Of a DNA stretch of 64,000 bases, positions 1-64,000 are shown piece after piece; position 1 is the stretch's first letter, and each line of letters starts with the position of its first letter. Below the pieces are notes generated by a model. It saw only the letters and a program-made list of their open reading frames with translations, made no database searches and was not told the origin of the DNA. Source of the DNA: Promethearchaeota archaeon (GTDB lineage: Archaea > Asgardarchaeota > Lokiarchaeia > Sigyniarchaeales > SOKP01); NCBI GenBank assembly GCA_019058445.1, contig JAHPZA010000004.1:64001-128000 (forward strand). The letters are read 5' to 3'. Both the position numbers and the translations under genes were made by a program.

Positions 1-1956
1 AGAAATAAAGCAAAAATTGAAGATTTTGACTTTTTCGTTTCTAATGCGATCCTAAATTTTAAAAGTGACCTTATTGACTTAAAGAAAAGTTTAGATCTTT
101 CAAAAGATAAAAAGCTTAAAGACGTTATAAGGGGATTTGATCACCTTAGAAACAGTTTTGATGAAGCGCATAAAAAATATTTAAAAAAATTAAATATATG
201 TAAAGAGATTATAAGCAATTTTGATAAGTCAAACGTCACCATTGTTCATTGGAATAACTTTTATGATTATTTTACGCAAGAACTAAATATTCAACAAGAT
301 GAATGTGTTAATAGTATCATTACCGATAGAATTTCCTTCTTGATTAACGAGCATAGAACTAATAATGTTAATATCATGGATTTGAAAAAGGAATTAGACT
401 TAAAATGTAAAGTTCTGATGAACCGCATTAAAGACTTAATTGAAATTTCTAAAATTAACGGTAAATTATACGAGGATGAGAAATGCTTATTAGTTTATAC
501 TGATGATTATTATAAGAATAAGGAATTAAAAAATTACATTGATAGTAAACTTTTAAAACAACATAAATCTATAATAGGGAAAATTTTAGCTCTTTATGAT
601 AGTTCTATTAGGAATAGAACAATAAGCATAAATATGTTAGAATTACAGAACCGGATTAATGATTTGAATAATATGGATGAGGTAATCCGTTCAGAGTTTA
701 ATAAAAAAATAAATGAGCTTCAAATTCAAAGTGAAAGTCGCATAGAGTATAAAGAGACTCAAAAATACTTTGAGTCTGTAATAGCAAATAGTAATTTAGC
801 TGCCGAGACAATTTCTAGCAATTTACAACTATTCAATAATATGCAGAATTTTGTTGATCAAATATACAATGATCTTCGAAATGACTTGTTGACGTATTAC
901 AAAATAATCATGGATGAGTTTAAAAAACCGCAGGAAAAATCGTATGCAAAAATCAAAGAAAACTTTGATAATAAATGGAAAAAATTGGAAGCTAAATTAA
1001 CGCTCGTTCAAGAGAAAATTGACGAGGAATTGGATACAAAATTCGACCACGTTAAAGATTCAAATAAATTAATACCCGAAATAAGAGAATTTTCAGTAAG
1101 GAAGAAAAATATATTCTTAAAAGATTTACAAAATAAAAATGATAAAATTTATGATGAATTGATTATTTTGAAGGATGAAGTCTTTCGGGAAAATTTAATA
1201 GGCAATATTAATAACCAAAAAATTCAAATGAGTCGCTTGCTTGGAACACTTCAAGCACGAGTGGAAGAAGATATAGAAATTAAAGAATTTAAAAGAGCGA
1301 ATTTTAAAATCCAAAAAAGAGCTAAAGAAATTGAAAGAAAAATTAAGACCGTAAAGAAAAAGGTCAATAACATCGTCAAGGATTATAATAGGCAATCATT
1401 CAATTTTGAGACAAAAAATAAATACATCTTAGACGATTTCAATAAATTCTTGGATGGATTTCATGAAATTTTAAATGAAAAAGTAAAATCACTTGAGCAA
1501 TCGATATTAAAAGAATATTGTCTAATGTTAATAAAAGCAGTTTCAAACCAATATCTTACAATTGGGTTTTTAAATAATGAATTAAAGATGAAACGATCAA
1601 ATATTCAAGACAATCTAATAAATCTAATAAGTTCCGGGGATTTAAAGGGAAAATATGATCCCCGCTTAGGGATCTATTATGAGAATCCAAAGATCTTAGA
1701 AAATCTAAACGAGGATGAATTAGAAGTTATAAAAAGTATGAATTTTAGATTTTATGTAGTATATCGACGATTAAAAAGTTTTTCAAGCTTATATGGTTCA
1801 ATAATAGGATTATTTGCGTCGATACTGGCAATAACATATTGGGTATATATTTTTAGTGGAAACAATCCCGCTGTTGCAGCTATACCTATTTCCATTTTAT
1901 TATTGATAATTGTCTATTTCATGTTTAAACGGGGTAAAGAAGAGACCATTAAATAA
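1..1956 (+). CDS. Large coiled-coil protein with C-terminal PCI-like winged helix and two terminal TM helices (5' truncated by window edge)
   Basis: Frame 1 is open from base 1, upstream of the called TTG at 340. Long heptad-like helical region, then LTIGFLNNELKMKRSNIQDNLINLISSGDLKGKYD (resembles a PCI winged helix), then two hydrophobic helices. Confidence 0.6.
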   Translation, partial: RNKAKIEDFDFFVSNAILNFKSDLIDLKKSLDLSKDKKLKDVIRGFDHLRNSFDEAHKKYLKKLNICKEIISNFDKSNVTIVHWNNFYDYFTQELNIQQDECVNSIITDRISFLINEHRTNNVNIMDLKKELDLKCKVLMNRIKDLIEISKINGKLYEDEKCLLVYTDDYYKNKELKNYIDSKLLKQHKSIIGKILALYDSSIRNRTISINMLELQNRINDLNNMDEVIRSEFNKKINELQIQSESRIEYKETQKYFESVIANSNLAAETISSNLQLFNNMQNFVDQIYNDLRNDLLTYYKIIMDEFKKPQEKSYAKIKENFDNKWKKLEAKLTLVQEKIDEELDTKFDHVKDSNKLIPEIREFSVRKKNIFLKDLQNKNDKIYDELIILKDEVFRENLIGNINNQKIQMSRLLGTLQARVEEDIEIKEFKRANFKIQKRAKEIERKIKTVKKKVNNIVKDYNRQSFNFETKNKYILDDFNKFLDGFHEILNEKVKSLEQSILKEYCLMLIKAVSNQYLTIGFLNNELKMKRSNIQDNLINLISSGDLKGKYDPRLGIYYENPKILENLNEDELEVIKSMNFRFYVVYRRLKSFSSLYGSIIGLFASILAITYWVYIFSGNNPAVAAIPISILLLIIVYFMFKRGKEETIK

Positions 1957-2026
1957 TAACGCCCATAGTCTATAAAAATAAAGAAAAAAAATAGTTGTTT
2001 TAATGGGAAGTAAATATAAATTCATC

Positions 2027-2986
2027 TTAATATGCGATTAAATCTTCTGGAAATAAAGTTACTGGACGCCATTCAATATTACTCTTCCTTATTATTGATG
2101 GTCGAACAGATTCTATAAAGGTGTACCCTTTCCTACTCCTTACAATATTTATTTTTATATCTAAAGGACCAATAACATTACCTGGAAATAAATTTTGGTA
2201 ATTCATCAGAAAGTTTCGAAGAGCTGCAACTTTAACAGTTGTTTTAATTGGAATCCCGTGATATAGGATTCCAATTTGATTATTAGTACCTGTAATTTTA
2301 CATCCTTCCGATTCGTAGTCCAATTCTACTTGAATATATTTTCGGTCTCGTTCAATAATCTCTAATGTTTTATTACAATAAGGGCATGTTTTTTGATTAA
2401 AATCATCTCTTTGTAAAATCCAATCATAAGTAAATCGGAGTAACATTGCATCACATGATTTACACGCCTTAACTTTCCGGCTGCTTGATAACTTAACTTT
2501 TTTACCAGGAGTCCCTAAAATTAAATCAAGATAATAATGAGTATCATTAATAGGGGTTACTCCGGGCGGGGGTCCACTTGAATGCCCATATCGATGATAA
2601 CTATAATAATTTGATTGGGATTGAGGTTGATATTGAATGGCCTTTTCTTGAGCGAATATTTTTACTGATGAAAAATAGCCAATACCACCGGTCTGAATTA
2701 AATTCATAGTATCCACTAAACCTTCTTTGTAAAGAACAACTTCATTCAAATCTCTGGCTTTCGTTCGATTTTTGGAGTAGGTATGCTCTACTTTAAGGAG
2801 AGGAACGGGTTCCCCTTCACTAGTACAAATTATAGCCTTATAGTAAGCACTCTCCATACTTCGCTCTGAACCAAAAATCTTTAAATATACTTCTGATATA
2901 ATATTTTTATCATTCAGAGGGGATTTATTATCAATAATATGGGAAAGTGGGATGACTTTTTCGTCTATTCCTTTTTTTTTTGCCAT
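2027..2986 (-). CDS. Hypothetical Zn-ribbon protein with C-terminal IEWRP...PED tag
   Basis: CKSC...CPYC pairs; ends IEWRPVTLFPEDLIAY. Likely start is ATG 2986 (MAKKKG), preceded by GGAG; the ORF track extends it to 3100. Confidence 0.75.
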   Translation of the reverse strand: MAKKKGIDEKVIPLSHIIDNKSPLNDKNIISEVYLKIFGSERSMESAYYKAIICTSEGEPVPLLKVEHTYSKNRTKARDLNEVVLYKEGLVDTMNLIQTGGIGYFSSVKIFAQEKAIQYQPQSQSNYYSYHRYGHSSGPPPGVTPINDTHYYLDLILGTPGKKVKLSSSRKVKACKSCDAMLLRFTYDWILQRDDFNQKTCPYCNKTLEIIERDRKYIQVELDYESEGCKITGTNNQIGILYHGIPIKTTVKVAALRNFLMNYQNLFPGNVIGPLDIKINIVRSRKGYTFIESVRPSIIRKSNIEWRPVTLFPEDLIAY

Positions 2987-3274
2987 CTTTTTTATTGCTC
3001 CATATGTTTTGACATTGTTTTTAATTTTAAATCTAACAGATTTAGCTGCTAGGAAGTTCCTATTTTGGAATTGAAAATAAGTATATGAAGTCAATTTCAA
3101 AATTTTTGTCTGATAGCAATATTAGGCTTAACTTTAAAAATCCCTACAAATTCCCTTATTAAAATTTTCTTCTTAAAAAAAACTCTGGATTTATAAATAA
3201 AAAATTGGACATCTTATACAGTAAAAAATTTTTAGGAAAATTTCGATTACTTTAACCTTTTCAAGGTTTTTTAT

Positions 3275-3793
3275 ATGACAAAAATTCAATTTGATGAAAG
3301 ACTAAGTCAATTTCAAAGAGATTTAATGAATGCAATCCAGCATTCAAATTTAGCCCCAAAGATCCATAAAGCTATCAATATGCTTCGCCGTGAAAAGAAT
3401 CTCCTATATATTGAGAAAACAGAAGGAAATCTAAAAGCAGTAGTAAAATCTCAGACAAATCCGAAAAAATTAGAGTATGCCTGCTCAATAAAGGCAGATG
3501 GAACCTTTTTCTGCGGAACTCAGAATCTCCGTCCATGCGGAGGGTTAAGAGGATCAATATGTAAACATATCATATTGACTTTAATAGCAACAGTGAAACA
3601 AGGATATATGCCAAATTACGAGCTTATTGATTGGGTGAAAAAAACCATAAATAATCGTCCCAAATTAAACAAACCAGAAGCAACCTCAATTTTTTTGCAT
3701 TATAAAGATACAATTAATGGAAATTTGAATGCTGTAAATCAAATCGAATGGCGACCAGTAGAGATTCTGCCAGAAGATTTTATGGCTCTATAG
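3275..3793 (+). CDS. SWIM-type zinc-finger protein with C-terminal IEWRP...PED tag
   Basis: VKSQ..Y.C.I....FFC......PC......CKH resembles a variant SWIM finger; ends IEWRPVEILPEDFMAL; first gene of the MoxR/VWA operon. Confidence 0.75.
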   Translation: MTKIQFDERLSQFQRDLMNAIQHSNLAPKIHKAINMLRREKNLLYIEKTEGNLKAVVKSQTNPKKLEYACSIKADGTFFCGTQNLRPCGGLRGSICKHIILTLIATVKQGYMPNYELIDWVKKTINNRPKLNKPEATSIFLHYKDTINGNLNAVNQIEWRPVEILPEDFMAL

Positions 3794-3799
3794 AGGGGA

Positions 3800-4153
3800 T
3801 TGAAAATAGCCACAGAGAAAAGTGATAATAAAATCTTCAATTTATTTGATATTGTTAAAAGTAGGATAAACGAGATATTATTGAAAGGGATTGGCAATAT
3901 TAGTAAGGAAAATTATTCAGAAATAATAGATCTTAGAGATAAAGTGTATAAAATGAATTTAAATCTCATGGGGGATCTATTGGAGCGTTTTGTATCACTT
4001 TTAGGGCAATTAAGTCAAGAAAAGCAGAATCATGAACTTAAAGTTGACGCCTCGATTACTGCCATAAAAATAATATCGACTGCGAGAATGTTTGAAACCG
4101 TTATGAATGTTGAGATTATTAAAACAAATTTACATTCTGGAGGTGATTCTTGA
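3800..4153 (+). CDS. Small helical-bundle protein (YehQ-like helical module)
   Basis: TTG start after GAGGGG; INEILLKGIGNISKEN resembles the N-terminus of the next gene; operonic spacing. Confidence 0.6.
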   Translation: MKIATEKSDNKIFNLFDIVKSRINEILLKGIGNISKENYSEIIDLRDKVYKMNLNLMGDLLERFVSLLGQLSQEKQNHELKVDASITAIKIISTARMFETVMNVEIIKTNLHSGGDS

Positions 4154-4154
4154 G

Positions 4155-5291
4155 ATGACTTCTGTTATATTGAAGAATACGGTAAACCAGATAAAAATTT
4201 TTATAGAAACTATGGTCTACAACGGATTAGACCTCGCAACAAAAGAAAATATTAGACAAATAGAGTTTTTTTTACAAAATTCGTCTCAAGTTGAAACATA
4301 TCGTTTGGCTATATCATTACGCTATTTACATGTTGAAATAAAAAGATTTCTCGAACAAAATCAAGCCTTTAGCATGGAGAGGTATGTGTTTTTTTTGTGT
4401 AATTGTTGGTTATTAAGTAGAGCATTTTTATCTCAAGAACTTGATAATAAAGGTGAAAATAAAGAATTAATGCAAATATTATCAGGAAAGCCTTCCCAGA
4501 AAAAGATACTAAAACCACTTAAGCTAAGAATAGTAGGTCTTGAAAAAGTCTTTTTGGAGGGATCATTATTCGGGATAATTTTATATCTCGTATCTCTTAA
4601 AGCTAAAACAAGATCTTCAATTTTCAAGTGGAGCATAATGCAAACCCCAAAGGGAAAGATCGATCCAGAATCTTTGTTAAGAATGGCGATTTCTGAGAAT
4701 AAAATCAAAATCTTAGACCTACTTTATAAAGAATTTTACGCATTGAATTTAGCTTATTCAGAAGAGGAAATGCTAATCCATGAAATTAAAAAAATACCCC
4801 CTTGCTTTAGTTCTAATGAAAAAGATCCTTTTCCTATTAAAAGGTTAGAAAAATATCATTACAATGTTGAGAATCTATTTAGTCTGATTATGAAAATTCA
4901 ATTGACTCCTTTTGATTTACCAACGAGATTTTTAAGTTATTTATTAATTAAAAATGTAGAGATCGTGGACTTTTTTAAAGAGGTTGATGACGGAAGAAAT
5001 AATAGAATTCCTGTTTATGTCTTTAAAATTTCTCATGATAGCAATTATCCTTTATTTATTAGAATTCAAGAAAAATCCTGTAATCAAGTACTTATTTCCA
5101 ATCTTCAAAATTTTAAAGATAAAAAAGAAAAAATTAAAAATTTGTTTGGGAAATTGTTGATAGAACGAGGACAATTATCAATTTTCCCGTTAAGTGTTTA
5201 TAATGATTCTGAGGTTTTTATTTGCCTTTCTGAAAAATTTCCTAAACCAAGGCAAGAATATAAAGTATTATATAAGAAAGATAAGTCTTAA
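4155..5291 (+). CDS. Hypothetical protein of the MoxR/VWA operon (helical N-terminus, beta-rich C-terminus; YehQ-like)
   Basis: ATG 4155 follows GGAGGTGA (4139-4146); IETMVYNGLDLATKEN helical motif; lies directly upstream of the AAA gene. Confidence 0.6.
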   Translation: MTSVILKNTVNQIKIFIETMVYNGLDLATKENIRQIEFFLQNSSQVETYRLAISLRYLHVEIKRFLEQNQAFSMERYVFFLCNCWLLSRAFLSQELDNKGENKELMQILSGKPSQKKILKPLKLRIVGLEKVFLEGSLFGIILYLVSLKAKTRSSIFKWSIMQTPKGKIDPESLLRMAISENKIKILDLLYKEFYALNLAYSEEEMLIHEIKKIPPCFSSNEKDPFPIKRLEKYHYNVENLFSLIMKIQLTPFDLPTRFLSYLLIKNVEIVDFFKEVDDGRNNRIPVYVFKISHDSNYPLFIRIQEKSCNQVLISNLQNFKDKKEKIKNLFGKLLIERGQLSIFPLSVYNDSEVFICLSEKFPKPRQEYKVLYKKDKS

Positions 5292-5342
5292 TTTTAAACT
5301 TTTAAAAAACAATTTTAAAAAATTAAAGAAATTGAGTGAACT

Positions 5343-6692
5343 ATGGCAAAAAAGAAAGCTCCAGCTAAAAAAATTCCTGTAAAAAAACCACCTCCTAAAA
5401 AGGTGCTACAAAAAAAACCACCAGTTAAATCTGCTCCCGCTAAAAAGGCTGTTCCTAAAAAAGTTCCTCCTAAAAAAAGTCCTGATAAAAAGACTCCTTT
5501 ACAAAAAAATGCTATTAAACCTGAATTAAAATCACCCGAAATATCACTTGGTAAGGATTATGACCCCACAAAGAAGATTAAGAAAAAGATTAGACCTTCT
5601 GTGGAAGTTTTGCATCGTATAGAGTTAATGGCATTAATTCAAAATGATAATTATCCTAAACCCCCAAATTGGCAATTATCTCCCAAGATGATTGAATTAT
5701 TCATCACTGGCTCTCGGGAAAAATTTCCCGTTAAAAAAAATGGAACGACCAAAAAAATTAGTATTTCCACTAAATTTTATGGTGATAAGAACATCGTTCA
5801 AAAAGCAATCGTAACTTTAGCTAGTGAAAGAGCATTAATGCTAATTGGTGAGCCAGGTACTGCTAAATCCTGGCTTTCAGAACACTTAGCCGCTGCTTCA
5901 TGCGGAAGATCTACCTATTTAATCCAAGGTACTGCTGGAACTACTGAAGATCAGATTAGATATTCATGGAATTATGCACTTTTGGTTTCTGAAGGCCCGA
6001 GCTTGAAATCTCTTGTACCTTCACCTACAATAAACGCCATGAGATCTGGAAGAATCTTAAGATTTGAAGAATTAACTCGTTGTCCCCAAGAAATCCAAGA
6101 TAGTATGATTTCAATCCTTTCTGAAAAAGTAATTCCTATACCAGAACTTGGCTCTAAATATTTAATCTATGGGATTCCAGGGTTCAATGTGATTGCCACA
6201 GCAAATGATAGGGATCGTGGTGTGAATGAAATGAGTGCCGCTTTAAAACGTCGGTTTAATTTCATATATATTCCAGTAATCAAGGACAAAGCTTTAGAAA
6301 AAGAGATAGTAGTCAATTGTACCAATGATTTGCTTTCAAGAATTGGTTTTAAAGTACAAATTCCCGAAGATACTTTGGATTTATTAATTACTGTTTTTCA
6401 AGAATTGCGTACGGGTCAGAGTACAACAGGGGGAAGATTTCAACAAATTTCAGGTGTAATGTCGACTTCTGAGGAGATATCACTATTATTTGATAGTGCA
6501 ATTTATGCAAAATTTTTTGGAACCGAAAACATCGAGCCTAAGCATATTGCAATGCAAGTTAAAGATTCTATTGTTAAAGACGATAAAGAAAATCTCTCTA
6601 AACTAAGGGAATATTTTGAATTAGTTGTAAGAAGTAGGGCTTCAAATTCTAAGACATGGAATCAATTTTATACGGCATACAAACTCTTATAA
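5343..6692 (+). CDS. MoxR-family AAA+ ATPase (YehL-like, AAA_5) with Lys/Pro/Ala-rich N-terminal tail
   Basis: Walker A GEPGTAKS, Walker B LRFEELTR, sensor ATANDRDRGVNEMSAALKRRF, YSWNYALL signature. Confidence 0.9.
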   Translation: MAKKKAPAKKIPVKKPPPKKVLQKKPPVKSAPAKKAVPKKVPPKKSPDKKTPLQKNAIKPELKSPEISLGKDYDPTKKIKKKIRPSVEVLHRIELMALIQNDNYPKPPNWQLSPKMIELFITGSREKFPVKKNGTTKKISISTKFYGDKNIVQKAIVTLASERALMLIGEPGTAKSWLSEHLAAASCGRSTYLIQGTAGTTEDQIRYSWNYALLVSEGPSLKSLVPSPTINAMRSGRILRFEELTRCPQEIQDSMISILSEKVIPIPELGSKYLIYGIPGFNVIATANDRDRGVNEMSAALKRRFNFIYIPVIKDKALEKEIVVNCTNDLLSRIGFKVQIPEDTLDLLITVFQELRTGQSTTGGRFQQISGVMSTSEEISLLFDSAIYAKFFGTENIEPKHIAMQVKDSIVKDDKENLSKLREYFELVVRSRASNSKTWNQFYTAYKLL

Positions 6693-6714
6693 TATAATAT
6701 AAGGTGTATTTCCT

Positions 6715-9189
6715 ATATCTAATGATTTCTCCATAAACGTTGGAAACTTGAAAAAGATTCTACATGTTGTATTGGATAAGATTGGTTTAGATTCACAAAA
6801 AGTTGAAAATCAAGTTGCTAAAGTAATGGGAGAAGAAATTAAATATATTCCCATACGGCACAATTCCCCTGGTTCAGCCATATTGGTAAAAAGATGTTTA
6901 GAAGAGTATAAGCCTAAATTAGTGTTAATTGAAGGCCCATATCTGGCCGATGATTTAATTAAATATATAATTGCCCATGACACAATCCCTCCTTTTGCTT
7001 TATTATCTGTGTTTTCAGATGAACAAAATCATTTCAAATTAAATGGAATTATTAGTCCAGATGTTTCAGTACCAGCAAAATTTCAGTTTTACTATCCATT
7101 TATCTCTTATTCTCCTGAATTAGTTGCCTTGAAGTTTTGTTACAGCAAAAATATCATTACACATTTTATTGATTTACCAATCACAGGAATCATTCCTTTT
7201 TTAATAAGAGAAGAGGACAGGTTTCTTCATACTTTAAAGCAGGAAGAAGAACAACTTAAATCTAGCCTATTCTATAAAGAATTGTCACAAATTTTTCAAT
7301 TTGACAGTTTTAACGAAACTTGGGACACATTATTTGAGATTGGTGCTAATAGAGTAGAAATTGACGAGATCCTGGAAAGCTATCTAATTTTTTGTGCTTG
7401 TGTCCGACAATCAATACCAAATATGGCATCAGAACTTAATGGTTCTATTGAAAGAGAAAAATTCATGAAATACAATATAGAACACTATAGAAAAAAGCAT
7501 GGAGTAGATAAAAAGGATGTTATGATAATTACAGGAGGAATTCATTCAGTAGTGTTAGCAGATACAGTACCGCAAAAAATTTCATTTCTAGAAAAAGGTT
7601 TGTTTAATTCTTTAGTTCCTTATTCTTATTATAGAATGAGTGAAGCGTATGGTTATGGTTCTGGTAATCAAGGGCCTCAATTTTATGAGTATATATGGGA
7701 AAATTTCGTTAATGATATTAAATACTCTTTTGAAGCTGCTGCACTGGAGTTAATAACAGATATTTATAGTGATGCAAGAGGAAAAAAATATGATATCTCA
7801 GTTGTTGATTCAATAAATACTTTCCAAAGTGCCAAAATGTTAGCTATGATACGCAGGAGATCCGAGCCATGCCTAAATGATATCGTAGATGCCATTTTTA
7901 TGAGCTTAGTTAAAGGCAATCCCGAAATAGAAGGGGCTTATTTGAAAGAGTTCATTAGAAAAAGAGTTGTAGGATTTAAGTTAGGAAAAATTACAAAATC
8001 AATTAAACAATTACCATTACAAGCAGATTTTTACTTAAGATTTGAATCCTTTAGCATAAATTTAAAAGAGAAATCAAAACGGCATGAATTAAATCTTAGG
8101 GATGAATTTGATAAACAGAAATCTCACCTCTTTTGGAGGGTTAAATATCTCGATCTAGGCATTTTAGAACGAAGTGAAGGGCCAGATTTATTAAAGGGTG
8201 TGTCAGGGGTATTTAAAGAAGTATGGTTTCTTAGTTGGAATCCAAATGTAGATGGAAAATTAATAGAATTGAGTAATTATGGTTCCACTATAGAAGAAGC
8301 AACTAAAAATATGTTAATAGAGGAATCAAAAAAAAATATTAAAGATTTCCAAAAAATTTCTTTTTTATTATATCAAACTTTAGTCATGGGATTACCTACT
8401 TTATTCCCTCATATTGTAATAGTCTGCATTGATTCTTTAGATAAGGATGATAAATTTTTAACTTTATCACGCGGATTTAACAATCTTATCATGATAAGTA
8501 GATTCCTTCACATGATGAAAAATCAAGGGTATAATCTTAATCTCATTACAAAACTAATTTCAAGATGCTACTTCGCATCTTGCTTTTCTCTTCCAATAAT
8601 GGCAAATCCACCGAAAAATCTTGAGGATGCCTTTATAATTGCTGCAAAGGATATGGCTACAACGTTAATTGGGTTATCTACGTTAAAACTTAACATTAAT
8701 GTGTATGAAGAGGGTTTAAAAACTTGTATAGATAACTCTGATAACGATTTTATAAGGGGTGGATGTATAGGAATTCTCTATTTAATGAATTCTATACAAA
8801 TCAAAGATATAAAATATTTAATTCGTGAATACGTAAAAAGTGAAGATTTAATAAAAGTTAGAGTAGGAGAATTTGTTAGAGGTTTAATTTTTATATGTCA
8901 AACGAAGTTATTATATAACAGTGACATAATAAAATTACTTTCTGAAATTATTGAAGATATTGAAACTAAAGTTTTTTTGAGCATTGTTCCATCGCTCAGG
9001 AAAACATTTTCAGAGCTTAGTTTGAGGGAATATGAAGTTTTTGTAGAAAAAATCGCAGAATTATATGGATTAAAAACTTCTAAATTTAAGGAAATTACGG
9101 AAAAAATTGAAAACAAATACTTAATATTCTTTTTTCAAATTAACGAGAAAGTTTATGAAATTTTCAAAAAGTGGTTTGGTGAGGTTTAA
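6715..9189 (+). CDS. DUF5682 / YehM-like protein
   Basis: IRHNSPGSA, VLIEGP, YPFISYSPE, GGIH, LVPYSY.R....GY.SG motifs; lies between the MoxR and VWA genes. Start is uncertain (ATA 6715 after GGTG, or TTG 6748). Confidence 0.85.
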   Translation: MSNDFSINVGNLKKILHVVLDKIGLDSQKVENQVAKVMGEEIKYIPIRHNSPGSAILVKRCLEEYKPKLVLIEGPYLADDLIKYIIAHDTIPPFALLSVFSDEQNHFKLNGIISPDVSVPAKFQFYYPFISYSPELVALKFCYSKNIITHFIDLPITGIIPFLIREEDRFLHTLKQEEEQLKSSLFYKELSQIFQFDSFNETWDTLFEIGANRVEIDEILESYLIFCACVRQSIPNMASELNGSIEREKFMKYNIEHYRKKHGVDKKDVMIITGGIHSVVLADTVPQKISFLEKGLFNSLVPYSYYRMSEAYGYGSGNQGPQFYEYIWENFVNDIKYSFEAAALELITDIYSDARGKKYDISVVDSINTFQSAKMLAMIRRRSEPCLNDIVDAIFMSLVKGNPEIEGAYLKEFIRKRVVGFKLGKITKSIKQLPLQADFYLRFESFSINLKEKSKRHELNLRDEFDKQKSHLFWRVKYLDLGILERSEGPDLLKGVSGVFKEVWFLSWNPNVDGKLIELSNYGSTIEEATKNMLIEESKKNIKDFQKISFLLYQTLVMGLPTLFPHIVIVCIDSLDKDDKFLTLSRGFNNLIMISRFLHMMKNQGYNLNLITKLISRCYFASCFSLPIMANPPKNLEDAFIIAAKDMATTLIGLSTLKLNINVYEEGLKTCIDNSDNDFIRGGCIGILYLMNSIQIKDIKYLIREYVKSEDLIKVRVGEFVRGLIFICQTKLLYNSDIIKLLSEIIEDIETKVFLSIVPSLRKTFSELSLREYEVFVEKIAELYGLKTSKFKEITEKIENKYLIFFFQINEKVYEIFKKWFGEV

Positions 9190-9193
9190 AGTC

Positions 9194-10636
9194 ATGAATC
9201 TTGACAATAAGCCAAGTAATAGATCATTTCAGAATTCCGAAATTTATAAAAATCTAACAGAACGACAAAAACTGTCATTGACAAGATGGAGATTAATTCT
9301 TGGAAAAAAGGCTGAAGAACAGGGGATTAGTAATATTGCAGGTAACCAATTTTCAGGCAATAATGGCCCCAAGAAGAGTAATAACAAACCAAAAGGGGCG
9401 CCAAAGCAAAATAAAAACGCTACAGGAGGTATGGGGACAAATTCAAATATACCAAGTCCTAAAGGTTCCAATACTCAGGGACAAGCGAGAGGGAAAAGTA
9501 GTTTCAAAAAAATAAGAGTTAAAACTCCTAGCAAGCAGAATCATGGAAGAAGCAGTTCTAAATCAAGTAGTCCTGGGGGAACACAACCTTCTACAGGCCA
9601 CCAAACCATGAAAGCTGAATTTAACGATATTGATAACACATTAGATTTAGTTTATAATACATCTCAAGAAAAGCGTGGAGCTAATTTAGGATCTAGTGGG
9701 CTATCTATTCCAAAATGGATAGAAAATGTTAAAACTTTATTTCCAAATAAAGCTAAAGAAGTCCTTGAAAATGATTTAGTAAAGAAATCAAAAATTGCAG
9801 ATCTAATAAAACATCCAGAACTTTTCGAAAAAGTTGAGCCAAATCTCGAGATGGTTAAAACCATTCTTTCTTTAAAAAATATGCTTTCACCGAGGGTTAA
9901 GGATGCGGCTCGAAGAGTAGTAAAAAAAGTCGTAGATCAGATTAAAAATCATTTAAAATCTGAAGTGGAAAAACATATTGTTGGAGCCATTAAACGCGAT
10001 TCTCATACTCCAATAAAAGTATTTAGAAATATTGATTGGAAACAAAGCATCATGCGTAATTTAAAACATTATGATTCTAAAACTCATAAATTAATAATGG
10101 CCGAACCAAGATTTTTCACTAATGAAAAACGACGTAAGGCATGGCAAATTATTGTATTAGTTGACGAAAGTGGTTCAATGGCAAACTCAGTCATCTATTC
10201 AGTAATCATGGCCTCCATATTTTCAAGTTTACCAGCGGTTCATACAAATTTAGTTATATTTGATACTCAAGTCGTAGATTTATCGAAAAAAATTGATGAT
10301 CCAGTTGATATCCTTATGTCGGTACAACTTGGAGGGGGAACCGATATTACGAAAGCAGTGAGATATGGACAAAGTCTAATTAAAAAACCAAAAAAAGCAA
10401 TAATGGTTATTATTAGTGATTTCTACGAAGGAAGACCGGTACACGATCTAATGAGAGCATTAAAGCAAATTCTAGAAGGAGGGACTAAAATTTTGGGAAT
10501 AGCATCTTTAGCATCAAACGCAAAACCTTTTTATAATAAACCGCTAGCAAAAGAAATTAGTCATTTAGGGATTGATGTAATAGCATCAACACCAGAAAGT
10601 TTTCCTGAAATTTTGGTCCGTTTAATGAATTCTTAA
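9194..10636 (+). CDS. VWA (CoxE/YehP-like) domain protein
   Basis: RWRLILG N-terminal motif, MIDAS DESGS, GGGTDI, ISDFYEG; ATG 9194 follows GAGGT; long G/S/N/K-rich insertion. Confidence 0.9.
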   Translation: MNLDNKPSNRSFQNSEIYKNLTERQKLSLTRWRLILGKKAEEQGISNIAGNQFSGNNGPKKSNNKPKGAPKQNKNATGGMGTNSNIPSPKGSNTQGQARGKSSFKKIRVKTPSKQNHGRSSSKSSSPGGTQPSTGHQTMKAEFNDIDNTLDLVYNTSQEKRGANLGSSGLSIPKWIENVKTLFPNKAKEVLENDLVKKSKIADLIKHPELFEKVEPNLEMVKTILSLKNMLSPRVKDAARRVVKKVVDQIKNHLKSEVEKHIVGAIKRDSHTPIKVFRNIDWKQSIMRNLKHYDSKTHKLIMAEPRFFTNEKRRKAWQIIVLVDESGSMANSVIYSVIMASIFSSLPAVHTNLVIFDTQVVDLSKKIDDPVDILMSVQLGGGTDITKAVRYGQSLIKKPKKAIMVIISDFYEGRPVHDLMRALKQILEGGTKILGIASLASNAKPFYNKPLAKEISHLGIDVIASTPESFPEILVRLMNS

Positions 10637-10637
10637 A

Positions 10638-12800
10638 TTACGCAAAATCTTTAATTAAACGCACGTAATTTTTTTCCTTCTTTAAATAACCCAAATTACA
10701 TGCATGATTAAAATGAGTATAAAATTTTTTATCTACAATATCCTCTATGCGTGCAAGAGCCCGAAATTTTGAAAATTCCATTTGTCCATTTTCACTATAT
10801 TTAGCGATATTGATTAATGTTTTAAGATTCTTGTTTAAATAAACCTTGTGCTTTTTAGAAACCTCATTTTTCTTGCCTCTCATTTTAAGAATATTATGTC
10901 GCATTCGTGGTTGTTCTATTCTACAAATATCAGAATAAAAGGTAACTCCGAAATCTTTTAATTTCTTAAATTCAGGGGATTTGGAAAAATTATCAATCTG
11001 AGAGATAATTTCTTCAATTGAGCGATCAGCTAGAAGTTCTTTTTCTTCATTCCTTCTTTCTTTGAACTTTCTTATAAGATCTAACTCAGATTGGCATTCT
11101 TTGGATGGAGATATATTAATATTTTTACGATTTAAACCTTTAGATAATTCTAGTTGATTAGCTTCTGTTAAGATGTATTTCATCTCATTTTCCTTTCTAA
11201 AAGATACTATATGAAACGGAACGTCAACAGTTCTAGAAGCCATCAAAATATAACATCTTCCATTACAGAATCTCCCAGTTCTTCCTCGCCTTTGAATTAA
11301 CCTAATTTCTGATGGTACTGGTTCATAAAAAATTATTGCATCAACATTTGGGATATCTAGTCCTTCTTCAGCAACACTGGTGGCTATTAAAATATTAATA
11401 TTATTCTTTCTAAATTCGTTTAGGATCTTAATTTGTTCATTTTGAGAATAGCCAAAATCATCAACTTTCGTTGATTGTCCTATGAATTTTTCGATTGCAT
11501 GTTGTTCGGAGTCAGAAAACCCATCTATTAATTGATTTTTTAATAATTCTGCTGTTTTCCTATATTGGGTAAAAATTATTATCTTTTTATTATTAAATAA
11601 TTCTAATTCCTCTTTAATTATTGATTTTAGTTTATTAATTTTAGGGTGATGTAAATTTGAGTATTCTTTTTTCTTGAATAATGAATTTATAAACTTAAAA
11701 TGCTTTGAATTGGTAATTCTTTTAGCAGATAAAATATCCTGCCCTGCTTTATAAGAAAGTCTTTCTAAAAATGATCGAAAGAGGGAAATATCCTGTGTTT
11801 CTAATAAATCTTTAGCATGAAGTATTGAAATACAACTAGAGCTATAGGAAAAAATAGATTGAATATTCAATTTGTTCTCTTTTACAAGATCAATTATTCT
11901 AGGTGATTGAAAAAATAACTGTTCACCAAATTCCTCATCGAATATGTCCGTGTTGTAAAATTTCTCATATTTTAAGGAAAGGGTTAGATCATGACAAATC
12001 CTTAGAAAATCTATTTTTGAGTAATACTTTTTATAAGGATTAATCAAACTTCTTTCAATAAAAAATCTTAAAAACTTTTTTAATAAATTATCCCAAACTC
12101 CACTAATTTCAAGATAATTTATGGGTAAGTCCACTTTTTCTATAAATGTATCAATATCATAAATATAACGTTTTACATCTTCATCTTCTTGTGATTTGAA
12201 TACAATTTCTTCGATGTATAAGTTATCACAGAGCTGCTGAATGCGAAGCAAATCTTTTCCGGGAGATGCGGTCAAACCCAAAATTAATGGATCTCTACAA
12301 GTGTTAATATACTCTTTTGAAATGAAATTATACGCATAATTGCCTCTGGTTCTATGAGCTTCATCAAAAATTATCAATGCAACTTGACTTAAATCGTATC
12401 TTCCTCTCATTAAATCATTTTTTATTACTTGTGGTGTAGATATAATGATTTTTGAGTTATTAAAAGCAATGATTCTTTTTTCAGGAGAGATTTTTCCAGT
12501 TAATATTGAAATGTTGGATTCATCTACATCTAAAAATTGTTCACAAGACGCTTTATGTTGCGCAACTAAAGGTCTAGTAGGGGCTAAGATTATTGTTTTT
12601 GCTTTACCATTATACTTTTCAAGGGCATTAGCTATTAATAAAATTCCGATTATTGTCTTTCCTAGTCCTGTAGGTAAAACAACTAAACTATTTTTAGCTT
12701 TACATTTTTTTACGATATTCTCTTGATAAAGTCGGTAATGTATGGTATTTTTTTTTAAGAAATTTCCATTAAAATAGTCCGGAGTTTTGTAGAGATTCAT
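10638..12800 (-). CDS. hef: Hef/FANCM/Mph1-like SF2 DNA helicase (no recognisable ERCC4 nuclease domain)
   Basis: LPTGLGKT, DEAH, GLTASPG, ATSVAEEGLDIP, QRRGRTGR. Confidence 0.85.
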   Translation of the reverse strand: MNLYKTPDYFNGNFLKKNTIHYRLYQENIVKKCKAKNSLVVLPTGLGKTIIGILLIANALEKYNGKAKTIILAPTRPLVAQHKASCEQFLDVDESNISILTGKISPEKRIIAFNNSKIIISTPQVIKNDLMRGRYDLSQVALIIFDEAHRTRGNYAYNFISKEYINTCRDPLILGLTASPGKDLLRIQQLCDNLYIEEIVFKSQEDEDVKRYIYDIDTFIEKVDLPINYLEISGVWDNLLKKFLRFFIERSLINPYKKYYSKIDFLRICHDLTLSLKYEKFYNTDIFDEEFGEQLFFQSPRIIDLVKENKLNIQSIFSYSSSCISILHAKDLLETQDISLFRSFLERLSYKAGQDILSAKRITNSKHFKFINSLFKKKEYSNLHHPKINKLKSIIKEELELFNNKKIIIFTQYRKTAELLKNQLIDGFSDSEQHAIEKFIGQSTKVDDFGYSQNEQIKILNEFRKNNINILIATSVAEEGLDIPNVDAIIFYEPVPSEIRLIQRRGRTGRFCNGRCYILMASRTVDVPFHIVSFRKENEMKYILTEANQLELSKGLNRKNINISPSKECQSELDLIRKFKERRNEEKELLADRSIEEIISQIDNFSKSPEFKKLKDFGVTFYSDICRIEQPRMRHNILKMRGKKNEVSKKHKVYLNKNLKTLINIAKYSENGQMEFSKFRALARIEDIVDKKFYTHFNHACNLGYLKKEKNYVRLIKDFA

Positions 12801-12987
12801 TTAAAATATACAAAACTAATTCATAATTTAAAGGAGATATCTGTGGGGATTTTTTAGAATTTAATTTTAGCAATTTAAGGTCTAATAAGATGCAAATATA
12901 ATGATTTGAGAACATATAGATTTAAATTGAGAACAAATCTAAGTTAATATAATTTAATTTAAAAAAAGTTCTTAAAAGGTTAAAAAA

Positions 12988-14406
12988 TTGAGTTCTAATC
13001 AAAGTGTTATATTTGAGGAAAAACTGCCGAAAAATACAAAGTTTGCGTTTGGGTTTGGACAGACGGTGCACACAATTTTATCTAACGTTGCCTTTGCTGC
13101 GATGACTTTTTATTATAATGTAAAATTAGGATTAAGTGAAGAATATATTGGGTTGGCTTGGCTTATTTTTGCATTTTGGAATGCCATAAATGACCCTCTG
13201 TTTGGTTTTATCCAAGATCGAACCAAGACAAAATGGGGTCGTAGGATTCCATATATCCGCTTTGGAGCTCCAGTGTATGGGATTTTATTCATTCTGGTAT
13301 GGTTCCCTTTAGTTAATATAACTAATGAGTTTGCATTATTTCTGTATCTACTATTTATTTTGTTCACATTTGATAGCATCTATACGATAATAGGGCTTAT
13401 ATATTATTCATTACCCGCAGAAATGGCGATATCTTCAAAAGCGCGGGCAAATTTAATGATTTATGGTTCCATTTTTAGTGCTTTAGGATTTTTAATCTCA
13501 CTTATATTACCTATACTGCTACTTACTGGGAGTGAGTCAACAACAGTTGACCCAACATTTTTAATCGCGATGGTTATAGTTGGAATATTTTGTTCTGGAG
13601 TATTATTTATTTGTAGCTACTATTTAAAAGAAAATAAATACACTCAAATTGAAGAGGCTTTAAATATGGTTGATAGCTTGAAAGAGACGTTTAAAAATAA
13701 ACCATTTCTAATTTTTGAGGTTAGTATTTTCTGCTTTCTTATAGCACAGACAATTTTAACTACAGCGGTGTTTTATTATATAGACTACGTGCTAGAATTA
13801 GGAGGTGTTTTAGGATTAATTCCTATTTTAATCTTTTTCGCTATGGTCTTTGCATTTACATATACTTATAGTAAATTGGTTGCGAAGCATGGATTGAAAA
13901 AAGTATACATTTTAAGCCTTATTTTAAGTGGTGTAGGATTTTTAATAGGTTTTTTAATTGGTCGCACCTTCATAACTGCAATAATCTTCTTTATCATTAT
14001 TGGTATCGGATTTTCTGGGATTTTTTTAACTCAGCAAGCTGTATTTGCTGAAACAATTGATCATGATGAGATCCTTACGTCAAAAAGAAGAGAGACAAGC
14101 TATAGTGGTGTTAACGCATTGATAACTAAACCGGCAATTTCTATTGCAAATTTTCTGTTTTTGATAACAATTTCATCGTTTGGGTTTCAAAGAGCCTCTC
14201 AGACTCAAACAGAAACTGCTCAATTAGGAATTATGATTGGATTTACTATTTTGCCAGCGATATTTATTTTAGTAAGCATTATAGCAATTAAATTCTTTCC
14301 CTTGGACGGAGATGAATGGCATAAGCAGAAGCTTGAATTGAAAAAAATTCATGACGAGAAAGAAAAAGCGTACCTAGCATATTTAAAAGAACAGGGAGCA
14401 ATATAA
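12988..14406 (+). CDS. MFS glycoside-pentoside-hexuronide (MelB-like) transporter
   Basis: NAINDPLFGFIQDRTKTKWGRRIPYI signature; about 12 TM helices. Confidence 0.9.
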   Translation: MSSNQSVIFEEKLPKNTKFAFGFGQTVHTILSNVAFAAMTFYYNVKLGLSEEYIGLAWLIFAFWNAINDPLFGFIQDRTKTKWGRRIPYIRFGAPVYGILFILVWFPLVNITNEFALFLYLLFILFTFDSIYTIIGLIYYSLPAEMAISSKARANLMIYGSIFSALGFLISLILPILLLTGSESTTVDPTFLIAMVIVGIFCSGVLFICSYYLKENKYTQIEEALNMVDSLKETFKNKPFLIFEVSIFCFLIAQTILTTAVFYYIDYVLELGGVLGLIPILIFFAMVFAFTYTYSKLVAKHGLKKVYILSLILSGVGFLIGFLIGRTFITAIIFFIIIGIGFSGIFLTQQAVFAETIDHDEILTSKRRETSYSGVNALITKPAISIANFLFLITISSFGFQRASQTQTETAQLGIMIGFTILPAIFILVSIIAIKFFPLDGDEWHKQKLELKKIHDEKEKAYLAYLKEQGAI

Positions 14407-14485
14407 ATTTTAGCTCCATTTTTTTTTAAGAAAATAGAACTAGTCTTGTAATAGGAAAGACTTAAAAGTCAATATTAGTTGATTT

Positions 14486-15523
14486 TTATTTTTCTCTTTG
14501 CGTGCGAAGGGAAATCCATTTGTGTCTTGCTAATGGGTTGTTAGGATCTAATTGAAGTGCTTTATCATAACAATTAGCAGCCTCATCAAAGTTTTTATTG
14601 TATTCATATGCATATCCCAGATTTATCCACATGTCAACATCTTCAGGCTTTTTCTCAAGAACTATTTTATAAGTTTTAATTAATGGAATTTTTCTCCTTA
14701 TGGCATGGTCTGGGGCAAGATTTATTGCTTTTTCATAAAATTCAATCGCAGATTCATATTCTTTTTTAGCAGCATAGAGATTTCCTACATTTAACCATAA
14801 ATCAATATCATACGGAGCTATTTCGGTTGCTTTTTCGTAACATACCAGTGCTTTATCATATTCCTTATTTGCCTCATATAATATTGCTAATCCTTCCCAA
14901 GCCTCTAAACTATAAGGATCCAAGGATAAGATGTTCCTATAATTTTCGATCTTTTTATCTTGAGCCTCTTTCTCATTAAAAAGTTCATTGGAATCCGATA
15001 TGACTGAAATAATTTTTTTATAAATATTAATCGCACCGTTATCGTCATTTTTTAACTCATATGTGCTGGCCAAAGAATTCCACGCATCTATTATAGTAGG
15101 ATCTAACTCAACTGTTTTGGTATAACTTTCAATAGCTTTACTTATCTTATTTTTTTCATGGTAAGCTCTACCCAAACCGAACCATATCTCAGCATTATCT
15201 GGATCTAATTCGATTGCCTTATCGTAGCATCTAATTGCTTTATCGTATTTTTCTTTGTTGAAATTTAAATTTCCTAAATATTTCCAGACAATTGGAGATT
15301 TTTTATTCAAATCCAGAGCTTTTTTTGTAAGTTTAGTAACCTTGTCTGAGCTCATTTCTTTGAAATTTAATTGGGAGTGAACAAATCCTAGCATCATCAT
15401 AATTTCTGCGTTATTGGGATCTTCCTCTAATGTTTTCTTAAGGAAACTTAATGCTCCCTCGAAATTCTTATGTTGTATAAATTTCTCAGCAATTTTAGAG
15501 GTCTGTTGAATTTCCATTGCCAT
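14486..15523 (-). CDS. TPR-repeat protein
   Basis: Repeated W..LG..Y......A...Y.KA.EL.P 34-aa units. Confidence 0.9.
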   Translation of the reverse strand: MAMEIQQTSKIAEKFIQHKNFEGALSFLKKTLEEDPNNAEIMMMLGFVHSQLNFKEMSSDKVTKLTKKALDLNKKSPIVWKYLGNLNFNKEKYDKAIRCYDKAIELDPDNAEIWFGLGRAYHEKNKISKAIESYTKTVELDPTIIDAWNSLASTYELKNDDNGAINIYKKIISVISDSNELFNEKEAQDKKIENYRNILSLDPYSLEAWEGLAILYEANKEYDKALVCYEKATEIAPYDIDLWLNVGNLYAAKKEYESAIEFYEKAINLAPDHAIRRKIPLIKTYKIVLEKKPEDVDMWINLGYAYEYNKNFDEAANCYDKALQLDPNNPLARHKWISLRTQREK

Positions 15524-15592
15524 ATCTAAATATCAAAATTGTTTTATAAGATCGCTATAAAATATAAAGAAACCCAAGTTAATAAATATGAA

Positions 15593-15664
15593 TTAAAAAC
15601 AAAAAAAATGCCATAACTGTGATTTCATAATTATAAATGATAAGCAAATTCACACAGTTATGGC
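15593..15664 (-). terminator. Perfect 12-bp inverted repeat followed by a T-tract on the minus strand (terminator-like or structured RNA)
   Basis: GCCATAACTGTG (15610-15621) pairs with CACAGTTATGGC (15653-15664) across a 31-nt spacer; the minus strand continues ATTTTTTTTGTTTTT. Confidence 0.5.
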
Positions 15665-15762
15665 GGTTATATGGGTTTTATGATAATGCATCCAAAGTAC
15701 TAAAAACGCACTAATCATATATTTTTATAGCTTAGAATTTGTAAGGATAATTAGATTTGTAA

Positions 15763-16776
15763 TTATATTTTATTTGTAGGATAAAATTTTATCTTCTTTT
15801 TCTCTTTCACATGGGTTACCAGATTTTTCTGTTCTAACAATTTTAGTGTGAGACATACCCAACCACGACCAATTCGTTGTATTATCTTAGCTCCTTGAGG
15901 ATAAAGCTCATCAATTAATTCTGTTGGAGTGATCCCCCTTTCTGGATATTTACTAACGATTCCAATAACTTGTTTTGTACGTTCTTTTCTATGGGTTATA
16001 ATTTCTTCAACACGCCGTATTGGATTTTTTATAGACCTCCCATGAGCGGGTAATACTAGTTTAAAATTAGGTAGATTCTTGATTACATCAAGGGAATCCA
16101 AATACGATCCGATATCACTCCCCGGGGGTCCTATCCAAGTGGTTAGACTTTTAATTATATTATCTCCAGATAATAATATCCCTCTCTCTTTATTATAAAG
16201 GGAAATATGGTCTTTTGCATGACCCGGTGAAGGAATTACATTCCAGATTTCATTATTTATTAATATTTCTGTATCTTCTTCAATAAACTCATCGGGACTA
16301 TCAAGAAATTTAATACCAAAAGCGAATTTAAAAAAAACCCAATGAAAATAATCCTTTATCTTAGTTATAGCACGGTTCCAAAACTTTTTAACAAGGAATA
16401 AATCATCTAAAAGATCTGCTTGGCGAGTGGACCTATAAGCTTTCTTATTTTTAATGATAGTAGCCATATCTTTTGTTAAAATCACTTTAAGTCCTAATTT
16501 TTTTCTCAATTTATATAAACCAGATATATGATCTGGATGAGTATGGCTTGGTAAAATACGTGTTAATTTAAATTCCTTATTTTGAGAATTGTATAATGAT
16601 TCAATCTCTTCAATCTCTTTAATCACATATTTTATAGTTTTTTTATCACCATATCCAGCGTCAAATATTAATCCATCACCATCTCCTGCGATTACATAAA
16701 TATTAACAGGAGGTTTTCGTAATTTTATGACTCCTTTTTCCTTTATAATGAATATACCGTGAGAAATTTCTTTCAT
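15763..16776 (-). CDS. Metallo-beta-lactamase-fold hydrolase (LACTB2-like, C-terminal winged helix)
   Basis: SHTHPDH, PGHAKDH, SGD, PAHG motifs. Confidence 0.85.
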   Translation of the reverse strand: MKEISHGIFIIKEKGVIKLRKPPVNIYVIAGDGDGLIFDAGYGDKKTIKYVIKEIEEIESLYNSQNKEFKLTRILPSHTHPDHISGLYKLRKKLGLKVILTKDMATIIKNKKAYRSTRQADLLDDLFLVKKFWNRAITKIKDYFHWVFFKFAFGIKFLDSPDEFIEEDTEILINNEIWNVIPSPGHAKDHISLYNKERGILLSGDNIIKSLTTWIGPPGSDIGSYLDSLDVIKNLPNFKLVLPAHGRSIKNPIRRVEEIITHRKERTKQVIGIVSKYPERGITPTELIDELYPQGAKIIQRIGRGWVCLTLKLLEQKNLVTHVKEKKKIKFYPTNKI

Positions 16777-16836
16777 ATTAGCTCCTAAAAAGAGAAATTA
16801 GATTTAAACATTTTCAAATTCGATAATTTAAGCTTA

Positions 16837-18555
16837 TTAATACCATCTCTGATAGTTTAGGACTTGTGTTTCTTTTTTTAAAACGACTATGAGAAAAGCG
16901 CAGATAAACGAACCTCCTATAAACAACACAGGAAAGAGAATTATGAGAAGAAAAGTCACCTCTCCAGCTGCAATTGCTACGAATATATTAAATAAAATAT
17001 AAACACTCATGAAAAGAAGAGCTCCAGTCATTCCTATGAGATTATAAACTAAAAATAACCAACCCCACATACTTTTTTTCCCGTTATAATTTTTTCTTAA
17101 TTTTAGAAGGGTCACTGTAGTTAAGATCATAATTACACCACATATTATTTCATAAATTGATTGGGTAAATAATAATGCCCAAGCAATACTTCCCACTAAA
17201 AATAAAATTAAGAAAAATAAAACCAAACTAGTAATGATAAATAATACTCCCAAGATTATAGAAATTACTAGTAGTGCCATGGTGAAACCCCCATATAGCT
17301 TCATCGGTCTTGGTTTTTTCTGTTTTAGTAGATTAAAGTTCACACCGCAATTAGTACAAAAGTTATGGGAAGGATTAATAGCAATCCCACAGTTAGGACA
17401 ATAGTTAAACACTTTACTAGTTTTTTCTTCTGAAAGCTCATTTCTCTCCTTTAGGATGATATCATCCCAAACTACGCATTTAACACCTGGATGGGCTAGA
17501 ATTATTCCCGTCTCGGGGCACCGATGAGTATTCTCTGCTGCTTTTTGAGCGCGTTTGTAGAAAACAAAAAGAAAAATATAGGAGATTACAGCCAATCCTA
17601 GTTGAGTAATAACTATTACTAGAATCATTAACTCCATATCTTGAATATTAATTGCTAAGAATATAAGATAAATCCACACTCCTGAACTATTCCATAAAAA
17701 ATGGAGACTGATAGGAATAAGCCAGATCGGGATAAATCTTTTTAAAAATTTTTTCATTTGAATTCTGAGGGGCAGGTCTTCTTCCCCGAGCTCAAAGCGT
17801 AGTCTTTCAGCTTTTCCCGCGGCATACCCTCCAAAAGATCCGCCCAATATATGTATAGGACCAAAATTTCTAAGAGTTACTTGTAAATATACATCGAGAG
17901 CTGTACCAGCGCTTAAAAAGGTAAAAGTTATATAGCTTGCCGTTTCTATGGCCTCAAATACTAATCCAATTAAAAGGCCGGTAAGGAAGCCATTTAGTTC
18001 ATTTCCTAACATGCCTTTTCTTTTTTTCTCAGGATCTTTACCCCTTTTGAATACTATAAAAAAAGCTAAAATTGAGGGAAGGGATTTATTGAACTCTTCT
18101 ACCAATGCGGGTGTAATCGCATAAGCACCTACTGTAAATATAATTGTGGCACCTAATAAATCATCTGTAAATAGATAAAAAATTAACGCGATCGTCATCC
18201 AAATAGTGAATATGCCTGTGTTCCAATAGGCTGCCCAAGTAATAACACAAATACCCATTAATAAAAATAAAATTAAATATTGGCGAGTTCCCCCTACTAT
18301 TTCTTCATTTTTAGGCCATTTTTTTGCATTCCAGTGGTAGAAAATTAGCCATATCACATAAGTGAAAATTGGTGCTATAATTGCATAACTATAAATCGTA
18401 TAAACCAATATAGAATCTGGTATATTTTTAGATGTTATAATTACCAATACGATAATCGCATATATAACGGATATAACAAACAGGAATAGCCATATTATCT
18501 TTTTAGATGATTTTAACTTAAAGTTAGCAGGGGTATAAGGATTACTCGAAGACAT
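16837..18555 (-). CDS. PrsW-family intramembrane metalloprotease with Zn ribbon and extra TM helices
   Basis: VEEFNK, FEAIE, IHILGG, LHFLWN motifs; CPNC...CTNC ribbon. Confidence 0.8.
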   Translation of the reverse strand: MSSSNPYTPANFKLKSSKKIIWLFLFVISVIYAIIVLVIITSKNIPDSILVYTIYSYAIIAPIFTYVIWLIFYHWNAKKWPKNEEIVGGTRQYLILFLLMGICVITWAAYWNTGIFTIWMTIALIFYLFTDDLLGATIIFTVGAYAITPALVEEFNKSLPSILAFFIVFKRGKDPEKKRKGMLGNELNGFLTGLLIGLVFEAIETASYITFTFLSAGTALDVYLQVTLRNFGPIHILGGSFGGYAAGKAERLRFELGEEDLPLRIQMKKFLKRFIPIWLIPISLHFLWNSSGVWIYLIFLAINIQDMELMILVIVITQLGLAVISYIFLFVFYKRAQKAAENTHRCPETGIILAHPGVKCVVWDDIILKERNELSEEKTSKVFNYCPNCGIAINPSHNFCTNCGVNFNLLKQKKPRPMKLYGGFTMALLVISIILGVLFIITSLVLFFLILFLVGSIAWALLFTQSIYEIICGVIMILTTVTLLKLRKNYNGKKSMWGWLFLVYNLIGMTGALLFMSVYILFNIFVAIAAGEVTFLLIILFPVLFIGGSFICAFLIVVLKKETQVLNYQRWY

Positions 18556-18792
18556 ATTTATCCTTGTTATGTATCTAATTTATATATTATTATAAAGGTT
18601 TATTGCTTAAACTAAGATTTTCTTTTAAAATATGTGAGGTAGTCCATATTTATTAAAATTGTTAATTAAAAACTAAATATATGAAGGACATATTTCAATT
18701 TTCCACTTCTGTATGTATTTATTCATCAAAGAAATCTTTTAAATAATTTGATACGTAATGTTATATTGTAAATCCCAAAAAGATGAAAATTT

Positions 18793-21700
18793 ATGAAAAA
18801 AAGAAATATAAATAAAATACTCCTATTTGTATTTTTCCTTACTTTAACTGTCAATGGGACATTGAACTCTAACAATACACCTAATAGAAAGGGATTTCAT
18901 AAAGATAGTACTCGAATTAAATCCGATCCTAAATTGGCTGAATCAGGAGGATATGGTGTTGAATGGTATCGTACTTATGGAAATGCATTAGTGGACGATC
19001 ATTGTGTCGACATGGCAATGAGTTCTTCAGAAGATCTCTATTTAATTGGTAACACTGATATTGTAAAATACAATAAATTTGGCAGTCATCAATGGACACG
19101 TGAATGGTATATTAGTGGTGATGATGATGGAAATGCAGTCACAGTAGATTCTTCGGGAAATATATACATTGCTGGCGAAGCAAATAATGAAATGTGTTTA
19201 GTCAAATATAGTAGTAGTGGAACTCATCAATGGAGTCGAACAATTAGCATTTCAAATATCGATGAAGCATTTGCAGTCGCAGTAGACGCTTCAAATTATA
19301 TTTATATTGCTGGTGAATCATATACATCCGGCACTTGGCCACTTAGAGATTTTGTCCTTGTAAAGTATAGTAGTTCAGGATCTCATCAATGGACACGAAC
19401 ATTAGATTTGTCCGAAGAAGATACTTGTACGGCTATTACAACCGATTCATCTAATAATATATATTTGGGAGGCACTTCACGATATGGATATGGGGGAGAT
19501 ATTTATTTTACAGTGGCAAAATACACTAGTAGTGGCTCTCTTCAATGGAGTAGGACATGGAATACAGGATCAGCTATGGTTAAATGTGGGGGCATCGATT
19601 TAGATACATCAAATAATATATATTTAGGAGGAGGAGTATATGTTAGCTCCACATATCAAACAATTCTAACAAAATTTAGCAGTTCGGGTTCATATATCTG
19701 GAACAGAAAATGGGGGGGAAGTGGTTGGGAGATAGCTTATGATATTGCGATTGATGCAAATAATAATATATATCTAGGAGGTTATACTACTTCTTATGGA
19801 GCGGGATTATATGATTTTTGTTTTTTAGTTTATACTAGTAATGGTGCCTTACAAACATATGAGACATGGGGTGGTACACAATATGATTATGGTCGTGGTA
19901 TCGCTGTATCTGCTGATAAAAACGTTTACCTTGCGGGACATAGTTTAAGTTATGGCCCGGGAAAATATGATATGTGCCTCGTAAAATTTAATCCTGCACC
20001 TCAAATTACTATCAATTCTCCAAGTCCAGATCAAGTATTTGGCACAATCGCTCCTGGATTTGACGTTTCCATACTTGATTTAGACTTAATTGAACGCTAT
20101 TATCAATTAAATGGTGGGACGAGTTATCCATTTTCTGGCTCAACAGGAATAATTGATCAAAATGCGTGGAACTCATGTGATGATGGACCTGTAAATATTA
20201 CTTTTTATGGGAGAGACCCAGGTGGAGTTGTATATGAGCAAGTCACCGTTTATAAAGACACAACGGGACCGAATATTACGATCCTCTCTCCCAAAATCCA
20301 CGAAATCTGTGGGAACAAGACAATTCGGTTTGAGCTTTCTATTGAGAATAATGATCACGAGGCTATTTGGTATACTGTAAATGGAAGTCAAACATTTATA
20401 GCTCCAGGTAAAGAAGGTATTATAAATGAAAATGCATGGAATGCTTGCGGAAATGGCTCTGTAAATATTTGTTTTTATGCTAATGATTCACTTAATAATA
20501 TTGGGTATAAAAATATTACAGTTGAGAAAGATCTTTATTATCCATTTATTGAAATTATTTCTCCAATCCCAGACCAGTTATGTGGAATTAGTGCTCCTCA
20601 GTATAACATTTCAATTTCCACATTATCAGCTAACACAACATGGTACACTTTAAATAATAGTCAGAAATATTTTATTAATGAAATGTCTGGTAAGTTGAAT
20701 CAGACTGCGTGGAATGAGTGTACAAGTGAAATTATAGTTATTAAATTCTTTGTAAATAATAGTGTCAGTGTTGAAAACTATGAAGAAGTTTTTATAAGAA
20801 AGGATACTGCAATACCAAATATTACTATTATTACTCCAGCTTCATTTCAAATAGTCGGAAATAGGACGTTCGAATTTGATCTTTCAATTTCAAATACAGA
20901 TTTTACGCAGATTTGGTATTCAATTAATGGAAGTGAGAATTATACCGCATCGGGATTAAATGATATAATTAATCGAACATTATGGGAATCTTTTGATAAT
21001 GGAACTATATTAATTACATTTTATGCAAAAAATAGTGCTGGGAATATAGGGTCAAAAAATATTACACTGTTAAAAGATCTTAAACACCTATATGAAAAAA
21101 AGTTATATGCAATTATTGTGGGGATTGAAGATTATCCCGGGACTATAAATGACTTGAATTACTGTAAGGAGGATGCATTGTCAATCAGAAACTTTCTCAA
21201 TATAAAATACAATGTTAAATCTTCAAATATCATAACTTTATTTGATTCCAGCGCAACCCTAAATAGCATTTCTAATGCGTTTAATACAGTTAGTGCTAAG
21301 ATTTATCCAGAAGATATTTTCTTTTTCTATTATTCTGGACATGGAGGGAGCAGTTCTTCACAATATTTATGCCCCTATGATTCATTACCTTCAAATCCAA
21401 GTAAATTATTGTACGATACAAATTTGGATTCACTTCTTGATACACTATCCTCTTCTCAAAACTTTGTAATAATTGATGCATGCAATAGTGGAGGCATGAT
21501 CGCAGAGAGTTCTGCATCTGGCAGATTTTTCATAACAGCTTGTGATGTATTAGAATATAGCATAGAGACCCATTATCTCCATCATGGAGTGTTTACCCAT
21601 TTTTTCCTTGAATCATTTGATAATGCATTGGATATCCACGAAGATGAGATAGTTTCTATGGAAGAACAATATGGTTATACTGGGTATAATACATGGGAAT

Positions 21701-22791
21701 ATGCTATGGATTTGGGAGCAAATCAAAACCCTAGAATGTATGATGGTATTTCTGGACAAGCAATATTTTATCCAGCAATTGGACCAATAACAGCATCTAT
21801 TAATGGCAATCAGTTAGCCTATTCATGTATGATATATGGAAATGGAAAAATTGAAGAATTAAATTTAACTATATGCTCAGTTGATTCTACAATTGTCATC
21901 GAAACTATAGATCTTTTAAAATATTCAACGTCGGCTGATGGTTTTGGTTATTATACGGGAATGGCAGAATTATCAATCGGAGAAACTATTTCAAGTTATG
22001 AAATTGCTATGAAAATATCTGGTTATCAAGAAAAGGTTTTGAGAAGAACGTATGGTGATTTTGATGATGATGGATTATTTGATTTATTTGAGATACGATA
22101 CGGTTTAAATCCACAAAATAATGACACTGATGGTGATTATATTACAGACGGATGGGAGTATGACAATGGATTAAATCCATTTACAATGGACTCTCAAGAA
22201 GATCCAGATAATGACGATCTAAGTAATATTGAGGAATTCCACTATAATACTAATCCACATAATAACGATACAGAAAATGATGGTATGCCGGATGGATGGG
22301 AAATCGAATATAATCTTAATCCTAATTATGATGATTCTTTTGAAGACCCCGATATTGATTATCTTTCTAATATTGAGGAATTCCACTATAATACCTATCC
22401 AAATGACCCAGATTCCGATAATGATGGCATTTTAGATGGTGAAGAAATTGAACAAGGAACTAATCCATTGGATCCTAATGATCCCCCAAAAGAAGAAAGT
22501 GGAGGAGAAAGTGGAAATGATTCTGGAATTCGTATAGGTTTTAACATTTTTATTATAATTGGATTAATTAGTGTTATTTCTATTGTTATTTATGTAGTAA
22601 TCAAAAAATTTAAACCTAAACCAACAGTAAATAAACTGAAACCAGAACCTTTCATAGTTAAAGACCAGAAAAAAGTTATATCACGCATTCCCCAAAAATC
22701 GGATTCCATAAAATTTTGTCCCTACTGTAGAGCTCTTTGTAATTCTCAAAACAAATTTTGCACATCCTGTGGAAGAAAACTACTAATATAA
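18793..22791 (+). CDS. Surface-anchored multidomain caspase-like (peptidase C14) protein
   Basis: Signal peptide; SBBP-type propeller repeats (DSSGNIYIAG); three Ig-like repeats (P.I.I.SP...WY..NG); YYSGHG and IIDACNSG catalytic dyad; Ca-binding DTDGD repeats; TM helix; CPYC...CTSC tail. Confidence 0.85.
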   Translation: MKKRNINKILLFVFFLTLTVNGTLNSNNTPNRKGFHKDSTRIKSDPKLAESGGYGVEWYRTYGNALVDDHCVDMAMSSSEDLYLIGNTDIVKYNKFGSHQWTREWYISGDDDGNAVTVDSSGNIYIAGEANNEMCLVKYSSSGTHQWSRTISISNIDEAFAVAVDASNYIYIAGESYTSGTWPLRDFVLVKYSSSGSHQWTRTLDLSEEDTCTAITTDSSNNIYLGGTSRYGYGGDIYFTVAKYTSSGSLQWSRTWNTGSAMVKCGGIDLDTSNNIYLGGGVYVSSTYQTILTKFSSSGSYIWNRKWGGSGWEIAYDIAIDANNNIYLGGYTTSYGAGLYDFCFLVYTSNGALQTYETWGGTQYDYGRGIAVSADKNVYLAGHSLSYGPGKYDMCLVKFNPAPQITINSPSPDQVFGTIAPGFDVSILDLDLIERYYQLNGGTSYPFSGSTGIIDQNAWNSCDDGPVNITFYGRDPGGVVYEQVTVYKDTTGPNITILSPKIHEICGNKTIRFELSIENNDHEAIWYTVNGSQTFIAPGKEGIINENAWNACGNGSVNICFYANDSLNNIGYKNITVEKDLYYPFIEIISPIPDQLCGISAPQYNISISTLSANTTWYTLNNSQKYFINEMSGKLNQTAWNECTSEIIVIKFFVNNSVSVENYEEVFIRKDTAIPNITIITPASFQIVGNRTFEFDLSISNTDFTQIWYSINGSENYTASGLNDIINRTLWESFDNGTILITFYAKNSAGNIGSKNITLLKDLKHLYEKKLYAIIVGIEDYPGTINDLNYCKEDALSIRNFLNIKYNVKSSNIITLFDSSATLNSISNAFNTVSAKIYPEDIFFFYYSGHGGSSSSQYLCPYDSLPSNPSKLLYDTNLDSLLDTLSSSQNFVIIDACNSGGMIAESSASGRFFITACDVLEYSIETHYLHHGVFTHFFLESFDNALDIHEDEIVSMEEQYGYTGYNTWEYAMDLGANQNPRMYDGISGQAIFYPAIGPITASINGNQLAYSCMIYGNGKIEELNLTICSVDSTIVIETIDLLKYSTSADGFGYYTGMAELSIGETISSYEIAMKISGYQEKVLRRTYGDFDDDGLFDLFEIRYGLNPQNNDTDGDYITDGWEYDNGLNPFTMDSQEDPDNDDLSNIEEFHYNTNPHNNDTENDGMPDGWEIEYNLNPNYDDSFEDPDIDYLSNIEEFHYNTYPNDPDSDNDGILDGEEIEQGTNPLDPNDPPKEESGGESGNDSGIRIGFNIFIIIGLISVISIVIYVVIKKFKPKPTVNKLKPEPFIVKDQKKVISRIPQKSDSIKFCPYCRALCNSQNKFCTSCGRKLLI

Positions 22792-23146
22792 GATTAAATA
22801 CTTTTTTTTCTTTTTCTTTCTATTTTGATTTAAAATCAGTATATAGAAAAATAAATATTAACTCCTATTTCATCTTCTCTTCTAAAACTCTAAAATGAGC
22901 TTTTCTAAAAAATAAAAAAAGAGTAACTTTCCAAGTAGTTCAGAATTATTAAATTTTCTAATTATATCAAGATTAGATTTTCAAAAAGATTATTATAAGA
23001 CATTCAAATCTTTTTATACTCTTGTTTAATAATAAAACGATGGTTTGTTTATATTAATACTTTTTACATATAAATAAAAGAAGTTAATAGATAAGAAAAA
23101 AAACTAAATTATAATTATTGTTTTAATCTGGCGATTAATTTCAAGT

Positions 23147-23356
23147 CTAGAAGTATTTAATAGCCAAGAGAATGTCGTCTCGGGTGACCTTTTTTCTTTT
23201 TGCGTGTTTAGTCAAGCTTAATGCAGTCTTGGTTATTTTCTCTGCGCTAGTTCCCATCCATTCGACTAATTCATCTACAGCATCGCGAGCAACAATAATA
23301 GCGCCGTTGTGTTTCATTAAACGCCTTATTGGGCTCCACGAAATGTATTCACTCAT
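23147..23356 (-). CDS. Archaeal histone (HMf-type fold)
   Basis: SPIRRLMK...ARDAVDEL...HAKRKKVTRDDILLA; 69 aa; GGAGG ribosome-binding site upstream. Confidence 0.92.
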   Translation of the reverse strand: MSEYISWSPIRRLMKHNGAIIVARDAVDELVEWMGTSAEKITKTALSLTKHAKRKKVTRDDILLAIKYF

Positions 23357-23898
23357 GGTTTTTTCATTCCTCCACTTAATAATTTTTTATATTTTTATTT
23401 GAAATTTTAATTTTTCAAAGAGTTTATTATATCAAAATATATCTTTCATATTTATAAAGATTGTGGTAATTGCATAAGTCTAGGAGTAAATAATTCAAAA
23501 AAAAATTACGACAAAATTCGAATTAAGTTAATAGATCAATCTGGTGCAAGTTTAGGATTTTTTATTAAAAAGTCGTTTTAGTTAAAATTTAGGAATATTA
23601 TCTATTATAACTCATTAATTTTCTTTCAGTTGAGCCATGAATTCGAAAATAAAAAAATAAACACAAATTTTGTCAAATTCTGAAGATTTAGAATATAAAA
23701 TTTTGTGTTAATTATGACTTAATAATTATTAAATTTTAATTAGTGATCAGCAGGAGTTCGTGAACCTTTGTAGAGATCTGAAGCAAATTGAAGATTTTAT
23801 CAATTTGTTTTTATTAATGTAAAGTATAATAATATTCAAGTTGAAAAAGCAAGTAGATAAAGGCGAAAATAATATATAGACGAAATTAAGTAATTTAT

Positions 23899-24900
23899 TT
23901 ACCAAATAATTTGTGCTCGATTGCAATTCTTGCATTCTATTGATTCTCCCTTGGAGGGAAATCGATCAAGCACCCCTCCGCAGTATTTGCACTCCAACTC
24001 ATAGATATTATCAATTGATTTAATTTTCCCGATACTTAAAATCCGTTTTTTAAATTCATTAGAGAGAATTGTCAATAGAGAAATTAAATTATGATGATGT
24101 TGAGAAGCCGCTAAAAATTCAATTTTATTAGCCACTATCTGTCCTATTACTAAAATATCTTCTTTAGTGTTTAAATCCATACCAAAAAACCATGCGATTT
24201 TTTTCTTGTCATCTTTGGTTATTAGTTGAAACTTATGGAATCCGAGAAGTTGTTCTACATGATCAAAATATAGGGCTACATTTTGTTTCCCATCAGTAGC
24301 TATTCCAAGGCTCTTAATTGCTTTTTTGATTCCCTTTGTTTTGAGAAATTCTGCTATTTTTGGACTTGAGATTAATTTGCCTTCAATTTCAGGTGCAAGT
24401 ATCTTAATTTCTGCAGGATCAGAATCAAGCACTCGAATAAAATCTTTGTTATTTACATAAGTAATGTTAGTACGTAATTCTCCTTTGATATTTAGTAAAA
24501 TGGGTTTAAAGTAGAGGTTAATTTGGTTCTTACTGGTTTCGCTTAACTCATCAATTTCAAAACTAACTAGTTTAGCTCCAGATTCATCAGGCTGAGGAGT
24601 TATTGAAATTGTAGTTGGAGAGATTCTGGTTAGTGTTAAAAATTTAGGAAATTTAATTCGTGCTTTAATTTCTGTAATTGGAGCCAAGCTTTCATTAATA
24701 AGTAAGATGCTATACCGATAAGATGCTCCGAATGGTACCAATTCAGAAGTTAATTTAATTTTATTCTTTTGATCAACACTTTCAAAAGCATATGTGCTTT
24801 CGTCAGATTTTTCTTTAGCTGAGGCACCTTTTAATATAACTAACCCGTGTATTTTGCTCTCCTTAACCTTGTTTTGTTTGTCCATCTTACTATTCGCCAA
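23899..24900 (-). CDS. Hypothetical protein (beta-sandwich + alpha/beta domain + C-terminal Zn ribbon)
   Basis: 333-aa ORF with TTG start; CKYC...CKNC at the C-terminus. Confidence 0.65.
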   Translation of the reverse strand: MANSKMDKQNKVKESKIHGLVILKGASAKEKSDESTYAFESVDQKNKIKLTSELVPFGASYRYSILLINESLAPITEIKARIKFPKFLTLTRISPTTISITPQPDESGAKLVSFEIDELSETSKNQINLYFKPILLNIKGELRTNITYVNNKDFIRVLDSDPAEIKILAPEIEGKLISSPKIAEFLKTKGIKKAIKSLGIATDGKQNVALYFDHVEQLLGFHKFQLITKDDKKKIAWFFGMDLNTKEDILVIGQIVANKIEFLAASQHHHNLISLLTILSNEFKKRILSIGKIKSIDNIYELECKYCGGVLDRFPSKGESIECKNCNRAQIIW

Positions 24901-25002
24901 AAATTTTGAAGGTGTTCAAAAAATTTTAGTAGCTTTATTGTAATTATAAAAATTATTTTGTTTTATATATTTTTTTTACCCTAATATTTTTTCCCATGAA
25001 AG

Positions 25003-26378
25003 TAAAAGAAGGTTCTTCTCTTTAAGGGGGAAATGAATTTTGCATAAATTACTAATCTTCATCTATCTGTATAATTAAATAATTGTCTAAGTACATCCCT
25101 ATTATTAATGTATAGAGCAATAAAGATTAGGATATATCCTAATAAGAATCAAGAAGAAGTTTTGAATAAGACTTTTGGTTGCTGCCGATTTATTTATAAC
25201 AAAATGCTTGAGGACAGACGAAAAATATATGAAGAATTAAAAAATGATAAAGTTTCGCTTTATGCTTATAATTATAAGACTGAAAAAGAGTATAAACAAA
25301 AATATCCTTTCCTAAAGGAAGTGGATTCAAAAGCTCTCCAATCGGAATGGCGACATCTAAAATCAGCATATGATAATTTCTTTAGAAATGTTAAGAAAGG
25401 GATTAAGAAAGGATTTCCCCAGTATAAATCAAAAAAATCAACACAATCTTATACAACTTTTAATATAAATAATAATTGTAAGATAGATTTCGATCATAAG
25501 AGACTAAAATTGCCTAAAATAAGTACTTGGATTTCCTATAGGGATGAAAGATTATTTGATGAGAGGATAAAGCAAATGGTAATATCTAAAACACAAAGCG
25601 GTAAATATTATGTGAGCATATTAATAGAGTTAGAGAATATTATTATTCCTAAGAAAATTTTATTAGATGATAAGATTATAGGATTTGATATGAGCACCTC
25701 TAAGTTTCTGATAACCAAAGACTTAGAACTTTCAAATCCGAGATTTTATCGAAATGAAGAATCCACATTAAGAAGGATTCACAGAGAAGTGAGTCGAAAA
25801 AAGGAAGGTTTGATCAATCGAAAAAAGGCAAGATTAAAATTAGCTAGATTATACGAAAAGATTTACAATCGAAAGAAAGATTGGATCCATAAAATAACTG
25901 GTTTGTTATCAGAACATTTTGATTGCGTAATTTTAGAGGATTTAAATATAAAAGGAATGCAAAAATTCAATTCTGGAATTTCTAAATCTGTGAGTTTAGA
26001 TTTTTCGTGGAAAAAATTTACCATTATTTTAAAATATAAAATGGAACAAAAGGGAAAGCATTTAGTCTTAATTGATCGCTATTTTCCTAGTTCTAAACTT
26101 TGTTCTCAATGTAGTTTTAAAAATGATGAGCTTAGATTAAGTGATCGGAAGTGGATGTGTCCAGAATGTAATGCTCATCATGATAGAGATGTAAATGCTT
26201 CAATTAATATTAAAAAGGAAGGCGTAAATATCTTAAAAAAGAATAATATCACGATCATTCATAATGATTATGCGGTAGGGACTACCGTGAATGCGTTTGG
26301 AGAAGATGTCAGACTCTCGATGGGAGAGCAATTTTCGATGAATTACGAATCCACGACCTTTAGGAAGTGGTAGTTCAA
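25003..26378 (+). mobile_element. IS200/IS605-family element, TnpB only (IS1341-like, non-autonomous)
   Basis: Left-end hairpin TTCTTCTCTTTAAGGGGGAA (25013-25032) followed by ATGAATTTTG; right-end hairpin CCACGACCTTTAGGAAGTGG followed by TAGTTCA (to about 26377); no tnpA. Exact ends are approximate. Confidence 0.8.
25108..26373 (+). CDS. tnpB: RNA-guided endonuclease TnpB
   Basis: N-terminal RAIKIRIYPN..Q...FGCCRFIYN; RuvC GFDM, LEDL, HDRD.NAS; Zn finger CSQC/CPEC. Confidence 0.95.
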   Translation: MYRAIKIRIYPNKNQEEVLNKTFGCCRFIYNKMLEDRRKIYEELKNDKVSLYAYNYKTEKEYKQKYPFLKEVDSKALQSEWRHLKSAYDNFFRNVKKGIKKGFPQYKSKKSTQSYTTFNINNNCKIDFDHKRLKLPKISTWISYRDERLFDERIKQMVISKTQSGKYYVSILIELENIIIPKKILLDDKIIGFDMSTSKFLITKDLELSNPRFYRNEESTLRRIHREVSRKKEGLINRKKARLKLARLYEKIYNRKKDWIHKITGLLSEHFDCVILEDLNIKGMQKFNSGISKSVSLDFSWKKFTIILKYKMEQKGKHLVLIDRYFPSSKLCSQCSFKNDELRLSDRKWMCPECNAHHDRDVNASINIKKEGVNILKKNNITIIHNDYAVGTTVNAFGEDVRLSMGEQFSMNYESTTFRKW

Positions 26379-26645
26379 AGATAAGGTATTAAATAACAGT
26401 TATGAGTTATTAGGTAAAATTATTTTTAAAATCAAATGATCTTATTATCTAAATAGCTCTTTTTTCTACAGTTTGTCTTAATAAAACATATAAATTCTTT
26501 TATATATTCATCAACAATATCTATTTAAATATTCAGAAATTTTAAACGATCTTAATTAAAAGATTTTACCTAAATATTTTTATTTTTATAGCTTTTTTAC
26601 TAGAATATCATCAAAATGTGAATTAACTTAAATCCGTGATTATTT

Positions 26646-27320
26646 ATAGCATTACATGAATTAGACGATCTCTTAGACAGCGCAACAATTAAACCCACTT
26701 TTGAATATGTACATATTATCTTAGCTTTGTATATATTTAACAACAATCCGACGGGATTAGGAAGATATCGTTTAGAAAAAGAATTATCTATTGGATCTGG
26801 CACAGCTAAATCTTTAATTAAAAGGCTAAAGAAGAAAGTAAGCTTTATAACTGTATTTGAGAATAATATTAGAAAGGGACATATACTAACAAATAAAGGT
26901 CAAGAATTTTTAAACAGATTCAAAAGAAAAATACCGTTTCTCATAAAAGGTGACAGTGAGATTTTAAAAGATATAATTATTGAATCTGAAGATACATGCG
27001 TTTATATTTGCCAAGTTAAAGATAGTGCAGAAAAATTAACAAATGGAATAGCCCAGAGAGATGCAGCAATAAAAATTAATGGCAAAGGTGCAAGTTGTAT
27101 TGTGTTTAATGGAAAAGATTTCGTATTTGAACTAGAACCCTCTTCAGAAGAGGATAAGGAGCATATGCAAGTAAATGAGGACGTTCAGGATTATTTTAAG
27201 AAAATTATCATAGAAGAAAATTCACTTTTGGAGAAAAATGATGTAATTATTTTAGGATTAGGAGATAGCTCTGAAATAGCAAGATTAGCATCTTTAAATG
27301 CTGCGTTAACCTTACTTTAA
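26646..27320 (+). CDS. Winged-helix + DUF4443-like archaeal protein
   Basis: PTFEYVHIILAL..GLGRYRLEKELSIGSGT and GIAQRDAAIKING.GA. Family-like sequence begins upstream of TTG 26727, implying an ATA start at 26646. Confidence 0.7.
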   Translation: MALHELDDLLDSATIKPTFEYVHIILALYIFNNNPTGLGRYRLEKELSIGSGTAKSLIKRLKKKVSFITVFENNIRKGHILTNKGQEFLNRFKRKIPFLIKGDSEILKDIIIESEDTCVYICQVKDSAEKLTNGIAQRDAAIKINGKGASCIVFNGKDFVFELEPSSEEDKEHMQVNEDVQDYFKKIIIEENSLLEKNDVIILGLGDSSEIARLASLNAALTLL

Positions 27321-27342
27321 TAATATAGATAATTTAAGAAAA

Positions 27343-27822
27343 ATGAAGTTTGAAAAAGACATAATAATCATAGTATCTCAAAAGATAATGGACGATTTAA
27401 AAAATTGCGTAAACAACGCAAGTCCTAATGAAGCTTGTGGTTTAATCTTTGGGGATATAAAGGAAATTCAGGTTAGTGAAGGATTTCAATATCATTATAT
27501 TGCGCGAAAATTTGAATGTCTTGAATCAGATAAGAAATCTCCTGTTGCATTTCTTATAGAAAATATTGAAAGATTAAATAAAGTATGGCAAAATGCAGCG
27601 CAGAAATATAACTTGCGTCTGATTAGTATCTTTCATTCTCATCCGGCGGGTTCTTCTCCAAGCGGAGTAGACCATAATAATATGGTGTATTTAGATAACT
27701 GTGGCAATAGAGCATTTAAAAATCAGATTTGGACAATTATGGACGCTCATAATTTCAATTTAAATGGTTACATTTACTATCATGAAGAAATAATGGAAGT
27801 AGTTGTAGAAATTAATAAATAA
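27343..27822 (+). CDS. JAMM/MPN+ metallo-isopeptidase
   Basis: EACGL...HSHP...PSGVD JAMM motif. Confidence 0.9.
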   Translation: MKFEKDIIIIVSQKIMDDLKNCVNNASPNEACGLIFGDIKEIQVSEGFQYHYIARKFECLESDKKSPVAFLIENIERLNKVWQNAAQKYNLRLISIFHSHPAGSSPSGVDHNNMVYLDNCGNRAFKNQIWTIMDAHNFNLNGYIYYHEEIMEVVVEINK

Positions 27823-27881
27823 GTTATTACAATTGAAATATTCCTTATTTTATGTTTAATGCATCAAATATAAGAAGATTA

Positions 27882-28532
27882 TTATTGAATTTGTTTATAC
27901 CCATCCTTATCTATCGTGCAGATTTGAATTTTGAAACCTGATGCTGCATCGCGTTCGCGAGAACTGGTGATTGCAGTTTTGATTAATTCAATACCCTCAT
28001 TTACAGACATATTTGGTTTCCAATCTGCTTCTAAAACACCTAAGGAAAAAGGAGAACCAGACCCAAATGATATGAATTTATCTTCTTCATAGAGGGTTCC
28101 TAATAAATCAATACCGTAAAGCTTCCCTTTTTTTTCTTTTTCAGAGTATCCTCCAACAATCATCAATGATAGGAAGAATGAACGTCCAGAAAAAAGAATA
28201 TTCCTCGTTATATTTGCTATGTATTTAGGCTCAGGGACCTCTCCTTCTTCTACTTCCTTAAGCCGTGAAAGAGCACTAATCTGATTTACGACATATTGAC
28301 AATCCGCGACCCCCCCGCTAATAGTTGCAGCCACATACTTATTGACTTCAAATAGTTTTTGAGCTTGTTTGGTTGCAACTGTATATCCTGCTGTAGCTTG
28401 AGATTCTGTGCCTATAATCACTCCTCCATTTACAATAATCCCTACAGTAGTCGTTCCTGAGTGAATTGCTTTTAAATAATCTTTCTCATTAGTTTGAGGA
28501 TTTATATTATTTCCCATCATTCGATTTGACAC
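27882..28532 (-). CDS. psmB: Proteasome beta subunit
   Basis: Propeptide then G|TTTVG catalytic Thr; SGGVADCQ, GSGS, RDAASG. Confidence 0.95.
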   Translation of the reverse strand: MSNRMMGNNINPQTNEKDYLKAIHSGTTTVGIIVNGGVIIGTESQATAGYTVATKQAQKLFEVNKYVAATISGGVADCQYVVNQISALSRLKEVEEGEVPEPKYIANITRNILFSGRSFFLSLMIVGGYSEKEKKGKLYGIDLLGTLYEEDKFISFGSGSPFSLGVLEADWKPNMSVNEGIELIKTAITSSRERDAASGFKIQICTIDKDGYKQIQ

Positions 28533-28700
28533 TTCAATCTGTTTTAATATTGGTGTTTTATTATGATATTATATTTAAAGAAAGTATTGAACTAAATATA
28601 TTTTTCTCTAATAAAAAATTATAAATGCTTCAAATTCACAAAATTTTAAAGAAATCAGATATTAATTAGAACATAATATTTTGAATTGAATTGATCAAGA

Positions 28701-29078
28701 ATGGCAAGAAGTCAGTCGAGAAGCAAAAGAAAATACACTGGTAAAAAATACAAACTTTTTCGAAAAAAAAGAAAACGAGAGCTTGAAAGACCTCCAATCA
28801 ATACTCAAATTGGCTCAGAAAAAGTTAAAACTCAACGCGTTATGGGGGGCAATAGTAAAGTCAAGCTTTTTTCTACGGATTATGTCAATTTAACCGATCC
28901 GAATACCAATAAGACTCAGAAAGTTAGGATTATGAGATTTGAAAGCAATCAAGCATCAAAAGATATTAATAGAAGGCATATTTTAACAAAAGGAGCCATA
29001 ATTGAAACTGAATTAGGAAAGGCTAGAATTACCAGTCGTCCCGGTCAACATGGCCAATTAAATGCAATTTTAATTTAA
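28701..29078 (+). CDS. rps8e: 30S ribosomal protein S8e (eS8)
   Basis: RKKRKRELER, RVMGGN.K, ILTKGAIIETELGKARITSRPGQHG.LNA. Confidence 0.97.
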   Translation: MARSQSRSKRKYTGKKYKLFRKKRKRELERPPINTQIGSEKVKTQRVMGGNSKVKLFSTDYVNLTDPNTNKTQKVRIMRFESNQASKDINRRHILTKGAIIETELGKARITSRPGQHGQLNAILI

Positions 29079-29126
29079 ACAGATCTCTTCAAAATTAAAA
29101 CAGAGCTTATCCTCAATTTTTCTCTT

Positions 29127-29402
29127 TTAAAAAGGATTATCAGAACTTAAGTTCAATTCATCTGATACCTTTTCATTCTCAAACTCATACTCGTTTAAAG
29201 TAAATATACTGAAAACTAACATCAAGATGAATATTCCACTAATCAAGAAGAGTTCAAAAATCATTTCTCCAAATAAGTTAAAGGCTAATAAAACATATCC
29301 TTCTTGCCCGCCATATAAGAAGGCTACCCATATAAAAAAGGTTAAGAATCCCCATCCTGTAGATCCAAATACGCAGATAAATGTTTTTTTTGCCAAATTC
29401 AT
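29127..29402 (-). CDS. Small two-TM membrane protein
   Basis: Two hydrophobic segments and an acidic tail; ATG start. Confidence 0.6.
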   Translation of the reverse strand: MNLAKKTFICVFGSTGWGFLTFFIWVAFLYGGQEGYVLLAFNLFGEMIFELFLISGIFILMLVFSIFTLNEYEFENEKVSDELNLSSDNPF

Positions 29403-29773
29403 TTTAATTCCGTATTTTCCTAATCGTGACTTTTAGAATATTTAAATAATTCCTTCTATTACCAACTTTGGTAATCAAATTACTAATTAAATAAAATAGA
29501 AGATAAATTTATAAATTACTTGATATCATTAAAGTACGTGTTGACATGACATAAAAAAATAGTTAAAACGAATTTTTAAGAATTGGAAATTTTATCCTTT
29601 GAGTTCATTGTTCATTTGTTATTTTTGATTATTTTTTCAATTATAATAATTACAGATTGCTCAAAAAATGAATTAAACCTATTAACTTATAACTTAATTT
29701 TCAAGATTTCTTTACAAAACTTTAAATTTATCATTAAATTTGCTAAATTTAAATTCTAATTATATTATAAGAG

Positions 29774-30874
29774 TTGAAATTCAAAATTAGTAAAGAGAAT
29801 ATAAGATCTATAATGGATCAATTTAATATTTTTGTTAGAGATAATATTGTAGGATATCTAACAGTGATTTTAGTTGGAATAGGAAGACGATTGGGAATTT
29901 TCCAATATTTATATAAAAAAGCAATTTCTGAAAATATTGATAAGAAGATTGAATCTGTGTCATTTTCAGTTAGTGAATTAATAACAAAGCTTGATCTAAA
30001 TGAAAGATATTTAGATGGTTGGTTAACTGCTGCTATAGAAGTAGGACTTATTGAAATTGAAAATAACGATACAAAATTATTAAAAACTTGTCCGTATATA
30101 TATGACTTTTTTATTGATAGTAATAATCCCGTTTTTCTTGGAGCAGCTTATGGTAGTATTTATAGAATTGCCCTACAAGAAGATGATGTGTTTAAAAATT
30201 TTAAGACAGGTAAATTAATAAGTCGAGCTCAAATTCCAAAAGACATTGTTATGGAAGGCCATCGTGCAACGGCAAGAATGGGAAATACATTAGAGAATTA
30301 CTTTGCAAAACACTTTCGTCAATTTCAAAAAAATCTTAAAAAGGAGGGAAAAATTCTTGAAATAGGTTGTGGTTATGGTTATAATTTGCTAAATTGGGCG
30401 AAGAAATATAAGAAATGTGGTATAATTGGGCTTGATATAGATGAAGAAGCAGTGAATTTTACAAGGGAACAAGTTCTAAAAAATAAATTGGATGAAAGAG
30501 TTGAAGTTTTAACTATTTCTATTGAGGATTATGAAATTCCAAAGGATAAAAACAAATTTGATTTAATCCTTTTAAATGAAGTACTTCATGAAATGGAGAT
30601 GGATGATACTTTTAGAAAAAATGTTATTGATAGATTATACTTACTTCTAAAAGAGGGTGGTATCGTTCTGATTGGAGAATCTATAATAGAAGATCTATTT
30701 GATCCGAGCCGAAAACCACAATTACTTGAAGCACTACATAAATGGCAAGAAATTGGCTTGACTTCCAAGTTCTATAGCGAAAAAAGTTTCAGAGAATTAA
30801 TAGCTTTAACTTCTTTTAAAAATGTTGAATTAATCAAGGAAACGTATAATTCTTTTTGGGTACTAAAAAAATAA
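29774..30874 (+). CDS. Class I SAM-dependent methyltransferase with N-terminal winged helix
   Basis: ILEIGCGYG, GLDID, FDLI...EVLHE; N-terminal ERYLDGWL wHTH. Confidence 0.88.
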   Translation: MKFKISKENIRSIMDQFNIFVRDNIVGYLTVILVGIGRRLGIFQYLYKKAISENIDKKIESVSFSVSELITKLDLNERYLDGWLTAAIEVGLIEIENNDTKLLKTCPYIYDFFIDSNNPVFLGAAYGSIYRIALQEDDVFKNFKTGKLISRAQIPKDIVMEGHRATARMGNTLENYFAKHFRQFQKNLKKEGKILEIGCGYGYNLLNWAKKYKKCGIIGLDIDEEAVNFTREQVLKNKLDERVEVLTISIEDYEIPKDKNKFDLILLNEVLHEMEMDDTFRKNVIDRLYLLLKEGGIVLIGESIIEDLFDPSRKPQLLEALHKWQEIGLTSKFYSEKSFRELIALTSFKNVELIKETYNSFWVLKK

Positions 30875-31006
30875 CGTATCAATTCCTTCCATTACTCAAA
30901 ATAATTAATTGATTTCATTAATAATTTAATACGTATTAAATACGTCAATTAAAAATTGATCTTTAAGCAAAATATTCAATACAAAACTTATAATCTCAGA
31001 TAAAAA

Positions 31007-31378
31007 TTATTCTTGAATTTTTATATTCTTCACATTAGCCTTTTTGCCTTCAATTACTTCAGTATTTTTACTTTCGCAATGCTGACATTGAAATAGCTCA
31101 AGTCCTTTTAAATAAGTATCTTCACTAAGAGTAACAGTAGAGATTTTTCCACATTCTCGACATTTAATTTTTCCAGGTAAAATTTCAATGACTAATTCAG
31201 CACCTTCAGCAATAGAACCATGAGTAGCCATTTTAAATGATTGTTTTAATAACTCTGGTACAATTAAGGTCAACTCTCCAATTTCTAAATATACTTCTGA
31301 AATCTTTTTCGCATTATATTTAATTGCTGTAGCTTCAGCTACTTTAAAAATATTGTAGGCAAAAGAAAATTCATGCAT
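31007..31378 (-). CDS. hypA: Hydrogenase maturation nickel metallochaperone HypA
   Basis: MHE N-terminus, IGELT, CREC...CQHC. Confidence 0.95.
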   Translation of the reverse strand: MHEFSFAYNIFKVAEATAIKYNAKKISEVYLEIGELTLIVPELLKQSFKMATHGSIAEGAELVIEILPGKIKCRECGKISTVTLSEDTYLKGLELFQCQHCESKNTEVIEGKKANVKNIKIQE

Positions 31379-31388
31379 AGTTTAATTT

Positions 31389-31685
31389 CTAACCTTTTCC
31401 TCGGATTTTTCTAATTTCTCTTGCAACTTCCAATAAAATTTTTGATTTTTTTTTTCCTTTCCCATCAATTACTACTCTACCGGGATTATCCCACCATGAT
31501 TTTGGGTATTTGAAACTGCCCTCTACATCCGCTTTATATCCTAATCTCTTAGCCGCGGTAGCAATTTCTTTGGTGGTCACTTTTTCTATGGCAAAATTTT
31601 TGGGAAGCTTCCTTCCTTCTGACCTACTTCTCTTACTATCAAAATACTGAGGCCAAAAAATCAGAAAAGGTTTTCTCGATCTCAT
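31389..31685 (-). CDS. srp19: Signal recognition particle protein SRP19
   Basis: WPQYFDSKRSRSEGRK, YPKSWW...GRV. Confidence 0.95.
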   Translation of the reverse strand: MRSRKPFLIFWPQYFDSKRSRSEGRKLPKNFAIEKVTTKEIATAAKRLGYKADVEGSFKYPKSWWDNPGRVVIDGKGKKKSKILLEVAREIRKIRGKG

Positions 31686-31833
31686 AAAAAGTTGCTTAAA
31701 GTTATTACTAATAACATAAAAAACTCTTTAAAGAATTTAAAAATTATTAGTATGAATTATAAAACTTTGATTTTGGAATAATTTCAAGATTCTAAATTAG
31801 AAAATAGAAAAAAATGATTAATTTTACTTCATT

Positions 31834-33825
31834 TTAATTTCTCGATAGTATCTGAGTAATTTTTTGAAGGTATTCCAACGAGTTAATTTTATTATTACTT
31901 AAATCATCATAAATCTGCTGTAATTCTTCTAAATTATTTTTAATACGATCAAAGAATTCCTTAGAGTCTATCAAGTTGTTTATTGTATTTCTGATTTTAA
32001 ACTTCTCTTTATCTAATCTAAGTTCTTCGGGTTCGAATAAGTCCACATCTTTTTTGAACTTTATTATATAGTCCGTTATTGTATTGCAAAAATCATCAAA
32101 TTCACTTTCATTGAATTCAAAACCTAACTCGCGGCTTAAACCTATTTTACTAAGATCTCCCCATGATACATCAGCTCCTTTTATTGGAATGATTTGAATT
32201 TTATGTGTCCGAGCTAATTCAAGTTCATGAGCGCAATCCACAGAATTAAATACAGATTTCTGAGATGCGAAAAATAGTAAAAGTTGGGATTCAGGTACTC
32301 GTTCATTCATAAAGTCATCAATATTGCCTGATAAATCCTCCTCACAATAGAATGCTTGATAAATTTCATTTTGTTCTTTAAGAATCTCTGATATTTTATC
32401 AATCTTAAAGTAATCAAAATCAGCAACCGCATGGCTTAAGAATATGTTTAATGTTGCGTTTTTCCTACAAAATTTTAAGATTTCAGGGATCTCTTTAGTA
32501 ATAACTTTCTGTGATTCTTCATTCCATGGATTATTCTCTAATAAGAGTTGTGTTAGGTTATCTAAAGACCATATTGGTCCAGGGAGTTCAGAAAAATTAT
32601 TCATCCTTAAATCAAGATAATCCAAAGCTTCTAAGTTACCTATCGATCTAGGAAGTGATTTTAATTTGTTGGAGATTAAACTTAACTTTTCGAGTGATTT
32701 GAGTTCTCCTATTTCATCTGGTATATCTTCAAATTCATTTTGACTCAAATTTAGTAATTTAAGATTTGTTAATTTTCGAATGGAACTAATGATAGTTTTC
32801 AACTCATTACTACTTAGACTGAGATATTCTAATGACGATAAGTTTCCTATAGAATCCGGTAATTTATTTATTTTATTATACCCCAATTCTAAGTTTTTTA
32901 GTGAATTTAAATTTCCAATTGATTCCGGAATTGAAATAATTTGATTACTTTCTAAATCAAGACTTTTTAATTCCACAAGATTTCCTATTGAAGCCGGGAT
33001 ACTTACTAATTTACCACGTTTTATTTGCATTTTTTGAAGTGATTTGAGATTTCCAATCGATTCTGGCAGTGAGCCAAAATTTTTTGCATTTCTTATACTG
33101 AGTTCCCTAAGTGATATAAGTCCCCCAATAGTTTCAGGAAGAGATTCAAAAATAGTATTACCAGACAAATCTAGTTCTTCAAGATACGAAAGGTTTCCAA
33201 TAGAATTTGGAAGTGTTTTAAGATTATCAATATTCCGTAAATCTAAAATATTAAGATAAGAAAGATTTCCTATCGAATCGGGGAGATTATTTATATTTTT
33301 ATTACTTGCTAGGATTAATTCTTTAAGAGAAGTAAGATTTCCTATGAAGTCTGGAAGATGTGGTATTTGAGTAGAACTTAAATCTAACTTTTCAAGCGCA
33401 TTTAAGTTTTCCATAGAGTCTGGTAAGTTAATTCCTCTATTTATACTTAATAACAATGTTTTGAGAGATCTAAGTTCTCCAATCGAACTCGGAAGAGTCT
33501 CTAATCTATTGTTAGTCAAATCCAAAATTTCTAAGGATTTAAGATTTCCAATCGATTCGGGGAGCGTTTTCAATTCATTATTTTTTAAATAAAGAGCCCT
33601 AAGCGATGCTAAATTTCCAATTGATTCGGGGAGTTCTGGTAATCCGCTCACCATCATTGTTATTGAAATAATCTCATTATTCTCAACTTCATAATACATA
33701 TTTCTATTTAGATTACTAGTCTCAACTTCCTGTTTACTTGGTACTGGACGTTTAAATCTTGATAAATTGCCCAATTCTTTTAGTAATTCCAAATCTTCCC
33801 ATTTTAAATTATTTACATCTGCCAT
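31834..33825 (-). CDS. LRR-TIR domain protein (soluble)
   Basis: About 16 LRRs (LP.SIGNL..L..L.L..N), then TIR: IFLSHA, SQKSVFNSVDCAHELELA with the conserved Glu. Confidence 0.88.
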   Translation of the reverse strand: MADVNNLKWEDLELLKELGNLSRFKRPVPSKQEVETSNLNRNMYYEVENNEIISITMMVSGLPELPESIGNLASLRALYLKNNELKTLPESIGNLKSLEILDLTNNRLETLPSSIGELRSLKTLLLSINRGINLPDSMENLNALEKLDLSSTQIPHLPDFIGNLTSLKELILASNKNINNLPDSIGNLSYLNILDLRNIDNLKTLPNSIGNLSYLEELDLSGNTIFESLPETIGGLISLRELSIRNAKNFGSLPESIGNLKSLQKMQIKRGKLVSIPASIGNLVELKSLDLESNQIISIPESIGNLNSLKNLELGYNKINKLPDSIGNLSSLEYLSLSSNELKTIISSIRKLTNLKLLNLSQNEFEDIPDEIGELKSLEKLSLISNKLKSLPRSIGNLEALDYLDLRMNNFSELPGPIWSLDNLTQLLLENNPWNEESQKVITKEIPEILKFCRKNATLNIFLSHAVADFDYFKIDKISEILKEQNEIYQAFYCEEDLSGNIDDFMNERVPESQLLLFFASQKSVFNSVDCAHELELARTHKIQIIPIKGADVSWGDLSKIGLSRELGFEFNESEFDDFCNTITDYIIKFKKDVDLFEPEELRLDKEKFKIRNTINNLIDSKEFFDRIKNNLEELQQIYDDLSNNKINSLEYLQKITQILSRN

Positions 33826-34016
33826 TGTTAACCATATCTCTTTAGTAATTATTTCTTTTATATGTTAAAGTGACTGTTTTTACCGTAAAAACAAATAATT
33901 AATACTGATTTTTAATATTTGCTTAAAGTTATTTTAATTTCAAATTTCTAAAAAAGATTTCAATGAACGTAAACTTAATTTAAAAAAAATTCTAATTATT
34001 TTATAAAAAAGCCAAA

Positions 34017-34649
34017 GTGATGATAATTCAAGAAAAGCTAAAATTATTAACTGAGAGTCTTAAAGAAGATTTAAAGGTCCCAGAAGAAGTAATTTATTTA
34101 TTACTGAATTTGAATGAGGATGTTAGATTAATTGAAAGTAAGAGTATATTGATCCAAGCATTAATAGATATGATTATTAAAACAAAATCCTCGATTATAA
34201 TATATACTCCATTTGCTATTCCTGAGATTTTACAAACTGCATCGGAATTTGCATATCAGAGAAAAAGTGCAAGGTTTTTGCTTACATGTAAATGGGATAT
34301 GATGGCATATGGAGATATAATTAAAAAAATGAGAATGCTGGGAAACATCTTTTTTCGAAATATTGACATGCCATCTAAATATTATTTATGTTCTCGAGAT
34401 GCCAGTGATTGGTTATTAGGAATATCTAGTGAAAGTGAAACTATAACTATTCAATGTTCAGATGAAAATAAATCTAATGTTATTGCTGAAATCATGTCAT
34501 ATTTTTTTGAAATATCAAAACCAATGGACGTTGCATTTAAAGTAGCAGCAATGAAAGCAAAAATAGAAAAGAAAAAAATTAAAGACGCAAAGAAAAAGGC
34601 TAAAAAAGAAAGAAAAAAAGAAAAAAAGATGAAAAAAATGTATAAATAA
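34017..34649 (+). CDS. Hypothetical protein (possibly TrmB C-terminal-like) with Lys-rich tail
   Basis: MIIKTKSSIIIYTP and CSRDASDWLLG patterns; KKAKKERKKEKK tail. Confidence 0.5.
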   Translation: MMIIQEKLKLLTESLKEDLKVPEEVIYLLLNLNEDVRLIESKSILIQALIDMIIKTKSSIIIYTPFAIPEILQTASEFAYQRKSARFLLTCKWDMMAYGDIIKKMRMLGNIFFRNIDMPSKYYLCSRDASDWLLGISSESETITIQCSDENKSNVIAEIMSYFFEISKPMDVAFKVAAMKAKIEKKKIKDAKKKAKKERKKEKKMKKMYK

Positions 34650-34703
34650 GGATAGATAGTTAAAAATAAATTGTAATTACCATTTTTATTATTGCTTTTC
34701 ATA

Positions 34704-34713
34704 GTTTTTAATA
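34704..34713 (+). promoter_or_regulatory. Possible TATA box of tRNA-Pro
   Basis: TTTTTAATA about 15-24 nt upstream of the mature 5' end; weak evidence in an AT-rich context. Confidence 0.35.
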
Positions 34714-34727
34714 CCCTTACCTCACAT

Positions 34728-34860
34728 GGGAGGGTGGTCTAGCTTGGTATGATACATAATTTGTCGTTCAGCCAAATTAGGCGAATCGGCTGGGGCAGTC
34801 AAAGCTTTTGCTTGGATTACAGAAGCCGAGTGGCCGGGGGTTCAATTCCCCCCTCTCCCA
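34728..34860 (+). tRNA. trnP: tRNA-Pro(GGG) with two introns (about 34756-34785 at 27/28; 34796-34824 at 37/38)
   Basis: Acceptor GGGAGGG/CTCTCCC+A; D-arm GTCTAGCTTGGTATGAT; anticodon stem CTCGG/CCGAG with CT-GGG-G after removing two hairpin introns; T-arm GGGGG-TTCAATT-CCCCC. Confidence 0.9.
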
Positions 34861-34866
34861 TTTTAA

Positions 34867-35715
34867 TCAATAATAATCGAAAGAGCCATATTTTTCACAG
34901 TATTTTGAAAAAATTTTAGATTTATTTTCTTGAAAAAAGGTCGATTGAACCATAATGTGGCAATTTCTACACAAACATATACAATTTTCATTTATAATAA
35001 TATTTCTAAGTTTATCCATATCCGAAACTGTTATAAAATAGTAAGAAATAGGTTTAGTTTTTTTCAAAGGATCAAGATGGTGAATTTCAAGTGCTGGTAA
35101 ATTGTCAATATTATTGAATGTAATCCCAAAACCGCAACTAGTACAATACCCTCTGCATATATCTAAAATCATTAATTTTTTTCTTACAATCCGTTGTATA
35201 CCTTGTCTTAATGCATGATTAGGGATTAGTGTTGGGGTAATTACTGTGGGATCATGAATCTTAAGAATTATATCCATATATTCATAAAAGAATTTAGATT
35301 GAAGTTTCATATGACAATTCCTACAAATAACGATCACTTTTTGTTTTATTATTTCATTTTTAATTATTGACCAATTTTTATAGCGCACACTTCTCCAAAA
35401 ACCTTTTTCCCTTGCTTTTATAGTTGATAATTCAGGATCAAGATGGTGGAAGTCTAACATTGGAAGGTTATCAATGCCCACCTCATTACAAATTTGACAT
35501 CTGTTCAAATCCTTAGTAACGAACCTTATAGCTTGGATTTTATTAATCCAACTCTTCATCTGTAGTCTATAAGCTTCTGCTTTTATATCACATTTTTTAC
35601 ATGTAGGTCTTCTTTTTTTTGAATTTGTATAAAATTTGAATTCAGAATACGGTTTAATTTGATGACATTTGCTACATTCTTTTTCTTTTTTTTCTGAATT
35701 ATTATATAAACTCAT
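34867..35715 (-). CDS. Protein with N-terminal Zn finger and two tandem HNH-like nuclease domains
   Basis: CSKC...CKKC; CQIC..LDFHHLDP..ICRNCH and CTSC..LEIHHLDP..LCRNCH. Confidence 0.8.
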   Translation of the reverse strand: MSLYNNSEKKEKECSKCHQIKPYSEFKFYTNSKKRRPTCKKCDIKAEAYRLQMKSWINKIQAIRFVTKDLNRCQICNEVGIDNLPMLDFHHLDPELSTIKAREKGFWRSVRYKNWSIIKNEIIKQKVIVICRNCHMKLQSKFFYEYMDIILKIHDPTVITPTLIPNHALRQGIQRIVRKKLMILDICRGYCTSCGFGITFNNIDNLPALEIHHLDPLKKTKPISYYFITVSDMDKLRNIIINENCICLCRNCHIMVQSTFFQENKSKIFSKYCEKYGSFDYY

Positions 35716-35835
35716 TTTTTGCTTATATTTAGTAGAATTTTAATTTACATTATAATTGAAATTGCTATATTTAAAGGAAAATAATGTGAGCCCAAAGAAA
35801 GAAGAATAATATATCAAAGGAAAAAGAATAAAAGA

Positions 35836-37113
35836 TTAATAGGTCTTTTTATCAATTTCTTCTTCGACATATTTGATATGGTTTTTAAGCTTATTTCTTA
35901 ATTCTTCTTTATTTGTTGCTAAACTCAATACTAATTGGCAATCTTGACAAAGAGCTACTATATTGTAAATTGAATTAAGTCCCCCTTTATGTGGAGGTGT
36001 TATGTATTCAAGTTCTAAATATGGTTTATTATTCCTGTCGACATGGGGAGATTTTTTTCCACAATTTTCACAATATCCATCAGCTCTGAATAATACATAT
36101 TCTTCAATATTATCGGTCTTTTTAAATCCCCGTATTTTAATTTCTACTGGTGATGGAATTTCTTCTAAATTTTTCACTCTCTTCCTTATATTAAGAAATT
36201 CGGGATTAGCAATTCTATTTACTTTTAGTAAAACCGCATCTCTAAATTGAGTAACTATTTTTCCATCCTTATTTTGTCTTATTTCTATTCCAGTGCATTT
36301 TAAAGGATCTTCAATAGTTAATAAAATCGTTCTTTCTTTTCCTTTAATAATTTCACCATATTTAATGGGAAATGGTTGCTCTAGTTTCTTTGGTTTATAA
36401 CCAAAAATTGAAGCGATATTTACAGCAAATTCATTAAAATCAAAATAAGCTTTTCTAAAGAAACTTAAAGCATCGATTTTCAAATAGTAAGATGTCTTAT
36501 TAATTGATCGTTCTTGAGGATTGTCAGGTAGATAGATTACTAACTTTTCTTCAGGATTGAGTTGTAAAAAAGTATGATCAATTATTCCTTGGTAATGTTG
36601 TTCTAAATCTCTATACTGTTTAATTCTTGAACCTGATTTTTTCCAATAAATATTGAATTCCCTTTTTATATCTTCCTTGAATTTATAATTATTTAAGTTC
36701 TTCATAACAGCATTAAAACTTCTAGGAACATTAAAAATCGAAGTTTCTTTCTTTATTATCTTGAGAAAGTAATCCTGCATTATTCTCATTGAATTAAGGA
36801 AGGGATTGAAATCGATTACCATATCAACTAATACTGGAGACCAGAAATTGATTCTTTCTGTATTTAATGATAAAGAAGGCTTTTGCATTTTAAATTGTTG
36901 TACACAAAACCTCGCACTTTCTTCCATAGAAAGCAAACGATAAATACCTGAATATGCTCGAAATAAGAACCATTCAATATTGGCTTTTTGATTAATAATC
37001 TCGATAATATCTTTAGGATTTCTACCATTAACTTTAGAGGCTATAGATTCTAACCAGCCTCCTAAATTTTGAAATAAGTTATATTGATTAAAAAAATTAA
37101 CATTATAGTACAA
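35836..37113 (-). CDS. HEPN-like (RxxxxH) domain fused to a degenerate HNH domain
   Basis: YRDLEQH in a helical N-terminal domain; C-terminal RADGYCENC..PYLELEYI..GG..NIVALCQDCQ with the HNH His residues replaced. Confidence 0.65.
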   Translation of the reverse strand: MYYNVNFFNQYNLFQNLGGWLESIASKVNGRNPKDIIEIINQKANIEWFLFRAYSGIYRLLSMEESARFCVQQFKMQKPSLSLNTERINFWSPVLVDMVIDFNPFLNSMRIMQDYFLKIIKKETSIFNVPRSFNAVMKNLNNYKFKEDIKREFNIYWKKSGSRIKQYRDLEQHYQGIIDHTFLQLNPEEKLVIYLPDNPQERSINKTSYYLKIDALSFFRKAYFDFNEFAVNIASIFGYKPKKLEQPFPIKYGEIIKGKERTILLTIEDPLKCTGIEIRQNKDGKIVTQFRDAVLLKVNRIANPEFLNIRKRVKNLEEIPSPVEIKIRGFKKTDNIEEYVLFRADGYCENCGKKSPHVDRNNKPYLELEYITPPHKGGLNSIYNIVALCQDCQLVLSLATNKEELRNKLKNHIKYVEEEIDKKTY

Positions 37114-37219
37114 ATAAGTTTACCTCTATTAATCTAAAATAATGAGTTTATTCTCTACTAAATCTATTTTTTTATTATTATTTTAATAAATAAAGTGACT
37201 ACAAGTTTAATGAAAATTT

Positions 37220-37298
37220 GGCTAGGGCAGTCAAAGCATTAGCTTAGTTTACAGAAGCCGAGTAGTCGGGGGTTCAATTCCCCCCTCTCCCATTTTAA
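37220..37298 (+). repeat. tRNA-Pro 3' remnant 1 (att-like; includes anticodon loop and the 37/38 intron)
   Basis: 72/79 identical to 34788-34866 by manual alignment. Confidence 0.95.
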
Positions 37299-37409
37299 CA
37301 CTTTTAATTTATAAAGAACTTTTTCTATATCTATATATTCTCTATAGATCTATTATTATTCTATATACTATGGTGATGATCTATATATATTGTTTTATAT
37401 AATATTAAA

Positions 37410-38114
37410 TTGAAGGATATGATGGCGAAATGTCAAAATTTAATGAATAAATTAAAAACTGATTCTAAGAATAATCATTTGTCAATAGATACAATATGGG
37501 AAGAAACTTGCACTCTTCGCAGTGGAGGTTTTGTGGGAGGAATAATTTTTTTATTTCCATCTGTTTTATTACTGCTGATGTTGATATTTATCTTTCCATT
37601 TGGTGCTCTATTATTTGGCATCCCACTTTTAATATTATCATTTTCATGTATTTATAATTCTAATACTCCGTTGATAAGATTTACAAATTCTGAGCTTATT
37701 GTTAGAAATAATGATTTAAAAAGAAAGAAGCATTTCCTTCTTTCTCAAATAAAAGAAATACACATAATTATCATTAAGAGAAAAGTATATTGTAAGAATG
37801 GAACTTATTATGCTTATTCGAAATTCAAATTTAATATTTTAACACTTTCTCGCGAATATCGTTATAAATTTTATTGGGGTTTTTATGAAGCGACTAAATT
37901 TCTTTTTAAAGGATATTCAGAAGCTAAACAAAAAGCAATCGAAAAAAGGTCTGAATTTGAGAGGGCTCTTAAAAATTTAGAAAAAATTTTTCCAGATCTA
38001 ATTGATTTTATAGATTTAGTTCCACCAGAGAAATCTGAATCCGGGTGGATAGGGATACTATGTTTAATTGGAATTTGTATCTTAGTAGGAATTTCTATTT
38101 TTTTTTGGAGCTAA
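37410..38114 (+). CDS. Hypothetical membrane protein (2 TM + soluble domain + C-terminal TM)
   Basis: Hydrophobic hairpin near the N-terminus; its stop codon lies inside tRNA remnant 2. Confidence 0.65.
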   Translation: MKDMMAKCQNLMNKLKTDSKNNHLSIDTIWEETCTLRSGGFVGGIIFLFPSVLLLLMLIFIFPFGALLFGIPLLILSFSCIYNSNTPLIRFTNSELIVRNNDLKRKKHFLLSQIKEIHIIIIKRKVYCKNGTYYAYSKFKFNILTLSREYRYKFYWGFYEATKFLFKGYSEAKQKAIEKRSEFERALKNLEKIFPDLIDFIDLVPPEKSESGWIGILCLIGICILVGISIFFWS

Positions 38115-38148
38115 GTTGCCAGGGGTTCAATTCCCCCCTCTCCCATTT
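38107..38148 (+). repeat. tRNA-Pro 3' remnant 2
   Basis: GGAGCTAAGTTGCCAGGGGTTCAATTCCCCCCTCTCCCATTT; 37/42 identical to 34822-34863. Confidence 0.9.
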
Positions 38149-38271
38149 AAACTAATAATCTTCAAAAATTTCTAAATTAAAAATTGGACTCCTTTATGAA
38201 TAAATTCTATACTGATTTTTTGAATTTAATTTCCAACCATATTGCATAAGAATTTTGAGTAGAAGTTAAAA

Positions 38272-38862
38272 ATGGCTTCAAATGAAAAAAAGTCAAAAGA
38301 AGAAATAAAAAAGGAGATTATTCAATTTTTAAATATCACTTCTGGAAAAGTGGATCATAGTCCAGATGAATTTAGCTGTGGAAACATACATAACACTAGT
38401 TTAGTTCTTGCGACTTGCAGCAAAGACGTTCCAAGAGCTACACCACTTGAATTCTTTAATGAAGGACTTATTATATATATATTTGGTCAAGCAGGGGGTA
38501 AAATACTCAATATCAAAAGAAATAAAAAAGTGGCAGCTGCAATTTACGAACAACCTTTGGTACATTCAAGAATCCAAAAAAATCTTCAGATATTTGGAGT
38601 GGCAGAATTAATTACTGTTAAGAATAATCCTGAATTATTTCGAGAAAAAGCGATTAAATGGAACCAATATAAGGTTGTAGAAAGCCTTTTAAAACCTGTG
38701 ATTAAACGCCAAAACTTAAGTGAGGAGGAGGTAGAAGATTTAGTTAAAAGAGGTACTGAAGCAACTTTTTTAATAAAAATTGTTCCAAACCATATTATTT
38801 TGAGAGAAATGCAAGAAGATTTCAGTATTTTTAAATCTGAATGGAAAAAAGAGAAAGAATAA
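38272..38862 (+). CDS. Pyridoxamine 5'-phosphate oxidase-like (FMN-binding split barrel) protein
   Basis: LVLATCSKDVPRATPL, K..NIKRNKKV, LQIFG.AE. Confidence 0.8.
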   Translation: MASNEKKSKEEIKKEIIQFLNITSGKVDHSPDEFSCGNIHNTSLVLATCSKDVPRATPLEFFNEGLIIYIFGQAGGKILNIKRNKKVAAAIYEQPLVHSRIQKNLQIFGVAELITVKNNPELFREKAIKWNQYKVVESLLKPVIKRQNLSEEEVEDLVKRGTEATFLIKIVPNHIILREMQEDFSIFKSEWKKEKE

Positions 38863-38947
38863 TATTATATTTCTATATTATTAAATTGAAAAAAATTTAC
38901 CAACTATTTCTAAACAAATAATTTATCTTTTCCAAAGAATATGGATA

Positions 38948-38980
38948 TGGTCGGGGGTTCAATTCCCCCATCTCCCATTT
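38948..38980 (+). repeat. tRNA-Pro 3' remnant 3
   Basis: TGGTCGGGGGTTCAATTCCCCCATCTCCCATTT; 31/33 identical to 34831-34863. Confidence 0.9.
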
Positions 38981-39123
38981 CTATTAACAAAATTTATTCC
39001 TATATTTTTCAAAAATTTCTTATAAATATTTTTGAGTTTTTAGAGAAATACAATCACATACTATACTATTTATTTATCAATGATAAAAACATAAAAAAAA
39101 GATTCCTTTTTTGCTTTAGATAA

Positions 39124-40107
39124 TTATTTCAGATACTCATCAACCCATCTTATAATCTCCTTGCTTTCTTCATCAGGTTTTACTATAGGAATACCATGCC
39201 CACAGTGCATTCGTACATACTTCCAGCTGCCTTTTACAAGTGATTTAACGCGAGCTACCTCCTCATCACTTATAGCACCCAAAAGTCGTCCCTCATACAT
39301 AAACCAATTTGCATGCAAAAATAGTATTGGTTGTGCAACCTTAGCAAGAGTTTCTGCGTGATCGAAATCTTTACCTACCGATCCATCCAAAAATGCCTTT
39401 GTGAAAGTAAAATCGAACTGTGAATTACCTTTCAGAAGAATACGTCTTTCTGGAGGCAAGAACTTTAAATCTACCGGACTATTTGGTCGGAAGAACAGTT
39501 TTATTGCAATTATTTTTGAAATGAAATTTATTATAAACTTAGGAGGTAATTTTATATTCAATACTTCTTTTGCTATACTTCCCATTAGGGTGATACTTTC
39601 CTTGAAATATTTCGGGAGGCCACCGCCACCTGGAGTTCCCATGATTTCTACAAGCATCGTAAAGACATCGTAAACCCACGTGGTTTTTATGGTCGGCCAT
39701 TCACAGAGAAAGAGCGGGGGATCTTCGCAGATCACTCCTTTCACCCATTCTGGTGAATTTGCCGCTAGCCAAACTGATAATACACCTCCTGAAGAATTAC
39801 CCCCCACTATAGCAGGCCTTCCTACAACTTCACGCAAGAAAGCAGTCATATCCTTCCCCAATATATTAAAAGTATATTTTCCCGGAGTAAATGTAGATTT
39901 GCCATGCCCACGCAGAGTTACAGCAAAGACTTGGAAGCGATGTGCAAGCTTTGGAAGAAGTAGCATATATTCTTCCCAGGTAACACCTTGTCCGGGAATA
40001 AAGACTAAAGGTGTCCCGTTGGGCGGGCCAGCTACATAATTTAATTTAATTTCACCAGTGTCAAAAAATCCCTCCTCTATTCCTGCTTTTTTTAATATTT
40101 TATTCAT
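39124..40107 (-). CDS. Alpha/beta hydrolase
   Basis: LRGHGKS, nucleophile elbow GNSSGG, EDPP, C-terminal GH. Confidence 0.9.
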   Translation of the reverse strand: MNKILKKAGIEEGFFDTGEIKLNYVAGPPNGTPLVFIPGQGVTWEEYMLLLPKLAHRFQVFAVTLRGHGKSTFTPGKYTFNILGKDMTAFLREVVGRPAIVGGNSSGGVLSVWLAANSPEWVKGVICEDPPLFLCEWPTIKTTWVYDVFTMLVEIMGTPGGGGLPKYFKESITLMGSIAKEVLNIKLPPKFIINFISKIIAIKLFFRPNSPVDLKFLPPERRILLKGNSQFDFTFTKAFLDGSVGKDFDHAETLAKVAQPILFLHANWFMYEGRLLGAISDEEVARVKSLVKGSWKYVRMHCGHGIPIVKPDEESKEIIRWVDEYLK

Positions 40108-40213
40108 TATTTTCCTTTCTCTGAGTATAATAAATTATTTCTATATAATTTACTCATTCTGAAAAAATATTGAAGATTATATAAAGATTGTTTTAATTAC
40201 TAATTTTAAGACA

Positions 40214-41470
40214 TTATGAATTATGTTTTTCATTATATTCGTTCACTGCTTCCAACGCTGCGACGATATTCTCAGGAGGGACATCAGGTAATATATTATG
40301 GATGGCATTCCAAACATAACCTCCCCCAGGTGCGAAAATTTCAAGCAATTCTTTCACATGTGTTTTGACTTCTTCAGGAGATTTACGATTAAAGATAAAA
40401 CGAGTATCAACACCCCCACCCCAAAACGTAATATCATCTCCAAAATTTTCCTTCAAATATTTCGGGTCCATATCTCTTGCGCTAATTTGAACAGGATTAA
40501 GAATGTCAATTCCACATTCAATTAGATCAGGTAAAAGTTTTACAATAGACCCGCACGAATGGAAGAAAATCTTCATAGAACTATGTTTTTTTACATAATC
40601 ACATAATTCTTGATGTCCTCTTTTGAAAAATTTCCTGTAAGTTTTAAGGCTAATCATTGGTCCTTTATTTTCTCCTAAATCATCTCCAAAAGTAATAATA
40701 TCAAGCACATCCCCAAGATATTTACACACTACTTTTAAAGCGTTAATATAAAATTCGATCTGTAAATCAACAAATTTTACTACCTTTGTTGGATTTCGAA
40801 TTGTATCTATGAGAAACTTATCCATTCTTCTAAAAGAATGAGTTCCTTGAAATATATTCGTAGTAAGACATAAAATTATTATTTTATTTGTTTCTTGACG
40901 CAGTTTAATCACGTTGTCTCTTAAATTTTTCCAAAACCTTTTCTCACCCATATTACTAAGAGGGGGAATAACACCCTTGGCCCATAGATTTTTATCTAAA
41001 GCTTGTATGTAGGATTGTAAGTCAAATTTTTCAGGATATTTTTCCAGCCAAGGATAATAAGTTTGATCCATAACAAGAGAATCCTTTGACATTCTTCCAA
41101 TAATAGTGCCATCGGAATGAATCAGTTCGAAAGAACCATCGGGATTGTGCCTCGGTGAAAGATAAACAGGAAATTGTGCCTTAATGCCATGCAACTCAAC
41201 ATCATACCAATCTTTATCTTCTGTAAGATAAGCTGAACCTATATCAATTGCATCAATACCGAAACGTTCAATAAACCAATCTTCGACCCGAGCCAATTGT
41301 TGAACCATATCATATACCCGAACATATCCTTCTTTTATTCCCAAATAATTTTTTAAATTGTTATATGCGATTGCTGAAATCCCTGTCATATTAGTTGACC
41401 CGATATCAACAGGAACTCTATCAGGTTCTTTATGATTAATACTAGCAAGTATTCTTTCTCTAGAATTAAT
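40214..41470 (-). CDS. Uroporphyrinogen decarboxylase / MtaA-CmuA methyltransferase family protein (copy 1)
   Basis: FFHSCG, LNPVQ, FWGGGVDT, HNILPDVPPENI. The family N-terminus (I)NSRERILASINHKEPDRVP starts at ATT 41470. Confidence 0.88.
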   Translation of the reverse strand: MNSRERILASINHKEPDRVPVDIGSTNMTGISAIAYNNLKNYLGIKEGYVRVYDMVQQLARVEDWFIERFGIDAIDIGSAYLTEDKDWYDVELHGIKAQFPVYLSPRHNPDGSFELIHSDGTIIGRMSKDSLVMDQTYYPWLEKYPEKFDLQSYIQALDKNLWAKGVIPPLSNMGEKRFWKNLRDNVIKLRQETNKIIILCLTTNIFQGTHSFRRMDKFLIDTIRNPTKVVKFVDLQIEFYINALKVVCKYLGDVLDIITFGDDLGENKGPMISLKTYRKFFKRGHQELCDYVKKHSSMKIFFHSCGSIVKLLPDLIECGIDILNPVQISARDMDPKYLKENFGDDITFWGGGVDTRFIFNRKSPEEVKTHVKELLEIFAPGGGYVWNAIHNILPDVPPENIVAALEAVNEYNEKHNS

Positions 41471-41607
41471 TTTTTACACCCAATTTATTTTATATTATAA
41501 GTATAAAATTATTGATAAAATTTAATTTTGGACCTGTTAAATACAATTTTCTTCTGATGATTTGTAGTATACTATTGAATTAATAAAGAATATTAATCAA
41601 AAAATTC

Positions 41608-41635
41608 ATGGATTCAAATCCCACTTCTCCCATTT
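41608..41635 (+). repeat. tRNA-Pro 3' remnant 4 (most degenerate)
   Basis: ATGGATTCAAATCCCACTTCTCCCATTT; 22/28 identical to 34836-34863. Confidence 0.65.
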
Positions 41636-41686
41636 AAGAATTATGGAATTACAATAGAAAAATTCACTTTTTTAAAACATATTAAA

Positions 41687-42937
41687 CTAATTTTCTGTAT
41701 TATATTCATCCACAGCTTCCAACGCTGCGATAATATTCTCAGGAGGGACATCAGGTAATATATTGTGGATAGCATTCCATACATAACCACCTCCAGGAGC
41801 AAAAATTTCAAGTAATTCTTTGACATGTTTTTTAACTTGCTCGGGTGATTTCCGATTGAGAATATTACGAGTGTCCGCTCCGCCTCCCCAAAAAGTAATC
41901 TCATCCCCAAAAGTTTCTTTTAGATATTTTGGATCCATACCTTTTGCGCTAATTTGAATAGGGTTTAGGATATCTATTCCACATTCTATAAAATCCGGAA
42001 TTAATTTCACGACTGATCCGCAAGAATGAAAAAATATCTTCATTGAACTGTGTTTTTTTATATATTGACATAATTCTTCATTTCCTCGTTTGAAAAATTT
42101 TCGGTACGTTTCAGGATTGATTATTGGCCCATTATTTTCGCCAAAGTCATCACCAAGAGTAATTATATCCACAACATCTCCCACATATTTACATATAACT
42201 TTAAGAGCATTAATAAAAAATTCAATTTGAAGATCAACGAGTTTTTCTATTTTAGATGGTTTTTGTTTAATATCGAGGACAGTTTTGTCCATCCCCCTAA
42301 TACCATGAATGCCCTCGAAAACCCCTGCTCCAAAATGCAAGATGACTGCTTTTTGAGTTTTTTCACGTAGTTGGATAGCATTATCTCTTAATTTACGCCA
42401 AAATCTCTTCTCTCCCATATTGCTAAAGGGTGGAATCATACATTGTGATCCAACATTATTATCGAATGCATTTAATAATGATTGGAAGTTTAAATTCTCG
42501 GGATACCCCTCACCAAATGGATAATAAGTCTGGTGTATGTATAACGTGTCTTTAGACATGTTCCCTAATATTGTTCCATCAGAATGAATAACTTCGATAG
42601 AATCATCGGGGTTGTGTCTGGGTTGAAAATAAGTAGGGAATTGTGCCTTAATGCCATGCAGTTTAACATCGTACCAATCTTTATCTTCTGTAAGATAAGC
42701 GGAACCTAAATCAATCACATCAATTCCAAAACGTTCGATAAACCAATCCTCAACGCGAGCTAATTGTTGTATGAGGTCATATATTCGAACATTTCCTTCT
42801 TTGATATTTAAATAGTTTTTTAAATTATAGTAGGCTATTGCCGAAATCCCAGTGATTGGAGTAGATCCAATATCTACTGGAACGCGATCTGGTTCCTTAT
42901 GATTAATAGCGGTCAATACACGCTCTCTAGAATAAAT
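41687..42937 (-). CDS. Uroporphyrinogen decarboxylase / MtaA-CmuA methyltransferase family protein (copy 2)
   Basis: Same motifs as copy 1; N-terminus (I)YSRERVLTAINHKEPDRVP from ATT 42937. Confidence 0.88.
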   Translation of the reverse strand: MYSRERVLTAINHKEPDRVPVDIGSTPITGISAIAYYNLKNYLNIKEGNVRIYDLIQQLARVEDWFIERFGIDVIDLGSAYLTEDKDWYDVKLHGIKAQFPTYFQPRHNPDDSIEVIHSDGTILGNMSKDTLYIHQTYYPFGEGYPENLNFQSLLNAFDNNVGSQCMIPPFSNMGEKRFWRKLRDNAIQLREKTQKAVILHFGAGVFEGIHGIRGMDKTVLDIKQKPSKIEKLVDLQIEFFINALKVICKYVGDVVDIITLGDDFGENNGPIINPETYRKFFKRGNEELCQYIKKHSSMKIFFHSCGSVVKLIPDFIECGIDILNPIQISAKGMDPKYLKETFGDEITFWGGGADTRNILNRKSPEQVKKHVKELLEIFAPGGGYVWNAIHNILPDVPPENIIAALEAVDEYNTEN

Positions 42938-43133
42938 CTTTCCATCACTATATCGAATTCATCTAATCTGTTACTAATTAAGTATTATATATCATTTCTA
43001 AACTCTTACATAAAACAGAGGGGAATGTCGTAGGACTATAAATTACTTTTCTCGCAGTATCTAGGTTTTTTTTACTGACGGTTTTCATTAACTACCCAAA
43101 TGATATTAAAATCAAACTAGGAGGTTATTAACA

Positions 43134-43343
43134 ATTAGTCAAATAGAACTTATACAAGATGATGAGTGGGCAAATGATTGGAATACGATTGTGGAATTAT
43201 TTGATGTGATTAACAAGTTGAAAGAATTATTTTCTCGATTAGATGTTCCGTATCTCCGAGAAGTAGAGCAGAGAATCTTGAAATTACATCTGGAAAAATA
43301 TGTATGTTCTCTTCAAAATTATATCATTGAGAAGTATTCTTAA
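43134..43343 (+). CDS. Small helical protein missed by the ORF track (69 aa, ATT start)
   Basis: GGAGGT at 43120-43125, then ATT 43134; (M)SQIELIQDDEWANDWNTIVELFDVINKLKELFSRLDVPYLREVEQRILKLHLEKYVCSLQNYIIEKYS; fills an otherwise empty gap. Confidence 0.7.
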   Translation: MSQIELIQDDEWANDWNTIVELFDVINKLKELFSRLDVPYLREVEQRILKLHLEKYVCSLQNYIIEKYS

Positions 43344-43457
43344 GCGTTGTGCAAAATCATTTGTTTTATATTAGTAGCATTGAACTCATAAAGAGAAAAT
43401 AATAATTTTTAAAAGAGTTTAGCACTATCTAGAAACTAATAATTAAATTTAATTATC

Positions 43458-44177
43458 GTGATAATTTTGAATCTATTTCTTTTCTGGACTTATATATTAA
43501 CTATCTTAATACTTATTATAGTTATTTTAGTTATTATCCTTGCTTGGAGGGCTTATTTTCCAAGAAAATGGTTATACCTTCTTATATTTTCATTTACGGC
43601 TATAATCGGGGGTCTTATAATACTACTCATAGCAGAGCTAGAAGCACCTTATAATTCAAATTTTTATATTAATCCTTTCTTATACTTAATTTATTTTGGG
43701 TTAACAGGATGTTCAATGTTTACTATTTATCTTTTAGTCCTTGAAATTCACTTCAAACACCTTAAAATATTATTGGTTATGGGCCGCATTTTATTCGTGA
43801 TAATACTCGTTTTCCTTATCCTTAGTTTAATTCTTATGTTATTAATTGAATTTTTAAGGTATCCATGGATAGCGTATATAGTATTTGAAGTCGTTTACGT
43901 GCTTGGTATTATAGCTTATTTTTTGTTGGCTGTTGGAAGCTTTTCACATGTAACATCTGACCGTTTAGAGCAAGATGTGCGTCGTGGATTGACATTGGTT
44001 GGAATATTTAGCTTGGGATTTGCGTTTGGTCTTACTATATTAGCAATGGATATATTATATGTGGATTTTTCCATTGCGCTTCATCCTTCGGTATCTATTT
44101 TTTGGTTATTGTGGATTAGTATTGTATCTATTATCTTTTTATTAATGGTTCGGCGAGCAATTATCTTAATTACATAA
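43458..44177 (+). CDS. Polytopic (about 7 TM) membrane protein
   Basis: Seven hydrophobic segments. Confidence 0.7.
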   Translation: MIILNLFLFWTYILTILILIIVILVIILAWRAYFPRKWLYLLIFSFTAIIGGLIILLIAELEAPYNSNFYINPFLYLIYFGLTGCSMFTIYLLVLEIHFKHLKILLVMGRILFVIILVFLILSLILMLLIEFLRYPWIAYIVFEVVYVLGIIAYFLLAVGSFSHVTSDRLEQDVRRGLTLVGIFSLGFAFGLTILAMDILYVDFSIALHPSVSIFWLLWISIVSIIFLLMVRRAIILIT

Positions 44178-44234
44178 TAAAGTCTACTTTTAACCATCTA
44201 TTACTTTTTTATTTGAAAATTAGCTTATCACTAT

Positions 44235-45311
44235 CTAAAAGCATTTATTCGGGGCATCAGGATTATAGAAGCATTTTGGATCAGAGGCAGTGATATCTCC
44301 TAAAAAGATATGTGCATTTGCCCGGCATCCATAACACACAAGTTTAGAAACGCAAGTTGCACAAGGTCCTTTTACATTAAATTTAAGCAAGAGATTTTTT
44401 TTCGATCTTTTAATAATTTTAAGAATATCTTCTTCGTATATATTTCCTTCTGATAAATCAGGAAGAAGTAAGCATGGTACCACACTTCCATCAGCAAGAA
44501 CTGCTAAGTGAGACTGACAAGCATATTTGCCATCTGAGCATCCTACTAGCAGCATGTGCTTTCCCTCAACGTCCGCTCTATGGCGAAATGCTTTTTCTAT
44601 CTGTGTTAAAGTAGGTTCCCATACAGAACCCTCATTTTTTGCTAGGCCTAGAGGTCTAAAAACTGCTATGGCAACATGCTTAGCACCTTTAGAATAAAAC
44701 CAATCCATAAGCTCATTTATAGATTCCGCATTTTGACTTGTTAGAGTCGGGCATCCATATATTCGATCCGGGGGAAATCCCTCATCTAGGAGTGCTTGGT
44801 ACCCCTCAATCTTAGATTTTAATGAGTACGGCAAGCTGTTTACTTGGTTATAGATCTCTTGATTAAGACTATCTATATGCATTCCAAGAATGAATTCCTG
44901 ACCATTTGCTTTAGCTAATTCACTAGCCTCTACTAACCACTTAGCCTTTTGATTTGAAATCAACCCAGCGAGTGGCATATACATATGAAAACCTTCTTGA
45001 ATACCGTAAAAAACCATGTCTTTACATTTAGGATGAATAAGTTGATCTCCACCATAGAGATAAACGACTTGCACTCCAAGTTTTTTTATTTCAAGAATTT
45101 CTTGGAATTTTTCGAAAGATAAATTATCATTCGGAAGGGTTTCAGCATCTAAGGAACTAGCATAACAATACATGCAACCACCAGCACACCTTTGATTTAT
45201 TTCTATATTTACACAAACCGGATTTCCCTTATTATAAACTTTAACAAACTCTTTTCTGGTAAAAAGGTCTAATGGGGGATTTTCTCTAGATCCATGTTTT
45301 TTCTTAAACAA
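44235..45311 (-). CDS. Radical SAM protein with SPASM domain
   Basis: CAGGCMYC; C-terminal C...G.V.PC...GN...CATC...CYGCRA...DP.C. Confidence 0.92.
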   Translation of the reverse strand: MFKKKHGSRENPPLDLFTRKEFVKVYNKGNPVCVNIEINQRCAGGCMYCYASSLDAETLPNDNLSFEKFQEILEIKKLGVQVVYLYGGDQLIHPKCKDMVFYGIQEGFHMYMPLAGLISNQKAKWLVEASELAKANGQEFILGMHIDSLNQEIYNQVNSLPYSLKSKIEGYQALLDEGFPPDRIYGCPTLTSQNAESINELMDWFYSKGAKHVAIAVFRPLGLAKNEGSVWEPTLTQIEKAFRHRADVEGKHMLLVGCSDGKYACQSHLAVLADGSVVPCLLLPDLSEGNIYEEDILKIIKRSKKNLLLKFNVKGPCATCVSKLVCYGCRANAHIFLGDITASDPKCFYNPDAPNKCF

Positions 45312-45338
45312 AAATAACTCATCTCTGGTTTTAAAAAT

Positions 45339-46778
45339 TCAAAAAGGTTTATCAGGTTTTGACAATTCATCCTCATAGTCTTCGAAAAACCAGTTAATCT
45401 CATTTTGAAAGAAAAATCTTTCTCTCAAAACATCATAATGCGATTTTCCTCTTAGACTAGTTAATTTTGCAATATCTTCAGAAAGGATTTTATCTTCATT
45501 CACTAAATCCATTCGGCATTTAAATTGATCAACCATCTTTATTGGTCTTAGAATTATGTTAATTGCATTTGAGATCTTTCTCATTATTTTTTGAAATTCC
45601 ATTTTATTAATATATTGTATTTCTTGATTTTCAACGAAAAAATCGTTAACTTGCTTTAATATTTCAGCCATTTTATAATAATTTATAGTTTCTTCGGGAT
45701 TTAGAACTTCAGATAAATAATTAATAATTTTTTTAATAATCCTTGGTTCAATACTTTTTTTTGTCATGCCTTTGTCTAATTTTGCTAAAAATTGTGTTTT
45801 TAGAAATTCTTTATATTTTATTATAATTGCACGGTTTTCTCTTCGATCACTACATACTTCTACTATTTCTCCTCGAGGAGTAGAATAGGTAAAACCATGA
45901 CCTTGAGGTCCAAGCCCCCCTAACAATACCATTGATAAGCTGTAGTAATTATAGTGATTTTTATAGTCCAATATTTTATTATAATTTTTTAAAATATTAC
46001 TTATTGAGACTAGATGCGTTTTTCTTCCAAATTCAAATTGAATTAATTTCATTTCGTTCTTCTGGGGATCATTTTTTATCGGTGAATAATGTTTTTCAAA
46101 GCATTTTATAAAATCTTCAATATTTCCTAATTTTTGCACACTGAGACCATATATTGAGTACCTATCGAAAAATATTTTTAAAGAACTCAAATTATATTCA
46201 GTTCTGAATAAATACTCCTCATCAGTAAAAGTTGATGAATTATTGAGATAAATCAAATAAAGATCATATGGCATTATCTTACATGAATACCATATTAGTG
46301 CATCTGAAACTTTACCAAACAGATCTTTTAGATTTGCAATGAGCGCCTTATCATTTTGTCTGATATAGTTTATTAAATCCGATTCATTTTCAGTAAACTC
46401 CCGATCAAATAAGTTAAATTCATTAAATAATCTAATTATCTCAAAAATATTTCCTATTTGACCATATTGTATACCAGAGAGATGTAAATCAGAAATAATT
46501 TTAAATCGGTTTGGAATTCTTTTTACATCAATAAAAATTTCTAATTTATCACTTAATTTGAATAATTTCCTGAATTTTTCAAATTTTCTCGAAGCTAAAA
46601 AATTAGAGAGCGCAAAATAATAATTTTTTTCAATCTGTTCTTTAAATTTATCAAACATCATTGAGGAGAACCGTGAACTTGGATCTTCTTGGATAAAACG
46701 TTCAAAAAAGTCGCTGATTTTAAATGATTCATTTGATCTCAATGATTCAACGATCTCTAAAAATTGTTCTGAAAGCAT
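45339..46778 (-). CDS. Hypothetical protein
   Basis: 479-aa ORF with a conserved-looking block MVLLGGLGPQGHGFTYSTPRGEIVEVCSD. Confidence 0.75.
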   Translation of the reverse strand: MLSEQFLEIVESLRSNESFKISDFFERFIQEDPSSRFSSMMFDKFKEQIEKNYYFALSNFLASRKFEKFRKLFKLSDKLEIFIDVKRIPNRFKIISDLHLSGIQYGQIGNIFEIIRLFNEFNLFDREFTENESDLINYIRQNDKALIANLKDLFGKVSDALIWYSCKIMPYDLYLIYLNNSSTFTDEEYLFRTEYNLSSLKIFFDRYSIYGLSVQKLGNIEDFIKCFEKHYSPIKNDPQKNEMKLIQFEFGRKTHLVSISNILKNYNKILDYKNHYNYYSLSMVLLGGLGPQGHGFTYSTPRGEIVEVCSDRRENRAIIIKYKEFLKTQFLAKLDKGMTKKSIEPRIIKKIINYLSEVLNPEETINYYKMAEILKQVNDFFVENQEIQYINKMEFQKIMRKISNAINIILRPIKMVDQFKCRMDLVNEDKILSEDIAKLTSLRGKSHYDVLRERFFFQNEINWFFEDYEDELSKPDKPF

Positions 46779-46922
46779 AATTAGACAATATTATATATAC
46801 AAGTATTATAATATAACTATTTCTAATAAAAATAAAGTGGTTTAGGATGTTCTTTAAGATTTTATTTAGACTCCTTTATAATTTTTTAATCGCATAAGAA
46901 TTCTATTATAATGATTACTCTT

Positions 46923-47336
46923 TTAGTATGCCATAGAATCTTCAGGATAAAATACTGCTGGACGCCATTCAATTGGAGTAGAATAGGTGTGAATTGTAAT
47001 ATCTGCACGTTCTGGTTGGAATCTATACTTCCTTCTAGCTCGAGATGTAGATTTTCTCGAACTAGGAATATAACAGCCTAAAAGGCATGTAAGATCGTAG
47101 GTATCGTTTATTAAAGCATCAAAAAACGGCTTATTTCTGGTTTTTGGTAAGTATCCTAATTTATGATTTTGATGCCAAACACTCACAGCATACCTATCAT
47201 ATTTATTGTTAGGTTCAGGTTGCAGTTCTAGTATAGTTTTGAGGGGTAATTTAAATATATATTTACCATTACCAGTATAATAAATACCCACGATTTGAAG
47301 ATGATAATCTTGATTATACTCTAATTTATCGACCAT
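46923..47336 (-). CDS. HIRAN-domain protein with C-terminal IEWRP...PED tag
   Basis: IVGIYY, LELQPEPNNKYDRYAVSV...KLGYLPK (HIRAN signature); ends IEWRPAVFYPEDSMAY. Confidence 0.85.
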   Translation of the reverse strand: MVDKLEYNQDYHLQIVGIYYTGNGKYIFKLPLKTILELQPEPNNKYDRYAVSVWHQNHKLGYLPKTRNKPFFDALINDTYDLTCLLGCYIPSSRKSTSRARRKYRFQPERADITIHTYSTPIEWRPAVFYPEDSMAY

Positions 47337-47518
47337 GGCATAGCTAAAAACTTCATAACTAATATAAAAATTACATAAGAGAGGGAATTTTTTAAAACAC
47401 GAAAGAGATACGAAAGAATAAAAGTCAAGATAAAATCATATCATTTACTAAATATTAAAAATTAATATTTAAAAGTAAATTGGTTGTAACGTCAAAAATA
47501 TAATTAGGTGAAACAAAA

Positions 47519-48013
47519 ATGAAAGTATTAGTTAGTTACCTCTCCCAAACTGGAAATACTAAGAAGATTGCTGAAGCAATATTTGAGGAAATCAAGACCG
47601 AAAAAGAACTGAAACCACTTAAAGAAGTTAATAGTCTTGAAGGATACGATTTTGCTTTTATTGGATTTCCAGTTCACGGTTTTGGACCAACTAAAAATGC
47701 AGCAGATTTTATTAAAAAGCATGCTACAGATAAGAAAATAGCTTTATTTATTACCCATGCTATGCCACCGGATAATGAAATGCTGCTAGGTTTGTTAAAT
47801 AAATGCAAAAAACCAGCGAATAAAGCAGATTTAGTGGGATTTTATAATTGTCAAGGGGAGTTAGCTGAAAAAGTGGCACAAATGTTAATGAAAAGTGGAA
47901 ATCCTCAAATGGAAGAATTTGGAAAAATGCGTGATATGACTGCAGGACATCCAAATGCAGAAGAAATAGAAAAAGCTCGTGTTTTTGCTAAAGAAACAAT
48001 TGAAAAACTCTAG
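47519..48013 (+). CDS. Flavodoxin family protein
   Basis: YLSQTGNTKKIAEAI, ALFITH, GHP. Confidence 0.9.
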   Translation: MKVLVSYLSQTGNTKKIAEAIFEEIKTEKELKPLKEVNSLEGYDFAFIGFPVHGFGPTKNAADFIKKHATDKKIALFITHAMPPDNEMLLGLLNKCKKPANKADLVGFYNCQGELAEKVAQMLMKSGNPQMEEFGKMRDMTAGHPNAEEIEKARVFAKETIEKL

Positions 48014-48044
48014 TAATCATTAAATTATTTTTCTATTATTTATT

Positions 48045-48932
48045 TTAATCCTTACAAATTCTTTCTAAGATTGCATTCTCTATTAAAGTGGTATCTTCCC
48101 AATTCCTTACGACAAACCTTAAATTACAATCTTTAATATCTTTACGAGTTTTTATTCGCGTATACATATTATAAATTTCTGAAAGATTTTTTGCATAGAG
48201 AAATAAAATTATTGAAGGAGATACAGAACCTGCATTCCTCCAGTATTTAATATTCTCTTCTTTTTTTATTTTGTAATAAATATCTTTTGATGGGCTATGG
48301 GTTTCTATTGCTAAAACTCCTGAAATCATACCGGATATTGCTTCAAAATTAATTTTTGTAACAAATTGGGCTAATTTCATGTTTTCCATTCGTTGAAGCC
48401 TCCTCGAAACCGTTTTTTCGCTAAGATTTAGTTCGGGGCCTATTTTTGAATGAGGAGCTCTACTATTTTTATACAAATAATGGATAATTCTCCAGTCGTT
48501 GAGAGAAAATGGGTAATCAGCAGATAAATGCATTCTTGATTCGCTATATCCCTTTAATTCCACATTCAATTCAAGTATTCTATTTAAAACCTTTTCAAGA
48601 TGGATTGAATTTTTGATAAAGAACGGGAATGTTATAGTTCCATCTAGTAATTCCCATGCTTCCGTAATTTCAGGAATTTTCTGCAGCCTTGTAAACAAAT
48701 TCTCTTGAGGTACATTTTGAATAGGGCTACAAGATCCTATGTATAGTCTATATCCTAATCGAGTATAGTTAAAAACGACAGAAAAATATTTAATCACACC
48801 ACTTTCTAGTAAAGAACTAACTCTATTAGAAACTGAACGAACTGTTAGATTTAATTTATTCGCAATTTCAATATATGGAGTTCGGCACTTCCGGTCTAAT
48901 AACCTTAATATTTTAAAGTCAAGCTCATCCAA
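48045..48932 (-). CDS. Lrp/AsnC-family regulator with tandem HTH-RAM modules
   Basis: MDELDFKILRLL..CRTPY..IA and a second NDWRIIHYLYKNSRAP HTH. Confidence 0.85.
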   Translation of the reverse strand: MDELDFKILRLLDRKCRTPYIEIANKLNLTVRSVSNRVSSLLESGVIKYFSVVFNYTRLGYRLYIGSCSPIQNVPQENLFTRLQKIPEITEAWELLDGTITFPFFIKNSIHLEKVLNRILELNVELKGYSESRMHLSADYPFSLNDWRIIHYLYKNSRAPHSKIGPELNLSEKTVSRRLQRMENMKLAQFVTKINFEAISGMISGVLAIETHSPSKDIYYKIKKEENIKYWRNAGSVSPSIILFLYAKNLSEIYNMYTRIKTRKDIKDCNLRFVVRNWEDTTLIENAILERICKD

Positions 48933-49104
48933 TTTTAAAACGTCCCCTTTTTTTACTTTTACTATAAATTTAGTACATTTTACTTAAATATCCTTGTAAG
49001 TTTTAACTAATTAAGTTGACATTAAAAAATAAATCATATCGCACTCTATTGTATATTAATTAATTTCCAATATTATTTTAAAGATTTTAAGGATTTGGAG
49101 AAAT

Positions 49105-49587
49105 TTGAAAGAGAAATATACGATAAATAAAAAGAATGCATTTATTGGAATGATCATTGTCATGTTAGTATCTATGATAATTGGAAACATCTTATATTTA
49201 AATCCTTTAGTAGCAGGAATTTATAAAAAACATGCCAATCATCCTTCAGTAAAAAATATGAATGAGTTTGGTGGAATTATTAACTGGATTTTACTTACCT
49301 TATTATTTGGAATCTTTTATGATGTACTTATAATTGGTATCTATATATTATTTTATGAAAGTATTCCAAAAGAAAAGTGGCAAAAAGGGCTTATCTATGG
49401 GACTATCATTGCATTTATAAAAGCGGTGCCAGAAGCTTTTAATCAATATATGATATTCAATTATCCAACAATATTAATCTTGATACAGCTGTTTAATACG
49501 ATGATTGGAATAATCCTCTCCGGAATAATTCTAGCTGTTGTTTTTGATAAATTAAAAGTTTTTGAATATTGTAAAGTGGAAGTCTAA
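49105..49587 (+). CDS. Four-TM membrane protein
   Basis: Four hydrophobic segments; KGLIYG motif. Confidence 0.7.
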   Translation: MKEKYTINKKNAFIGMIIVMLVSMIIGNILYLNPLVAGIYKKHANHPSVKNMNEFGGIINWILLTLLFGIFYDVLIIGIYILFYESIPKEKWQKGLIYGTIIAFIKAVPEAFNQYMIFNYPTILILIQLFNTMIGIILSGIILAVVFDKLKVFEYCKVEV

Positions 49588-49681
49588 TTAAGAATACTAT
49601 TTTTTTTCAATATAAGTCAGAAATAGGTCTATATAAAAAATATTGAGTGGTTTCAAATAAATACGAGGATTATTAAAACTT

Positions 49682-50827
49682 ATGTCAATGAACTTGTTCT
49701 CATCGGAAGTCCAGAAATTAGTCAATAAAGAGGTTCAATGGGTAAAACTACTTCCAGCAGATCCTCGAAGATATCTTCTTGAGTCTAATGAAATTTTTAC
49801 AGTTTATAGAACTTTAACAGATTTATTTGATTTATCTCCTGATTATAAAGATGTAATTAACATATATCAAAAAGTTCTAAAAGATCCTTTAGTGAATAAT
49901 CTTTTAGATAATTTATCGAACTGGGAAAGAGATTTTGTTAAAGCTCATAACAAGGCTGATTATCTTCCAAACCAACTCTGGCTTTTGCTTGACTGGGGAG
50001 TTAAAATAACTGACGATAAAAGAATGAAACAAGCAATTGATAAAGTTTTAGCGCACCAGGATGAAGATCTGGGTCAATTTTTAGCATTTATTGAAGCCTA
50101 TGATAGAAAGACAAAAACAAAGTATCCTATGTGGTCAAGTGCCTTATGTGATCATAATTTAATTGTAAGTGTTTTATTATTAGCAGGACTTAAGGATGAC
50201 GAGAGGGTTAAAAAAGGGCTTCATAGAATGAATGAGTTGTTAAAAAAGACTACTCAAGGGTGGGGATGGAAATGTGAACTATGGTTATATTACAAAAGAC
50301 GGGGACCAGGAAGAGTAAATGATGTCTGCCCAATGATCGTAGCGGATGCATTAAGAGGATATTGGATTTTAGAAGAGAAAGATTGGCCAAAAAATCTAAT
50401 TGATGCCGGTAAAACGCTTTTAAATTGTTGGATAAATAGATCAACAGATAAACCTTATATATTTGGTCATGGAAAAAATTTTAGATTACCTAGAGCACCT
50501 TTTTTTTGGTATAATATTGGAACCATTTTAGATGCCACAAGTCACTATCCAGAATTAGTAAAAACGCAAGCTTTTAAAGAGCTAATAGCTGTAAGTTTGA
50601 TTGAATTTCCAACTGATGGTAGATTTATACCTAAATCTATTTATATGTATTTTAAGAATTATTCTTTTGGTCAAAAAAGAGAGCCTTCTCCATGGATGAC
50701 ACTATTTCTTTCAAGAATCTATAAACGAGCAGTAGAAATTGATTCAAAAATAATTGATTCTATAAAAAATATCAATGCAAAGTCATTAAAAGGATCAAAA
50801 GGTGGAGACAAATATAAGATAAAGTAA
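49682..50827 (+). CDS. Alpha/alpha-barrel (prenyltransferase-repeat-like) hypothetical protein
   Basis: Helical repeats, QGWGWKC, PFFWYN, FGQKREPSPWMT. Confidence 0.5.
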   Translation: MSMNLFSSEVQKLVNKEVQWVKLLPADPRRYLLESNEIFTVYRTLTDLFDLSPDYKDVINIYQKVLKDPLVNNLLDNLSNWERDFVKAHNKADYLPNQLWLLLDWGVKITDDKRMKQAIDKVLAHQDEDLGQFLAFIEAYDRKTKTKYPMWSSALCDHNLIVSVLLLAGLKDDERVKKGLHRMNELLKKTTQGWGWKCELWLYYKRRGPGRVNDVCPMIVADALRGYWILEEKDWPKNLIDAGKTLLNCWINRSTDKPYIFGHGKNFRLPRAPFFWYNIGTILDATSHYPELVKTQAFKELIAVSLIEFPTDGRFIPKSIYMYFKNYSFGQKREPSPWMTLFLSRIYKRAVEIDSKIIDSIKNINAKSLKGSKGGDKYKIK

Positions 50828-50907
50828 ATAAACTTGACTTCAAAACTTTTTTATAGAAAAAAGATGAGCTAATTATTAATTAAAAATTATTTCGAATTTT
50901 GATAAGA

Positions 50908-51897
50908 ATGACAATTTTAGTGACGGGTGCAAATGGGTTTATGGGCTCAAATGTTGTAAGGGAATTAATTAATGATGGTGAAGATGTAAGGGTTACTATT
51001 AGAAAGACCAGTGATACTCGAAATATCGATGATCTGGAAGTGGAAAAGGTCTATTGCGACATTCGGGACAAAAAAACTGTAAAAACAGCACTGAAGGGAT
51101 GCAATACTCTTTATCATACTGCAGCCTATTTTGCTCATTGGTCACCCAATAAACAATTATTTTATGATATAAATGTCGAAGGGACCAAAAATATTCTTGA
51201 GGAAGCCCTTTCTCAAGGATTAGAAAAAGTAGTTTATACTAGCACTTCTAATACAATAGGATCTCATGGAGCTGGAAACTATGTTACAGAAGAGGCAGAA
51301 TTTAATGGGTGGGAGGCAAAAGACCACTATGCCATTTCAAAATACCTTGCTGAGATTGAAGCAAAAAAGATTTGCGAAAAAGGTCTTCCTCTAGTAATGG
51401 TAAATCCAACTTTAGTTATTGGGGTCAGGGATCGCAAGCCAACACCTTCTGGGGCATTAGTTGTCGATATAGCTAATGGGGACATGCCAGGGTATATTGA
51501 AGGGGCTATAAATGTTATTGATGTTGAAGATGTGGCTCGTGGACACATTCAGGCAGCTCAGAAAGGAAGGATAGGTGAAAGATATCTCTTTGGAAATGAA
51601 AATTTGTTTGTTGGAGAATTTTTTAATATGATTGCAGAAATTGCTGAAGTTGAAGCGCCAAAGCATAAGATTCCTTATAAAGTTGCATTATTAGTAGGAT
51701 ACTTAAGTCAGGTGTCCTCCCGAATCACAAAAAAACCACCCATTGTAACAGTTTCTCAAGTACGCTTAGGAAAGATGGGTGAACATTTTGATTGTTCCAA
51801 GGCTGTAACTGAATTGGGATTAAAACAGACACCTATCAAAAAAACTATTGAGAAGGCAATTAGCTGGTTTAGAGAAAATGGGTATATAAAAAAATAA
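50908..51897 (+). CDS. Extended SDR / NAD-dependent epimerase-dehydratase (HpnA/dihydroflavonol reductase-like)
   Basis: VTGANGFMG, YTST, YAISK, DVEDVARGH. Confidence 0.9.
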   Translation: MTILVTGANGFMGSNVVRELINDGEDVRVTIRKTSDTRNIDDLEVEKVYCDIRDKKTVKTALKGCNTLYHTAAYFAHWSPNKQLFYDINVEGTKNILEEALSQGLEKVVYTSTSNTIGSHGAGNYVTEEAEFNGWEAKDHYAISKYLAEIEAKKICEKGLPLVMVNPTLVIGVRDRKPTPSGALVVDIANGDMPGYIEGAINVIDVEDVARGHIQAAQKGRIGERYLFGNENLFVGEFFNMIAEIAEVEAPKHKIPYKVALLVGYLSQVSSRITKKPPIVTVSQVRLGKMGEHFDCSKAVTELGLKQTPIKKTIEKAISWFRENGYIKK

Positions 51898-51920
51898 TAT
51901 CCTGAAATATATATTTGGAT

Positions 51921-51953
51921 GATCGCGAAACGGGTCTTTCACGATCTTTTTTT
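51921..51953 (+). terminator. Hairpin plus T-tract between convergent genes
   Basis: GATCG-C-GAAA / TTTC-A-CGATC stem followed by T7. Confidence 0.5.
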
Positions 51954-52428
51954 AGTAATTTTGGGTCAAATCTAAGGTATAAAATAATTCGTTATGAGTG
52001 TCAGAAAACAAATTCCCTAAATTTGAAACATATTTAAAATTAAATTTTTTATATAACTGTATTGCATTTTTGTTATTTTCATTAACAAAAAGGTATATTC
52101 TTCGAGATTTAATTCCAATTTTTTTAAAAAATTCTTTAACAGCTTGGATTGAAGATTTCAATAGCGCAGAACCAACTCCTTTTCCTCGATATTCCTTAAG
52201 AACAAATATCTCTTCAAATTCAGCAACACCTAAGTTGGGATCTTCTTTAATTTTCCATTGAATTATGCCTATTAATTGATTATTTTTTATCGCGATAAGT
52301 GTATTATTATGGGTGAGATAACATTCAACCCTATTTTGAATTAAATTACGAAATTTATAATGTTTAAAGTTTTTAATTAATAATTCTTTATCATTAGAAG
52401 TAGCTTTTCTTATTTCCATATTTTCCAC
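51952..52428 (-). CDS. GNAT acetyltransferase
   Basis: FVLKEYRGKGVGSALL, N.NAIQLYKKFNF. Confidence 0.92.
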   Translation of the reverse strand: MENMEIRKATSNDKELLIKNFKHYKFRNLIQNRVECYLTHNNTLIAIKNNQLIGIIQWKIKEDPNLGVAEFEEIFVLKEYRGKGVGSALLKSSIQAVKEFFKKIGIKSRRIYLFVNENNKNAIQLYKKFNFKYVSNLGNLFSDTHNELFYTLDLTQNY

Positions 52429-52677
52429 ATGCCTTTTATGAATCTTATTTTTTTCTTCTTATTGATAATATTCGTTATTTTAAAAACTGTAATTGAATTT
52501 TGTATAGTCTAAATTACTTCCTGTATAATAATTATCAAGATTTCTATTTTACAAATTATTTCTTCAAATTTTATTTAGCTTTTTATATAAGTAATCAAGC
52601 ACTTAAACTTAAAATTGTAGTAAAAATTTTCCCTAATTAATACAATCAAAGGTACTTTTCTTAAAAGAAGTGAAATT

Positions 52678-53304
52678 ATGGTTCAAAATCCTCAAGCTAC
52701 ATATCAAGCCCTTTCAATTCTAAGAAGTGGAGAAAATTTCAACTTTTATGTGATCTTTTTTCTTGTCGTTGTATTATTCATATATTTCAACGAAATACAA
52801 AAGAAAAATTGGAATGGAATAGCTGCTGGTATGGCTTTTTATATGTTGCAGTGGTTATTTGAAATTTGTAATGCTCTATTTCAACCAGCAACGGGGCATG
52901 CTCTCTGGACAATACCAACTGGAACCGCTTTTCTAATTCTTATTGGGCTTAGCATTGAACTCAGTTTAATGTTTTCAATTGTAGGATTAGCTGTGAGCAA
53001 AATCTTACCAGAGGATCCAAAGGAACAATTCCGTGGAGTTCCCATTATAGTAATTTATATTATAGGTTTTGCTGCTTTTGCGTCAATTATTGAATTTTTA
53101 CTAGCAATGACTCCTGCGTTTGTTTGGGTTTGGGAATACTGGAATGCATTAGCGGTTTTTATAATTATCTACATCCCTTTGTTTTCAGTTGCTTGTTTTA
53201 GCTATTATTGGGAACATAAGAAGCAGAAGATATTCATATGTTCTTTAGCATTAGTGAATATCACTCTTCTAACAATATTTATAGGATTTTTAGGAGTAAT
53301 CTAA
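52678..53304 (+). CDS. Six-TM membrane protein (tandem paralog A)
   Basis: Highly similar to the next gene: GHALWTIPTGTAFLILIG..IELSLMFSI.G. Confidence 0.8.
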   Translation: MVQNPQATYQALSILRSGENFNFYVIFFLVVVLFIYFNEIQKKNWNGIAAGMAFYMLQWLFEICNALFQPATGHALWTIPTGTAFLILIGLSIELSLMFSIVGLAVSKILPEDPKEQFRGVPIIVIYIIGFAAFASIIEFLLAMTPAFVWVWEYWNALAVFIIIYIPLFSVACFSYYWEHKKQKIFICSLALVNITLLTIFIGFLGVI

Positions 53305-53400
53305 ATGTGAGATGGAATAATTATTAAACCATTCTAAATTGAACAAACTAAATATATTATAATAATAAAAAAGAATAAAATATCTCTTAATTTGATAAAT

Positions 53401-54036
53401 ATGGTTCATAATCCTCAAGCTACTAAACAAGCCCTTTCAATTCTGAGAAGCGGAGAGAATTTTAACTTTTATGTGATTTTTTTACTTGTCCTTGTTTTAT
53501 TCATCTACTTTAGCGAAATGAAGAAAGAGAATTGGAATGCCATCGCGGCAGGTTTAGCTCTTTATATGGTACATTGGCTTGCAGAAATTATTAATGCGTT
53601 ATGGCAACCATTAACAGGGCATGCCCTCTGGACAATTCCAACAGGGACAGCATTTTTAATCCTCATTGGAGTTGGGATCGAACTGAGTTTGATGTTCTCA
53701 ATAGCAGGAATTGCTGTGAGTCGCTTATTACCAGATGATCCGGAAGAAGAAATTTTTGGTTTCCCTAATAAGATAGGTAGAATAGGAGTAGCGCTTGCGA
53801 ATGCTGCATTAGCCTCAATTATAGAAATCTTTTTGGTAATGACTCCAACATTTGTATGGGTTCATGAATATTGGAATGCATTTACGGTCTTCATTTTCGT
53901 ATATATTCCCTTTTTCTTTGCTGCAGTATATGCATATTACTGGGAGCCAAGAAAACAGAAATTATTTATAGGGTCATTAGCAGCCGTAAATGTTGTGCTC
54001 CTTATAATATTTGCAGGGATTCTACAAATAATTTAA
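53401..54036 (+). CDS. Six-TM membrane protein (tandem paralog B)
   Basis: ATG 53401 aligns with the start of paralog A (MV.NPQAT.QALSILRSGENFNFY). Confidence 0.8.
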   Translation: MVHNPQATKQALSILRSGENFNFYVIFLLVLVLFIYFSEMKKENWNAIAAGLALYMVHWLAEIINALWQPLTGHALWTIPTGTAFLILIGVGIELSLMFSIAGIAVSRLLPDDPEEEIFGFPNKIGRIGVALANAALASIIEIFLVMTPTFVWVHEYWNAFTVFIFVYIPFFFAAVYAYYWEPRKQKLFIGSLAAVNVVLLIIFAGILQII

Positions 54037-54122
54037 TCAAATTTATTTTGTTTTTTTTTTTATTTTCAATGAAAATATTTTAAAAAAACCAGCTTTTAGT
54101 GTTTAAAATTGGTTATAGTTTC

Positions 54123-55040
54123 TTAAAGAATTGTTTTTCCTAACGCACTTGTTATTAATTCGACTGCAAGTTTACCAGTTTTATTTGCATAATCTAAAAT
54201 TGGATTTACCTCAACAACTTCCATTGAGGCCATTTTTCTACTTTCTGCTATTAATTCGCATGTTAAATGAGCTTCACGGTATGTTAATCCCCCAGAAACA
54301 ACAGTTCCTGTTCCTGGAGCTACAGAAGGTTCAACAGAATCAATATCAAAACTAAGGTGAAAAGGTCTTTCACCATCCTCCCTAGTAACAATTTTAATCG
54401 CTTTCGCCATAACCTCAGAAATCCCTAATTCATCAATATCTTTTATAGTGAAGATTTTAATATGACTCTCTTTAAGATTCTTTTTTTCTAAAGGATCAAG
54501 TTTGCGTACACCAATTAATACAACAGCATCTTTATTAATCATTGGAAATCTTGCTCCTATATGAGTTAATAGAGGATTTCCAAGACCTAAAAGTGTAGCT
54601 AAAGTCATCCCATGAATATTCCCGCTTTGCGTCGTTTCAGGAGTGTTGAAATCACCATGAGCGTCTATATAAATAAGACCTATTTCCTTATAATGATGAG
54701 TTAATCCTGCAATTGAACCTATTGTAATAGAATGATCACCTCCTAAGATCAGAGGAAATCCACCTGTTTTAACTATTTTTTTAATATAATCCCGCAACCT
54801 TTGACAATGATTAACTATATCTTCAAGAAATCGTAGTTTAAGATCTCCCATTTTACCCGTTTCAAAGGTACAACATGATATATCCCCATCATCAATAACT
54901 TTATAACCCAACTCATCCAATTCTTGATTCAATCCAGCAAAACGAATTGCACTAGGACCCATATCTACACCGCGTCTTGATTGACCTAGGTCATGTCGCA
55001 TACCTACAATATGAATCCTACCTTCATTTAATAATTTCAT
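54123..55040 (-). CDS. rocF: Arginase
   Basis: GVDMGPSAIR, GGDHS, DAHGDFNTPETT.SGNIHGM, SFDID, GGLTYRE, EVNP. Confidence 0.93.
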   Translation of the reverse strand: MKLLNEGRIHIVGMRHDLGQSRRGVDMGPSAIRFAGLNQELDELGYKVIDDGDISCCTFETGKMGDLKLRFLEDIVNHCQRLRDYIKKIVKTGGFPLILGGDHSITIGSIAGLTHHYKEIGLIYIDAHGDFNTPETTQSGNIHGMTLATLLGLGNPLLTHIGARFPMINKDAVVLIGVRKLDPLEKKNLKESHIKIFTIKDIDELGISEVMAKAIKIVTREDGERPFHLSFDIDSVEPSVAPGTGTVVSGGLTYREAHLTCELIAESRKMASMEVVEVNPILDYANKTGKLAVELITSALGKTIL

Positions 55041-55119
55041 AAGTTAGTTTACATTTTAATTTCTTTAATTAAATAGTAAAATCTAACTATTAAAATAAAT
55101 TAGAATAAAAATTAAGAAA

Positions 55120-56406
55120 TTAGTGATTTTGAGATTTTAATTTCTTTTTGAGTTCCTTGATTTTGGGTTGAAGTAGTATTGCCCCATTATTAATTATATT
55201 ACTGGCTATGAAGGATGTTTCTGTTTCTGCTTTTTGCTTTAAAACTTTAGACTTTAGTGTTAAAGCTTCTAATAATAACGCATTCTCTGCTTCGGATCCG
55301 TTAATTATAACATCAAGCAAATGTAATGCTAATTGTAGATTTCCCTGGTCGACATTTTTTTTTGCTTGTTCTAAAAATTTTATTCCATCAGCAACTTTTA
55401 AAAATTCCTTGGCAATATCTGACGTTCTTGCTGGATAAAGATCTGTTGGATTTCCGGTATCATACCACCCATGGTAAAGCCTATAAACTGCATGAATTGC
55501 AAATTCATAACATCCATACATGGGAAGTAGATAAGGATGGTTTTTGAATTTATCCGGAAAAAGTTCGATCATTTCGTGAAATATTTGCTCAAACCATTTC
55601 CCCTCATTCATTCTTTTTACAATTTCATCGTGGACAAAATACATTGCTTCAGCTGTTATTGATAAAACTTCTTTAACTTTTTCTTTCCCCTCTATAAGCT
55701 CACCATGACCAGGAACTAAATATTCTGCGTTTTTTTCCATCATTCTTTCCATAGCTAATGCCCAATGTTTTGGATATCTCTGAACTTTATAAGGATTCCC
55801 GACATTTGGAAAATGACTCACCATTAGATCTCCGGCAAAAATAACACTTTTTTCTGGCATCCATAACCAGATAGCATCATCAGTCTCACCCCATTCTGGA
55901 TATATTTCGAATTTATAGCCTCCAAATTCAAAAATATATTTATCATTTCCATGAATGATTATAGTTGGATCCAATGTTTCATGGGCAGAAACTTCTACAG
56001 GGTTTTTGAGGGAAGCAAACTGTTGTTGATTTAACCAGATGTGATATTTGTCTAGCATTCTGTATTTTTCGAATCGTCTTATGCAGTTCTCATGTGCTAT
56101 AACTTCAGGCATATCCCATCCTTTTTCCTTAATTTCATTAATGATCGGATCAAATCCAAAGCAATGGTCGAAGTGCCCATGACTATAAATTATATATTTT
56201 ATAGGTTTATTTGTCACTTCTCTGAGATCTCTAAAAATTTTCCGACCAAGAGGTTTCATAGATATGTCAAAAAGGATTAAGCCATCATCAGTTTCCACAA
56301 CACCACAATTCCCAAAACCACCTATTAAGTGGCAAACTCCATCAGCAAAAGTAACAGTCGGTATAAATCCAAAAGCTCTTCTCATTCTTTCTTGAGTTAT
56401 TTTCAT
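55120..56406 (-). CDS. Alkyl/aryl-sulfatase-like MBL-fold hydrolase
   Basis: SHGHFDH, GETDD, PNVGNPYK, PGHG, GWYD.GNP dimerisation region. Confidence 0.85.
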   Translation of the reverse strand: MKITQERMRRAFGFIPTVTFADGVCHLIGGFGNCGVVETDDGLILFDISMKPLGRKIFRDLREVTNKPIKYIIYSHGHFDHCFGFDPIINEIKEKGWDMPEVIAHENCIRRFEKYRMLDKYHIWLNQQQFASLKNPVEVSAHETLDPTIIIHGNDKYIFEFGGYKFEIYPEWGETDDAIWLWMPEKSVIFAGDLMVSHFPNVGNPYKVQRYPKHWALAMERMMEKNAEYLVPGHGELIEGKEKVKEVLSITAEAMYFVHDEIVKRMNEGKWFEQIFHEMIELFPDKFKNHPYLLPMYGCYEFAIHAVYRLYHGWYDTGNPTDLYPARTSDIAKEFLKVADGIKFLEQAKKNVDQGNLQLALHLLDVIINGSEAENALLLEALTLKSKVLKQKAETETSFIASNIINNGAILLQPKIKELKKKLKSQNH

Positions 56407-56585
56407 AAATATTTCACACTTTTATCTTTTTCTTTAAATTAAGTTATGTAATTAATTAGATGTATATATGATTGTTTATATAGCATCATTTAGATTTGAG
56501 AGACAAATTTTAATGAAATATAAAGATAATCTTTTTTAGCGAATTTAATAGAATAATATGCAAATAGTTTATATTATAGGTTAAA

Positions 56586-57422
56586 ATGGTAAATGATATG
56601 GATTTAAACATCAACTCTACTTTAAAATTAAACAATGGTATAGATATCCCAATAATCGGTCTAGGAACGTGGGCTCTTACTGGAAAAAACGTTTATAATT
56701 CAGTGCTATACTCCTTAGAAGTCGGATATAGATTAATTGATACCGCTGCTATGTATGGCAATGAACGAAAAATAGGAGAAGCTGTGAAAGATACTGATGT
56801 CTCACGAGAGGATATTTTTATTACCACGAAAGTGTGGAATTCTGACCATGGGTTTGAGAAAACTCTCAAAGCCTTCGAAAAAAGCTTAAAAAATCTAAAA
56901 GTTTCCTATGTAGATCTTTATTTAATTCATTGGCCTGTTAGTGGTCTTAGAAACGAAACGTGGAAGGCTTTAGAAAAGATTTATAAAGACGGAAAAGCTA
57001 AATCGATAGGGGTAAGTAATTTTACAATTCGTCATTTAAATGAGTTGCTTGAAACAACTTCTACAATTCCAGCAGTCAATCAATTTGAATTTTCTCCTTT
57101 TTTATATTTGAAAGAATTGATGGATTTCTGTAATTCAAAAAAAATTGTTGTTGAAGCGTATTGTCCATTAACACGTGGGCAAAAGTTAGATAATCCTCAA
57201 TTAAAAGCAATTGGACAGAAATATGGTAAAAATTCAGCTCAAGTTTTGCTTCGATGGGGAATTCAACATCAAGTTATTCAAATTCCTAAATCAGGAAATA
57301 AAGATCACATAAAAGAAAATATAGACATCTTTGATTTTAATTTAGACGATGAAGATATGAAACAATTAGATAATCTAAACGAAGATTTTCGAAATGTTGA
57401 CGATCCAAGCATGTGGAAATAA
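56586..57422 (+). CDS. Aldo/keto reductase
   Basis: GLGTW, IDTAAMYGNE, ITTKVW, DLYLIHWP, SIGVSNF, IPKS. Confidence 0.95.
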   Translation: MVNDMDLNINSTLKLNNGIDIPIIGLGTWALTGKNVYNSVLYSLEVGYRLIDTAAMYGNERKIGEAVKDTDVSREDIFITTKVWNSDHGFEKTLKAFEKSLKNLKVSYVDLYLIHWPVSGLRNETWKALEKIYKDGKAKSIGVSNFTIRHLNELLETTSTIPAVNQFEFSPFLYLKELMDFCNSKKIVVEAYCPLTRGQKLDNPQLKAIGQKYGKNSAQVLLRWGIQHQVIQIPKSGNKDHIKENIDIFDFNLDDEDMKQLDNLNEDFRNVDDPSMWK

Positions 57423-57809
57423 GAGAATATTATATAGGTATATAAAAGATATACCCCTTTTTCTTTATGTTTAATTAGAAAATTAGAATAAAAAACGATA
57501 AAAGGTTTTAATAATATCCCCTAAAACCTAATTTCTAAGAGATTTGAGTTTATAACTTTTATTATACCCTTTAATCTCTATTTAAGAGAAACAATTTATC
57601 AAATTAATAATTGTAATTTTTTTCTTTAATTTCGTACTATATACTCGAACATAAATTTAATTATTAGATATGAAAATAGATTTATTTTTTAGTAGCTAAA
57701 ATCAATTTTTAGGAAATTCTAACAAATAAAAATTGGACTATATAAGAGTTTTATCTTATCAAATATAAAATTTTATTGAGTAAATGAAAATTTATGGAGA
57801 TTTTTAATA

Positions 57810-58091
57810 ATGAGTCAATTATATAAATGGCAGTTTAGAGATAATTTTCAAAATGATAGAGAAAAGATAATTCAGTTGCTTATAAGTGAGATAGTGTTTT
57901 TAAACCACTGTCTTAATAAAGCTAAAAAAAGAAAGGAAAGGAAAATTATTAAAAAGACTTGTAGGAAGCTTGAGAAATTATTAATTACCCAACAAGGGCA
58001 AATAGAAGTTAGATTATCAGGGGAAGATTATAACCTCGTAATTTCAATCATCATTCAGGCTTTTAACAAGATAGTAAATAAATTAAGTTAA
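57810..58091 (+). CDS. Small hypothetical protein
   Basis: ATG start with GGAG upstream; helical and basic. Confidence 0.6.
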   Translation: MSQLYKWQFRDNFQNDREKIIQLLISEIVFLNHCLNKAKKRKERKIIKKTCRKLEKLLITQQGQIEVRLSGEDYNLVISIIIQAFNKIVNKLS

Positions 58092-58139
58092 TTAATAGGA
58101 TTATATAATTCTTTAAAATTAAACATGTATTTCTTCTTT

Positions 58140-59591
58140 CTATATAGGTAATCTTATTATAAACGTTGAACCTTTATCTCTTCCCTCAGATTCAAGTATA
58201 ATTTTTCCTTCATGTAATTTAACAATCTCATTAGAGATATATAATCCGAGCCCCGATCCTTCAATAATAATATCTTTTCCTTGTATTTGTCTTTCAATCT
58301 TCCCGAATTTTTTAAATGCAATATCTCTTTCATCTTTAGTAAAACCAATCCCGGTATCTTTTATTGTTATGTCGATATTAGTTTTTTCTTTGTTCAAACT
58401 AACATAGATTATACCATTTGGAGGGGTGTTTTTTATTGCATTTGACAATAAATTCAAAATAACATGTTCAATTCTAATTTTATCAATATTTATATAAATA
58501 TCTTCATCAAGATCAGTTTTTAAAAAGAGTTCCCTTTCTTTAAACGACAATTCAAAATCATTAATACACTCTTTAACAGTTTTTGTAATGTTAATTCGCT
58601 GTTTCCTCAATTCTATTTTCTTAGATTCAAGATCGTAAACATCAAGCAAATTTTCAGTAAGATTTTTTAATCTAGTTCCTCCTCTATTAATCACTTTAAT
58701 GAGCTTTAATATTTCCTCATTTAATTCTTCTTTGTAAGTGTCTAACAGATATTTGGATGATGTGTATATGGATATTAAAGGTGTCTTTAATTCATGAGAA
58801 GTTCTCCTCACGAAATCACTTCTAATTTGATCAATTTCTTTTAATTTTTCTATCTGTTCCTTGATCATTCTTTCTGCTTTTTTTTGATCTGAAATATCTC
58901 TAATTATGCCAATAATTTTTAACTCACTATCTATTGCCACTAAGCTTCCTATAATAGATACTTGGATATATTTTCCGGTTTTATTTCGCATTCTACATTC
59001 AATTCGTGCATTTTCCCCAGTCTCAAACGTTTTATCGAAACTTCTTTTTAAAAATTCTATATCATCTTCATGTATAATTTCAGATAATTTATGCTCCAAC
59101 AATTCTACTGGTTGATAACTGGTTAATATTTTGATCTGAGGACTCACATAACTAATTTTCTTATTTGAATTTAATTCAAATATCACATCTAAAATATTGT
59201 TTACGAGATTTCTATAATTCTCTTCTGATGCTCTTAAATCTTTTGTTCTTTCTTCAATCTTCTTTTCTAACTCTTTATTTAATAAAAATAATTCCCGCTC
59301 TGTTTCGCTTAATTTTTGCTCAAAAAATGCGGTTATACTTACTACTAATATAATCATTGATAAAAATACTGCAAAAAAATCACCAAATTCATCAGCATCA
59401 TACCAAGTAGTAAAAGCCTCTAAAACTTCACCTAAACAGTAAAAAGATCCCACTGTAAATAAAATTAATTGTAAAAGGGTGGTTGCTTTTTTCTTTTTTA
59501 TAAAAATTAAATAAGTTATAACAAACCCGCCAATAAAAAAGACTATTGCTATTGAATTCACAGTACCTTCTATTATATCTTCAAGATCCAT
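58140..59591 (-). CDS. Membrane PAS histidine kinase (3 TM-PAS-HisKA-HATPase)
   Basis: SHELKTPL, NLLSNAIK, DTGIG, GSGLGL; PAS YVSP...IIHEDD. Confidence 0.95.
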   Translation of the reverse strand: MDLEDIIEGTVNSIAIVFFIGGFVITYLIFIKKKKATTLLQLILFTVGSFYCLGEVLEAFTTWYDADEFGDFFAVFLSMIILVVSITAFFEQKLSETERELFLLNKELEKKIEERTKDLRASEENYRNLVNNILDVIFELNSNKKISYVSPQIKILTSYQPVELLEHKLSEIIHEDDIEFLKRSFDKTFETGENARIECRMRNKTGKYIQVSIIGSLVAIDSELKIIGIIRDISDQKKAERMIKEQIEKLKEIDQIRSDFVRRTSHELKTPLISIYTSSKYLLDTYKEELNEEILKLIKVINRGGTRLKNLTENLLDVYDLESKKIELRKQRINITKTVKECINDFELSFKERELFLKTDLDEDIYINIDKIRIEHVILNLLSNAIKNTPPNGIIYVSLNKEKTNIDITIKDTGIGFTKDERDIAFKKFGKIERQIQGKDIIIEGSGLGLYISNEIVKLHEGKIILESEGRDKGSTFIIRLPI

Positions 59592-59634
59592 ATTGATTAT
59601 CACCTAATTCCTTAGCCTTTACTTTTCATTCAAT

Positions 59635-59910
59635 TTATTTTCTCTTTTGATTTAATTCAAAATATTCTTTTAAGGCAGCAATAAATAATAAAATAGCTCC
59701 GGCCAAAATTACTACATTTTCTAAATAATTAAATATAAATTTAAATTCCCCATATTCAAATACTTCAGCAATAAACACAAATATGAGACAAATCAAACCA
59801 GGTACATATTTGGTAAATTCTATTTTTCTATAGGAAATGAAAAAAAGAATACAAATAGCAATTAATCCAAGAATCATAGAATTTAGCTCTAAATAGTTAA
59901 GATCCGCCAT
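59635..59910 (-). CDS. Small three-TM protein resembling the kinase membrane domain
   Basis: Three TM helices; NS / AEVFE / YFE versus NS / GEVLE / FFE in the kinase. Confidence 0.7.
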   Translation of the reverse strand: MADLNYLELNSMILGLIAICILFFISYRKIEFTKYVPGLICLIFVFIAEVFEYGEFKFIFNYLENVVILAGAILLFIAALKEYFELNQKRK

Positions 59911-59972
59911 TTTGATTTACCATTTCTTTTAATTATGATTTTTTTCAATTTATTTTATTTTGGATAAATTAT

Positions 59973-60806
59973 TTATAAATACTTTAATAAAACATTAAAT
60001 TGAGTCATATCAAATGGTTTCAAGAAATACCCCTCTGCTCCCGTATTTTTCAGATTTTTTTTGACTTCTGATTCTGGAACAGCTGTGATATAATAAATCG
60101 GGATGTTTTCGAATTTATTATCTGACTTTATTGATCTGCATATCTCGTAACCATCACTATCTGGTAAGAGAATATCTAATAAGATCAATTTGGGAGTGTT
60201 TTTTTCAAGTAATTGAATTGCTTCATTTCCTAATCCAGTTGATCTAAAAGAATAACCTTTTTTCTTAAAATATTCTGAAATAAGATAAACAGTTGAATTG
60301 TCATCATCGATTATTAAAATATCATATTTTGTTTTTTTCTCTTCCTGTTCATCTAAGATTTGAGTCAATAATTTTTCCATATTTATACTTTTGTCAAAAA
60401 TTTCTTTTAATTTTAATAAGATATCCCAACTTAATTCATTTTTATATTCTTCTATTAAAATTTGTGAAAATCCTTTTATCGAACTCAATTCTTCTTTTAA
60501 ACTATGGGATATTTCAGAGAAATCTTCTAATTTTTTAAATTTCATTTTTGAATTAGTATAGAATTCAACAGATTCTTTAATTAGTTTTGAAAGAGTGGAA
60601 ATATCATTATCATCTGCAAATTTTTTCCATCTTTCTTTTTTCTCTTTAGAAACCAGAATATTTATCCGTTCCTTAGGATTTTTTCCCATTTGCCAATTTT
60701 TAAATCCTTCTGTTATCTGGTTCCGCCATATTGCTTGTTTACCTGTTTCTTTTTCATATCTTTCCATTTCATTAGTTTTTTCAATTTCTTCTCCACTATC
60801 TGCCAT
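59973..60806 (-). CDS. Response regulator with RHH-like and HisKA-like N-terminal modules
   Basis: ERINILVS..K...W...TLSKLIKESV (RHH-like); SHSLKEELSSIKGF (H-box-like); REC domain IIDDD, LLDILLPD, ITA, KPF. Confidence 0.85.
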   Translation of the reverse strand: MADSGEEIEKTNEMERYEKETGKQAIWRNQITEGFKNWQMGKNPKERINILVSKEKKERWKKFADDNDISTLSKLIKESVEFYTNSKMKFKKLEDFSEISHSLKEELSSIKGFSQILIEEYKNELSWDILLKLKEIFDKSINMEKLLTQILDEQEEKKTKYDILIIDDDNSTVYLISEYFKKKGYSFRSTGLGNEAIQLLEKNTPKLILLDILLPDSDGYEICRSIKSDNKFENIPIYYITAVPESEVKKNLKNTGAEGYFLKPFDMTQFNVLLKYL

Positions 60807-60993
60807 TTTCCCGTTGTTGTTTGTATTATTGATTTAAATTATAAATATTATTAAAATAGAATTTATGTATAAATTTTCTTTTCTATATTAATTAATGTAT
60901 AATTAGTATTTATATAATAATTAGTTATATTGGCTATAAAAGCTTTGAACCATAAAAAAAATGAAAATTGCTAAAATTTTCTCGAGTTAAAAA

Positions 60994-61944
60994 TTATATT
61001 GTTGGGGAAAAATTTAGAGCTTCTTCATATGAATTAGACCATTTCCAAAATTTTCCGCCTTTTTTATTATAATAGCACCCTAACCATTGATTAGTTAAAT
61101 CGGAATATATTATTTCAGATATCGCATTATTAAGTTCAAAATTATTGAGATTAGTCTTTAAGTCCAATTTATTGAATAACTTATAAAAAACAATAGTCAA
61201 TATTGAACAAATTCCCGCTGAAAATAGTACATCAGAGGCATAATGCTTTCCTATAACAACCCTCCCTATGGCAACGTATAAACCAAAACTTAGAACAGAA
61301 AATACAAGCATTATCTTGAATTTATTTGAAATTTTTTTATTGGTTATTAGTATTATTAGTGGTAAAAATGTAAAAGCACTAGCAGTGTGTCCACTTGGAA
61401 AACTATCATTTTCAGGATCAGGACCATTAATTATATACCATGCAGTAAATTCTGATTCTGAAGATAAATCATTATATCTTACTCTTCCCCATTCAATTTT
61501 CATTACGTCAACAATCACGTTTGTAAAGAAATACAATAGAATTATTGAAACAGCAATAGAGAGATAATTTCTCCAGTTTTTATTGTATGTTATAATGTAA
61601 AATGTTATTAAGAATAATATTATCATATATGGAACAACCAATCCATCTCCATTGTAAAGGATGTTTATGGATTCTAAGTAAACAACAGAATAAAGTATCA
61701 TAATAATACCGATCTTTCTCTGCATTTTAATATCATTAAAAAGACTTCCTACCAAAATCGTTATACTAACATATAAAAGCGAGTCATCAAGATGATTTCC
61801 ATAATTATTTCCGAAATCAAATATCTCTACGTTTTTATATATAGTAGCATGTTTGGATATTTCTAAATCATAAAATCCAAAAATAGTTGCTAAGAGAGCC
61901 CATGAAGCTATTAATCCAAAAAGAAGTTTATTTATATTCTTCAT
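60994..61944 (-). CDS. PAP2-family membrane phosphatase
   Basis: K..WGRVR, SFPSGH, GRVVIGKHYASDV. Confidence 0.9.
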   Translation of the reverse strand: MKNINKLLFGLIASWALLATIFGFYDLEISKHATIYKNVEIFDFGNNYGNHLDDSLLYVSITILVGSLFNDIKMQRKIGIIMILYSVVYLESINILYNGDGLVVPYMIILFLITFYIITYNKNWRNYLSIAVSIILLYFFTNVIVDVMKIEWGRVRYNDLSSESEFTAWYIINGPDPENDSFPSGHTASAFTFLPLIILITNKKISNKFKIMLVFSVLSFGLYVAIGRVVIGKHYASDVLFSAGICSILTIVFYKLFNKLDLKTNLNNFELNNAISEIIYSDLTNQWLGCYYNKKGGKFWKWSNSYEEALNFSPTI

Positions 61945-61964
61945 TTTTTTTCATCACTTTTATT

Positions 61965-62077
61965 TTTTATACATGATCAAGTAATTATTTTATAATCTAT
62001 ACATGCTTATTTTATTAAAGTATTATATCTTTATAAATCTATACATTTTACAAAAAGGATCTATACATTTATATAGA
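61965..62077. promoter_or_regulatory. Repeated ATCTATACAT boxes upstream of the PAP2 gene
   Basis: Exact copies at 61995, 62037 and 62059, partial copy near 61965; the third lies in TCTATA-N6-TATAGA. Confidence 0.45.
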
Positions 62078-62164
62078 AATTAAATATAAGAATTAGATGA
62101 AAAAAATTTAAAAACTAAAAAAAGAAAGATAAATTGATTATTTTTTGATTATCCATTTAATTGT

Positions 62165-62347
62165 TTAGGGATCAGGATTACTAGTGGGACCTTCAACTTC
62201 ACTAATTGACCCATCATCGCAATAAACTTCGATTTCCCAGGATCCTTCGCTGTTTTTCACAATTATGTCATAATAAGCCATATCGCTTCCTTCTTCAGTA
62301 TCAGCTTCTTTCTCAGGTTTTAAAATTTCTTTTTCCTTAAAGCGCTT
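62165..62347 (-). pseudogene. C-terminal fragment of a PepSY-like domain protein
   Basis: Open frame bounded upstream by a stop: ...EKEADTEEGSDMAYYDIIVKNSEGSWEIEVYCDDGSISEVEGP. Confidence 0.4.
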
Positions 62348-62369
62348 TTATGGAGAAATATTATTGCTT

Positions 62370-62747
62370 TTATCTGTATTGCAGAGTTCTTCTTCGCGAA
62401 ACTATCGCTAACATTTTGCTGAAAATGGGCAGTATCGCACACGCCAACAGACCAATTAAGAGCACCTGAGTAAAATCCAGATAATTTAACTCCGTGCCCC
62501 CATCAACACTATGCTCGATCTCGGTATTTGCTCTCCCAAAATCCTCCATAAAATTGCGAACTAAAGTATTATGCACACAGTTAATCTGGACAATGGTATG
62601 GTTATTAAAGCTGCCAAAATTATAGGCTATATAGCTGTGATTAGAGGCACGCAAATAGATGGCATATTCATGCTCAGTCAGTAAATTGCTTGTAAGGTTA
62701 TTGTAATTGGAACAATTCAGATAGATACCTGAGCGCGGATCTGCGAC
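62370..62747 (-). pseudogene. C-terminal fragment of a NosD/right-handed beta-helix surface protein with TM anchor
   Basis: GIYLNCSNYNNLTSN..YAIYLRASNHSYIAYN repeats begin upstream of the called TTG, directly after an in-frame TAG at 62750-62748. Confidence 0.6.
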
Positions 62748-62756
62748 CTATATTTA

Positions 62757-63842
62757 ATGAGAAATGAGTTTGATAACGCAGTTGGAGCTTGTAGCGAGGT
62801 ACTGCTTAACCATCCCAAGAGCAAAGTCATCTGGTATTTTCTTGGTTTGGCGTATCTCATGAAAAAAGAAAGGCGAAACAATCGAAAAACCTGGGCTAAG
62901 ATCAATCTTGATGTTCACTGGACCAGCTATTTGGATGAGAATCTTGGTATATGTAAATGTCAGCTGGCCGAAATATATGCTAATAGAAAGAAAGAATATC
63001 AAAAAGCCAAGGAAATTTGCAAGCAAGCACTTGAGATTGAACCCGACCGTGTGTGTGCTTGGCATATTCTTGGACATATATACTATGTAGAGAAAAAGTT
63101 TAATAAGGCCATTGAGGCTTTTATTAAGATATTAGAAATTGATCCTAAAAATCTAGATGAGTGGAATCCATACGCTTTGAATTATTTAGCACATATTTAC
63201 ATTGAAATTTGTGATTATGCTAAGGCAATAGATTCAGCTAGAACCGCTGTAAAGCTAGATTCAAATTTCAAAGTAGCATGGGGAAATTTAGCAGGGGCGT
63301 ATTTTAAACGAGGAGAGTATGACAAGGTAATAAATGTCTGCCATCGAGCATTGGAGATTGATGCGAGAAATGAATATGCGTGGAGCAATTTAGCTCGGGC
63401 ATATAATAAATTAGGAGATTATGATAATGCTATAGCAGCGTCTATGGAAGCGTTGAGTGTGAAGCTGGAAGATTCAAGACCACTTCATCATTTAGGTTAT
63501 GCATATTACAAAAAAGGAGATATCCCGAAAGCGCTCGAGTTGATGAAATGGTCCCTTGATTTAGAGCCCGAATATGAATTAGCCCATAAGCATCTTGAGC
63601 AAATCTTAAATGAAGTGGGAGAGGTCTCATTTGACGAAGTTCAAACGGACATTGTAAGGAGGATTTTGAGAGAGCGCGAAGAAAAACCGATTCGAGAGTC
63701 CGATGAGTATTATAATCTTGCAAAATTTTTTTATAGCGTGAGAAATTTTAAGAAAGCCCTTGAGGCATGCGAGATCTCCTTAAAGTTAAATCCTCTTAAT
63801 AAAAAAGCTTTAAAGTTCAAGAGCAAGGTTAGAGAGATGTGA
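62757..63842 (+). CDS. TPR-repeat protein (possibly 5' truncated)
   Basis: AW..L...Y......KAI 34-aa repeats; begins mid-repeat. Confidence 0.85.
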   Translation: MRNEFDNAVGACSEVLLNHPKSKVIWYFLGLAYLMKKERRNNRKTWAKINLDVHWTSYLDENLGICKCQLAEIYANRKKEYQKAKEICKQALEIEPDRVCAWHILGHIYYVEKKFNKAIEAFIKILEIDPKNLDEWNPYALNYLAHIYIEICDYAKAIDSARTAVKLDSNFKVAWGNLAGAYFKRGEYDKVINVCHRALEIDARNEYAWSNLARAYNKLGDYDNAIAASMEALSVKLEDSRPLHHLGYAYYKKGDIPKALELMKWSLDLEPEYELAHKHLEQILNEVGEVSFDEVQTDIVRRILREREEKPIRESDEYYNLAKFFYSVRNFKKALEACEISLKLNPLNKKALKFKSKVREM

Positions 63843-64000
63843 GAAGGAATTTTTTAGTCAAGAAAATCTTTTAAAGAGGTTTGCCTTATTTGAGGTTTCT
63901 TCTCATTGCCCTTTTTTTTAATAAAATTGATTTTCGGGAATTTGAAATGAGAATAGATAAAATATGGTCGGTCATAAATGTGCAAGCCTTTCTTATCGGT

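Follow-up and report, generated by a model that had tools for sequence, protein, structure and literature searches.

A C-terminal tag common to unrelated Asgard proteins and its link to a YehL-type MoxR/DUF5682/VWA operon of archaea and bacteria

Three proteins encoded in the window, a stretch of 64,000 nucleotides of a Promethearchaeota archaeon (GCA_019058445.1, JAHPZA010000004.1:64001-128000), end in one 16-residue motif, IEWRPxxxxPEDxxA[YL]-stop, which stands at their exact C-terminus and is linked to an operon for a MoxR ATPase, a DUF5682 protein and a VWA protein. On balance, and with some reservation, we judge it probable that this tail is a short flexible docking peptide, by which interchangeable proteins are attached to the products of p117, p394, MoxR, DUF5682 and VWA genes, a YehL-type MoxR system. 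The carriers would then act as adaptors or clients taking the ATPase machine to DNA ends, single-stranded DNA (ssDNA) or other targets, and W-R-P, P-E-D and the free carboxylate may all be recognised by the receptor. Searches of the literature brought up no earlier account of the 16-residue tail.

The 3' regions of the three genes translate to proteins ending in IEWRPVTLFPEDLIAY (zinc-ribbon protein, 2027-2140, minus strand), IEWRPVEILPEDFMAL (SWIM-like protein, 3683-3793, plus strand) and IEWRPAVFYPEDSMAY (HIRAN protein, 46923-47033, minus strand), each followed by a stop codon. All three share the same amino acid at nine of the 16 positions while codons vary at synonymous sites (CGT/CGA, CCA/CCT), so that the tag is not a DNA repeat, and the protein-level conservation proposed in an earlier reading of this DNA (the sequence-only reading) was borne out. 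The carriers had there been called unrelated, and they do form separate BLAST clusters (E<1e-3) once their last 18 residues are removed; a six-frame scan of the whole 4.6 Mb genome (56,465 stop-to-stop frames) returned C-terminal matches in these three proteins only. The motif search which the same reading had suggested was extended to 400 genomes of the phylum with the DNA pattern EWRPx4PED, which imposed no stop codon requirement. It gave 29 matches in 21 of the genomes, all 29 exactly four codons from a stop, as against 0 matches for a reversed control pattern in the same genomes, and the empty control together with the terminal positions rules out chance as the source of the tag. That the common ending is coincidental, or that it is ordinary structure shared by homologous domains, has accordingly next to no probability: it is refuted by the control, by the terminal position of every match and by the clustering of the tail-less carriers, which lack similarity beyond the tail, and it is further opposed by a structural model in which the tail is unstructured.

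In general form the motif reads [ILV]-[ED]-W-R-P-x4-P-E-D-x2-A-[FYLM]-COOH. P-E-D is invariant in an unbiased sample of tags, and Ala occupies the last position but one in 62 of 70 Asgard tags and 102 of 117 bacterial ones. The HbYX motif of proteasome activators (hydrophobic-Tyr-any as the last three residues) was rejected as an identity of the tag, the penultimate residue being mostly Ala, and likewise the PIP box (Qxx[LIMV]xx[FY][FY]), as position-specific counts showed that Gln is absent from the needed position and that Asgard tags do not end in two aromatic residues.

The zinc-ribbon carrier (319 aa; 2027..2986, minus strand, tag at 2030-2077, stop at 2027-2029) has its most probable start codon in the ATG at 2986 rather than at 3100, up to which the ORF is open; the lengths of its orthologues agree with this start. 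These orthologues (317-319 aa; L045, L193, L214) bear the same tag beside the same operon. The protein matches no Pfam family, and its protein-atlas features, to be taken as a lead only, incline to RPA-like OB folds plus a zinc ribbon. The first gene of the operon (3275..3793, plus strand, tag at 3743-3790), transcribed divergently from the zinc-ribbon gene and separated from it by an AT-rich spacer of 288 bp, encodes a SWIM-like zinc-finger module protein of 172 aa. Its C80, C88, C96 and H98, spaced as C-x7-C-x7-C-x-H, are invariant among 37 homologues; Pfam gave no match at E<=0.01 to the SWIM family (PF04434) or any other, and a profile of the module aligns weakly to both SWIM fingers of Escherichia coli YehQ (E 2e-4, two-sequence search). 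The AlphaFold2 model is folded at residues 8-148 (pLDDT about 90) and has a pLDDT of 42-51 over the tail (151-172), which suggests that the tail is probably disordered and follows a folded domain; immediately ahead of the tag the window's protein has a 6-residue insertion. The third carrier is a stand-alone HIRAN protein of 137 aa (46923..47336, minus strand, tag at 46926-46973), which scores 36.4 bits against Pfam HIRAN (PF08797, cut-off 24.7 bits), other HIRAN carriers reaching 34-45 bits. About 36 kb separate its gene from the last operon gene, and 43 kb separate it from the SWIM gene.

The operon continues with p117 (3800..4153, plus strand), a small conserved subunit present in Asgard and bacterial operons. 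In Planctomycetota it has an ORF of its own, and in Myxococcota the p394-like protein carries it as an N-terminal fusion; no match was obtained for it in Pfam, NCBIfam or PADLOC. The candidate socket subunit p394 (4155..5291, plus strand) is conserved in all tag-type operons; translation probably begins at the ATG at 4155, which lies one base past the p117 stop and has GGAGGTGA ahead of it, in an ORF open from 4107, and no solved relative of it was found. Sequence comparison thus defines p117 and p394 as two predicted conserved subunits without family assignment. They are followed by a MoxR-class AAA+ ATPase with a Lys/Pro-rich N-terminal tail (5343..6692, plus strand; Pfam AAA_5, 122 bits, E 2.5e-35), by a DUF5682 protein of 813 aa (6748..9189, plus strand; PF18934, 278 bits, E 2e-82), whose family also matches the E. 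coli control genome, and by a VWA_CoxE protein (9155..10636, plus strand; Pfam, 144 bits, E 5.7e-42) with an intact MIDAS (DxSxS...T...D), of which D337, S339, S341, T396 and D422 do not vary among 23 homologues. The model of the DUF5682 protein (pLDDT 86.6) consists of a putative TraB/ChaN-like N-terminal domain, a helical middle and a C-terminal alpha-solenoid. Within this full-length model VIA-align matched residues 16-277, at a middling level, to 8bqs_DQ (Z 9.8), HopBA1 (5t09, Z 8.0) and ChaN (2g5g, Z 7.5), and residues 460-813 to repeat proteins; H38, E62, E124, D142 and H266 are invariant. The operon context given in the sequence-only reading, with the zinc-ribbon and SWIM genes divergent at its head, is hence confirmed by Pfam for the MoxR, DUF5682 and VWA_CoxE genes.

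Asgard archaea and dozens of bacterial loci share the gene order SWIM(tag)-p117-p394-MoxR-DUF5682-VWA. The bacterial tag (Planctomycetota, Myxococcota, Obscuribacterales) forms the invariant end of a SWIM-like module of 140 residues. Among the 150 top representatives for a SWIM profile with the tail removed, 144 have it terminal at the same position, and five of the remaining six bear it with a one-residue change. In bacteria, two to three tandem SWIM-tag paralogues with differing N-termini occur beside one machine, pentapeptide-repeat and BRCT N-termini are present on module proteins, and SWIM proteins of the operon itself make up 122 of about 128 carriers at the sampled loci. One Asgard order has the tail by itself also on HIRAN/OB-fold, zinc-ribbon, UDG, Cdc6-like, LRR, Ras and wHTH proteins, altogether at least 10 unrelated families, which have diverse Pfam domains and stay apart in clustering after removal of the tag. 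Of some 44 non-SWIM carriers, about 14 have their gene no more than 1 kb from a VWA or SWIM gene. HIRAN-tag genes directly follow the VWA gene at seven loci (L053, L054, L059, L197, L224, L234, L239), take the place of the SWIM gene at the operon head in L057, and stand in the SWIM position next to a 72-aa SWIM remnant in G144. The suggestion that carriers could be encoded in trans therefore agrees with their clustering beside the operon, and the suspected theme of DNA ends and ssDNA recurs in HIRAN, OB folds, UDG, Cdc6-like proteins, BRCT and pentapeptide repeats. The idea of a portable address held in so far as the tag is a modular C-terminal element at the protein level; it did not hold for bacteria, where the tag belongs to a conserved module, and true portability is almost confined to one Asgard order. 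That the Asgard tail might be a general address label, following the logic of PTS1 or other short linear motifs of eukaryotic type, is a wider proposal which we regard as possible and put forward tentatively. Such a label could be grafted onto any protein and would bring proteins for DNA ends, ssDNA, lesions, origins and signalling (HIRAN/OB, UDG, Cdc6-like, Ras, LRR), in varying combination, to one MoxR/VWA/TraB-like remodelling or processing machine.

If the tail is a docking peptide, its most likely socket would be p394, together with p117, the MIDAS site of the VWA protein, the DUF5682 alpha-solenoid and the MoxR pore being live alternatives. p394 is favoured because seven archaeal proteins from tagless variants of the operon join a SWIM finger covalently to a p394-like domain, the fusion point being where the tail would otherwise stand. 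Homology of p394 to the C-terminal two-thirds of these fused proteins was obtained with hmmsearch (E 3e-18) and hhalign (probability 96.8%, E 2.9e-10), and a YehQ-like fused form is present in other genomes of the same Asgard order. The comparative evidence points to p394, a subunit absent from the sequence-only reading, as the candidate socket. However, between bacteria and archaea p394 is conserved only at E 1e-8 to 1e-15, more weakly than the tail, MoxR, DUF5682 and VWA, which is odd for, and would count against, a receptor of a nearly invariant peptide.

In the sequence-only reading the acid of P-E-D was instead taken for the sixth ligand of the VWA MIDAS metal, with the terminal hydrophobic or aromatic residue engaging the MoxR pore, after the model of CbbQ-CbbO and Rubisco. 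This Rubisco activase needs an acidic client residue bound at the MIDAS and a position-sensitive motif at the client C-terminus, and its ATPase is stimulated by the isolated C-terminal peptide of Rubisco (PMC4660213). It likewise combines a MoxR AAA+ protein with a VWA protein, and the invariance of both the MIDAS residues and P-E-D would suit such a contact, as would a VWA conservation between bacteria and archaea as strong as that of the tail. However, the CbbQO motif serves a single client and is not portable, whereas the tag is carried by many unrelated proteins; the system described here has DUF5682, p117 and p394 as additional predicted subunits. Since tagless variants and E. coli retain an intact VWA protein without any tag, the MIDAS must use another ligand there, and the SWIM-p394 fusion indicates a different partner, so that we consider a MIDAS-bound tag doubtful. 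AAA+ machines commonly select substrates by C-terminal tags, such as ssrA with ClpX, and the tag could also be a substrate or degron signal, its carriers being remodelled by MoxR or processed by the TraB/TIKI-like domain of DUF5682 rather than acting as adaptors. The resemblance of this N-terminal domain to ChaN, HopBA1 and TraB-type folds, at the middling Z-scores of 7.5-9.8, and its invariant His, Glu and Asp residues, for which a catalytic role is only putative, are in line with processing. Yet the SWIM-tag protein is stoichiometric, always present as the first gene of the operon and fused to p394 in variants, which fits a subunit better than a substrate, and to our knowledge MoxR ATPases are not known as processive unfoldases; a substrate signal is thus held to be unlikely.

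Linkage of the tag to the MoxR/DUF5682/VWA locus, as originally proposed, was recovered as conserved gene neighbourhood in about 100 loci of bacteria and archaea. Within the Asgard order, 13 genomes have both the tag and DUF5682, nine only the tag, three only DUF5682 and 129 neither (Fisher p about 9e-11, a value that overstates the association, as related genomes are not independent). In the nine assemblies with the tag only, all metagenome-assembled and five of them at least 95% complete, neither DUF5682 nor p394 was found in a check in which the positive control (G178) matched; these nine bear on a refuting condition named in the sequence-only reading, that of a tag common in genomes without the MoxR/VWA locus. 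In three genomes (G178, G182, G208) a SWIM-tag gene adjoins herA-nurA-mre11-rad50 and not the operon. These observations, and the predominance of DNA-metabolism proteins among the carriers, would be expected if the tail bound a hub encoded elsewhere, e.g., Mre11-Rad50, RPA or a clamp, with the SWIM-tag subunit as one of several recruits. However, a general hub motif should appear more widely than the bacterial tag, which is nearly restricted to operon SWIM proteins, the tail fits neither the PIP-box nor the HbYX consensus, and metagenome-assembled genomes are prone to missing accessory islands; an outside hub is therefore considered quite improbable.

Among known systems, the operon has a close counterpart in E. 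coli yehL-yehM-yehP-yehQ, in which an AAA_5 MoxR, a DUF5682, a VWA_CoxE with MIDAS and a SWIM protein (SWIM-like in the window) are likewise encoded in one operon. YehQ, however, has 614 aa, two SWIM fingers and no tag, whereas the SWIM-like protein described here has 172 aa, is tagged and comes first in the operon, with p117 and p394 as separate genes. No tag was found in E. coli YehLMPQ, a YehQ-like long SWIM protein does not follow the VWA gene in the window operon, the p394 profile gave no significant match to YehQ (E 0.28), and no DUF4132 (YehI-like) gene adjoins the window operon. Other C-terminal address peptides and their receptors comprise PTS1 (-SKL) with the PEX5 TPR domain, the -EEVD of Hsp70/90 with TPR clamps, HbYX and the SSB tail (-DDDIPF); they are short, disordered, at a fixed distance from the C-terminus and common to unrelated proteins, and one receptor reads the free carboxylate. 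The tag fits none of the PTS1, EEVD, HbYX and SSB-tail consensus motifs, although by analogy its acidic stretch before a hydrophobic or aromatic end may recall the bacterial SSB tail. MoxR, vWA, variable partners and a patchy distribution are also features of the vWA-MoxR-VMAP ternary conflict systems (Kaur et al., 2020; PMC7159879), but membership in these is not supported, as Pfam revealed no VMAP or effector domains in the window system and the core genes match no PADLOC family.

The YehL-type MoxR/DUF5682/VWA system is widespread, E. coli included, and without known function; no paper mentioning DUF5682 and none studying yehLMPQ was found. A tag marking the proteins of this machine offers a first experimental handle, usable as bait in pull-downs and binding assays, and yields a list of probable adaptors or clients which indicates DNA ends, ssDNA and damage. 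Asgard archaea are the prokaryotes nearest to eukaryotes, in which wiring by short motifs is the rule, and the tag is a natural case of a short linear motif copied between unrelated Asgard proteins. Should it be a general address label there, the long-unexplained Yeh-type system would amount to a hub for protein remodelling that is associated with DNA and into which sensors plug.

Three proteins encoded in the window, a zinc-ribbon protein of 319 aa (2027-2986, minus strand), a SWIM-like protein of 172 aa (3275-3793, plus strand) and a HIRAN protein of 137 aa (46923-47336, minus strand), were confirmed by translation to end in one and the same tag, IEWRPx4PEDx2A[YL] directly before the stop codon (general form, [ILV][ED]WRPx4PEDx2A[FYLM]), and display no mutual similarity outside this tail, as the sequence-only reading had claimed. 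Scanned in six frames, the 4.6 Mb assembly, in which the window corresponds to C4:64001-128000, contains three C-terminal matches to [IV][ED]WRPx4PEDx2A[YLF] or looser forms, namely these three in the window. Since the tail codons of the three carriers differ at synonymous sites, a DNA repeat was ruled out; the tail fits the consensus of neither a PIP box nor an HbYX motif, and an archaeosortase-type sorting signal was rejected for want of a transmembrane segment. Closely packed downstream of the SWIM-like gene and on the same strand follow p117 (3800-4153) and p394 (4155-5291), both without assigned family, an AAA_5/MoxR ATPase (5343-6692), a DUF5682 protein (6748-9189) and a VWA_CoxE protein (9155-10636). 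At its end the VWA gene faces the convergent gene of a 720-aa DEAD/ResIII superfamily-2 helicase (10638-12800, minus strand), an arrangement also present in genome G174 (contig L046). Directly downstream of the HIRAN carrier lies the gene of a 479-aa protein without Pfam family (45339-46778, minus strand), which keeps this place in G174 and two metagenome contigs (L044, L191, L215), so that both genes form a conserved pair; a radical SAM/SPASM-domain protein two genes from the carrier (44235-45311, minus strand) is probably unrelated to the tag.

Among 400 genomes of the phylum, the DNA pattern EWRPx4PED, with no stop codon demanded, was matched 29 times in 21 genomes, all belonging to one order, and a reversed control pattern not once; in all 29 cases a stop codon follows four codons past PED. 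As these matches had been chosen by the pattern itself, an unbiased test was added, in which a profile of the SWIM-like module minus its last 20 residues was compared with 1.84 billion representative proteins. Only 494 representatives were retrieved at E<=1e-3, which marks the family as rare. Among the best 150 of them, 144 end in [DE]W[RK]Px4PEDx4, and five of the other six deviate from the motif by one substitution or by a single residue gained or lost. Conservation of the tag residues W, R, P, P, E and D, and of their spacing from the C-terminus, is thus genuine.

With one genome scanned per prokaryotic species, at least 120 loci were obtained, mostly bacterial (Planctomycetota/Gemmataceae, Myxococcota, Obscuribacterales and a few Proteobacteria). 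Archangium violaceum Cb vi76, Paraliomyxa miuraensis and Gemmata are cultivable carriers among them. Among the matches listed, the bacterial consensus reads EAGE[IV]DWRPTET[IV]PED[FY]YA[LMFY]-stop and almost always terminates a SWIM-like module of about 140 residues, with only three carrier families lacking this module (L062/L168 and L134). N-terminal to the module there is either nothing or long pentapeptide-repeat regions, a known DNA-mimic fold, sometimes combined with a BRCT domain. SWIM-tag paralogues often occur two or three in tandem, and those of 350-940 aa stand beside a single machine at nine loci (L063, L074, L081, L089, L091, L112, L116, L122, L158). The genes are adjoined by homologues of p117, p394, MoxR, DUF5682 and VWA, p117 being encoded by a small ORF of its own or joined to the N-terminal side of the p394-like protein; from this recurring neighbourhood the six components emerge as a conserved system, whose SWIM subunit has the tail as a constant feature in bacteria. 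Two GC-rich bacterial ORFs (L105, ...WRPGHRQPEDQRDP; L244, ...WRPETRRPEDRSGE) were set aside as chance matches.

AlphaFold2 predicted residues 8-148 of the window's SWIM-like protein as a confident fold of two helices, a four-stranded sheet, a zinc site and three helices; the model showed nothing at E<=0.001 in a Foldseek comparison with the PDB, ZSWIM8 appearing at rank 10 (TM 0.36). Residues 151-172, with a six-residue insertion immediately before the tag, reached a pLDDT of 42-51 and do not pack against the domain, and in this model the tail behaves as a short linear motif that would await a partner. Its constant distance to the C-terminus suggests a receptor that would read the free carboxylate itself.

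The operon is conserved across the window's order, where final 16-18 residues of the tag type also end proteins without a SWIM module. These comprise HIRAN proteins, in which the domain stands alone or is preceded by one to three Ssb-like OB folds, and the zinc-ribbon family, in part furnished with TPR repeats. Also tagged are a member of the uracil-DNA-glycosylase superfamily, a Cdc6 AAA+ lid-domain protein, an LRR and a winged-helix protein and several proteins without assigned family; the metagenome scan added further carriers of the same kinds. Not all carriers are DNA-binding proteins, since a Ras-family small GTPase (L245:1572-2177 on a metagenome contig; Pfam Ras, E 1.4e-42) is tagged as well, 837 bp upstream of a SWIM-tag operon. 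Of about 44 distinct non-SWIM carriers, about 14 are encoded no more than 1 kb from the VWA or SWIM gene of the operon, usually at most 50 bp downstream of VWA. In G144, the place of the SWIM gene is taken by a HIRAN-tag gene, beside a 72-aa SWIM remnant.

In the 154 genomes of the order, the tag was found with DUF5682 in 13 and without it in nine, and DUF5682 without the tag in three, 129 genomes possessing neither (Fisher's p ~9e-11, which overstates the association as the genomes are related and not independent). In one of the three genomes with DUF5682 only, the contig begins at p117 and the SWIM gene is therefore cut off; the other two harbour a tagless variant operon. The main objection to a link between tag and machine are the nine tag-only assemblies, in which neither DUF5682 nor p394 was found, the control genome G178 being matched. 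Completeness reaches 95-99% in five of them, the two most deviant tags come from this group, and the absence of the machine may be real; in G218, a 71-aa zinc-ribbon-family fragment with intact tag (L037:4809-5024) may be what is left of a gene in decay since the machine was lost. All nine are metagenome bins, a kind of assembly from which accessory islands are often missing. These nine bear on the refuting condition set earlier, that the tag be common in genomes without the MoxR/VWA locus. The SWIM-tag gene stands elsewhere than at the head of the operon in three genomes of a single genus (G182, G178, G208; L033:2342-10049, L038:10013-18147, L036:782-1294): it adjoins herA-, nurA-, mre11- and rad50-like genes, named by N-terminal sequences alone, in G182 and G178, and in G178 the remainder of the operon starts at p117 on another contig; in G208 the contig starts just before the gene, placing that flank outside the data. 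Altogether, comparative genomics supports the earlier proposal that the tail is a portable address linked to the MoxR/DUF5682/VWA machine, for which it would serve as a C-terminal docking peptide.

With respect to the receptor of the tail, the tagless variant operons of the same order (G274, G282; L048:4632-12919, L049:3-6844) are informative, in which MoxR-DUF5682-VWA is followed by a 532-538-aa and a 591-602-aa protein. The former possesses a CxC...CxH finger at about residues 83-100 and resembles the p394 profile in residues 151-500 (hmmsearch E 3e-18; hhalign with p394, probability 96.8%, E 2.9e-10, 338 columns), and the latter has a p117-like N-terminal domain (E 2.7e-11). None of the seven SWIM-finger/p394-like fused proteins found ends in the tag. 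They share another conserved ending (...EFHLNLExAxxL..), which might be a further terminal motif. Where SWIM and p394 are on one chain there is no tail, and where they are separate chains the SWIM module ends in it, a Rosetta-stone pattern that makes p394, together with p117, the first candidate receptor, although conservation between domains is far lower for p394 than for the tail. The p394 profile did not significantly match E. coli YehQ (E 0.1-0.3), so the argument is drawn from the archaeal fused proteins; a word-index search revealed no p394 fusions among longer proteins and, at p394-like length, only close relatives without names.

The sequence-only reading had placed PED at the VWA MIDAS site and the end of the tail in the pore or on a scaffold. 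The MIDAS site, being intact and invariant, is a live alternative, as are the C-terminal half of DUF5682, an alpha-solenoid (residues 460-813), and the MoxR pore, for which an interaction in CbbQO provides precedent (PMC4660213). Complex prediction of a 40-residue tail with p394, p117 and VWA residues 165-493 scored 0.24, 0.49 and 0.01 at a mark of 0.32 and counts neither way. As a socket, p394 would be at least as likely as MIDAS or pore.

Residues 16-277 of DUF5682 resemble ChaN, HopBA1 and TraB-type folds (VIA Z 7.5-9.8), and the invariant R37, H38, E62, E124, D142 and H266 suggest a putative hydrolase-like active site in this N-terminal domain; residues 327-408 show likeness to an AAA+ lid bundle. 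In the PDB, Foldseek found nothing at E<=0.001 for the DUF5682 model, and neither DUF5682 nor p394 has a sequence relative there. The MoxR ATPase starts with about 60 Lys/Pro/Ala-rich, histone H1-like residues (5343-5600; weak Pfam HC2 and NCBIfam histone-H1-like matches) and the VWA protein with a long, basic, low-complexity region, both of which could bind DNA. A role in defence, hinted at earlier, is not supported, as PADLOC gave no match for any core subunit; NCBIfam gave sub-threshold matches only.

Portable C-terminal address peptides are known in PTS1, EEVD and the SSB tail, which the window tail resembles in logic, but it matches the consensus of none of them. With E. coli yehLMPQ the system has three Pfam families and a SWIM-type protein in common, but the genes are ordered differently, p117 and p394 are encoded separately, and there is the tail, which YehQ lacks. 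Closest in working would be CbbQ-CbbO, which requires an acidic MIDAS ligand and a position-sensitive C-terminal motif on the client (PMC4660213). No literature on DUF5682 was found, the yeh genes are mentioned in passing in genome papers only, searches for MoxR, SWIM and vWA in combination returned unrelated systems, and no paper was found that describes the tail, DUF5682 or what the operon does. The tail is of value in that it makes a widespread, unexplained machine open to experiment.

Follow-up and report, generated by a model that had tools for sequence, protein, structure and literature searches.

Stacked copies of a tRNA-Pro(GGG) 3' part in an Asgard archaeon, with a tandem-HNH nuclease as candidate driver of serial insertion

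Closest described systems

Tandem accretion of integrative elements and CIMEs at att sites is known from ICESt1/ICESt3 of Streptococcus thermophilus. Tyrosine integrases are said to cross over in the anticodon loop (a point attributed to Williams, 2002), and an archaeal 'gene capture' following SSV-type integration was reportedly described by She et al. in 2001. The cyanophage F-CphI/psbA intron pair is a case of collaborative homing.

The locus analysed here is a row of genes separated by copies of the 3' part of a tRNA gene. As in CIMEs, att-flanked units without recombination genes are stacked head-to-tail at a tRNA 3' end; the differences are that these units have no known cognate element with an integrase, that they are far smaller (0.8–2.6 kb) and that one type of unit always has a nuclease gene. 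Integron arrays and CALINs likewise consist of a row of gene-sized, mostly single-gene and often ORFan cassettes, each ending in a recombination-site-like repeat, with no integrase in the array. In contrast to these, the repeats of our locus are the rear part of a tRNA and not attC hairpins, IntI, attI and Pc are absent, and the genes have mixed orientation and their own upstream DNA instead of forming promoterless cassettes in one orientation. With the islands of tRNA-specific tyrosine integrases and with SSV-type capture the locus shares a direct repeat that starts in the anticodon loop and extends to the 3' end of the tRNA; as in these systems, the incoming DNA would restore the tRNA and the captured genes would remain chromosomal. 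Unlike the islands, the locus has no integrase (whole, split or decayed) and its units are too small for one.

Judged from its sequence, the nuclease gene concerned, which we call tandem-HNH, has several attributes of a free-standing homing endonuclease gene: it belongs to a nuclease family of homing endonucleases (HNH), with intact catalytic residues, a fixed site, empty sites, a patchy distribution, degenerate remnants, horizontal spread and a phylogeny in conflict with that of the hosts. It departs from such genes in that its unit bears a target duplicate of 45–79 nt and appears to replace the rear part of the tRNA. The parallel with collaborative homing is that flanking DNA and cargo would move with the nuclease gene and that the target could be protected by an intron, at this locus the splicing-endonuclease one at 37/38. 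The arrangement of an HNH-type, putatively homing nuclease gene beside a conserved target gene recalls T4 mobE (PMC2790892) and SegB in the tRNA region of T-even phages (PMC13096335); compared with these phage genes, the host is a cellular archaeon and the predicted cleavage would come from one polypeptide that contains two HNH units. An Asgard precedent is HeimM2 of Heimdallarchaeum, a mobile element inserted beside a tRNA gene, apparently with the help of a co-opted homing-type endonuclease (PMC8813620), although its nuclease family, tRNA and host are different and a stack of tRNA-part copies is not described there.

The tRNA-Pro(GGG) gene, its downstream copies and the blocks between them

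The window is a 64,000-nt stretch of the genome of an uncultured Asgard archaeon (Promethearchaeia/Lokiarchaeia). The tRNA gene at the head of the array was matched neither by ARAGORN with default settings nor by Rfam at the gathering threshold, and ARAGORN with introns allowed (-i) returned Leu(taa) for 34728–34860, an assignment that was overruled by aligning the genes of relatives, which gives Pro(GGG). It has two introns, at 27/28 (34756–34785, 30 nt) and at 37/38 (34796–34824, 29 nt; hereafter intron 2), and is followed by four direct repeats of its 3' part, spaced 2432, 853, 832 and 2655 nt:

34728..34860, plus strand: tRNA-Pro(GGG), with exons 34728–34755, 34786–34795 and 34825–34860, from an alignment with the genes of 11 relatives that lack one or other intron
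37220..37298, plus strand: copy 2, which begins in the anticodon stem, includes intron 2 and ends 6 nt past the tRNA 3' end; 72/79 positions match the tRNA
38107..38151 (approximate), plus strand: copy 3; 35/38 in the best local alignment to the tRNA
38929..38981, plus strand: copy 4, from another allele; 46/51 (38929–38979) to the gene of G002 against 31/33 to the tRNA of its own genome
41565..41636, plus strand: copy 5, oldest and decayed; 19/25 over T-arm and acceptor; orthologous to a decayed copy in species G003

The preliminary description had reported these four repeats, and their positions, strand and spacing are confirmed. The repeats are tRNA-derived and in register with the tRNA 3' part; the left edge of the best-kept copies is the anticodon stem/loop, and a direct repeat of the tRNA 3' part bounds the inserts. 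A 22-nt core occurs four times in the window with at most 3 mismatches, against 0.00 expected from 100 shuffles, and a chance origin of the repeats is excluded. When 4 mismatches are allowed, the core has eight matches in the 4.6-Mb genome, five of them being the array and three other tRNAs. All seven differences of copy 2 are toward A/T and lie left of the T-arm, and the exact repeat that it has in common with the tRNA measures 32 nt; copy 4 includes 20 nt of the variable-loop intron of the G002 gene, and the homology of copy 5 to its ortholog in G003 extends back to ~41565. The claim that the copies shorten with distance from the tRNA holds in part: decay does increase with distance, but some of the shortening is an artefact of comparison with the present allele, since copy 4 matches the G002 allele over 51 nt and is for that reason longer than first given. 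Similar arrays at other tRNAs, which had also been envisaged, were not found in the source genome, a pair located 25 kb apart on contig C9 being a repeated coding domain. Conserved arms beside the copies were also considered and rejected, as a weak ATTTTTCA-type motif, partly inside coding sequence, was all that could be found.

The blocks between the copies measure 2.4, 0.85, 0.83 and 2.65 kb and are followed by the ancestral flank:

34867..35715, minus strand: block 1, gene 1, a 282-aa tandem-HNH nuclease (Zn ribbon plus two HH...CxxCH units) with Pfam and PHROGs HNH matches
35836..37113, minus strand: block 1, gene 2 (cargo), a 425-aa protein with a C-terminal McrA/type IV restriction-like HNH domain (Pfam HNH; PADLOC mREase_IV, 8.5e-13)
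37410..38114, plus strand: block 2, a single gene for a 234-aa membrane-protein ORFan, its last codons overlapping copy 3
38272..38862, plus strand: block 3, a single gene for a 196-aa PNPOx-like protein
39124..40107, minus strand: block 4, gene 1, a 327-aa alpha/beta hydrolase
40214..41389, minus strand: block 4, gene 2, URO-D-family (methyltransferase-like) paralog 1
41687..42916, minus strand: ancestral flank, URO-D-family paralog 2, the first backbone gene common to G002 and G003

Each block holds one or two intact genes with intergenic gaps of ~80–180 nt and has neither a recombinase nor pseudogene remnants; the gene strands are minus, minus / plus / plus / minus, minus from block 1 to block 4, and every block has 80–180 nt of its own upstream DNA. 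No match to a tyrosine or serine recombinase was obtained in the window (none to PF00589 even at E<=10), which bears out the compact, recombinase-less blocks first described, and no integrase pseudogene remnants were found in the segments.

The stop codon of the tandem-HNH gene lies 6 nt from the tRNA end. When its AF2 model (pLDDT 85.8) was compared with the PDB by Foldseek, there was no match at E<=0.001 and hence no significant one to a known homing endonuclease, the matches being weak ones to HNH motifs. The ORFan of block 2 has one weak relative among 154 genomes and no Pfam, PHROG or PADLOC match, and the PNPOx-like protein of block 3 is a divergent extra copy without a close ortholog in the order. 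In block 4, the hydrolase gene matches species G003 at 97% identity in its 5' end and upstream region, compared with 78–92% for the backbone, and URO-D paralog 1 is 87% identical in nucleotides to the single G003 gene, against ~80% to the neighbouring paralog 2. Exact-protein look-ups gave matches from the source sample only.

Misassembly across the repeats, or a local tandem duplication at the tRNA end, whether through slippage or through unequal crossing-over, is a very improbable source of this stack. Logan unitigs do break at the 32-nt repeat common to the tRNA and copy 2, and the graph would be just as compatible with a circular block 1 plus an empty site. However, copies 3 and 4 lie with their flanks in a single unitig, copy 4 is also bridged in a sister sample, all blocks are present at equal depth (23–27x) in the Logan contigs of the source sample and two sister samples, and the same architecture recurs in independent assemblies; a local duplication is also at odds with the different foreign alleles in the copies. 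Among the Logan contigs none joins two att copies in the manner of an excision joint. An apparent 34755>37265 joint is another tRNA-Pro gene (tRNA-Pro(UGG) of related organisms shares T-arm and acceptor), and the other apparent joints between copies had short sides.

The locus in relatives and the tandem-HNH family

The site is empty in G002, where the sequence after the tRNA 3' end is the flank that follows copy 5 in the window. Three other genomes (G005, G001 and G009) lack the whole 21.6 kb, their tRNA being joined directly to what is window position ~56496. G003 has another cassette: its hydrolase gene is followed by a 79-nt copy, a cassette encoding a 193-aa Zn-finger membrane protein, a decayed copy and URO-D. 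Comparison of the locus across MAGs, as suggested in the preliminary description, thus reveals varying content, and the stack reads as a precise insertion relative to the other species, which bears out the accretion site at tRNA-Pro that had been proposed. A point against insertion is that precise loss via recombination between repeats could mimic gain.

When well-kept cores were sought in 154 genomes of the order, several copies per contig were seen only in the source genome among the matches listed, and none of 5 further genomes checked had several copies on one contig. A sensitive model added single distal copies (G074, G090 and G104) and a second, decayed copy in G003. The copies extend over 79 nt in the window and in G003, and from model positions 1–9 to 77 in L139, L140, L147 and L153. 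The distal copy in G074 is 66/74 identical to a G019-type allele with a T-loop intron, and that in G090 retains the CCAAG stem of G076, its nearest empty-site relative. The foreign allele matched by copy 4, which has a different intron, marks the copies as displaced older rear parts of the tRNA rather than local duplications.

By these comparisons block 1 is a member of a new, widespread family of tiny elements, found only at tRNA-Pro(GGG), whose constant gene is the tandem-HNH nuclease. Seven intact orthologs of this gene (in the source and six other MAGs of three genera) and ~13 metagenome contigs were collected, together with a truncated remnant (G120 / 33X4); intact orthologs and remnant together span MAGs of four genera. 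Both HH...CxxCH units are invariant in the seven orthologs. Every ortholog with its 3' end on the contig converges on the tRNA-Pro(GGG) 3' end; in the metagenome contigs that reach this point (11/11) it does so within a few nt, and the tRNA is complete. At G090, G104, L141, L147 and L148 the stretch from the tRNA to a distal copy has no gene other than HNH, and what distinguishes G090 from the empty sites of G076, G081, G088 and G101 is one such unit of ~0.96 kb and nothing else. The HNH protein tree conflicts with the host genera: G110 (g2) pairs with G090 (g11) at 81% identity and 100/100 support, and the proteins of G107 and G090, both g11, are 48% identical. Paralogs adjoining tRNA-Glu(UUC) had no distal tRNA-Glu copy within 2–11 kb.

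The alternative offered in the preliminary description was serial island integration followed by erosion. In this reading several large integrase-carrying islands or proviruses would have integrated in turn, later deletions taking the integrases and most of the other genes. It is indeed common for tRNA genes to have tandem islands and for these to decay, and both the old, decayed copy 5 and the truncated HNH remnant in G120 would suit such a history. We nevertheless consider it improbable, given the compactness of the blocks with their intact genes, the recurrence, in at least five independent loci, of units that consist of the HNH gene alone and the lack of an integrase in any family member.

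Routes of insertion

We favour, with a probability of about one half, a serial insertion that replaces the rear part of the tRNA and is probably driven, in a homing-like manner, by the tandem-HNH nuclease. At least four successive insertions would have entered the tRNA-Pro(GGG) gene, the incoming DNA carrying its own tRNA copy, which begins near the anticodon loop and is complete to the 3' end, to provide a new working rear part, with the previous one displaced downstream as a dead copy. As the incoming copy takes over and the old one is displaced, the newest block would adjoin the tRNA, and the copies would be fossils of earlier alleles. The nuclease, the putative mobility enzyme, would cut element-free tRNA-Pro(GGG) genes, and repair of the break would use an element-bearing allele as template; portable homology arms would be provided by the tRNA and the distal copy, so that the genes between them travel along (the 425-aa nuclease here, a three-gene module elsewhere). 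Blocks 2–4 would be older layers, which may have arrived by this break-and-repair route, by one like it or through a trans-acting enzyme. The earlier suggestion of a newest block with nuclease cargo beside the tRNA stands as to its position, but the tandem-HNH nuclease does not look like ordinary cargo; as the constant gene of a tRNA-specific family it points to a nuclease-driven route, which was absent from the earlier readings of the array.

Several points count against homing. Such a reading must account for the working tRNA escaping its own nuclease: intron 2 could split the target site, yet three HNH clades lack this intron, and its association as an immunity mark is partial and too weak, so that this role was rejected. 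HNH genes are missing from blocks 2–4 and from the G003 cassette. Target duplication is not normally an outcome of homing, and HNH genes are also common as defence cargo. Finally, the usual left edge of the copies, in the anticodon stem/loop, is the classic signature of tyrosine integrases with crossover in the anticodon loop.

A trans-acting integrase is a strong rival, which we regard as a real though less than even possibility. In this integron- or CIME-like accretion all blocks, the HNH unit included, would be non-autonomous att-bearing cassettes that a tyrosine integrase encoded elsewhere inserts, and can excise, via the tRNA-Pro(GGG) anticodon loop, the HNH gene being a successful or addictive cargo. 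Like integrase att sites, the copies typically extend from the anticodon stem/loop to a few nt beyond the tRNA; HNH-less single-gene cassettes exist (blocks 2 and 3 and that of G003), and the genus has accessory tyrosine recombinases (G000, C6:27026; G003, two on C31; G005, C24). However, no integrase was found at or near the ~20 tRNA-Pro loci of the family and no recombinase in any of the related HNH units, and the C6:27026 recombinase, considered as a candidate, has no tRNA or repeats within 20 kb. The rest of the genome lacks an attP-like copy of the tRNA part, the 11 metagenome contigs include no episomal form, and viral contigs yielded no tandem-HNH orthologs. A cognate autonomous element was found neither at 20 tRNA-Pro loci nor in the source genome (the MAGs being incomplete) nor on viral contigs. 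Random cargo would also not be expected to stay tied to one att site, in intact frame, across four genera. Thus, where the preliminary description proposed an integron-like accretion of circles by an integrase acting in trans, the accretion is upheld, and the att-bearing circles, the integrase, an attP-like copy and an integrase-bearing relative were not found.

Returning to homing, a further and rather unlikely proposal is that the tandem-HNH gene and the portable tRNA rear part constitute a new kind of homing element, one that would swap tRNA-Pro(GGG) 3' halves and their introns between archaeal species and whose breaks would let unrelated cassettes accumulate, amounting to integrase-free, integron-like gene capture. 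If true, it would explain in concrete terms how archaeal tRNA introns are gained, lost and relocated; those of the replacing alleles sit at 37/38, in the variable loop and in the T-loop. The movement of archaeal tRNA introns and the role of mobile elements in split or intron-bearing tRNA genes are long-standing questions, and half-replacement by mobile elements would make both testable. The locus appears to be an Asgard case in which single accessory or defence-like genes are captured one by one at a tRNA gene without a resident integrase; its candidate driver is a double-HNH nuclease tied to one tRNA across four genera, and its displaced copies may be a fossil record of repeated replacement of the tRNA rear half.

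As to the cargo of block 1, the 425-aa nuclease gene does not adjoin the closest metagenomic HNH orthologs, whose contigs are short. Relatives of the N-terminal domain of its product are patchily distributed in the family and 30% identical.

The tRNA-Pro(GGG) gene and the array behind it

The window lies in a 498-kb contig of a 4.6-Mb MAG of 30% G+C (G000), whose close relatives go by the names Promethearchaeia or Promethearchaeota and belong to the Lokiarchaeia-type Asgard archaea. No tRNA was reported in the window by default ARAGORN or by Rfam; with introns allowed, ARAGORN found a 135-nt gene here and assigned it to Leu. This identity was dropped because alignment with genes from 11 relatives, of which some lack one or the other insert, gives tRNA-Pro(GGG), the identity correctly assigned in the preliminary description, with introns of 30 nt at 27/28 and 29 nt at 37/38. 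Among close relatives (L020, L016, L017 and L076 among the genes), introns occur at 27/28, at 37/38, in the variable loop and in the T-loop in differing combinations; judging from these alignments, intron turnover within the family is rapid. Only 23 tRNAs were found in G000 by ARAGORN with introns allowed, most of them intron-bearing and several of them given implausible identities; for this genome, tRNA annotation by standard tools is badly incomplete.

Downstream of tRNA-Pro(GGG), and in the same orientation, there are four extra copies of its rear part, at spacings of 2432, 853, 832 and 2655 nt. The blocks that they bound have intergenic gaps of ~80–180 nt and contain no broken gene.

34728–34860, +, tRNA-Pro(GGG)
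Block 1: 282-aa tandem-HNH protein (34867–35715, −) and 425-aa protein with a McrA/type IV restriction-like HNH end
37220–37298, +, copy 2
Block 2: 234-aa membrane ORFan
38107–38151, +, copy 3
Block 3: divergent PNPOx-like protein
38929–38981, +, copy 4
Block 4: alpha/beta hydrolase and URO-D-family paralog
41565–41636, +, copy 5

Copy 2 begins at the anticodon stem, includes intron 2 and ends 6 nt beyond the tRNA end (72/79 identical). The T-arm and acceptor are near-perfect in copies 3 and 4 and decayed in copy 5 (19/25). A 22-nt core was found four times in the window at ≤3 mismatches (versus 0 in 100 shuffles) and eight times in the genome at ≤4 mismatches, five of these in the array and three in other tRNAs. 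None of the other tRNAs of G000 was found to carry a similar array.

In Logan contigs of the source run all blocks have a coverage of 23–27x, equal to that of the flanks, and one contig bridges copies 3 and 4; the blocks are also present in two sister samples. The contigs end at a 32-nt exact repeat common to the tRNA and copy 2. Because they break there, a circular form of block 1 is compatible with them; no excision joint was seen in these contigs.

Two gene-level observations were made in passing. The URO-D-family paralogs stand in tandem (40214–41389 and 41687–42916; ~80% nucleotide identity), and since homology to the second extends upstream of the ATG of the first, the true start of the first may be a non-ATG codon. 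In the 425-aa protein (35836–37113), the McrA-like HNH end is fused to a sporadically distributed N-terminal domain, with relatives at 30% identity in 13 of the 134 other genomes of the family and 1 of 19 from the order's other families.

Comparison of the locus among relatives

The content behind the tRNA varies among relatives, in agreement with the preliminary description of the locus as an accretion site. In three congeneric species (G005, G001 and G009) the tRNA is directly followed by an aldo/keto reductase gene whose equivalent in the window lies at 56.5 kb, and therefore the whole intervening 21.6 kb is variable; no att copy is left at the far end of this interval. The flank found behind copy 5 in the window adjoins the tRNA end in G002. 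G003 has, in order, the hydrolase, a 79-nt copy, a different cassette of ~0.97 kb encoding a 193-aa Zn-finger membrane protein, a decayed ortholog of copy 5, and URO-D; at the hydrolase start and in the DNA upstream of it, identity to G000 is 97%, as against 78–92% for the backbone. A sample from a separate study contains the hydrolase/URO-D junction at 98–99% identity, with blocks 1–3 missing. From these alignments, insertion at the tRNA is evidently both precise and layered.

The copies also match alleles other than the resident one. Copy 4 matches the G000 tRNA over 33 nt only, versus 51 nt (46 identical) for the G002 allele, including 20 nt of a variable-loop intron missing from the G000 gene. 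The preliminary description had the copies shortening with distance from the tRNA; part of this trend is an artefact of scoring every copy against the present allele. Similarly, the distal copy (at the far end of the element) in G074 matches the G019 allele at 66 of 74 positions, T-loop intron included, and that of G090 shares a CCAAG stem with G076, its nearest relative; the working G090 gene, by contrast, has a CCGAG stem and two introns. With every insertion, then, a new rear part took over in the gene and the former one was displaced; this excludes local duplication and shows site-specific serial insertion. These matches are direct evidence for the exchange of tRNA rear halves with different introns, and such evidence appears to be new.

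Other genes in the variable interval (34862–56495) encode URO-D, radical SAM/SPASM, HIRAN, flavodoxin, epimerase, GNAT, arginase-family and MBL/alkyl-sulfatase proteins and a double AsnC-type regulator. Upstream of the tRNA, an LRR-TIR gene (31834–33825) and a 210-aa lysine-rich gene (34017–34649), both within 31765–34658, are missing from G005, G001 and G019, where SRP19/HypA adjoin the tRNA; this side is thus variable too. Many MAG contigs stop within ~100 nt past tRNA-Pro (G008 C298, G014 C152, G024 C146 and others), which suggests that the DNA there is strain-variable or repeated in many populations and that arrays are under-detected.

The tandem-HNH gene family

Full-length orthologs of the tandem-HNH gene were found in six other MAGs from three other genera (154 genomes searched), with a truncated remnant in one further MAG. 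The MAG orthologs have 49–66% identity and are all intact, with both HH...CxxCH units invariant. Metagenome contigs supplied ~13 more, some of which may represent the same organisms as the MAGs; none was found on viral contigs. On every contig that includes its own 3′ end, the gene is convergent on the 3′ end of an entire tRNA-Pro(GGG) gene, its stop codon only a few nucleotides away; these cases comprise 11 metagenome contigs, the remnant and all 7 intact orthologs from MAGs. In the protein tree, which is at odds with the genera, g2 and g11 sequences group at 81% identity (100/100 support) versus 48% for two g11 members. Comparison of G090 with the empty sites of G076, G081, G088 and G101 gives a difference of exactly the ~1-kb HNH unit.

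Gene content of the elements behind the tRNA.
G090, G104, L141, L147, L148: tandem-HNH only, up to a distal copy (unit ~1 kb)
G000: tandem-HNH, then the 425-aa nuclease
G074, L139, L140, L153: tandem-HNH, then a recurrent three-gene module
L145, L146: tandem-HNH, then other genes

The module proteins are of about 245, 222–236 and 150 aa (L076 12141–14026; L139, L140, L153) and have no Pfam or PADLOC match; they may form a novel defence or addiction system. This HNH-led, tRNA-Pro-specific element family appears to be new. A paralog clade of larger proteins (30–35% identity) adjoins tRNA-Glu(UUC), convergent and 15–55 nt from its 3′ end in four genomes of two genera (L095, L099, L101, L105) and 264 nt away in a fifth case (L098); no distal copy was detectable for these paralogs.

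Candidate insertion enzymes

That the cassettes lack a recombinase was confirmed: searches for tyrosine and serine recombinases gave no match in the window or in any block, even with a cut-off of E ≤ 10. Defining features of integrons and of classical integrase islands were tested for and are absent, so the array, once likened to an integron, is neither. Erosion of large islands, the alternative raised in the preliminary description, is unlikely because the units are compact, single-gene and recurrent.

We favour the tandem-HNH nuclease as the insertion enzyme, at roughly even odds, because it is the sole constant gene of the unit, has stayed intact through horizontal transfers and bound to one target, and because a recombinase or free form appears nowhere. 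The tRNA and distal copy would act as portable homology arms in break repair, with any cargo between them co-converted. Several points count against this route. On their left side the copies usually end at the anticodon loop, which is the edge left by anticodon-loop-class tyrosine integrases. Blocks 2–4 have no HNH gene. Self-immunity is unaccounted for, as intron 2 occurs with the element in two HNH clades and not in three others. The AF2 model (pLDDT 85.8) has no significant match in the PDB beyond the HNH motif. For these reasons an integrase inserting the units in trans is a strong rival, though the less likely of the two. The integrase with a tRNA-Pro att site that had been postulated was not found: of the two tyrosine recombinases of G000, one is the Xer-like gene that occurs universally and the second, at C6:27026, lies near neither a tRNA nor a repeat, and the rest of the genome has no attP-like copy of this tRNA part outside the array.

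In form the array is like CIME accretion, and block 1 behaves like free-standing homing endonuclease genes; Wu et al. (PMC8813620) described an Asgard element that seemingly co-opted a homing-type endonuclease adjoining a tRNA.
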